Source: Prochlorococcus marinus str. NATL2A
Lineage (GTDB): Bacteria; Cyanobacteriota; Cyanobacteriia; PCC-6307; Cyanobiaceae
DNA length: 32,000 bases
Reading direction: 5' to 3'
NCBI RefSeq assembly: GCF_000012465.1
Contig: NC_007335.2
Span: 60,001 to 92,000, forward strand
The first letter of the stretch is position 1. Every line of letters starts with the position of its first letter. Under the pieces are notes generated by a model. That model was not told where the DNA came from, did not search any database, and saw only the letters and a program-made list of their open reading frames with translations. Shown here in pieces: positions 1 to 32,000 of the stretch. The position numbers and the translations under genes were made by a program.

Positions 1-1055
1 TGCACGCAGGTAGTGATCAATTGTCAGGTTCTACTCATTCTTTGGTTGATTACAACAGAGCAGGCGTAGCACTTGCAGAAATAGTAAGCAAACCTGATTT
101 AAGAACAGGTAGAGAGGCTGCGGAGTATGCAGCTGAAGTTAGAAGAATTATGCGTTATTTGGGAGTATCTGATGGGAATATGCAGGAAGGTTCCTTGCGA
201 TGTGATGTGAATATTTCAGTCAGACCAACTATCAATGATCCATTTGGCACAAAAGTAGAAATAAAAAATATGAATTCATTTTCAGCTATTCAGAAAGCTT
301 GTGAATATGAAATTAAGCGGCAAATTAAAGCTTATGAATCTGGAGAAGAAGTAAAACAAGAAACAAGGTTATGGGATGAAGGTAAGCAACTGACTAAAAG
401 TATGAGATCCAAAGAAGGCAGTAGCGATTATCGTTATTTTCCCGATCCTGATCTAGGTCCGATAGAAGTAAGTAATGAGTTAAAAGAAAAATGGCGTTCA
501 GAATTACCAGAATTGCCAGCTGCAAAAAGAAATAGATATTCAACAGAACTTGGCCTTTCTATTTATGATGCAAGAGTTTTGACTGATGAATCTTCAATGG
601 CGACATATTTTGAAAAAGTTGTTAACGAAGGTGGAGCAGCTAAATCTTCAGCAAATTGGATAACTGGAGATCTAGCAGCCTATATTAAGTCAAATAGATT
701 AACATTTGACCAATTACATTTTCAGCCGAGTGAATTAGCAGAAATGTTAAAAATGATTGATACTGGAGAAATAAGCGGCAAAATTGCCAAGGAAATTTTA
801 CCTGAACTATTAAGTAAAGGTGGTTCTCCAAAGCAATTAGTTCAAGAACGTGGTTTAGGTATGATTGGTGATCCTAAAGTTATTGAAGAAATTATCGATC
901 AATTGATCCTTAAGCATCCAAATGAGGTTGAATCTTTTAGATCTGGGAAGAAGAAATTGTTAGGGTTTTTTGTTGGTCAATTAATGAAGGAAACAAAAGG
1001 AAAAGCAGATCCAAAACTCGCTAATCAAATATTAAATAAAAAATTACAAGCTTAG
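1..1055 (+). CDS. gatB: Asp/Glu-tRNA(Asn/Gln) amidotransferase subunit B, C-terminal ~350 aa (5' end lies off the window)
   Basis: The frame is open from base 3 (HAGSDQLSGSTHSLVDYNRAGV...). LRCDVNISVRP, YRYFPDPDL and the C-terminal GatB/YqeY-type tail (GFFVGQLMKETKGKADP) are GatB hallmarks. The TTG at 21 in the ORF track is not the true start. Confidence 0.95.
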   Translation, partial: HAGSDQLSGSTHSLVDYNRAGVALAEIVSKPDLRTGREAAEYAAEVRRIMRYLGVSDGNMQEGSLRCDVNISVRPTINDPFGTKVEIKNMNSFSAIQKACEYEIKRQIKAYESGEEVKQETRLWDEGKQLTKSMRSKEGSSDYRYFPDPDLGPIEVSNELKEKWRSELPELPAAKRNRYSTELGLSIYDARVLTDESSMATYFEKVVNEGGAAKSSANWITGDLAAYIKSNRLTFDQLHFQPSELAEMLKMIDTGEISGKIAKEILPELLSKGGSPKQLVQERGLGMIGDPKVIEEIIDQLILKHPNEVESFRSGKKKLLGFFVGQLMKETKGKADPKLANQILNKKLQA

Positions 1056-1696
1056 AATTTATATAATTTTTTTAATTGTAATTTCCATGTCTCATCATCA
1101 TTAGAGTTATTAATGATGTGATCTGCAAATTGTTTTTTCAAAGAGTTTGCCCATTGAGCATCAATTCTTTGATTTGCTTCTTTAATACTTAAATTATCTC
1201 TTGACTGAAGTCGCTTTAATTGCATGCTTCTAGGGCAATCTATGTAACAAATTTCACTACATAACCCTGTATAATTTTTTTCAAATAGGAGTGGAATAAT
1301 CAAAATTACAATTGAATTTGATTTCGATTTTTCTAATTCTTCTTCAATTCTTTTGTTGACGAATGGATGTATTATTCCCTCTAGCCATTTTTTTTCAAGT
1401 TCATTTTGAAAAACTATTTTGGCCAATGCTTTGCGATTAATAATTTGATCATTTTTACTTGAATTTTTAATTATTTTACTTCCATATCTCAACCAGACTT
1501 TTTTGACTATTTCACTTTCAGCACTTAATGCTTCATGAGCGTATAAGTCAGCGTCTAAAATAGGCCATTGCTTGGCTTGAAATAGAAAATCTCCAATGAT
1601 TGTTTTTCCACTGGCGATACCCCCAGTGATTCCTATTCTTCTCTGCTTGCCTTTCCATCTAAGACAAAGATTGTTTGTTTGTTTTTGGTCAATCAT
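1052..1696 (-). CDS. coaE: dephospho-CoA kinase
   Basis: P-loop GITGGIASGKT near the N-terminus. Length (~210 aa) and layout are typical of CoaE. Its stop overlaps the gatB stop by 4 nt (convergent genes). Confidence 0.9.
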   Translation of the reverse strand: MIDQKQTNNLCLRWKGKQRRIGITGGIASGKTIIGDFLFQAKQWPILDADLYAHEALSAESEIVKKVWLRYGSKIIKNSSKNDQIINRKALAKIVFQNELEKKWLEGIIHPFVNKRIEEELEKSKSNSIVILIIPLLFEKNYTGLCSEICYIDCPRSMQLKRLQSRDNLSIKEANQRIDAQWANSLKKQFADHIINNSNDDETWKLQLKKLYKF

Positions 1697-1711
1697 TAAT
1701 AATGATAGTAA

Positions 1712-2974
1712 GTGAAAAATGCTCTTCTGAATTTGAGTCTTTTGACATCTTCTGTATGGTCTCCAATATCTGGTGGTATTACTGCCCCTGATGGTTTTTT
1801 AGCAGCTGGCATTTCCGCAGGATTGAAGCCTTCTGGGAAGAAGGATCTTGCTTTGCTATATGCACCTGATGGTGCGTGTTGCAGTGGGACATTTACTCAA
1901 TCAGTGACTCGTGCTTATTGCGTGGATCTTTGTATTGATCGAATCAAGGCATCTGAGGGAAAAATACGTGCTGTAGTTATCAACTCTGGACATGCAAATG
2001 CTTGTACAGGCAGTCGAGGCAAAATTGATAGTGAAATGATCACACATAAGCTTGCTCAACTCTTGAGACTATCTAGTGAAGAAGTTTTAATATGTTCTAC
2101 CGGTGTAATTGGAGAAGCAATACCTGTTGAAAAGGTTAATAGTCATTTGGATCAACTTATAAATAGTTTAGATAAAGAGGCATATCTAGATGCAGCAAAT
2201 GCAATTTTGACAACTGATCTTCAGGTAAAGCAAATTGCATATCAAGCAGTTTTAGGAGGAAGACGAATATCAATTGGAGGAATGGCTAAAGGTTCAGGTA
2301 TGATTCATCCTTCAATGGCAACAATGTTGAGTTATCTCACCTGTGATGTAGGCGTAGATCATGTTTTGTGGTCAGATATGATAAAGCGTGTTGCAGAATC
2401 CTCTTTTAATTCCATTACAGTTGATGGAGATACGAGTACTAATGACACTTTTTTAGCTTTTGCTTCTGGAGCAGAATTAGATCCAAGATATTTATCAATT
2501 CTCGAAGAGGGACTTCATTTAACAGCTCAACACTTGGCTAAATCTATTGCAAGGGATGGAGAAGGGGCTAATTGTTTGCTTGAGATAAAGGTTGAAGGTG
2601 CTTCAAGTGATTTAGATGCTCGTGCAATAGCCCGTACAATTGCTTCATCTTCTCTGGTTAAAACTGCAGTCCATGGGTCCGATCCTAATTGGGGAAGAAT
2701 TATTGCTGCACTTGGTCGTGCAGGCACTTCTTTTAATTTGAATGATGTTAAATTATGGATTGGACCTTATGAAATATTTTCTAATGGCACACCTTTGGAC
2801 TTTGACAGACAAATAGTTAGTAACTTTATGAAAGCAAGATTAACAGGTAAATATTTGATCGATGATCTTATCAGTATCAGATTGAGGATAGGGATAGGAA
2901 CAGGCTCGGCTACTGCTTGGGGATGTGATTTGTCTGATCAATATGTTCGTATAAATGCCGATTATACAACGTAA
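1712..2974 (+). CDS. argJ: bifunctional ornithine acetyltransferase / N-acetylglutamate synthase
   Basis: KGSGMIHPSMATMLSYLTCD contains the ArgJ self-cleavage ATML site. TTDLQ, GDTSTNDT and DPNWGRI motifs are also present. The GTG at 1712 is the first possible start after in-frame stops. Confidence 0.93.
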   Translation: MKNALLNLSLLTSSVWSPISGGITAPDGFLAAGISAGLKPSGKKDLALLYAPDGACCSGTFTQSVTRAYCVDLCIDRIKASEGKIRAVVINSGHANACTGSRGKIDSEMITHKLAQLLRLSSEEVLICSTGVIGEAIPVEKVNSHLDQLINSLDKEAYLDAANAILTTDLQVKQIAYQAVLGGRRISIGGMAKGSGMIHPSMATMLSYLTCDVGVDHVLWSDMIKRVAESSFNSITVDGDTSTNDTFLAFASGAELDPRYLSILEEGLHLTAQHLAKSIARDGEGANCLLEIKVEGASSDLDARAIARTIASSSLVKTAVHGSDPNWGRIIAALGRAGTSFNLNDVKLWIGPYEIFSNGTPLDFDRQIVSNFMKARLTGKYLIDDLISIRLRIGIGTGSATAWGCDLSDQYVRINADYTT

Positions 2975-3079
2975 CCTGAGATCAATTGCTATAAAAAGGA
3001 TTTAGGGCTGCTTGATTTAGACGCTACCGCAATGCTACCACTTAATACGCACATAGATGGATCTATTTAGGGAGATAGA

Positions 3080-3187
3080 TCTGCTTTCTCTCGAGATAGC
3101 TAAATTCAAGCGGCGTATGGGGGAAATGAGCGATGGTTCTATGACTAATGAGAGTGAAGAAATTTATGTTGGATATCTAAGTGGTTA
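3080..3187. repeat. conserved non-coding 3' flank of member 1 (inverted copy of 14095-14200)
   Basis: The reverse complement reads ACCACTTAGATATCCAACATAAATTTCTTCACTCTCATTAGTCATAGAACCATCGCTCATTTCCCCCATACGCCGC. At 14098 the sequence reads ACCACTTAGATATCCATTACAAATTTCTTCACTCTCATTATTCATATAACCACCACTCATTTCCCCTCATACGCCGC. Confidence 0.8.
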
Positions 3188-4642
3188 ACCAAAACCAGTC
3201 AGCTCAGTAAAGAGCGCTTTGTTCTCTGCTGATTCTGCAAACCCTAGGAGCGCTTCATAGCGCGTTTCAATTCCACTACTAAGGTTACCTACCCAGTAGT
3301 TAAGTCCTTCAGCATCAGCGTCTCTTCCAAGCACATTCTTATAGAGATTATTGACGTACGTCTCATCACTGACGTTGCTTCCATATTTTTCAGTGAACTC
3401 TGCAGAACCTAAAAATGATTGAGCAACTACACGTCTAGTATTTTTCCCCGAACTAAATTGATCAATCCAGTACTTCAATCCATCAGCGTCAGGGAAGCGT
3501 GCGAAGGCAGCGTTATAGAGACGGAACATCTCACCTGAGTCGGTGTTTAAACCTGTGACTTGATTGAATGTACCAATAACATCTTTATTGATATCGATCG
3601 ACGTATCTGAAAACTTAACTGTGGAAAGACCAGTTAAAGAGTCTATTGTTGAAGACGAATCTAACTTGATTCCATATTTATTATTGCCTTGATTAATAAA
3701 AGTGTATTCATGAAAAGCCCCGCTATAGTCTTTCGTCGTTAATATGTCTGGTTGATAGCCTGAAAGACCTTGATTATTAATTTGAAACATCGATTCTAGT
3801 TTTTCACTAGATGGTTTTGTTAATACTTTACTTATGTAATCTTCATATAATTGATGGCCTAGAGGATTATCTTTTTTGATTGATTCAGGAGTTAAATGGG
3901 AGTCAGACCATTCAGGGTCCATACTCCCAGAGTATTTTGGATTAAATCCCCATTCTGCGAAAGTAAGTGCATATTGATATTCAACTGTGACCATTTTCCA
4001 GTAATCGAAACTATTTTTACCTACATGTTCATAATCAGTTGCATCAAATACACCTGTTTTAATAGCTTCTTGAGCAGCCTCATAAAGTAAACCACTCCAT
4101 TGAAATTCATTATCTTCCTCATCAAAATTTTGATACGCAGTTCTATCTTCAATAAATATAAATTGATCAGGGTAAGCACCCGGTAAAGCAAATCTAACTA
4201 GTGTATGAAGAAGATGTTCTAGGACTTCGGTGATTTGTTCATTAGATGTTTTGATTGCATCCCCTGGAAGATTGTGTTGCCAGATAAAATCAGTCGCATT
4301 GTGTTTATCATTAGTACTATCCCAACCTGAGTAGTTTTTATTAATTAAAGGTGGACTATAAGAATCCATTTCTTCTACACCAATTCTTTGGAGAGTATTA
4401 ATCTTTTTTAAATGCTCAATTGCTTGTTGCTGTTTTGTTGAATTTACATTGGCTCCATTAGGGTCTAGAAGCAGCTTGGTTGTTTGGGCTACTTTACGTA
4501 TGAATTCATCTCCTACCGCAGCATTTCCCCCTGCTTCTTTTAGACCAGCAATTTTTATACCATAGACTTCTACAGATTTAGTAAATGGACCTAGTGCTGT
4601 GGTTGTAGTAAGTGCCCCACTGGAATATATAGCTTCAGTCAA
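3185..4642 (-). CDS. DUF4214-tailed protein with an N-terminal head of unknown fold (family member 1)
   Basis: 485-codon ORF. The C-terminal 190 aa are near-identical to the neighbouring gene: linker YSGAF..GTFDQVTG, then FRLYNAAFARFPDADGLKYW and NVLGRDADAEGLNYW repeats. Only a TTG start is available (an in-frame TAG lies 9 codons upstream). No signal peptide is visible by eye. Confidence 0.85.
   Translation of the reverse strand: MTEAIYSSGALTTTTALGPFTKSVEVYGIKIAGLKEAGGNAAVGDEFIRKVAQTTKLLLDPNGANVNSTKQQQAIEHLKKINTLQRIGVEEMDSYSPPLINKNYSGWDSTNDKHNATDFIWQHNLPGDAIKTSNEQITEVLEHLLHTLVRFALPGAYPDQFIFIEDRTAYQNFDEEDNEFQWSGLLYEAAQEAIKTGVFDATDYEHVGKNSFDYWKMVTVEYQYALTFAEWGFNPKYSGSMDPEWSDSHLTPESIKKDNPLGHQLYEDYISKVLTKPSSEKLESMFQINNQGLSGYQPDILTTKDYSGAFHEYTFINQGNNKYGIKLDSSSTIDSLTGLSTVKFSDTSIDINKDVIGTFNQVTGLNTDSGEMFRLYNAAFARFPDADGLKYWIDQFSSGKNTRRVVAQSFLGSAEFTEKYGSNVSDETYVNNLYKNVLGRDADAEGLNYWVGNLSSGIETRYEALLGFAESAENKALFTELTGFG
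3191..3694. repeat. copy A of a perfect 504-bp direct repeat (coding: C-terminal module of member 1)
   Basis: Read base by base against 4729-5232 (offset 1538), I found no mismatch. Identity decays within ~35 nt beyond 3694. Confidence 0.9.
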
Positions 4643-4722
4643 AATATCACCAGAATATTTGTTATCCTAATAAATTTATTTTGTAAGTGCTGTAGTTTAA
4701 ATTTTAGTAATGATTTGGCTTT

Positions 4723-6117
4723 TTAATTAAAACCAGTCAGCTCAGTAAAGAGCGCTTTGTTCTCTGCTGATTCTGCAAACCCTAGGAGCGCTTCATAGCG
4801 CGTTTCAATTCCACTACTAAGGTTACCTACCCAGTAGTTAAGTCCTTCAGCATCAGCGTCTCTTCCAAGCACATTCTTATAGAGATTATTGACGTACGTC
4901 TCATCACTGACGTTGCTTCCATATTTTTCAGTGAACTCTGCAGAACCTAAAAATGATTGAGCAACTACACGTCTAGTATTTTTCCCCGAACTAAATTGAT
5001 CAATCCAGTACTTCAATCCATCAGCGTCAGGGAAGCGTGCGAAGGCAGCGTTATAGAGACGGAACATCTCACCTGAGTCGGTGTTTAAACCTGTGACTTG
5101 ATTGAATGTACCAATAACATCTTTATTGATATCGATCGACGTATCTGAAAACTTAACTGTGGAAAGACCAGTTAAAGAGTCTATTGTTGAAGACGAATCT
5201 AACTTGATTCCATATTTATTATTGCCTTGATTGACAAAAGTATATTCATTAAAAGCCCCACTGTAAGATTTTGAATTATTAGATATCGGATATTTCAGGG
5301 AGGTTCTAGTATTTTCAAAGAAGTCCCAAATTATATTATTAGTATCTTTCCCTGAAATATTTAAATTAAACCAATTATGACCTCCATTAATAATTTTGTA
5401 ATTTGCTACTGTCAAGATTTGATTGTCAGTGGTGTAACTAGAAATTATGACGTCTTCACTATTAGATGTCTCTGAAATTATGATCGGACTACTTTTGATA
5501 GCATTTATTTCTTTCCAATATGAAAGAGCTTCGTCTACGGCGAGTAGTGATCCATCTATTCCCTCATAAGGTCTAATTGAGTCACTAGTGCCGGTCATGT
5601 TTAATACAGACGTCGAATGAGAAGGTTGGTCTCCTGTGCTCATTAGTTCATACATTGAGCCAGAGACTGCTGCTATTGCGGAAATCTTTGAACTTAGATA
5701 AGTAGCTAATCCATATGCCATATCTGCTCCATTGGAATATCCAACCGCATAAACTTTTTGAGAATTAATATTTAGATTATTAGAAATCAGATCTATTAAA
5801 TCATTTATAAAATTTATATCATCTGAATTACTTTTGTTTGTAGGGTCTTTTTTTAATGGGTTCCAATGTGGCTCTCCTGATGCTAATTCTGCTCCTTCAG
5901 GGTATACAAGTATAAATTCTTTATCTTCAGATAATTGCCTGAAATCTGATATTCCAAGTTGATATTCAGCACTTGTACCAAATGGGTGAAAGTTAAGAAG
6001 TAACGGAACCTCTTTTTTACCTTCATATGATTTTGGTATGTAGATTAAATATTTTCTGCTCAACTCTTTATGGACAAATGAATTAGTAGATAATTCCCCT
6101 ATCTTGAATCCTTCCAT
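4723..6117 (-). CDS. alpha/beta-hydrolase esterase (PHB-depolymerase / LpqC-like) fused to the DUF4214 tail (family member 2)
   Basis: The N-terminal 270 aa carry PLLLNFHPFG, ILVYPEG, HWNP and the nucleophile elbow GYSNGA. The C-terminal module is shared with 3185-4642. ATG start. Confidence 0.9.
   Translation of the reverse strand: MEGFKIGELSTNSFVHKELSRKYLIYIPKSYEGKKEVPLLLNFHPFGTSAEYQLGISDFRQLSEDKEFILVYPEGAELASGEPHWNPLKKDPTNKSNSDDINFINDLIDLISNNLNINSQKVYAVGYSNGADMAYGLATYLSSKISAIAAVSGSMYELMSTGDQPSHSTSVLNMTGTSDSIRPYEGIDGSLLAVDEALSYWKEINAIKSSPIIISETSNSEDVIISSYTTDNQILTVANYKIINGGHNWFNLNISGKDTNNIIWDFFENTRTSLKYPISNNSKSYSGAFNEYTFVNQGNNKYGIKLDSSSTIDSLTGLSTVKFSDTSIDINKDVIGTFNQVTGLNTDSGEMFRLYNAAFARFPDADGLKYWIDQFSSGKNTRRVVAQSFLGSAEFTEKYGSNVSDETYVNNLYKNVLGRDADAEGLNYWVGNLSSGIETRYEALLGFAESAENKALFTELTGFN
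4729..5232. repeat. copy B of the perfect 504-bp direct repeat (coding: C-terminal module of member 2)
   Basis: See 3191-3694. The last sense codon differs (GFG-stop versus GFN-stop). Confidence 0.9.
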
Positions 6118-6299
6118 ATCTTTAGAAGAAAGTGATTAGAATACAATAATCTATCTAGGTTTCTACAAACCTTGAAAGATTCAAAGAATCCCAGAGACAA
6201 CCAGCATCTGCCTAATAACTACGCCAACAACACAGAAAAAGATTACTCGGCTTAAGACGTAGAAAGGGAGGTTATTCATCTAATTTCTCAACAGATCAA

Positions 6300-6575
6300 T
6301 CAATCACCAAAACGATAATGCTTACGGACTGCCTTATGAACATCCCATCTACAGTCTATTCCTGCGGGGAAGACAACTAAGTCACCTGCTCCAAACTTCA
6401 CAGATTCTCCTCCATTAGGAGTAACTGTGACTTCACCCTCAAGCAATAAGCAAGTCTCCTTGTCGTCATATGTCCAATCAAAAGAGCTGGCATCACACGT
6501 CCAGATTGGCCAGTTTTTAATTCCTAATTCATCAAAGGTACTCTCAGGACAAGGAGAGGTGACTGATATAGACAA
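6300..6575 (-). CDS. small cupin-fold protein (cupin_3 / DUF861-like)
   Basis: 91 aa. WTYDDKETCLLLEGEVTVTPNGGESVKFGAGDLVVFPAGIDCRWDV matches the single-domain cupin beta-barrel pattern. The start is TTG. Confidence 0.75.
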   Translation of the reverse strand: MSISVTSPCPESTFDELGIKNWPIWTCDASSFDWTYDDKETCLLLEGEVTVTPNGGESVKFGAGDLVVFPAGIDCRWDVHKAVRKHYRFGD

Positions 6576-6748
6576 GAGATAAAAACATAGTGGACTTCAG
6601 TTTTAGCTCCTTATAGAAACAGTTGTCTAATAACTACTCAAATTTTTAAGGCATAGCCCTTACACATGAGAGATGATAAGTTTTTTTAATCTAAACTTGT
6701 AGTCCAATGACTTATTCGTTTTATTAGCATAGAACAATACATTAGTTA

Positions 6749-6955
6749 ATGGATTCAGCTAATCAAATCCAAGCCCTCGTTGACGAAGTAGAAAAGAACC
6801 CAGAATACAAAATTAGCGAACAAGAAGCTAAGGGCTTCCTGTCAGAGATTAAGCGACTCACAAAAGAAGATAAAACTAATATGCCTCCCTTGGTTGTGAT
6901 AATAATGGCTTATATCAACATGCTTTTTCCAGAACTAGATGAAGTGAAGGTCTGA
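6749..6955 (+). CDS. hypothetical protein (68 aa)
   Basis: ATG-initiated ORF with protein-like composition. No recognisable motif. Confidence 0.45.
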   Translation: MDSANQIQALVDEVEKNPEYKISEQEAKGFLSEIKRLTKEDKTNMPPLVVIIMAYINMLFPELDEVKV

Positions 6956-7046
6956 GGAAAAAGTTAAAAAGTATTCGAGAACAATCTTCACCAGATTGCA
7001 GTTCAAGTTTTCAGGAATGGACTAAAAAAATTGAAGATGCAGATAT

Positions 7047-7379
7047 ATGCCAGTCTTGATAATTGGGTTGAAAATTTACGACAGACTACCAGAGGACGAG
7101 CAAAAAGAGTTTGCATTAGTAGAGCGATATAGAACTGATTATTTTTATGAGTGCTATGAGTATGAAAATGCGAAGGGAAACAAAAATTATGAGTGGAGTG
7201 ATAGATGTTTTAAAAATCAGGAGGAATTATTGGAGTTCTTCGGTTATGAAATGATCGAAGACTTAAATTTAGATGCCGTGTATGCAAGAAGAGTCGAAAT
7301 GTTTACTGATGAGGATGAAAAAGAGTTGATGAAATTCTGTGATGATGGTAATCAAATAAAAGTAATGGGCGCAAACTAA
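7047..7379 (+). CDS. hypothetical acidic protein (110 aa)
   Basis: ATG-initiated ORF, co-oriented with its neighbours. No recognisable motif. Confidence 0.5.
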   Translation: MPVLIIGLKIYDRLPEDEQKEFALVERYRTDYFYECYEYENAKGNKNYEWSDRCFKNQEELLEFFGYEMIEDLNLDAVYARRVEMFTDEDEKELMKFCDDGNQIKVMGAN

Positions 7380-7492
7380 TCACGCTTTCAAATTGTGCCA
7401 GTATTAATACGCATTGAAATTAAATAGATAAGTAAAGAAGTCTAGCCATATTTTTTAGAGGTAGTTTTAATATATAGAGTTATAGATTTTAA

Positions 7493-8083
7493 ATGTCCCT
7501 TGGAATCACTGAGCTTGAGTTAACCGATGCTAGTACAATTTCAATTCCTACAGATGCAATATTGATACTTTTTCTATTAATTGTTTTTGCATTAATAGGT
7601 TATTACTTTCACAACATCCTCGACAATCAAACAAATCAATTTGTTGAAAAAGTAGACGATAGTTTACATCTTGAATTAGTCAAAGAAAAGCTAGAAGATC
7701 AATTAACTCTTGAGTCAGCAACAGTGAATCACGAAAAAACAGAAAAGCCAAATATTAAAAAACTAAATTTCATACCACCTTCAAAATTTTGGGGGATTGG
7801 TAGTTTGGCTGTTGTAGCCATAGGAGGATCAAGTCTTTTAAGGATCCAATCTATCCAAAATTCATATAAAGGAGTGAACACTAGTCAGGTCAATATCAAG
7901 ACAGAGAATCAATCGACAAAATCTTTATTATCAATGGCTCAAATAAAATCATCAAATCAATCTCAAACTAAAATAAAAAAAATTAGTTATGTTGATCCTT
8001 TATTATCAACTAACAATAGTTCCAAAAATAATAATTTTTTACAGGTTCAGCGAAGACGCACAGAGGATTTTTTCTCTTTCTAA
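7493..8083 (+). CDS. hypothetical membrane protein (196 aa)
   Basis: Hydrophobic helices (ILILFLLIVFALIGYYF and a second one around GIGSLAVVAIGG) and a Ser/Asn/Gln-rich tail. Confidence 0.5.
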   Translation: MSLGITELELTDASTISIPTDAILILFLLIVFALIGYYFHNILDNQTNQFVEKVDDSLHLELVKEKLEDQLTLESATVNHEKTEKPNIKKLNFIPPSKFWGIGSLAVVAIGGSSLLRIQSIQNSYKGVNTSQVNIKTENQSTKSLLSMAQIKSSNQSQTKIKKISYVDPLLSTNNSSKNNNFLQVQRRRTEDFFSF

Positions 8084-8331
8084 AACGTATAAGCCAGCAC
8101 TATATTTACCCCTCATATCCCTGAGCAAGTGGGTACACAGGACCAAAGGATATGTCTTTTAGTACTGTTACCTTAGTGTTACCCTTCGTTTCAGCTTTCC
8201 GCAAATCCTTTCCTGTATTAGCATTTCTAGGCTACGTCGTATAATCAGCATTTATATTAACCTTTGGGTATGTTAGGAGTCTGCACTCTTAAGATTGACT
8301 GCTATAACTAGACTCTTGAAGAATAGGCAAT

Positions 8332-8622
8332 ATCACACAATTCTCACACTTTCATAGAGGGGATGAAAACATTTTCACCCCCTAATACAACACCAAAAAT
8401 GCGTAATCAAATCACACTATTCTCACAGTTTTAAATTCTTATTACGCATATAAGAGATAATTCAGTCATGCCAATGGATCTGAATTATCACACTTTCAAG
8501 TTGTGTAATCGGCATTTATTCACTACATCCCCTGTTTTGATTCACTACATATGTCTACTACTTGGATTAGAAAGAAAAAAATAATCACATAATAATCACA
8601 CTCACTCACAAAATAATCACAC
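8332..8622. repeat. cluster of ATCACA(C/T) motifs and short direct repeats in a 700-bp non-coding spacer
   Basis: ATCACAC occurs at 8332, 8411, 8487, 8595 and 8616, and ATCACAT at 8584. ATCACAC-n-ATTCTCACA is repeated at 8332 and 8411. TTCACTACAT occurs twice (8519, 8541). AATAATCACA occurs three times (8580-8622). Confidence 0.6.
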
Positions 8623-8785
8623 TCCTACTCTTAAAGTCTCAAAAACCATCTCTGAGGTGGTATCCCTAGCGACACCACCTACTCAATAAAAGATACCAAT
8701 TAACTGCCACTCTAACTAGCAATACTAAGATTAAGGTTATTGCATATTTTTAATTCTAAAACTATTTGCAAGACTTTATTCATTA

Positions 8786-10480
8786 TTAATATAATCCAGT
8801 CATTTCAGAGAAAAGACCTTTGTTTTCAGCAGATTCTGAGAATCCCAAAAGTGCTTCATGCCTCTCTTCTATTCCATTCGTAAGATTACCGACCCAGTAG
8901 TTTAAACCAGCAGTATCTGCTTCTCTACCAAGGACATTTTTATAGAGATTATTCACATAGTTCGCATGAGAAACATCTTCGCCATACAACTCTATAAATT
9001 CTGCAGATCCCAAAAATGATTGAGCAACAACTCTTTCACTATTAGCTCCAGAACTCCTTTGACGAATCCAATATTCAAGACCACTTGCATCAGGAAATCG
9101 AGCAAAAGCAGCATTGTAGAGACGAAATGTTTTACCAGTTACATCATCTTTCCCTGTGACTTGATCAAAGGTACCTTTCAGGTCATCTAAAACACTCAAA
9201 TCCTTATCAGCAAAACTCAAACTAGAAACACCTGTTAACTCATCAATACCAGTTGCTGTTTTTATTCCATAGCGATCATCGCCTAAATCATAAAATGTGT
9301 AATCAGAAGATTTAAAGGCATAACTCTTATTCGTTGTAGGGACCTCAACAACATAGAAAAGTTTGTTATCAGCACTAACATCATTCCACTGACCAGCAGA
9401 ACCATATTTCCCTGGATTTGAACGCGACCAATCTTCTAATCCCAATGCCAATCGATGTTGAAACCCCTGACTATCATCAGGCTCTGTACCACCCCAACCT
9501 GTTCCCCACTCTTCTCTACTTTTACTGATTTCAACATTTGAATTAGACCACTTCCAATTCCATTCACTTGAAGTTTGAGTAGATGTTGTATCTCCATCAC
9601 TACCTCCTAACCAAATATATGCAGCACCACCTCCATCAGATCCACTCGTATTGGCAAACTCTGCTGTCGTAATTTGTCCACTGACCTTGCTAAATAATTG
9701 ATCATTTTCTGCTTTTGTTTCTACCTCAACTAATTTTCCTCCTAATGATTCTGCTGCTGTCTGTGCCTCAGACCATGTTTTACTTGTTTTAAAAAGGTGA
9801 TAACGACTACTTCCAAAATTCCATGTTAAATCAGCACCTATTGTTGGATTATTAATTATGCTTTTGGAAATAGGATTCAAATACCAATTGTCTTCATAGT
9901 ATGTTGATACTCGGTATTGATTAAAATCTTCCATCTTATGAGTGGAAATTTCTGAATAAACTCCATTAGTAGTTTTTACATTGGCTACCAAATGCTCAAT
10001 TGATCCTCCTGGATTCCCAATTAAACTTTGTGCAGTGAACCATCCTATCTCTGTGCCTGCATTCTCAATACTAATGGCGTTGTTTGAAAGATATCCATAC
10101 ATATCCTCTGATTCTTTAACTAATCCAGTTTGCTGATAAGTGGTTTTCTCCCAATCCCATGCTGACTTTGAAGATATTTTACCACTGTTAAAAAGACCAT
10201 TTTGATCATATCCAAAAGTACCTAAAAATATTTGACGATTAGCATCCTGAATTGACTCATCACTAGAGATATACTCTGTATTCTGACTTTGTATAATTGA
10301 ATTATTGCTAAGTTCGAACTTCACATCCGCAACTGTGTAAACCTTATCTGTATCCGAGGATTCAAAAACCTTATTACTTTGTGGAGTTCCTAATCCATAA
10401 ACAATATCTTCCTCAAAAACAAGTCCGTCTATAATCCAAGATTTAACCACTTTTTGCACAATAAGACTATTGAATATCAT
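8786..10480 (-). CDS. C-type-lectin-like domain protein with DUF4214 tail (family member 3)
   Basis: 564 aa. Residues ~224-380 (nt 9341-9811) follow the CTLD pattern: TWSEAQ..ESLGGKLVEVET..E..F, YIWLGGSD, WKWSN, EPDD, GQWNDV. The C-terminal linker plus FRLYNAAFARFPDASGLEYW / NVLGREADTAGLNYW form the shared module. Confidence 0.9.
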   Translation of the reverse strand: MIFNSLIVQKVVKSWIIDGLVFEEDIVYGLGTPQSNKVFESSDTDKVYTVADVKFELSNNSIIQSQNTEYISSDESIQDANRQIFLGTFGYDQNGLFNSGKISSKSAWDWEKTTYQQTGLVKESEDMYGYLSNNAISIENAGTEIGWFTAQSLIGNPGGSIEHLVANVKTTNGVYSEISTHKMEDFNQYRVSTYYEDNWYLNPISKSIINNPTIGADLTWNFGSSRYHLFKTSKTWSEAQTAAESLGGKLVEVETKAENDQLFSKVSGQITTAEFANTSGSDGGGAAYIWLGGSDGDTTSTQTSSEWNWKWSNSNVEISKSREEWGTGWGGTEPDDSQGFQHRLALGLEDWSRSNPGKYGSAGQWNDVSADNKLFYVVEVPTTNKSYAFKSSDYTFYDLGDDRYGIKTATGIDELTGVSSLSFADKDLSVLDDLKGTFDQVTGKDDVTGKTFRLYNAAFARFPDASGLEYWIRQRSSGANSERVVAQSFLGSAEFIELYGEDVSHANYVNNLYKNVLGREADTAGLNYWVGNLTNGIEERHEALLGFSESAENKGLFSEMTGLY

Positions 10481-10752
10481 AGTGCTAGTAAGTATAGAAT
10501 GTCTAAGTTAATTCAATTATTAGTTTATTTATATCTTTTACCAAAATCACTAAATGAGGGAGTGTACTTTAGTAAACCCCTATTGTCGCCAAGGTTTCAA
10601 TCAAACATTTTAGGTACGCTAACTAATATCAATAGTAAGAGTATTCCGTCTTGTATAAGAATCACATAATAGTCAAATATGCTAAAATAGTGAATAAATA
10701 CATGATCAAATCAGTTGCAATAATTGAGTTTTTGGGGATCACACAATCTTTG

Positions 10753-10832
10753 TGGTATAGTCGATATTGATAAGTACATAAGGCTTAAAACCTGGTGATA
10801 GCAGTTGATTATAAGGATTAAGTTAGTGGTAT
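10753..10832. repeat. left copy of the ~80-nt direct repeat flanking cynS
   Basis: GTGGTATAGTCGATATTGATAAGTACATAAGGCTTAAAACCTGGTGATAGCAGTTGATTATAAGGATTAAGTTAGTGGTAT aligns at about 75% identity with 12002-12082. An extra GTGGTAT lies at 10837. Confidence 0.75.
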
Positions 10833-11079
10833 TTTAGTGGTATATAACTAACTCATGTAGATAATATAAAAAATAAAATTTTACTTATTTTCATTTACTT
10901 TAAATAAATTTCGGTGCAAAAGGGTATATATCAATTTTATATAGATAATTTTCACCAATATATTAAAGAAATGAAAATGGTGATTAACTATTAAAAGTAC
11001 TTATATTGTAGCGACTATCACTTGTCATGATATTCAAGAAAATTCATTATTAATATTATTAATTATTAGGCTTAAACAA

Positions 11080-11235
11080 ATGTCTGATTCCTCTAGTGAA
11101 ATGACTCCGCAGGAAAAAATTATTCAAGATAGAGTTAATCAATCTAGAAGTTTCCTCAGATTAAATGGTTTCAATCAATCATTAGGAGACCTTTGGAAAA
11201 AGATAAAGGAGGATTCAAAATATGATTTATTATAA
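11080..11235 (+). CDS. possible small protein (51 aa)
   Basis: Hand-translated ATG ORF (MSDSSSEMTPQEKIIQDRVNQSRSFLRLNGFNQSLGDLWKKIKEDSKYDLL) in the 800-bp spacer upstream of cynS. It is below the ORF-track length cutoff. Confidence 0.3.
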   Translation: MSDSSSEMTPQEKIIQDRVNQSRSFLRLNGFNQSLGDLWKKIKEDSKYDLL

Positions 11236-11460
11236 AAATTTTTAGAAGTCTACTAAGATTTAAAATTATAGCCATAAAAATAAATGAACTCTATCGCACA
11301 AAAATAAAATTTTTATTGTTAATTTGCATACATTATTAATCATGCACTTTTGTAACTATTCTAACTGAAACAATCAAGATTTAATCGTATTAGTTAATTA
11401 CCTATCTAATGAATATCTCTCGTTAGATATAGCTCTATTTACGTTATTAAATTTGTTTCT

Positions 11461-11904
11461 ATGTCATTTCCTGAATCAACTCAATTATTATTAAAAGCAA
11501 AAAAAGAAAAAGGATTAACCTTTGCAGATATTGGAATTCTATTAGGACTAGATGAAGTCTGGGTTGCTAGTCTTTTTTATGGACAATCAACTGCCAGTGA
11601 TGAAGAGGCTGATAAATTATTAACTACTTTAGGACTTGGTGCGGAACTTAAAGAGATATTGACAACTCCACCAGTAAAAGGATCACTAGATCCAGTAATT
11701 CCCACCGATCCATTGATATATCGTTTTTATGAAATCATGCAAGTTTATGGCATGCCAATGAAAGACGTGATTCAAGAAAAGTTTGGTGATGGGATCATGA
11801 GTGCAATAGATTTTACAATCAATGTAGATAAAGTCGAAGATCCGAAAGGTGACAGAGTGAAGGTTGCAATGTGTGGGAAGTTTTTACCCTACAAGAAATG
11901 GTAG
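11461..11904 (+). CDS. cynS: cyanate hydratase (cyanase)
   Basis: 147 aa. It has the N-terminal HTH-like half and the C-terminal cyanase signature [28 protein letters not shown]...V.DPKGDRV.....GKFLPYKKW. Confidence 0.95.
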
Positions 11905-12001
11905 AGATTAATTCTTTTCTTTATGTTCAAGTGGTATAAAAGTGGTATATTTGAAAAAGTAATTCTTCAAATTCGTTCCAGTGGAATAGATCTCAGGTTA
12001 A

Positions 12002-12082
12002 GTGGTATAGTCGGCATTGATACATATATAAACCCTAAAACCCAGTAATAGCAATCGTTCTAAGGATTTAGGTTGGTGGTAT
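12002..12082. repeat. right copy of the ~80-nt direct repeat flanking cynS
   Basis: GTGGTATAGTCGGCATTGATACATATATAAACCCTAAAACCCAGTAATAGCAATCGTTCTAAGGATTTAGGTTGGTGGTAT. Extra GTGGTAT(A) copies lie at 11931 and 11942, and a GTGGAAT variant at 11981. Confidence 0.75.
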
Positions 12083-12100
12083 ATTTGCAGTTTTTGATCT

Positions 12101-12135
12101 AAGAACCCAGTCATAACACTCTTGATTGGGTGGAG
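12101..12135. repeat. left copy of the 35-nt direct repeat bracketing member 4
   Basis: AAGAACCCAGTCATAACACTCTTGATTGGGTGGAG here versus AGAAATCAAGTCACAACACTCTTGATTGGGTAGAG at 14221. Confidence 0.7.
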
Positions 12136-12417
12136 GAGCAACTAATGGAAGTAGAAACCATTTGATATGGGAATAGCAATCAAGCACTAACCTAAACCAA
12201 ACTAAAAATAAAATATCTAGTCTTTAATATATTAGAAAATCGATTTTTTTATAGAGACAAAAGTCTATGCAAACATAGATTTCAGGAAAGGATCTCAAGA
12301 ATATTTAGGAAGAAATGCTTCTGGAATGAGAATAGTGGGATTTTAGCACTTATCTGTCTAGCTAAAATAGCTTAACTAGTCTTCGATACTGTATATTAAC
12401 GATTTCATATTGAATAG

Positions 12418-14097
12418 ATGTCTAATTCGAGTATTGATTTTTTATTAAATAACTCTAATCAGAGAGATTATATAAAGACAATCATAGAAAATAAATTAAT
12501 CAATTATTCTCTTTCCGCAAATCATAGTAATATTGAGTCTAATTGGTTTCAAAAAACTTTTAAACACATTACCAATCTTTCAGGCATAGAGTTTATATTA
12601 ACAGATCAAACTTCATCAGATATTCATTATACTTTAGAGATAGTAAGTGAAAATGAATGGGACAAAACTGATGATTTATCAAAGAGAATTATTGGAACTG
12701 ATAACAAGAAGTTCAACTACCAAACGACGCATAAAACTGATTCGTATGGCGGAGTTCGTGCTCAATGTGAAGTTACAAGAGTAATACTTAAATCTCTAGG
12801 TTTGTCATTTCCAAATGGTGATTCTTTGGATGAAAATTATACTTTTAATGATTCGATTATGTCAGGTAATTTAGTTGGTCAACTAAAAGCTGGAAGAGTG
12901 ATTTCAACAACAGTTAATGATCAATTAGCTATTCAATCCATACTAGGTACAAATAAGGCAAGATTAGAAACTGAAAAATATCATAATACAAAATTAAATG
13001 AGGATTTATTAATAGGAGAAAATGGGAGAAAGGATTATTTTATTCTAAATAGAAAAGGTTGCTATACAGGAGCAGATGCGGCTCATACATTTGAGGAAAG
13101 TTCTGATGGGCAAGGAACTATTTTTAAGAATTTTGATTATTTAAATGCATCGGTTGCGAATTTTAATCCAGAGGAAGGAGATAAAATATTTTTGTCTAGA
13201 AAATTATTTAGCCCATATGGAGATGGGTACCCTACAAATGAAGAAATAGCTTTAACAAGTGCATGGGTAAACAATGATGGTAAAGATGTAGTGATCGATC
13301 TCATACAAGCGTCGGAGGATTTAGGTCCATTCGAGACTGAAGATGAATTGCATATGAATTCATCTTCTAATTTAATTTTCAATGAGGCAGGTAAACTTAT
13401 ATTGAATGTGAACGGTACAGAACAGTATGTTGGACCATGGGGAGGTGCTGTCCCTTCATACGTGAATGGACACCTTGCAGCATTTATAGATATTCAAGAT
13501 ACTCATTATAAAAAGCTACCACTTAATTGCTTTGAGATAGTTGATTACGATTGGAAAGCTATATCTAATAGTTATGATAATAATTTTTACAAGTTAGCTG
13601 ATAATCGTTTTGGATTTGGTCCAACAAAAGATACTGTCGATGAAATCACTGGATTGAGCACGATTCAGTTTAATGACAAGAGTTTGCATGTAACTAATGA
13701 TATCAAAGGAACCTTTGATCAAGTCACCGGATTAAACACTGACTCCGGTGAAATGTTCCGTCTCTACAACGCTGCATTCGCTCGCTTTCCTGATGCTGAC
13801 GGACTTAAGTATTGGATAGATCAGTTTAGTTCTGGACGTAACACTAGACGAGTCGTTGCTCAATCATTCTTAGGATCTGCAGAATTCACTGAGAAGTATG
13901 GAAGCAATGTTAGTGATGAGACGTATGTCAATAATCTCTATAAGAATGTGCTTGGTAGAGACGCTGATGCTGAAGGACTTAACTACTGGGTTGGTAATCT
14001 CAGCAGTGGACTTGAAACGCGCTATGAAGCGCTCCTAGGGTTTGCAGAATCAGCTGAGAACAAAACCCTCTTTTCTGAAATGACCGGACTTGTTTAA
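12418..14097 (+). CDS. DUF4214-tailed protein with a possible degenerate metzincin-like head (family member 4)
   Basis: 559 aa, ATG start. The C-terminal module is ~97% identical in protein to members 1/2 but differs at many synonymous sites. The head contains TRVILKSLGLSFPNG...SIMSG. Confidence 0.9.
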   Translation: MSNSSIDFLLNNSNQRDYIKTIIENKLINYSLSANHSNIESNWFQKTFKHITNLSGIEFILTDQTSSDIHYTLEIVSENEWDKTDDLSKRIIGTDNKKFNYQTTHKTDSYGGVRAQCEVTRVILKSLGLSFPNGDSLDENYTFNDSIMSGNLVGQLKAGRVISTTVNDQLAIQSILGTNKARLETEKYHNTKLNEDLLIGENGRKDYFILNRKGCYTGADAAHTFEESSDGQGTIFKNFDYLNASVANFNPEEGDKIFLSRKLFSPYGDGYPTNEEIALTSAWVNNDGKDVVIDLIQASEDLGPFETEDELHMNSSSNLIFNEAGKLILNVNGTEQYVGPWGGAVPSYVNGHLAAFIDIQDTHYKKLPLNCFEIVDYDWKAISNSYDNNFYKLADNRFGFGPTKDTVDEITGLSTIQFNDKSLHVTNDIKGTFDQVTGLNTDSGEMFRLYNAAFARFPDADGLKYWIDQFSSGRNTRRVVAQSFLGSAEFTEKYGSNVSDETYVNNLYKNVLGRDADAEGLNYWVGNLSSGLETRYEALLGFAESAENKTLFSEMTGLV

Positions 14098-14200
14098 CCA
14101 CTTAGATATCCATTACAAATTTCTTCACTCTCATTATTCATATAACCACCACTCATTTCCCCTCATACGCCGCTTTTATATAGCTATTAAAAGAGAAGAA
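14095..14200. repeat. conserved non-coding 3' flank of member 4 (inverted copy of 3080-3187)
   Basis: See 3080-3187. Indels break any common reading frame, so the conservation is not protein-coding. Confidence 0.8.
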
Positions 14201-14220
14201 ACAAAACCCTACTACCAAAA

Positions 14221-14255
14221 AGAAATCAAGTCACAACACTCTTGATTGGGTAGAG
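14221..14255. repeat. right copy of the 35-nt direct repeat bracketing member 4
   Basis: See 12101-12135. This copy can fold as AATCAAG-loop-CTTGATT. Confidence 0.7.
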
Positions 14256-14435
14256 AAAAAACTTAGTGCTTAGAAAGTTTTTCTTTTTTGAACTCTTGTT
14301 TTCCTAATAACTCTTTGCGGAGTCACTCATTTTAATTATCTGGCTATTGTGACAACCAGTATGCTCTTGCAATAGTTTTCATCAATTTGTGTCATTTTTC
14401 ATGGACACCTCCTTTTGAGTTGCGAAGATGTATGT

Positions 14436-14531
14436 ATGAAAAGCATTTCTAAACTTATAGCAATCATTATCGTTGCAATTTTCATCATTTCTGCTTTTGC
14501 AGGATTGTTTGGAACACTTTTATCGAGCTAA
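14436..14531 (+). CDS. possible 31-aa single-helix membrane peptide
   Basis: Hand-translated: MKSISKLIAIIIVAIFIISAFAGLFGTLLSS. It sits ~40 nt downstream of a repeated upstream element. Confidence 0.3.
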   Translation: MKSISKLIAIIIVAIFIISAFAGLFGTLLSS

Positions 14532-14541
14532 TCAATGGTTT

Positions 14542-14715
14542 ATGATTTATAAAATCATCAGGCAGGATAAAGAATCCGATGATATTACTGTTCAATCATT
14601 TAGTTGCTATGACGAGGCATACGATTTATTAGAAGAGATATACTCTGATGTTTGTTGTTCTGATGCTGATTATGGGGACCGTCCCTATTATGAAATTATT
14701 GAAGTAGAAGAATGA
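14542..14715 (+). CDS. hypothetical small acidic protein (57 aa from the internal ATG)
   Basis: The ORF-track entry 14473-14715 starts at a TTG and overlaps the 14436 peptide. The ATG at 14542 (MIYKIIRQDKESDD...) is the more plausible start. Confidence 0.4.
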   Translation: MIYKIIRQDKESDDITVQSFSCYDEAYDLLEEIYSDVCCSDADYGDRPYYEIIEVEE

Positions 14716-14852
14716 AACTTATAGAGAGTCAAAATCTGCGAATTACTAGGTATCTAAATAAGCTGGATTCTAGTTATTGTAGATTTCTTTGGCTTGTCTT
14801 TTGTAAAGTGCTCTTAGCTCAGCTGATACTTGCAAGACTAATTGAGTACTAA

Positions 14853-15059
14853 ATGTATAAGCAACAGGCTCTGTTGGAATATTTAAGCTCACCTGAGGGA
14901 ATTAATAAAATTATTGTTGGAATTATTTTAGTCGGGGCTATTAATGCAATTTTTATAACCTATAGCGTTAGGAGAACTTATGGGGCTGCCAAAAAAGAGA
15001 GAGAACAACAAAAAATTCAACAAGCTAAAATCGATAAATTATCCCCTAAAAAGGAATAG
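14853..15059 (+). CDS. hypothetical small membrane protein (68 aa)
   Basis: One hydrophobic helix (IIVGIILVGAINAIFITY) followed by a Lys/Gln-rich tail. First of three tightly packed co-oriented ORFs. Confidence 0.45.
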   Translation: MYKQQALLEYLSSPEGINKIIVGIILVGAINAIFITYSVRRTYGAAKKEREQQKIQQAKIDKLSPKKE

Positions 15060-15064
15060 AAAAT

Positions 15065-15280
15065 ATGCTTATTTTTAAACTATGGACTAAGGCATCGAGG
15101 TGTATACCTTTTAATATAAAACGTCCCATTGTATTCCCAATAATCGTTTATGCATATTATATTTTGATGTTAAGCGCTTTGCCTTGGTTTATGGTTAGAT
15201 ATGTATTGAGTCGTCGTTTAACTGGACAGGGGGTCGGAGACTTTGGTGATGAATCAATTACATTAATAGGGTCGGCTTAG
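15065..15280 (+). CDS. hypothetical small membrane protein (71 aa)
   Basis: Begins 5 nt after the previous stop. Hydrophobic helix IVFPIIVYAYYILMLSALPWFMV. Confidence 0.45.
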   Translation: MLIFKLWTKASRCIPFNIKRPIVFPIIVYAYYILMLSALPWFMVRYVLSRRLTGQGVGDFGDESITLIGSA

Positions 15281-15444
15281 TGAAGTTCATTTTTTTGATA
15301 GTGATTGTTTGTGGTCTTACTTTCCCTAGTTTTCGTATAACTCTTGCAGCTTTATTAGAAGCTTCATCTGATTATCTTTATGAGTCAGCTAGGCGTGAGA
15401 AAAGTTTCATTCCTTATTGGTTAATGAAAGTTAGAAATGACTAA
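15280..15444 (+). CDS. possible small membrane protein (54 aa, GTG start)
   Basis: Hand-translated VKFIFLIVIVCGLTFPSFRITLAALLEASSDYLYESARREKSFIPYWLMKVRND. The GTG overlaps the preceding TAG by 1 nt (TAGTG). Confidence 0.3.
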   Translation: MKFIFLIVIVCGLTFPSFRITLAALLEASSDYLYESARREKSFIPYWLMKVRND

Positions 15445-15666
15445 TTATTTGTTCCATACTGACAATATTTTAATGTAAGGATTGGGAGCTTTAGCTCATT
15501 TGGTCCAATAATTATAGTTTTAAAGAGCGCAATTAAAGTTTTTATAAAGATAATGAATAACGCTAAGAAAACTCAAATAAGTATATTTTTGATAGATTGT
15601 TTCTTAGATTAAATCCATTTGTTTGTTGCTCTGGTTAGTTAATTTTCTTTTGTGGGAGATTGTGTT

Positions 15667-15699
15667 CCTAATAGCTTTTATTACCTAAAAGCTATTAGG
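15667..15699 (+). other. perfect 13-bp stem hairpin with no T-run
   Basis: CCTAATAGCTTTT-attacct-AAAAGCTATTAGG in a non-coding stretch upstream of the 15868 ORF. Confidence 0.5.
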
Positions 15700-15867
15700 A
15701 TTATCGCTCTTGACGCACTTGTTATGAGTAATCAATCCAAGAGCATATCGAATTGAGAGGAATAAAATAACAGCCAAATGCTCTTGCTAAGCGTGTTCAT
15801 ATCAACTTGTGAATGCATTGATTTTCAAAACTCAGGTTAAAATAGTTAAATATTTCTCTGACTATAA

Positions 15868-16044
15868 GTGAGCAATATCTCGGATATTGAAGAATTAATA
15901 GCTGATTCCATGACAGGTCTCATGATCAGAGCTGAAAGACTCAATGAATTTGATCAATTAGCTATTAGTGAAGAATTTAGAGAGTGGTTAAACGAGGGCG
16001 TAAGGGTTGAGGATGTCTTGAAATTAGTGACTATCAAAGAATGA
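15868..16044 (+). CDS. possible small acidic protein (58 aa from GTG; 44 aa from the ATG at 15910)
   Basis: Hand-translated ORF ...SDIEELIADSMTGLMIRAERLNEFDQLAISEEFREWLNEGVRVEDVLKLVTIKE. It is preceded by the same ~55-nt element found upstream of the 14436 peptide. Confidence 0.3.
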   Translation: MSNISDIEELIADSMTGLMIRAERLNEFDQLAISEEFREWLNEGVRVEDVLKLVTIKE

Positions 16045-16065
16045 CCATAAATTTTGAGGAGAAAT

Positions 16066-16293
16066 TTATGCCGCAATCTTGTCAATATCTAATAATCTAG
16101 CGATATCAATATCCACATCATCTCCTTCTTCTTTACGTTTTAAGAACTTATCGAAGTCAATTACGTTATAACTGCTTCGCTTGAGTTCAGCACTTTTATT
16201 TAGGTAATCTAGCGAGACTAGAAATACAGGAATAACGCAGAATGGAATAACTAGGATGTAAAACTCTACAAGCATTTTAATTAATTCTGACAA
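16066..16293 (-). CDS. hypothetical small membrane protein (75 aa)
   Basis: N-terminal helix (FYILVIPFCVIPVFLVSL) and an acidic tail. Confidence 0.45.
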   Translation of the reverse strand: MSELIKMLVEFYILVIPFCVIPVFLVSLDYLNKSAELKRSSYNVIDFDKFLKRKEEGDDVDIDIARLLDIDKIAA

Positions 16294-16469
16294 ACTCAGC
16301 TTTACTTAGGTAGTCAATGATTGCAATAGGGATGGTAGAAATTTGCTGCTTTCCTTATACGATATTAGCTGTAAGATATTAGATGATTTATGTAGATATT
16401 CATCTTTAGGTCAGTTTTTAAAATAGAAATCATACTGAGTGCTTAGTTGGTGATTGATTATATAGCCTT

Positions 16470-16616
16470 CTATGCAGCTTTATCTTCCAATCGACCATAT
16501 CGGTATCTCATTATGTCTATTACTTGATCCTTTGTACTCCAGCTTTTAATTCTATCTTTAATGGTAAGTAGCTGTGATTCAGTGAGTTCAATACGTGAGC
16601 TATCAAGATTTTTCAT
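16470..16616 (-). CDS. possible small protein (48 aa)
   Basis: Hand-translated MKNLDSSRIELTESQLLTIKDRIKSWSTKDQVIDIMRYRYGRLEDKAA. Below the ORF-track cutoff. Confidence 0.3.
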   Translation of the reverse strand: MKNLDSSRIELTESQLLTIKDRIKSWSTKDQVIDIMRYRYGRLEDKAA

Positions 16617-16870
16617 TTAGTTAAATACTTGTGGCAGTGATGATAATGATTTGCAAGCAGAGCAGACAGAAAAGGGTAATCATGGAGCCTCAAGCATATG
16701 GTTGGATGAATAGATATTCACATGTCTCTAGAGCTTGTCAATTCCTTTCATGTACTTAATAACAACGCTCACGGAAGTAATAGATGATCCAAAACATGAT
16801 CACTTCTCGCTCTGATTCTTAAGAGTAAATGTAATAGTTGGTTTGAATTTTTTCTTTAAAGCAAACTATA

Positions 16871-17206
16871 TTATGCAACTTTAGAATCTTCTTTTTCATT
16901 TAACTCTCTCTTGATCTTGGAATATTTTCTGCCAATTTTATATTGCCTATGGAATAAATCTAGCTGGTTAGTATCATCATTTGTAGATTTAGTTTCTATC
17001 TCTGCTATTGGTTTAGTCATTTGACTCCATACAAAAAGCATCGCAATTGCAGACACAAGCAATGGAAGATACGCTTTAATCAAACTAACGACTACTAGAG
17101 TAGTTATAAAACAAAGAGAAAAAAGAGTCCATTTATGAATTCTAGTTTTTTCTAGTTTTTTATTTTTTATTTTTGAACTAGGAATAATTGGCAGATCAGG
17201 AGTCAT
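16871..17206 (-). CDS. hypothetical membrane protein (111 aa)
   Basis: Two adjacent hydrophobic helices (WTLFSLCFITTLVVVSLI, LPLLVSAIAMLFVW). Confidence 0.5.
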   Translation of the reverse strand: MTPDLPIIPSSKIKNKKLEKTRIHKWTLFSLCFITTLVVVSLIKAYLPLLVSAIAMLFVWSQMTKPIAEIETKSTNDDTNQLDLFHRQYKIGRKYSKIKRELNEKEDSKVA

Positions 17207-17822
17207 TCGTAATTGAGTTGTAGGTGTATTGGATTAGAGGATGTAGTAATTGTTTTATCTGCTGTAATAATATCTGTTTTGAAATTAGCTTTATCTTATA
17301 AATACTTTTTTGTTCAACTTATATAGCTTAAAATCTTTGTACTGTTGAGATATCGGAGATACGGTTTTGGATAATGACACAGAAATTCTATTTTAACTAG
17401 ATAATTTTTAACAAATTCAATCAAGCTTGTAAATGTTTCTGAATGAATCGCCATAGATTTGAGTCGTTTGCTTGTTTTACTTCACGCTTCATGAACTGCA
17501 CTCTTTGTTTTTATCTATTCGTTGCGGAAAATGCCTTTGCTAGTTTTAATAAGCAATTTCTCATCTAAAGCACTAGATATTCTCATAAGGAAAATATTGT
17601 TTTGCCTAGGGTTAAGTTCGTTAATCAAATAAATTAAATTTTGTGCGTCAAGCTCGCATGATTTAGCAAGATTTTTAATGTCTACATGAAATGTAATCTC
17701 TGTGAAAAGATCTGAGTTAGCGTTATTGTTTATAGGATAATTGTAAAGATCAGACTATGATCTGATTTTTTAATTTTATGGTTGGATTAGGAGCAAGATA
17801 AATGATTAGTATATTCAATTGA

Positions 17823-18368
17823 TTATTTAATTTCACATTTTAGTTCTGCTAGGGCTTCATTAGGTAGGCCAAGAAATATATCTAAGATCTTATTACCAGT
17901 TTTAGGGATGATGGAAATACCTACGAGCTTTATTGCTCCATTACCTTGAAGAACATGACCTTCTCCTTCATGAAATTTACCTTTTACTTTTCCTGATGTG
18001 AGCAAGGTCTTAACTATTAATTTAGGAAACATAAGAATAGTTCCAATGCTAAAAAGAAATTTGGATTCAAATTTCAATACCGTTTCTCCAGAATTCTTAT
18101 CAATAGTTCCTTCTAGCTGTTCCATATACATTTCGATCTTGAAACCTGGAGGTAATGGAAGAGATAAAAATTTGGTTGTTTTTGAAGTAAGAGGAGGAAT
18201 TGAAAATGTTTTAGATGAAAAGCTGATATGAAGGAGATTACTTTTTTTATTTGGAAGTAATATCGCTTCGCCTCCGCCCCCATAAGCGTTATAGCGAAAT
18301 GATGGATATTTACCTATTGCTAATCGACATCCATCTAAACTCTTTAGTTGCATAGAGTAATCAAACAC
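17823..18368 (-). CDS. conserved-looking hypothetical protein (181 aa)
   Basis: Long ATG ORF with balanced, globular composition. The antisense ORF 17998-18231 is its shadow. I cannot confidently name a family. Confidence 0.65.
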   Translation of the reverse strand: MFDYSMQLKSLDGCRLAIGKYPSFRYNAYGGGGEAILLPNKKSNLLHISFSSKTFSIPPLTSKTTKFLSLPLPPGFKIEMYMEQLEGTIDKNSGETVLKFESKFLFSIGTILMFPKLIVKTLLTSGKVKGKFHEGEGHVLQGNGAIKLVGISIIPKTGNKILDIFLGLPNEALAELKCEIK

Positions 18369-18617
18369 TCGTTTTTCATATCCTATTAGAAATCAATTAT
18401 TTCAACAAATTTGTCGATAGCTAGTCTTATTTATGTCCTGTATTGCAATAAAAGCGAGATTTATTTGTAATTGATTTTTCTTATTAATATTCACTTTATA
18501 GACGCTGTAAACCTCTGCTTGGACTCATTAAGCTAAAATATTAATTAGATCATTATGTTCATTTGGTCATTCCTCTTATTATTATGCACTTCATAAATTA
18601 CAATAAAGTATTATGAA

Positions 18618-18935
18618 GTGGTATTAGTGACTGACAGCTTAACCCCAGATTGGTCTTCAGAATTTGAACACTACAAGAAACTTTCAAGAGATGTAGTTAC
18701 CAATGAGGATATAATTAATTTTTTTAATAAACATCAGAAAGCTTTTTATCTTGATAACTTCTCTTCAAGTTGGGCTAAAATGATGGAGGCATATGAAGTT
18801 GAAGAGAGTTTAAGTTCAGATCAATTAAATAAACTTGAAGAAATGCAATGGCAGGAAATGCCCGACTCATTGAAACTATTTGCTTATAATTTCTGTATAA
18901 AGAATGGATTTTGTTTTACTGGTACATCTAATTAA
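18618..18935 (+). CDS. hypothetical protein (105 aa, GTG start)
   Basis: ORF with protein-like composition. The upstream ATG is out of frame. Confidence 0.45.
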   Translation: MVLVTDSLTPDWSSEFEHYKKLSRDVVTNEDIINFFNKHQKAFYLDNFSSSWAKMMEAYEVEESLSSDQLNKLEEMQWQEMPDSLKLFAYNFCIKNGFCFTGTSN

Positions 18936-19036
18936 TTTTATTAATTCATAGCTATAAAAATACCATCTATTATAAATACTTTATAAAATACTTATAGCAT
19001 TATTTAGACTTAATTTATATTTAGAATAACTTTAGC

Positions 19037-19249
19037 TTAGTGATCAATATATTCTTTTCTTTTATCTTTTAATCGCTCTCGCTTAGAAAGCCAGGATTTA
19101 AAGTTTTTATCCTCTACTTTTTCTCTCCACTCTTGAGATGATATCGGTAGCTTTGTTTTTTTCTTTTGTCTTTTTTTATTAAACGTTAAATATAAATTCA
19201 GATAAGCAGCTATGACTAAAAGCAAAAGAAAAACTGTATTGATATTCAT
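19037..19249 (-). CDS. hypothetical small membrane-anchored basic protein (70 aa)
   Basis: N-terminal helix VFLLLLVIAAYLNLYL followed by a Lys/Arg-rich tail. Confidence 0.45.
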   Translation of the reverse strand: MNINTVFLLLLVIAAYLNLYLTFNKKRQKKKTKLPISSQEWREKVEDKNFKSWLSKRERLKDKRKEYIDH

Positions 19250-19361
19250 TTGTCTAGAGTTTTTCTTTTATTTTAGTGAAGAATAATCAACTTGATCTAA
19301 TAAGCGTATAAATTAATAAGGTTTGGTGATTTTCATAGAAACAAAAGAGGTGTTCCTTTAT

Positions 19362-19715
19362 TCATACTAAACCATTTATTTTAGAAAAAAGCTCTTTATT
19401 CTAAGATGATTCAGAGAAACCTAAAAGAACTTCATATCGTGTTTCTGATCCAGTGTTGAGTTGACATAGCCAATAGATCAAACTAGGTTCATCAGGGCCT
19501 CTACCTAAAACATTGATATAAAGAGTATTTACATAGCTTTCGTTGGAGACGTCTTCTCCATAACGCTCCTTGAATTCTGCAGAGGCTAAAAATGATGAGG
19601 CCACTGCTCTTTCATCATCTTTGCCAGAACTAAAATTACTGATCCAATATCGTAATCTATCTGGATCAGGTAGACGTTTAAATGATGCGTTGTATATCTT
19701 GGTTAGATAATGCAT
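19362..19715 (-). pseudogene. decayed DUF4214 tail fragment (family member 6): no head or linker, and a premature in-frame TAG
   Basis: It encodes only ...IYNASFKRLPDPDRLRYWISNFSSGKDDERAVASSFLASAEFKERYGEDVSNESYVNTLYINVLGR...GFSESS-TAG-NKELFSKINGLV-TGA. The TAG at 19401-19403 sits where all paralogs have Glu of the ENK tail, and the frame continues to an ancestral-looking stop at 19362-19364. Sequence upstream of 19696 is unrelated to the family linker. Confidence 0.8.
19499..19696. repeat. inverted-repeat arm (pseudogene side), 198 nt with 2 mismatches to 24459-24656
   Basis: The reverse complement was aligned by hand to member 5. The only differences are one A/C and one A/G. Both ends of the tract are abrupt. 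Confidence 0.88.
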
Positions 19716-20029
19716 TATTTCCGTAAAGCTGAAACCAAGAATAGTAGAAGTCTTATGTGAACATGCTGACCCTAAATATCGATCACTATTCCATGTTACT
19801 GCACCATTCGATTCACTAAAATAAGCATTAATTATATTAATAACCTTAAAAGGTGGCGATTTATATGATTACCCCACAAAACGAATAGCTTGTTGATTTA
19901 AATTATTTGCATTCACGTTTTATATATAATATAATTGTAAGAAATCATTATTAATTAGCGATTAATGATTAGTAAATAATTTTTTAATTGCTAATCTTTG
20001 ACTCTATAAAAGTAATTTGTAATTTTTTT

Positions 20030-20425
20030 ATGAAAAAAATTCAAAAAGAACATTTTATAGTAATTATTTTAGGATTCTTAGTAATATTTCTCTTGCAGAC
20101 ACCTATTTTACAAGCATTGGAATTTGATTTAACAGCAGCACAAAATGCAGTTGGAAAGAGATTTGCAAGCAAGTTCTGCGAAGCAAAGGAAAAAGGATTT
20201 TCATCAGAATCTTCTAGTGAGTTTGCATTAAATAATACTTATTTAAAATTTGTAGCGTTTCCTGAAGACGAAAGATTTATAGAAGATCTTTGGGAGTTTA
20301 CAAGAGCAATAATCCGAACAGATTGTGGTCAATATGTTAATGAGGAGGAGGAGATTATTTTAAGAGACTTCTTTAAAGAAGAAGGAGAAATAGCAAGTAA
20401 TCGTGATTTATATTTGCCAAATTAA
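20030..20425 (+). CDS. hypothetical protein with N-terminal signal/anchor helix (131 aa from the ATG at 20030)
   Basis: MKKIQKEHFIVIILGFLVIFLLQTPILQALE... The ORF-track TTG start at 19988 is less likely. Its stop overlaps the next start (TAATG). Confidence 0.6.
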   Translation: MKKIQKEHFIVIILGFLVIFLLQTPILQALEFDLTAAQNAVGKRFASKFCEAKEKGFSSESSSEFALNNTYLKFVAFPEDERFIEDLWEFTRAIIRTDCGQYVNEEEEIILRDFFKEEGEIASNRDLYLPN

Positions 20426-21534
20426 TGACTAATATTTATGACTATATAGTCATAGGGGCAGGAATATCTGCTTGTACGTTTGCATCAACTCTAAATAAAA
20501 AATCTTCTGATATTTCTATATTACTAGTTGAACATGGAAGGAGAATTGGTGGGAGAGCTACAACGAGAAAATCAAGAAAAAATAATATTCTTGAATTTGA
20601 TCATGGTTTACCATCTATTAACTTTAGCAAACATATTTCAGAAGACATATTGGAATTAATTTCGCCATTAATAAATTCAAAAAAATTGTTAGATATATCA
20701 AATGATACTTTATTAATTAATGAATTTGGCGTATTAAGTCATGGATTTACTAATGATGTAATTTATAGAAGTACACCTTTTATGGCTAACTTTTGTGAGG
20801 AAATAATTAATCAGTCTATGAACCCTAAAAAAATTAATTTTTTATTTCAAACACTAACTAAATCAATTAAACGTATACAAGATTTATGGGAGATTGAAGT
20901 TAATCATGGAAGATTAATTAAATCTAAGAATCTGATTTTATCGAGTTCTTTAATAGCACATCCAAGATGCTTGAATATTCTGAAGATTAATTCTTTACCA
21001 CTCAGGGATGCTTTTATTCCTGGCAAAGATAAATTGGTCGATGTTTTAATAAGGGAAACAAAAAAATTAACATATATAAATAGAAAAATTTATATCTTTC
21101 ATGTTTCTAATTTGTCTTTATCTCGAAAATTTAATCATCAATATTTACAAATAGTCTTTTCAAATGTAATTAAAGAGTATTCAAATTTTGAAAGAATTAT
21201 TTTTCAAAGACAATCTGATGGATCCATTATTATAGCCTTACACTGCATTTTTATAAATCATCTATACGAGCTTAATAATATCACCAAATCTTTAATATCA
21301 CTTTTTGCAAATTATCAAATCTTCTTGGACTTATTTTGCGAGGCAAGCCTTATTGATAAAATGGATTGGAGAGCTTCTCAACCTCTTAATAACTTATTGT
21401 CCAAAGAATTTCAGTGGTCTGATAGTAGTAAGATTGGTTTTTGTGGAGATTGGTTTGATCTGAATGGTTGTGTAGGTGTTGAGGCGGCAATGAATAGTTC
21501 TTTTAGATTGGTCAAATTATTGAACCGGAATTGA
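20425..21534 (+). CDS. NAD/FAD-dependent oxidoreductase (renalase-like, COG3380-type)
   Basis: N-terminal dinucleotide-binding fold YDYIVIGAGISACTFA, followed by EHGRRIGGRATTRK. C-terminal GFCGDW. 369 aa. Confidence 0.8.
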   Translation: MTNIYDYIVIGAGISACTFASTLNKKSSDISILLVEHGRRIGGRATTRKSRKNNILEFDHGLPSINFSKHISEDILELISPLINSKKLLDISNDTLLINEFGVLSHGFTNDVIYRSTPFMANFCEEIINQSMNPKKINFLFQTLTKSIKRIQDLWEIEVNHGRLIKSKNLILSSSLIAHPRCLNILKINSLPLRDAFIPGKDKLVDVLIRETKKLTYINRKIYIFHVSNLSLSRKFNHQYLQIVFSNVIKEYSNFERIIFQRQSDGSIIIALHCIFINHLYELNNITKSLISLFANYQIFLDLFCEASLIDKMDWRASQPLNNLLSKEFQWSDSSKIGFCGDWFDLNGCVGVEAAMNSSFRLVKLLNRN

Positions 21535-21685
21535 TTTGTAAATAATATTCTTAAATAATTTCATTCTCTAAATATTAGAGAAAACCCAACATTTTTTAGA
21601 TTTATCAAAATTCCAAAGAATATATGTTTTGCGGCTTGCTTTATTTATGTGGAGTAGATATATATGATTTGTATTTCTTATTACT

Positions 21686-21958
21686 ATGATTACGGTTGTT
21701 TTTCTACTTGCTTTAGGCTTGGCTGGTTGGACTGTCTCTACATTAATGAGTAAAGGCAAGCATCAAGATGACATTACTAAAGAGCTAGGAAATATTTTTG
21801 AGAGCTTAAAGTTGCTAACTTCTTCAATTACTGCACTTGTAAAACTCTTGATGAAAGATTCTATTGCGTCTGCAAAAGATGAGGATTTTCAACCAATCAG
21901 TTCGAATGTTATTGATCTATTAAAGGTAGAAAAGAAAGATGATAAGGAAGTAGCTTGA
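21686..21958 (+). CDS. hypothetical small membrane protein (90 aa)
   Basis: N-terminal helix ITVVFLLALGLAGWTVSTLM. ATG start. Confidence 0.45.
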   Translation: MITVVFLLALGLAGWTVSTLMSKGKHQDDITKELGNIFESLKLLTSSITALVKLLMKDSIASAKDEDFQPISSNVIDLLKVEKKDDKEVA

Positions 21959-22020
21959 TTGATCGTCCAAAAAATATTTATATTTTATGGATAATAGCTA
22001 CTTTTTAATATCTTTAAATT

Positions 22021-22323
22021 TTAGCTTCTTCTAATCCATGAAGGTGCTCCAGAAAACCATTCTCCCAGATCATCATGATCGGGATTGTATGTTACGTGGG
22101 GTTCATCTGTACTCAGATCAAGTCCTTCAAGCAATTCATCTATTTGATTTGTAATTTTCGTTTGTCTTTGAATGCGTGAGGCTTTTCTAAGCCAACTAGA
22201 TACATTTTGATTATTCCTTGCATATTTATTGATATAAATTCTTTCCTCAAGGGTTACTTTTTTTCCCATTGACAGTCTCGTTAATATTTCTTGTATTCGA
22301 AGACGAGAGGTTGTAGTTAGCAT
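22021..22323 (-). CDS. hypothetical protein (100 aa)
   Basis: ATG ORF with balanced composition. No motif recognised. Confidence 0.55.
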   Translation of the reverse strand: MLTTTSRLRIQEILTRLSMGKKVTLEERIYINKYARNNQNVSSWLRKASRIQRQTKITNQIDELLEGLDLSTDEPHVTYNPDHDDLGEWFSGAPSWIRRS

Positions 22324-22574
22324 AGTTAATTATCTATTCTGCTCTTTCTAGCTTGAAATACATGAAGTGCAAGTTGTGTTGATTCAACTTGAGAATTAAT
22401 TTTAATTTTTAGAAATATTTTTCCAAAGTTAGTGATTATGCTCTTCAGCTTTAGCTGGCCACTTTCACCTTATTATATGTTATTCATATTACCCTTATGC
22501 AATTAGTGCAATAACTTTTGGTAGATGAATTTGCTGCAATTATTCTTTCGTAAAAGTTACTTCTTATCGATTCT

Positions 22575-22934
22575 TTATCGATTATGTGAAAATTTCTTTA
22601 ATACATCCATATCAATAAGTTTCAAAGTACTCTCATCTGTTGCTTCAAGATCAATTAAAGGAGCCATGCCATCTTCAAATGCTTCTTTCCATCTGGGAGC
22701 ACAGAGACACCAGTGATCGCCTTTTTTTAAGCCAGGAAATCCTATTTGAGGTGTAGATAGATCATTTCCTTGAGCTTTGCTGTAAGAAAGAAATTGTTCA
22801 GTGATAACAGCACAAACAGTATGCATTCCTTGATCTGATATGTCTGTTCTACATGATCCGTCTCTATACCATCCAGTCATTGGACTGCAACTACAAGATT
22901 TAAGTTCAGTACCTAAGACGTTTTTTGGCGACAT
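22575..22934 (-). CDS. DUF2237 family protein
   Basis: CSCSPMTGWYRDGSCRT, GMHTVCAVITEQFL, GNDLSTP and GDHWCLCAPRWKEA match the Cys-rich DUF2237 pattern as I remember it. Confidence 0.8.
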   Translation of the reverse strand: MSPKNVLGTELKSCSCSPMTGWYRDGSCRTDISDQGMHTVCAVITEQFLSYSKAQGNDLSTPQIGFPGLKKGDHWCLCAPRWKEAFEDGMAPLIDLEATDESTLKLIDMDVLKKFSHNR

Positions 22935-23005
22935 GACTTGTTTTCTCCTTATGGCTATAGTATGACTTTATATAATTATTAATCAAATATTAAAGGTTAA
23001 AAAAT

Positions 23006-24793
23006 ATGACCGCTCCATTAATACAAGGTGCCTCTGGTATCGAGGGAGAAAAATTAACCTATGCTTCTACCAATGAAAATAATAAGGAAATTTATACTTT
23101 TACTGCTAACGAGCCCGTTACTTGGTCTATAAGTGGGGGAGAGAAAGGCCTTTTTTCTATTGAGCAAGATACTGGAAAATTAAGTTTTCAAGATGTTCCT
23201 GATTATGAAACAATCAAGAATTTAAATGGAACAACTTTAGAATTTCATACTAACTTTTCAAGTCAAAATGTCGGTGCAAAATTTTTTGTAGAGGTTTACA
23301 ATGATCAAAATCAAACTAATCAGACTACACCTATTACTACTAATAACTTCATTGAATATATAATTGATGGCTCATATAAAAATACTTTAATTCATAGATT
23401 AGTTCCTGATTTTGTTATTCAGGGTGGTGGATATACCTGGCCAACTCTAGCATCTAATGAAAGTGGTGGCTATCCATTAAGAGTCAAATCGAAAGGTGAA
23501 ATAATTAATGAACCTTTCAATTCAAATTTGATGGGTACTATCGCAATGGCAAAAGTTTCTGGGCAGCCAGATAGTGCGACATCTGAGTGGTTTATAAATT
23601 TGTCCGATAATAAAAGTCTTGATTCTCAAAATGAGGGATTTAGTGTATTTGGTCATCTATTAGGAGATAGTATTGAGAATCCTCTTTTATTAAATAGTCA
23701 ATCAAAGTATAATGTAAATTATAATGAGGTTGGTCTAAATATACCTGAGCTGCCTTTAAATAATGTTGAGGGCAATGTGATAAACAATACGAATTATTTT
23801 GCTATTCATTCAATCTCTACGATTAGCCAACGTCCTAGTGAAATTAAGAATGTATTTAATGTAATCGTTACTGCTAATGATACAAATGGAAATCAATCAA
23901 ATCAATATGTAATAGTTAATGTTAAAGATATCCAAGGAGAGGTTCTTAATGGGATAGATGGACAAGATGCTCTCAATGGAGGCTTGGGAAATGATACTTT
24001 TCAAGGGAATGGTGGAAACGATACAATTGATGGAGGCAATGACTTTGATATAGCTATTTATACTGGTAATTTTTCTGATTATACTTTCACGATCGCTAAT
24101 AAAATCTTGACCATTAGCGATAACCGTTCATTGATAAATGATGGGATAGATACATTGACTAACATTGAGAAACTTACTTTTGCTGACAAAAATGCTTTAA
24201 TCACAAGTAAAGAAATTAAACCAATTGATGCCCTAGGATTTCAAGCAGAGAGAGTTTATTCAGGTAAAAGTGATTCTTACAAATTTTATGATTTGGGAAG
24301 TGATAATTATGGTGTTGGGACTTCTACTGGTATTGATGAATTGACTGGTGAATCTATTCTCAAATTTGATGATAAAAAGATGAATCTAAAGAATGATATC
24401 AAAGCAACATTTGATCAAGTGACCGGTTTAGATACAGATTCTGGAAAAATGTTCCGACTATACAACGCCTCATTTAAACGTCTACCTGATCCAGATGGAT
24501 TACGATATTGGATCAGTAATTTTAGTTCTGGCAAAGATGATGAAAGAGCAGTGGCCTCATCATTTTTAGCCTCTGCAGAATTCAAGGAGCGTTATGGAGA
24601 AGACGTCTCCAACGAAAGCTATGTAAATACTCTTTATATCAATGTTTTAGGTAGAGATTATGACCAGAGTGGATATGATTACTGGTTAAGTAATTTGAAT
24701 AATGGTGTTGAAACCAAGTATGAATTGCTATTAGGGTTTTCTGAATCATTGGAAAATAAAGGACTATTTTCTGAAATGACTGGATTCTATTAA
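23006..24793 (+). CDS. multidomain protein: cadherin-like repeat with a nested cyclophilin-type PPIase, RTX Ca-binding repeats, and DUF4214 tail (family member 5)
   Basis: - TFTANEPVTWSISGGEKGLFSIEQDTGKLSFQDVPDYE is a cadherin-like N-half.
- TLIHRLVPDFVIQGGGY, GTIAMAK, SATSEWFINL and FSVFGHLL are cyclophilin motifs alignable to E. coli PpiB.
- NVFNVIVTANDTNGNQSNQYVIVNVKD is a cadherin-like C-half.
- GGLGNDTFQGNGGNDTIDGGNDFD are RTX nonapeptides.
- The C-terminal FRLYNASFKRLPDPDGLRYW ... ENKGLFSEMTGFY is the shared tail. Confidence 0.92.
   Translation: MTAPLIQGASGIEGEKLTYASTNENNKEIYTFTANEPVTWSISGGEKGLFSIEQDTGKLSFQDVPDYETIKNLNGTTLEFHTNFSSQNVGAKFFVEVYNDQNQTNQTTPITTNNFIEYIIDGSYKNTLIHRLVPDFVIQGGGYTWPTLASNESGGYPLRVKSKGEIINEPFNSNLMGTIAMAKVSGQPDSATSEWFINLSDNKSLDSQNEGFSVFGHLLGDSIENPLLLNSQSKYNVNYNEVGLNIPELPLNNVEGNVINNTNYFAIHSISTISQRPSEIKNVFNVIVTANDTNGNQSNQYVIVNVKDIQGEVLNGIDGQDALNGGLGNDTFQGNGGNDTIDGGNDFDIAIYTGNFSDYTFTIANKILTISDNRSLINDGIDTLTNIEKLTFADKNALITSKEIKPIDALGFQAERVYSGKSDSYKFYDLGSDNYGVGTSTGIDELTGESILKFDDKKMNLKNDIKATFDQVTGLDTDSGKMFRLYNASFKRLPDPDGLRYWISNFSSGKDDERAVASSFLASAEFKERYGEDVSNESYVNTLYINVLGRDYDQSGYDYWLSNLNNGVETKYELLLGFSESLENKGLFSEMTGFY
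24459..24656. repeat. inverted-repeat arm (member 5 side)
   Basis: See 19499-19696. Confidence 0.88.
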
Positions 24794-25096
24794 ATCTATG
24801 ATTTATTAAACTTGAAGTTCCATTTGTTGCTTGAATTAAAGATATATCTTCTCATTCTCTGCTCTAGCATCCAAAAGATTGCGAAGAGGTAAAGGTATAG
24901 TACACTAGTATTAGTTTCATTGTTCACATTGGAAATTCTCTCTACTCTTTTTATTTTGCAAAGCATACTAATGATCTCTTCAAGTGTTATGTCCTCGCGG
25001 TTTTCGAATTAATTTCTTGGTAAATCTTTTTAGATTTTAAGGATAGATTCATTCGTTCGGTATTCCGCTCTCGGTAGGCTGATCTTCGTGATTAGT

Positions 25097-25222
25097 ATGT
25101 TTTTATTTATTGTTATGAATTCCGGTGCTGAGCGTTTCAATGGTTTAATGGCCATGTTAGGAGTAGTTGCAGGTATAGGAGCTTATGCTACTACCGGTCA
25201 ATTTATACCTGGCATTTTCTAA
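25097..25222 (+). CDS. hli: high-light-inducible protein (one-helix CAB-like)
   Basis: Hand-translated 41 aa: MFLFIVMNSGAERFNGLMAMLGVVAGIGAYATTGQFIPGIF. It has an E-x-x-N-G-x-x-A-M-x-G chlorophyll-binding-type motif and the GAY.TTGQ.IPG.F tail typical of short picocyanobacterial and cyanophage hli genes. The start could also be the ATG at 25115. Confidence 0.7.
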   Translation: MFLFIVMNSGAERFNGLMAMLGVVAGIGAYATTGQFIPGIF

Positions 25223-25312
25223 ATTTTCATACTCTAAAAAAAATAGTTAATAGACATAAATGGTCCATTAACTATTTAGTATTCAAGTTAAGATCCAGAT
25301 CAAGAATGAGAA

Positions 25313-25483
25313 TCAATTTGGATCTGCTTTCTTTGAATTATCTAAAGCTGGGGCATTCATCCCATCATAGTCAGGTCCAACCATGACTCCTACAATTGCA
25401 AATAAAACAATAAAAGCAATGCCAACAATAGGGGCTGTAGGAGCTGGTGTAGATAATAATCCGCCTAGAATCAAATGACTCAT
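25313..25483 (-). CDS. possible small membrane protein (56 aa)
   Basis: Hand-translated MSHLILGGLLSTPAPTAPIVGIAFIVLFAIVGVMVGPDYDGMNAPALDNSKKADPN, with one clear hydrophobic helix. Confidence 0.4.
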   Translation of the reverse strand: MSHLILGGLLSTPAPTAPIVGIAFIVLFAIVGVMVGPDYDGMNAPALDNSKKADPN

Positions 25484-25734
25484 AGTAATAAGTGATAAGG
25501 AGTATATTTTTAGCGAAAAAATTTATTCAGCGTGTGACAAATACCAGTTTCTACTTTTTTTATTTATTTTTGTTGTTATGACTCATGAATAACGCATAAA
25601 TCATTGGAATTTTTCTTATTGAAAGACCACTGTCATTTTCAAATCTTTATTTTTTCCAAATTTGTAACCTAATGTACTGATTTAGATTATTTTTTAGCTA
25701 TTGTTCAGATATGTTTATCTAAGGAGGTGATCCA

Positions 25735-25836
25735 TTGTCGCATCTACCAATCGGTCAAGAGTCAATGGTAATAAAAAACCTTGTTTATTCTGTTACTCCT
25801 GCCTTGAAAGGTTTTATTATTAATAGATTTATATAG
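25735..25836 (+). CDS. possible 33-aa peptide behind a perfect Shine-Dalgarno sequence
   Basis: A TTG start lies 7 nt after GGAGG within TAAGGAGGTGATCC (25720-25733). The ORF reads (M)SHLPIGQESMVIKNLVYSVTPALKGFIINRFI. A hairpin plus T-run follows 22 nt after the stop. Confidence 0.35.
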   Translation: MSHLPIGQESMVIKNLVYSVTPALKGFIINRFI

Positions 25837-25858
25837 TTAGATTTATCTATTAACTATT

Positions 25859-25888
25859 AAGCCAGCTACTAATAGCTGGCTTTTTTAT
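25859..25888 (+). terminator. rho-independent terminator-like hairpin
   Basis: AAGCCAGCT-actaat-AGCTGGCTT is a perfect 9-bp stem, followed directly by TTTTTATT. Confidence 0.6.
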
Positions 25889-26015
25889 TGCTTTATACTT
25901 CTTCCCCACATTTGTATTGGTATGTTGATTGTGTAAACACATTATTTTGAGCAGTGGCTTGAAATATATTTTAAACAGGTTAGGCTTAAACCATATAAGT
26001 CATTATCTTATTTCA

Positions 26016-26174
26016 ATGTCTAATGAAGAAAGAATTGAAGTTGCAGAACAAAGGATAATTGAGTTGAAAACTTTAATCAATCATTGGAAGACAAGTAATA
26101 TTTCATCAAGAAGAGCTACTGTAGATTTCGTCGATGCAATTCTTTCTGATAGAGATGGGACTCAAGCAGCTTAA
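26016..26174 (+). CDS. hypothetical small protein (52 aa from the ATG at 26016)
   Basis: MSNEERIEVAEQRIIELKTLINHWKTSNISSRRATVDFVDAILSDRDGTQAA. The longer TTG-initiated form in the ORF track (25929) looks less likely. Confidence 0.4.
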   Translation: MSNEERIEVAEQRIIELKTLINHWKTSNISSRRATVDFVDAILSDRDGTQAA

Positions 26175-26326
26175 GCTTAAGTCATGAATGCTATTAATCT
26201 TAAAATTTATTCTGTCTATTGACGCACAATTTCAACCTTTATGTATTGCAAATTACTCAATAAATAATTGATAATAAAATTCATAGTAAAACAATATGAC
26301 TTAACTATACTATGAAATATTTTTAA

Positions 26327-26866
26327 ATGATCAAGAAAATGAACATTAGCCGTAATCTAAACTTGAAAGAATATATTTGGAATAGTATACATAAATTAAC
26401 TAATAGCTTTAGCATTCTAACAGTTAATAATCTTGGGAATGGATATATAAAATGCATTTGGGAAATTAGTAGGATTGATAATTTGCGGATTGAATTGAGT
26501 AATAGCTGTTTTTGTGCTATTAGATTATTTGATATAAGTAATAATAGAAATAAAAACAATTCAACTTGTATTATGAAAGAGATTGAAATCAGTAAATTTC
26601 AATCTTCTATTACATTTCCTATCCCTATAAATAAAGGTGTATATTATGTTGAGTTTGGTTATCGTAAGAAAGATGGTGAGTGGAGAAAACTTGCATATCA
26701 AAAGTTAAACTTGGGCTATAGGATAAAAAAATTACTTCAAAATTTTGATAATGATAGTTGGTTTGATTCTAAAATAACAATAAGACGAAATGAAGTTAGT
26801 TTGCATGAAGAGGCCTATCAACTTTCATTAAACTCTTTAATAGGTGGCTCTGAGAATATTTCTTAG
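26327..26866 (+). CDS. hypothetical protein (179 aa)
   Basis: ATG ORF. The antisense ORF 26323-26559 is low-complexity and likely a shadow. A faint resemblance to DUF4912-type W-E-I segments could not be verified. Confidence 0.55.
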   Translation: MIKKMNISRNLNLKEYIWNSIHKLTNSFSILTVNNLGNGYIKCIWEISRIDNLRIELSNSCFCAIRLFDISNNRNKNNSTCIMKEIEISKFQSSITFPIPINKGVYYVEFGYRKKDGEWRKLAYQKLNLGYRIKKLLQNFDNDSWFDSKITIRRNEVSLHEEAYQLSLNSLIGGSENIS

Positions 26867-27481
26867 TAATGATAAAAACAAAATTATTAAATTATATCAA
26901 GTTAAATTTGCTTTAAAACTTTTATAATAATTTATTTTTTTAGCTTCATAGATTTAAAATATAAAGTATTTATATATGGTAAATATAAATCAGGAATTAG
27001 TTATTCTAAAACTTAGAAAAAGCAATATTTCAGTAATATTGATATTCATCAAATTATTAATTTCTTTGTAACTTTTGAATATCATATACAAAACCTAAAT
27101 ATATTGGTCAAATTCTTTAAAAAATGAAAGGCTAGTAAAATATTTGTTACGAGACAAATTAATATTAATGCTTCTAATGAACTTCTACATTATTGAGACC
27201 TAACATCAATATATTGACTGTAGTTAGTTTTGGCAATTACTTGTGATTAAGTCTTTTTGTTGTATGCAACTATATGGAGATTTAATGAGTAAAGCAAGAG
27301 TTACTTTTTTTCGGATCCAAATATTCTCTCAGGACCTTTTTCAGATCTATCTATGAGGATACAGAAGATTGTTGATACTTACTCTATTTAATAATTATTT
27401 TTAGGTTCAGATTCTTATTATGTATCAATTCGAATTATTTTTCTTAGTTTGATTTATTTGTTTTAGGCTTGTGGAAGCTAG

Positions 27482-28156
27482 ATGTTTGTTTTGACTACTT
27501 ATTTAATTACTGGATCCAACAGAGGTATAGGTTTAGAACTTGTTCGTCAATTGAAGGATAGAGGAGACGACGTTATAGCCACTTGTAGATCGGCTTCGCC
27601 AGAATTAAATTCTTTGTCAGTAAGAGTTGAGACAAATATTGATATCACTTCAGGGGACTCTGTTGTTAAGCTCAGAGATAATTTAAAAGATAATAGCGTA
27701 GATGTTTTGATTCAAAATGCTGGAATTGCTGAATTTAACTCTCTTTCTAACTTAGATCCGCAAAGTATCGTTCATCAATTTGAGGTAAATGCATTAAGTC
27801 CTTTGTGTTGTGTACATACTTTGCTTAGTAAACTCAGTAAATCTGCAAAAATAGCTTTAATAAGTAGTCGTATGGGTTCAATAGAGGATAATAATTCTGG
27901 CGGTTCCTATGGATATAGGATGTCAAAAGTTGCTTTATGTATGGCTGGCAAATCTTTATCAGTTGATTTAATGCCTAGAGGTATTTCGGTTGGAATTTTA
28001 CATCCAGGTTTAGTCAGTACTCGAATGACAGGATTTACCTCCAATGGCATTCAACCTAAAGAATCAGTTAAAGGACTGATTCAAAGAATTGATGAACTTA
28101 CACTTGAAAATACAGGTAACTTCTGGCATTCAAATGGTGAGATCTTGCCATGGTAA
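27482..28156 (+). CDS. short-chain dehydrogenase/reductase (SDR)
   Basis: TGSNRGIGLEL (TGxxxGxG), NAGIA, and the catalytic S...YGYRMSKVAL (YxxxK). 224 aa. Confidence 0.9.
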   Translation: MFVLTTYLITGSNRGIGLELVRQLKDRGDDVIATCRSASPELNSLSVRVETNIDITSGDSVVKLRDNLKDNSVDVLIQNAGIAEFNSLSNLDPQSIVHQFEVNALSPLCCVHTLLSKLSKSAKIALISSRMGSIEDNNSGGSYGYRMSKVALCMAGKSLSVDLMPRGISVGILHPGLVSTRMTGFTSNGIQPKESVKGLIQRIDELTLENTGNFWHSNGEILPW

Positions 28157-28232
28157 AAGATTCTTTCTATAATTTTGATGGAATTTTAAATTGAAACACT
28201 GAATAGATTACAAATTTATTTATCGCTTTAAG

Positions 28233-28586
28233 TTATATCCTTCCTAGTGTTTTTCTTAACTTTTTAACAAAGCTAATACCAACTCCTGGTATGGTTAAAA
28301 GTTCTTCATCAGAAGCAGAAATAATTGATTCAGGTGTCATATATCCTGCTTCATAAAAATTATTACAGTTTTTTGCTCCAATGCCAGGTATAGATGTGAG
28401 GTTTTCACACCTATCTGACAATTCTCCTTTTTGTTTATTAAAAATACTTAAAACATTGAAAAGATTTCTTTTTGTATTTAATAAGATTTTGTTAATCAAC
28501 ATTTTTTTTGAAATCATATTATTAATATGCATTAGAAAAAACTTCTTGCAAGTATAAATATTTTCCTTTGATGATTGAATTACCAA
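28233..28586 (-). CDS. helix-hairpin-helix domain protein
   Basis: The C-terminal half carries two HhH-like elements, LTSIPGIGAKN and LLTIPGVGISFVKKL. The N-terminal part is low-complexity, so the true start may be internal. Confidence 0.6.
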   Translation of the reverse strand: MVIQSSKENIYTCKKFFLMHINNMISKKMLINKILLNTKRNLFNVLSIFNKQKGELSDRCENLTSIPGIGAKNCNNFYEAGYMTPESIISASDEELLTIPGVGISFVKKLRKTLGRI

Positions 28587-28750
28587 TTATGATATAAAAT
28601 TGTATTTAAAAATACAAAATTAGCTAACATACATAGATTTTTCTTATAGCTTTGTCTTATTATTATTAGTATTGCTTGGTTACCCAGTTAATTGCTACTT
28701 GACTTTTTAATTAGATCTTGCATGTTATTTTTAGATGTTAATCCCTTCCT

Positions 28751-29422
28751 TTGTTCATAACTGTATGTGGCCAGAAAGGTGGAGTAGCTAAAACTTGTAC
28801 CTCAATTCATCTTGCAAGTGTATGGTCTTCTGAAGGGAAAAATGTGTGTTTAGTTGATGCTGATAGAAACCGATCTGCTCTTGCCTATGGTTTAAGAGGT
28901 AATCTTAAATTTAATATTGTCCCTGTAGAGGCAGCCGCTAAAGCAACAAGATTCTCAGAAATTGTTATTACTGATGGACAAGCAAGTACTGACGAAGAAG
29001 AATTGAAACATCTGGCAGCTGGATCTGACCTTGTCCTTTTGCCTACAGCGCCAAAAGCAAGATCGGTCGAATTAACTGTCGAATTAGCCTCTTTATTAAA
29101 ACAGTTAAATATTCCTCATGCAGTTTTATTAGTTAAGGTTGACTTCCGCCAAAGGCGAATTGCAAATGAAGCAAGAGAAGCTTTAGAAAAATTTGACTTA
29201 ACTGTATTAGAAGGTGATATCCCTTTACTATCTGCTTTTGATAAAGCAGAAAACCAAGGATCAGCTGTAATTGATGCAGTAGACGATAAAGGTCGATCCG
29301 ATCCCAGGCGAATGTCAGGTTGGTCGGCCTATTGTTCCATTGCTCAACAAATTCAATGCCAGATTTCGAAGCACTTGTCAGACATCAACAAACGAGTCGA
29401 AGACCTGCCACTGAGCGCTTAA
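28751..29422 (+). CDS. ParA/MinD-family P-loop ATPase with no ParB partner in the window
   Basis: Deviant Walker A GQKGGVAKT that retains the signature Lys, followed by VCLVDADRN. 223 aa. TTG is the only available start. Confidence 0.85.
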   Translation: MFITVCGQKGGVAKTCTSIHLASVWSSEGKNVCLVDADRNRSALAYGLRGNLKFNIVPVEAAAKATRFSEIVITDGQASTDEEELKHLAAGSDLVLLPTAPKARSVELTVELASLLKQLNIPHAVLLVKVDFRQRRIANEAREALEKFDLTVLEGDIPLLSAFDKAENQGSAVIDAVDDKGRSDPRRMSGWSAYCSIAQQIQCQISKHLSDINKRVEDLPLSA

Positions 29423-29592
29423 AAGTAGTTGAAAAACTTTCTATATCTACTCCAACGCCTACTACCGATGGGAAAAATCTAAGTACATTATTTTTTGGTT
29501 TGATCGGAGGCTTGTTTGGATCAATTATTGGAACAGCGATCATTATTTATCTATCAGCGAAAGAATTGATAGATTTTAAAATGCTTTTTTAA
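29356..29592 (+). CDS. possible small protein with C-terminal transmembrane helix (78 aa)
   Basis: From the ATG at 29356: MPDFEALVRHQQTSRRPATERLKVVEKLS...LFFGLIGGLFGSIIGTAIIIYL... It overlaps the 3' end of the ParA-like gene by 67 nt in another frame. Confidence 0.4.
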   Translation: MPDFEALVRHQQTSRRPATERLKVVEKLSISTPTPTTDGKNLSTLFFGLIGGLFGSIIGTAIIIYLSAKELIDFKMLF

Positions 29593-29620
29593 AGTTTGAT
29601 TTTATTTAAACTTTTTTGAT

Positions 29621-31456
29621 TTATAGATTAGATCCGTATGTTCTTTTTGCTATTTCTACCATATTAAAAAAAGTTTTAGATTGCTTTAGTAATTGTTGGT
29701 AATTTCCAAAGGAAACTATTTTTCCATCTTTAAATTCATATATACAATCTGATCTTTCGATTGTTGATAATCTGTGAGCAATCGTGACTATTGTGCAACG
29801 TCTACCTATTATTTCTATTGCATTCATTACCTCAGCTTCTGTTCGGTTATCTAAGGCACTAGTTGCTTCATCTAAAACTAATAATTTTGATTGCCTATAA
29901 AAAGCTCTTGCTATGGCAAGTCGCTGTCTTTGTCCACCAGATAATCTGATGCCATTATCACCCACTGAGGAATGTAAACCCATTGGCATTTCTGATACCA
30001 AATCCGCTAATTGAGCTGCTCTAAGCGCATCCCAGACTCTTCCATGATCAATTATGTTTTCATCTAAACCATATGCAATATTTTGAATAATATTGCTATT
30101 TAATAAGGTGATTGATTGGGGAACGTAAGAGCAACAATCTTGCCAAGCAGGCACTTCGGTATCAGTAACTGCAACTCCATCCAATAGTAAATGTCCGTCT
30201 GTTGGTCTAAGAAGACATAGTAATTGATTCGCGGTAGTGGTTTTACCACTTCCAGTTTCTCCTACAAAAGCTATTCTTGATCCGATAGGAATAGTAAGGT
30301 TGATACCCTTTAAGGTGTATTCGTTGCTGTTGGGATACTTATAACTCAATTTCTCAAGTTTTATGTTGTTTCTAGGCTCAATTCCTTCTTTTGTCGGAAC
30401 GCCTACAGATCTTTTAGTTAGCCTAGTAGAAGGAAGTTCTATCAACTTTAGTATCTCCTCTAAATCAGGTATTGATGCTCGCATTGAAGTTAATGCTCTA
30501 AATGAATCTTGTAATGGCGGAGTTAGTTTTAATGCAGCTACTGCAATTGTTGCTAAGAATGGAACTATCTCAATAAGTATTGAATCGTTTTCCCCAGTGA
30601 TGTACGGGAAAAGACCAATAGCAAAAATCAAAGTGATACCAAATGGCTCTATTAATGACCTAGGTAATTCAGGTAAAACCTCAGCTTTCCACATGAAAGG
30701 GAAAGAGCTTTTGCTTGCTAATTTATATCGTTTTTCAAAGTATGGTTCTGAGCTAGTAAGGTGAACATCTATAATGGTGCGCATTGATTCTGTGAGTATA
30801 TTATTTGTTTCTTTTTCTAATTTGATTCTTTTACGAGAAGAATATCTTATAAAAGGGGTTACAAATGATGAAATAAATATATAAAATATTAAGAGACTTA
30901 TTATTAAATAAAGAGCTATCGATTTAGCTATAAAAAGAACAGCAATACATATAAAAGTAATCACACATAACCCACTAGAAATCTGAAGGATTGGTTTGAC
31001 GAGGAATTCTGAGACTCTAGAAATGTTGATTAAAACTTTTGATGATAAATCAGATTTTTTTTTGTTTAAGAAGAATTCATATGATTGAGATAATAATTTT
31101 TTCTGAGCTAGTTCTGATAAGTCCTTCCAAACTGCTACTCGAAGTCTTTCTTGTGCTGCTTTAAGAAATAATTTCGAAAATGATGCTAGCCAATTCATGG
31201 CTATGTATATGACGACTAGACTGATAACTTTTGTTTTTGGGTCTTCAGGTATGAAATGTTGAAATGGCAAGGGAGGTTGATTTGGTTGACCTATAAAAAC
31301 AGTAAATAATCTAGAAACAATTCCAACTACAATCACATCGACTAAACCAGTGAAGGCTGCTAAAGGTATTAATTTCAACAGAGAACTTCTTCTTCTAACT
31401 GGGAGTGCCTTCAACAGGCGCATTAATAGATGATATGTTTTGCTAGTGCCGATCAT
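29621..31456 (-). CDS. ABC exporter, fused permease and ATPase (MsbA/multidrug-type half transporter)
   Basis: The N-terminal ~330 aa contain multiple TM helices. The C-terminal NBD has Walker A GETGSGKTT, Q-loop YVPQ, signature LSGGQRQRLAIARA, Walker B LLVLDEATSALD and H-loop IAHRL. Confidence 0.93.
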   Translation of the reverse strand: MIGTSKTYHLLMRLLKALPVRRRSSLLKLIPLAAFTGLVDVIVVGIVSRLFTVFIGQPNQPPLPFQHFIPEDPKTKVISLVVIYIAMNWLASFSKLFLKAAQERLRVAVWKDLSELAQKKLLSQSYEFFLNKKKSDLSSKVLINISRVSEFLVKPILQISSGLCVITFICIAVLFIAKSIALYLIISLLIFYIFISSFVTPFIRYSSRKRIKLEKETNNILTESMRTIIDVHLTSSEPYFEKRYKLASKSSFPFMWKAEVLPELPRSLIEPFGITLIFAIGLFPYITGENDSILIEIVPFLATIAVAALKLTPPLQDSFRALTSMRASIPDLEEILKLIELPSTRLTKRSVGVPTKEGIEPRNNIKLEKLSYKYPNSNEYTLKGINLTIPIGSRIAFVGETGSGKTTTANQLLCLLRPTDGHLLLDGVAVTDTEVPAWQDCCSYVPQSITLLNSNIIQNIAYGLDENIIDHGRVWDALRAAQLADLVSEMPMGLHSSVGDNGIRLSGGQRQRLAIARAFYRQSKLLVLDEATSALDNRTEAEVMNAIEIIGRRCTIVTIAHRLSTIERSDCIYEFKDGKIVSFGNYQQLLKQSKTFFNMVEIAKRTYGSNL

Positions 31457-31646
31457 GTTATAAAATTACTTACTTTTGAGAAATTATTTATGCTTACTCA
31501 GCCAGTTTCTTGGGTGTTTGGTTATGAGTTGTTTACGCCAATGCTATAAAAGTCATAAAGAAAATTATGAAACAGTATTCTTCAGAGATTATTAAATTTA
31601 TTTTAATTTGAATATTATTTAAGCTTGATTGATATTGAAATGTGGA

Positions 31647-32000
31647 TTAATATCTTTTTGTTGATAGAAAATATCCTAATAAGATTAATATAATTAATGG
31701 CATTAAATAAATAATAATCATAAAACCAGACAAAAAGATAAATAGAGTTAAAAAGATAAAAAATCCTATTAATATAATTCTCAGAAGTCTTTTGATTCGA
31801 TTGAGCCAAAAGATGCCCTTAAGTTTTTCTAGTTTGATTTCTAACTCTCTACGCCTAAAATATAACTCTTTAAGTTGTTTTTGGTGCCAATTAATTGAGT
31901 CCTCTACTTTTGTTTTGTATACATTCTTCCCAATTTGTTCTAAAAAATTATTCGACTTTGAGAATGTAGAACGTAATTTTACAATCTGTGCTTGAACTAG
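31647..32000 (-). CDS. C-terminal 117 aa of an unidentified coiled-coil protein with a C-terminal TM anchor (5' end off-window)
   Basis: Hand-translated frame, open from the window edge to the TAA at 31647-31649: ...KQLKELYFRRRELEIKLEKLKGIFWLNRIKRLLRIILIGFFIFLTLFIFLSGFMIIIYLMPLIILILLGYFLSTKRY. It is absent from the ORF track because it has no start inside the window. The competing track ORFs 31615-31809 and 31792-31995 look like shadows. Confidence 0.45.
   Translation of the reverse strand, partial: LVQAQIVKLRSTFSKSNNFLEQIGKNVYKTKVEDSINWHQKQLKELYFRRRELEIKLEKLKGIFWLNRIKRLLRIILIGFFIFLTLFIFLSGFMIIIYLMPLIILILLGYFLSTKRY

Follow-up and report, generated by a model that had tools for sequence, protein, structure and literature searches.

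The stretch of DNA analysed here (the window; 32,000 nucleotides of Prochlorococcus marinus NATL2A) holds five genes, A to E, and one remnant, fragment F, that share a C-terminal module of ~190 residues (Table 1). All six had been located by a sequence-only reading of the window, and each proved to be a correct open reading frame or remnant. No mention of the locus tags of the family genes was found in the literature. The module follows a constant order, from a small beta unit through two DUF4214 repeats to a conserved last helix. PF13946 (DUF4214; cut-off 23.2 bits) matched every tail and fragment F, in two stretches each, with E-values of 5e-31 to 5e-40, bearing out the earlier proposal that the tails belong to one domain family. 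When the last ~190 residues were aligned, identity to gene D was 58-73%, and 82 columns were invariant, including FRLYNA, PD..GL.YW and E.ENK.LF.E.TG. The helical DUF4214 part spans 130 residues with ~40 invariant positions. We also ran the structure prediction that had been suggested for the module; the AlphaFold2 model of the gene D module reached pLDDT 93. In fragment F, a premature stop lies 12 codons ahead of the normal end.

Table 1. Features of the module family and of the island beside argJ (window positions).
Feature	Position	Strand	Description
Native argJ 3' end + 29 nt	2942-3003	+	edge of hypervariable island
3' flank of gene A	3086-3184	-	85-93% identity to gene D 3' flank
Gene A (PMN2A_1384), 485 aa	3185-4642	-	ORF; DUF4214 5.5e-40
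Gene A, module	3188-3754	-	module profile residues 297-484
Gene A, head	3755-4642	-	unknown fold
Gene B (PMN2A_1385), 464 aa	4723-6117	-	esterase head 5296-6117; module 4726-5295
Gene C (PMN2A_1389), 564 aa	8786-10480	-	weak C-type-lectin-like head; module 8789-9346
Inverted partial copy of argJ 3' end + repeat element	10749-10835	-	
Second inverted partial copy of argJ 3' end	11969-12085	-	argJ copy 11969-12030; upstream of gene D
Gene D (PMN2A_1391), 559 aa	12418-14097	+	degenerate metzincin head 12418-13533; module 13534-14094
3' flank of gene D	14098-14197	+	homologous to gene A 3' flank
Fragment F	19362-19715	-	DUF4214 tail remnant, no head or beta unit; DUF4214 5e-31
Gene E (AAZ58891), 595 aa	23006-24793	+	cyclophilin 23321-23662; RTX 23951-24052; module 24242-24790
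Gene E, further parts		+	weak cadherin-like N-terminus; extra beta unit about 24053-24205

Unrelated heads on a conserved tail

The five heads had been described as unrelated to one another, and pairwise blastp agreed, with a best E-value of only 0.089. The head types proposed at the same time were also recovered, namely a PHA-depolymerase-type esterase, a weak C-type lectin, a dead metzincin and a cyclophilin with RTX, while the head of gene A had no match in Pfam, NCBIfam or the PDB. The gene B head matches the catalytic domain of extracellular type-1 short-chain PHA depolymerases over its full length (E 7e-34) and a feruloyl esterase in the PDB (2.5e-15). For gene C, the C-type lectin match is weak (Pfam 2e-3, PDB 8e-3; head residues about 220-376). 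The head of gene D aligns with family members that have an intact metzincin motif (hhalign 97.3%, E 1.6e-11), but its zinc motif is lost, with TRVILKSLGLSF in place of HExxHxxGxxH; judged from its sequence, this head is a dead metzincin.

RTX repeats are absent from genes A to D. In gene E, which is kept and syntenic in 16 genomes, the cyclophilin match is clear at 1e-22, the cadherin match is weak (19 bits), and the RTX region falls just below the cut-off (22.4 vs 23 bits), is modelled as a beta-roll and matches SapA at 1.2e-11. The model of residues 300-595 runs from the RTX beta-roll through a beta unit, a flexible stretch and a second beta unit to the helical bundle, and its Foldseek matches were RTX domains of type I substrates (9cse, CyaA block V, Serratia LipA and Pseudomonas MIS38 lipase).

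Across 24 Prochlorococcus genomes, with up to 6 paralogs per genome, the module ended no more than 3 residues from the C-terminus in 76 of 76 ORFs with a complete module, and likewise in 94 of the best 150 global representatives. The 66 full-length Prochlorococcus proteins fall into 32 head clusters, and the 83 complete heads among these global representatives into 66. Tail dN/dS was 0.05-0.18, with synonymous sites near saturation in older pairs, and these values indicate that the common tail is not due to chance. More widely, DUF4214 occurs in 31,810 representative proteins spread across non-photosynthetic bacteria, and elsewhere it is internal in many proteins and repeated up to 10 times.

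Tail exchange in the island beside argJ

Genes A and B are identical over their last ~555 nt, and the identity breaks off sharply on either side, where the beta unit begins and at the stop codon. The L039 ortholog of the gene A head carries a tail that is only 57% identical, together with an RTX block that is missing from gene A. The sequences document that one tail was recently copied between these adjacent genes. Similarly, 19499-19696 in fragment F is 99% identical to 24459-24656 in gene E, and the homology between the tails of genes A and D extends ~100 nt beyond the stop codon. Around the argJ copies, a copy of an 84-nt repeat (12002-12085) overlaps the second inverted copy, and the sequence that follows argJ in MIT0916 is found reversed in the window, at 10780-10615. 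The nearest tail lay within the same genome for only 3 of 65 proteins.

Could such exchange alone explain the common tail? If the tail were no more than a trace of recently duplicated and converted genes within an island prone to recombination, with no shared function, then the A/B identity, the E/F patch and the homology past the stop codons of A and D would all be expected. However, older tail pairs are synonymous-saturated and yet under purifying selection, the module is kept in terminal position on all of the head clusters counted above, and tails seldom have their nearest relative in their own genome. We consider this explanation, which the selection analysis contradicts, barely credible.

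Secretion-type features and a candidate exporter

By a Kyte-Doolittle heuristic, none of the 66 family proteins has a signal-peptide-like or membrane-spanning hydrophobic stretch (maximum mean of 1.57 over 11 residues within the first 40, and of 1.27 over 19 residues within the whole protein), in agreement with the earlier by-eye reading of the N-termini. RTX repeats are present in 32 of the 66. Head types in the family include serralysin-type M10 with M10_C, leishmanolysin, trypsin, GH114, cadherin, SWM_repeat and RCC1, a set typical of secreted proteins.

In related low-light (LLI-clade) genomes, a HlyB/HlyD-type exporter is encoded within a surface-glycan cluster. In MIT1012 and AG-402-P18 the exporter operon starts just downstream of a family member that has an intact metzincin head. 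It begins with a conserved ORF of ~60 aa and a PpiC-like gene, followed by genes for a 991-aa ABC protein (cNMP-binding, C39-like and ABC domains) and a HlyD-type protein. In MIT0801, the ortholog of this ABC protein aligns end to end with type_I_sec_HlyB (TIGR01846) at 697 bits, compared with 452 bits for the best bacteriocin-exporter model, and the adaptor scores 163 bits against type_I_hlyD (TIGR01843), both exporter scores being under the NCBIfam curated cut-offs. The C39-like match begins past the catalytic-Cys region, in which, by eye, Cys is replaced by Glu. Because the PpiC-like gene has a weak likeness to a peptide-maturation family and the conserved 60-aa ORF stands before it, the exporter could serve another substrate. 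A Wzt-type polysaccharide-export ATPase that neighbours the operon carries an N-terminal DUF4214 pair. In NATL2A, no HlyB/HlyD pair was among the 120 matches listed of either search. The window's only ABC exporter (29621-31456) looks MsbA/HepA-like rather than type I.

Psh (PP_1794) of Pseudomonas putida KT2440 combines RTX with a C-terminal DUF4214, and its export requires a functional type I system; it is proposed to sit on O-antigen, with glycan binding by DUF4214 put forward on the basis of modelling and gene neighbourhood, and DUF4214 proteins with other cargo (peroxidases, peptidases, Ig-like) are described as well (bioRxiv 10.64898/2026.09.02.748959). A type I system and O-antigen genes are found close to psh, and the family member of MIT1012 and AG-402-P18 has a comparable neighbourhood. 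Psh, however, stands alone as an RTX-DUF4214 protein and has no enzymatic head, whereas the NATL2A family consists of paralogs with a composite tail, many family members lack RTX, and heads are exchanged in a genomic island. In a further difference, no phage phenotype is known for the NATL2A family; the likeness to Psh is one of architecture and gene context. For segmented filamentous bacteria, DUF4214 has been described as probably anchoring proteins to the surface (PMC12780176), and a Serratia secretome contained DUF4214 proteins (10.1101/2020.05.31.123539). With the export of Psh, these reports make the earlier statement that DUF4214 has no established function partly out of date. Segmented filamentous bacteria are monoderm and use Sec-dependent export, with an envelope unlike that of NATL2A; 'Ca. 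Dechloromonas occultata' has extracellular proteins with the same Pfam domain.

Classical RTX type I substrates (serralysin/AprA, Serratia LipA, Pseudomonas MIS38 lipase, CyaA and Caulobacter SapA) have an N-terminal functional domain, RTX, an uncleaved C-terminal signal and no Sec signal. The family is alike in this layout, in the HlyB/HlyD-type exporter of related genomes and in the matches of the gene E RTX model. In contrast, classical substrates end in a short, poorly conserved signal and the family proteins in a conserved helical domain of 130 residues, RTX is absent from four of the five genes in the window, and none of the curated NCBIfam models of type I C-terminal target domains matches the family tail. 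Dockerins are small, internally duplicated, conserved C-terminal modules that dock many unrelated catalytic heads to a common surface structure; they are Sec-exported, calcium-binding and EF-hand-like, and they bind cohesins. The family module is alike in principle, with no relation in sequence or fold, and we know of no cohesin-like partner for the NATL2A family.

Proposed export and retention of the family

We give roughly even credence to the reading that these proteins are type I secretion substrates, with a tail that serves as export signal and probable surface anchor. They would leave the cell through an ABC protein, a membrane-fusion protein and an outer-membrane channel. The uncleaved signal would be the extreme C-terminus, the last helix ...ESAENKxLF(S/T)EMTG(F/L)x, which would account for the invariably terminal position of the module and for the lack of an N-terminal signal peptide. 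Known type I signals are poorly conserved, unlike the strongly conserved end of this family. The beta unit and the DUF4214 bundle would be first through the channel and would fold once outside; there the module may act as a folding nucleus and hold the protein at the surface of its own cell, probably through binding to a surface glycan (an O-antigen-like polymer).

The sequence-only reading had suggested a shared export or anchoring handle on swappable heads. That idea fits all of the indirect evidence and is partly supported by the RTX repeats in 32 of 66 members, the lack of signal peptides, the terminal module, the nearby HlyB/HlyD genes, the A/B tail replacement and Psh. Its companion, a comparison with polymorphic toxin loci (CDI, Rhs) of reversed polarity, is not the best frame. 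Those loci likewise encode modular proteins with one constant and one variable end, are variable, and swap the variable part by recombination at the constant one, but the polarity is reversed between the two, the NATL2A heads are not followed by immunity genes, and nucleases and pore-formers stand against esterase, lectin, protease and isomerase types. Because the type I secretion signal is C-terminal, a conserved C-terminal end is the normal polarity of a type I substrate.

Were the module only a signal and a C-terminal folding cap, with no anchoring, the proteins would be released exoenzymes, lost from the cell by diffusion, with dissolved or particulate organic matter or other cells nearby as their targets. 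All of the evidence for type I export fits this equally, the beta unit resembles the capping region after RTX blocks and in many members occurs twice after the RTX, spent medium of Serratia contained DUF4214 proteins, and marine Synechococcus exoproteomes hold haemolysin-like, metallopeptidase and RCC1-type proteins. We think it possible but doubtful: a 130-residue domain with so many invariant positions and such low dN/dS far exceeds the needs of a type I signal, the presence of DUF4214 on the Wzt-type ATPase speaks for ligand binding, protection by Psh is confined to the cell that makes it, with no cross-protection of neighbours, and release would presumably bring little return to a free-living picoplankter in dilute seawater. 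Another export route, through outer-membrane vesicles or an unknown pathway, would make the module a cargo-selection or assembly handle. It would suit genes A to D, which lack RTX, the missing NATL2A exporter pair among the listed matches, and a tail whose conservation would be unusual in a type I signal and which no known type I target-domain model matches. We hold it to be unlikely, as without a signal peptide the periplasm and the usual vesicle loading are out of reach, RTX, a hallmark of type I substrates, occurs in half of the family, and in two genomes a HlyB/HlyD pair follows closely after a family member. The family also lacks what C-terminal sorting systems such as PEP-CTERM, the type IX C-terminal domain and sortase depend on, namely a Sec signal and, in most of them, a hydrophobic helix at the C-terminus.

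A cytoplasmic role, in which the DUF4214 pair is a phycobilisome-linker-like scaffold that docks heads on an intracellular partner such as the residual phycoerythrin of low-light Prochlorococcus, seems very improbable. The only solved fold relatives of the helical bundle are indeed phycobilisome linker domains (PF00427), a likeness that is consistent but weak (E 3e-3 to 0.1, TM-score 0.37-0.47, 13-21% identity). However, Pfam gave no PF00427 match in the window family genes, the biological context is wholly different, and DUF4214 is widespread in non-photosynthetic bacteria. The heads are of extracellular types (PHA depolymerase domain, C-type lectin, metzincins, cadherin, RTX), RTX folding needs millimolar calcium, and DUF4214 proteins are secreted or surface-located wherever examined.

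On the type I reading, cells would display esterase, lectin, live and dead metalloproteases, prolyl isomerase, adhesin-like repeats and other activities at their surface. Because all paralogs share the terminal ~570 nt, homologous recombination or gene conversion between tails could put heads on new tails and rearrange the island beside argJ, which would yield strain-specific sets of heads. The kind of protein is already known, and NATL2A offers an unusually clear mix-and-match family of it.

The C-terminal module and its heads

The window, from Prochlorococcus marinus NATL2A, a low-light (LLI-clade) strain, has a G+C content of about 0.30-0.39 and carries five full-length genes (A to E) that share a C-terminal module, together with a remnant of such a gene (F). 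The Pfam search proposed in the sequence-only reading found PF13946 (DUF4214) in every tail of A to E and in F, in two stretches each, at 107-136 bits (E 5e-31 to 5e-40) against a gathering cut-off of 23.2 bits. The claim that one tail is joined to unrelated heads was thus borne out on both sides: the motifs listed in that reading are present in the tails, and the best pairwise blastp match among the five heads had an E-value of 0.089. Aligning the last ~190 residues of the tails gives 82 invariant columns, and the terminus reads ...NKxLFSEMTGFx. The same reading had seen no signal peptide, and a hydropathy heuristic applied to 66 family members agreed, finding no hydrophobic segment at the C- or N-terminus and no signal-peptide-like or membrane-spanning stretch (highest 11-residue mean within the first 40 residues, 1.57; highest 19-residue mean, 1.27). 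No curated NCBIfam model of a type I C-terminal target domain matched the tail.

Features of the window and of related-genome loci (locus numbers beginning with L; all other positions are in the window)
Feature	Position	Strand	Annotation or match
gatB, coaE, argJ	21-2974
Gene A	3185-4642	-	PMN2A_1384
Gene B	4723-6117	-	PMN2A_1385
EutQ-like cupin	6300-6575	-	1e-28
Conserved ORFs	7047-7379, 7493-8083, 16871-17206, 17823-18368		no family match
Gene C	8786-10480	-	PMN2A_1389
cynS, cyanase	11461-11904	+	E 5e-64; alone in island between C and D
Gene D	12418-14097	+	PMN2A_1391
Fragment F	19362-19715	-
DUF2237 gene	22575-22934	-	3e-51
Gene E	23006-24793	+	AAZ58891, annotated as cyclophilin
DUF4912 gene	26327-26866	+	1e-7
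ParA-family ATPase	28751-29422	+	E 8e-25
MsbA/HepA-like ABC exporter	29621-31456	-
Giant, MIT0916	L005 11004-18746	-	2,580 residues
Giant, MIT1012	L045 3113-10528	+	2,471 residues
Gene pair, single-cell contig	L036 551-1777, 3837-5063		408 aa each
Non-terminal DUF4214	L001 10996-12792	-
Non-terminal DUF4214	L034 3968-6613, 9354-10610
Non-terminal DUF4214	L047 15765-19280	-
Wzt-DUF4214 ATPase	L047 3904-5271, L049 3822-5204, L053 3474-4844	-
~60-aa ORF	L053 9061-9252	+	equivalents at L047 about 10690-10880 and in L049

The head of gene B matched NF050058, the extracellular type-1 short-chain PHA depolymerase catalytic domain, over positions 4-276 of 276 (E 7e-34), scoring 117.5 bits against a cut-off of 150 bits, and it also matched solved feruloyl esterases in the PDB (E 2.5e-15). 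Gene C gave a weak yet consistent C-type lectin signal, and gene E has a cyclophilin domain (E 1e-22) and an RTX block that, at 22.4 bits, falls slightly below the 23-bit Pfam cut-off and was modelled as a beta-roll matching RTX structures. For the gene A head there was no match in Pfam, NCBIfam or the PDB. Gene D had been guessed to be a dead metzincin, and this guess held up: its head is homologous to family heads whose metzincin motif is intact (hhalign 97.3%, E 1.6e-11), and the zinc motif HExxHxxGxxH, retained in full by seven relatives, is replaced in gene D by TRVILKSLGLSF.

A scan of species-representative genomes found the family at 52 loci, all from Prochlorococcus, including complete MIT0916 and MIT1012 and many single-cell genomes. 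The module was complete in 76 ORFs, as judged by a module profile, with 0-3 residues between its end and the stop codon in 76 of 76. Sixty-six full-length proteins fell into 32 head clusters; loose single-linkage clustering was dropped in favor of a stricter criterion, as shared RTX and beta-unit segments had fused most heads. Removing one duplicate from overlapping loci left 65 proteins, 1-6 per genome in 24 genomes, and lengths in the wider set range from 137 to 2,580 residues. Pfam identified DUF4214 in 66 of the 66 members, RTX repeats in 32 (best 1.4e-34), cyclophilin in 16, cadherin in 12 and peptidase M10 in 5, with RCC1, serralysin C-terminal domain, SWM_repeat, trypsin, leishmanolysin, GH114 and Ig-like domains in 1-2 each. 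More widely, a profile search of 1.84 billion representative proteins returned 31,810 DUF4214 proteins (1,746 at E <= 1e-30). The complete module lies at the extreme C-terminus in 94 of the best 150 global representatives, and the 83 of these 94 with complete heads form 66 head clusters; in 43 of the best 150, DUF4214 is internal or repeated, a different architecture.

Two giants, one of which lies in the argJ island of MIT0916 beside a D-type gene, end in the module. On one single-cell contig, two family genes encoding the same protein sequence 3.3 kb apart are a very recent tandem duplication. DUF4214 also occurs away from the C-terminus in other island proteins, for example mid-protein (598 aa, beside argJ) and, in a 1,171-aa RTX protein, N-terminally, and is therefore not confined to the terminal module. 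In the phage collection searched, no module was found in cyanophages; the sole DUF4214-like region in a phage was in gp15, annotated as a protease, of the activated-sludge phage EBPR siphovirus 2 (JF412297.1 3930-4247, 33% identity, E 5e-9).

Predicted structure of the module

AlphaFold2 modelled the gene D tail confidently from 74 sequences (pLDDT 93, pTM 0.87) as a small five-strand beta unit (residues 10-56) packed against a nine-helix bundle. The only solved fold relatives were phycobilisome linker domains, at E-values of at least 3e-3 and TM-scores of 0.37-0.47, and a PDB sequence search with the module returned nothing but a chance parvalbumin match (E 0.3). Identity with a phycobilisome linker polypeptide (PF00427) was rejected, given the weak fold similarity and no Pfam match. 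In a model of residues 300-595 of gene E, an RTX beta-roll is followed by one beta unit, a flexible stretch, another beta unit and finally the helical bundle; the beta portion gave matches to the RTX domains of known type I substrates (9cse, CyaA block V, Serratia LipA and MIS38 lipase). As modelled, with one copy behind the RTX block and then another, what had been called a linker is a repeatable beta unit of the type found after RTX blocks. The module profile also detected a weak additional copy immediately upstream of the module in many relatives.

Tail exchange and the argJ island

Tail dN/dS was 0.05-0.18, and older paralog pairs are near synonymous saturation; such low ratios despite nearly saturated synonymous sites mean that conservation of the tail is functional. 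The last ~555 nt of A and B are identical; the identity sets in abruptly where the beta unit begins and runs to the stop codon. A head ortholog of A in AG-409-A10 is 66% identical in the head but merely 57% in the tail, and has an RTX block and beta unit absent from A; the head ortholog of B has a tail 79% identical. On these alignments, a recent transfer of the tail of B to A is the most straightforward interpretation, a concrete case of how head repertoires get reshuffled. The A and D tails are 80-96% identical, with homology running ~100 nt beyond the stop codons, and the two, being oppositely oriented, make up an inverted repeat of 515 nt around 10 kb. Fragment F, a remnant, has no head and stops prematurely; one patch of it is 99% identical to E.

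The stretch adjacent to argJ holds differing family members across LLI genomes (D-type, C-type, giant RTX proteins and others), and an E-type gene is syntenic in 16 genomes. The argJ 3' end (2942-3003) recurs twice, inverted and incomplete, at 10749-10835 and 11969-12085; an 84-nt repeat (10752-10835 and 12002-12085) overlaps these copies, and the sequence that follows argJ in MIT0916 (L005 8609-8775) occurs reversed at 10780-10615 of the window. The inverted copies and the reversed sequence indicate probable inversion or integration events at the argJ site, which looks like a hot spot for them. No Rfam family or tRNA was found anywhere in the window, and what a promoter and terminator scan gave did not exceed chance expectation. 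The island also holds small conserved genes for a EutQ-like cupin, DUF2237 and DUF4912, besides several conserved ORFs with no family match. A few kb from the cyanase gene, some related genomes (L024, L046) have a set of four ABC-transporter-like genes, which may serve cyanate transport. The ParA-family ATPase and the MsbA/HepA-like ABC exporter of the window adjoin in at least 12 related genomes, downstream of the E-type gene, and we found no link of this pair to the tail family.

Candidate exporter and role of the module

A candidate exporter operon in MIT1012 and AG-402-P18 is closely preceded by a family member whose metzincin motif is intact. The operon starts with a conserved ORF of ~60 aa, followed by a PpiC-like gene and then by the genes for a 991-aa ABC protein (cNMP-binding, C39-like and ABC domains) and an HlyD-family protein; its neighbours are secA, GDP-mannose dehydratase and a Wzm/Wzt-type exporter. 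The same operon, without a family gene, lies inside a large glycan-biosynthesis cluster in MIT0801. The ABC protein aligns end-to-end with the HlyB type I model at 697 bits, below the cut-off of 725, and scores well under this against bacteriocin-exporter models (452 and 390 bits); the adaptor scores 163 bits against the type I HlyD model, below the cut-off of 209. The C39-like match starts past the catalytic-Cys region, where by eye Cys is replaced by Glu, and the inactive C39-like domains of RTX exporters likewise lack the catalytic Cys. Two large protein searches placed no NATL2A protein among the best 120 matches to the HlyB-like exporter, which is no evidence for or against its presence in NATL2A since the family is ~60% identical between strains. 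We rejected the window's own ABC exporter as the type I transporter of the family: MsbA and HepA match it best, HlyB reaches only 217 bits, and no adaptor gene is adjacent to it.

The ~60-aa ORF (MAKVTIDGKEYNTDELSD...LKRLDAQIA...), with a coiled-coil look, stands in three genomes ahead of the genes for the PpiC-like, HlyB-like and HlyD-like proteins; it may encode a substrate of the exporter itself, or else an accessory factor. Beside secA, a Wzt-type polysaccharide-export ATPase has a pair of DUF4214 repeats at its N-terminus (E 1e-11 to 4e-14 with the module profile), an unusual position that hints that DUF4214 may bind glycan.

The closest precedent is Psh of P. putida, with N-terminal RTX and C-terminal DUF4214, which is exported only once a type I system is restored, shields the producing cell from many phages and is proposed to sit on O-antigen; DUF4214 proteins with other cargo domains were noted in the same September 2026 preprint (10.64898/2026.09.02.748959). 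DUF4214 proteins are also present in the Serratia secretome (10.1101/2020.05.31.123539), an extracellular one is reported in 'Ca. Dechloromonas occultata', and in segmented filamentous bacteria the domain was termed a likely surface-anchoring one (PMC12780176). Literature on the NATL2A locus tags, Prochlorococcus type I secretion and NATL2A vesicle proteomes yielded nothing on these genes. The RTX and DUF4214 architecture of Psh is partly common to gene E and 32 relatives, but its neighbourhood, a type I system with O-antigen genes, is matched only in MIT1012 and AG-402-P18 and not in the window. Like type I substrates of the RTX class, the family is without a Sec/Tat signal or membrane anchor by the hydropathy heuristic. 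Of the calcium-binding nonapeptide (RTX) repeats that such substrates have upstream of the C-terminus, Pfam reported matches in 32 of 66 relatives and none in genes A to D.

The most economical reading is that the family consists of type I secretion substrates. The type I signal is C-terminal and uncleaved, in the last ~50-60 residues, and would here lie within the terminal module, which would explain why the module is always terminal, why there is no signal peptide and why the polarity is the reverse of that of polymorphic toxins. A polymorphic toxin system, with a conserved N-terminal delivery part, a variable C-terminal toxin and an adjacent immunity gene, was itself rejected: the polarity here is opposite, toxin domains are absent, and no small conserved ORF was seen to follow each head. 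Proteins with C-terminal sorting signals have an N-terminal Sec signal, mostly plus a C-terminal hydrophobic helix or motif, and sorting of this kind (PEP-CTERM, type IX C-terminal domain, sortase) was rejected as the hydrophobic segment is absent at both ends. Export by another route is a rival to the type I reading. A cytoplasmic scaffold role is poorly supported, as is mere gene conversion as the source of the common tail; the identical A and B tails would fit copying, and the low dN/dS of the older pairs points to function.

The earlier idea of an export or anchoring handle stands in part: the observation behind it was confirmed, and the idea is now more specific, with type I as the proposed export route and surface anchoring as a probable further step. 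The size, fold and conservation of the DUF4214 bundle go beyond the need of a signal and, with the copy on a glycan-export ATPase and with Psh, suggest a second role in retention on the producer's surface glycan, to which free release after export is the rival. Going further, DUF4214 might be a glycan-recognition anchor used twice, by the Wzt-type ATPase to recognise the cell's own surface polymer for export and by a set of type I-secreted proteins to keep interchangeable heads on that polymer, although we consider this rather unlikely. If true, it would mean plug-and-play surface display in the most abundant phototroph, with a repertoire reshuffled via recombination between identical tails in a hypervariable island, and phage receptors might be masked as well, in line with the proposal for Psh.

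Type I-secreted proteins with C-terminal DUF4214 are an already known kind; new here is the variant family. Prochlorococcus, with its streamlined genome, is generally regarded as exporting few proteins. The family proteins are probably at the surface or secreted, and a clade-wide, strain-variable set comprising an esterase, a lectin, live and dead metalloproteases, a prolyl isomerase and adhesin-like giants of 2,500 residues would bear on organic-matter use by low-light Prochlorococcus, on its interactions with heterotrophs and particles, and on escape from phages and grazers. With one tail on dozens of heads, the family is also a natural experiment on DUF4214, a domain of unsettled function in ~32,000 representative proteins, and predicts that the tail alone would suffice for type I export and for binding the producer's surface. 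Its value lies in the surface biology of a globally dominant organism, in a handle on an unsettled domain and in a direct view of tail-mediated head shuffling.
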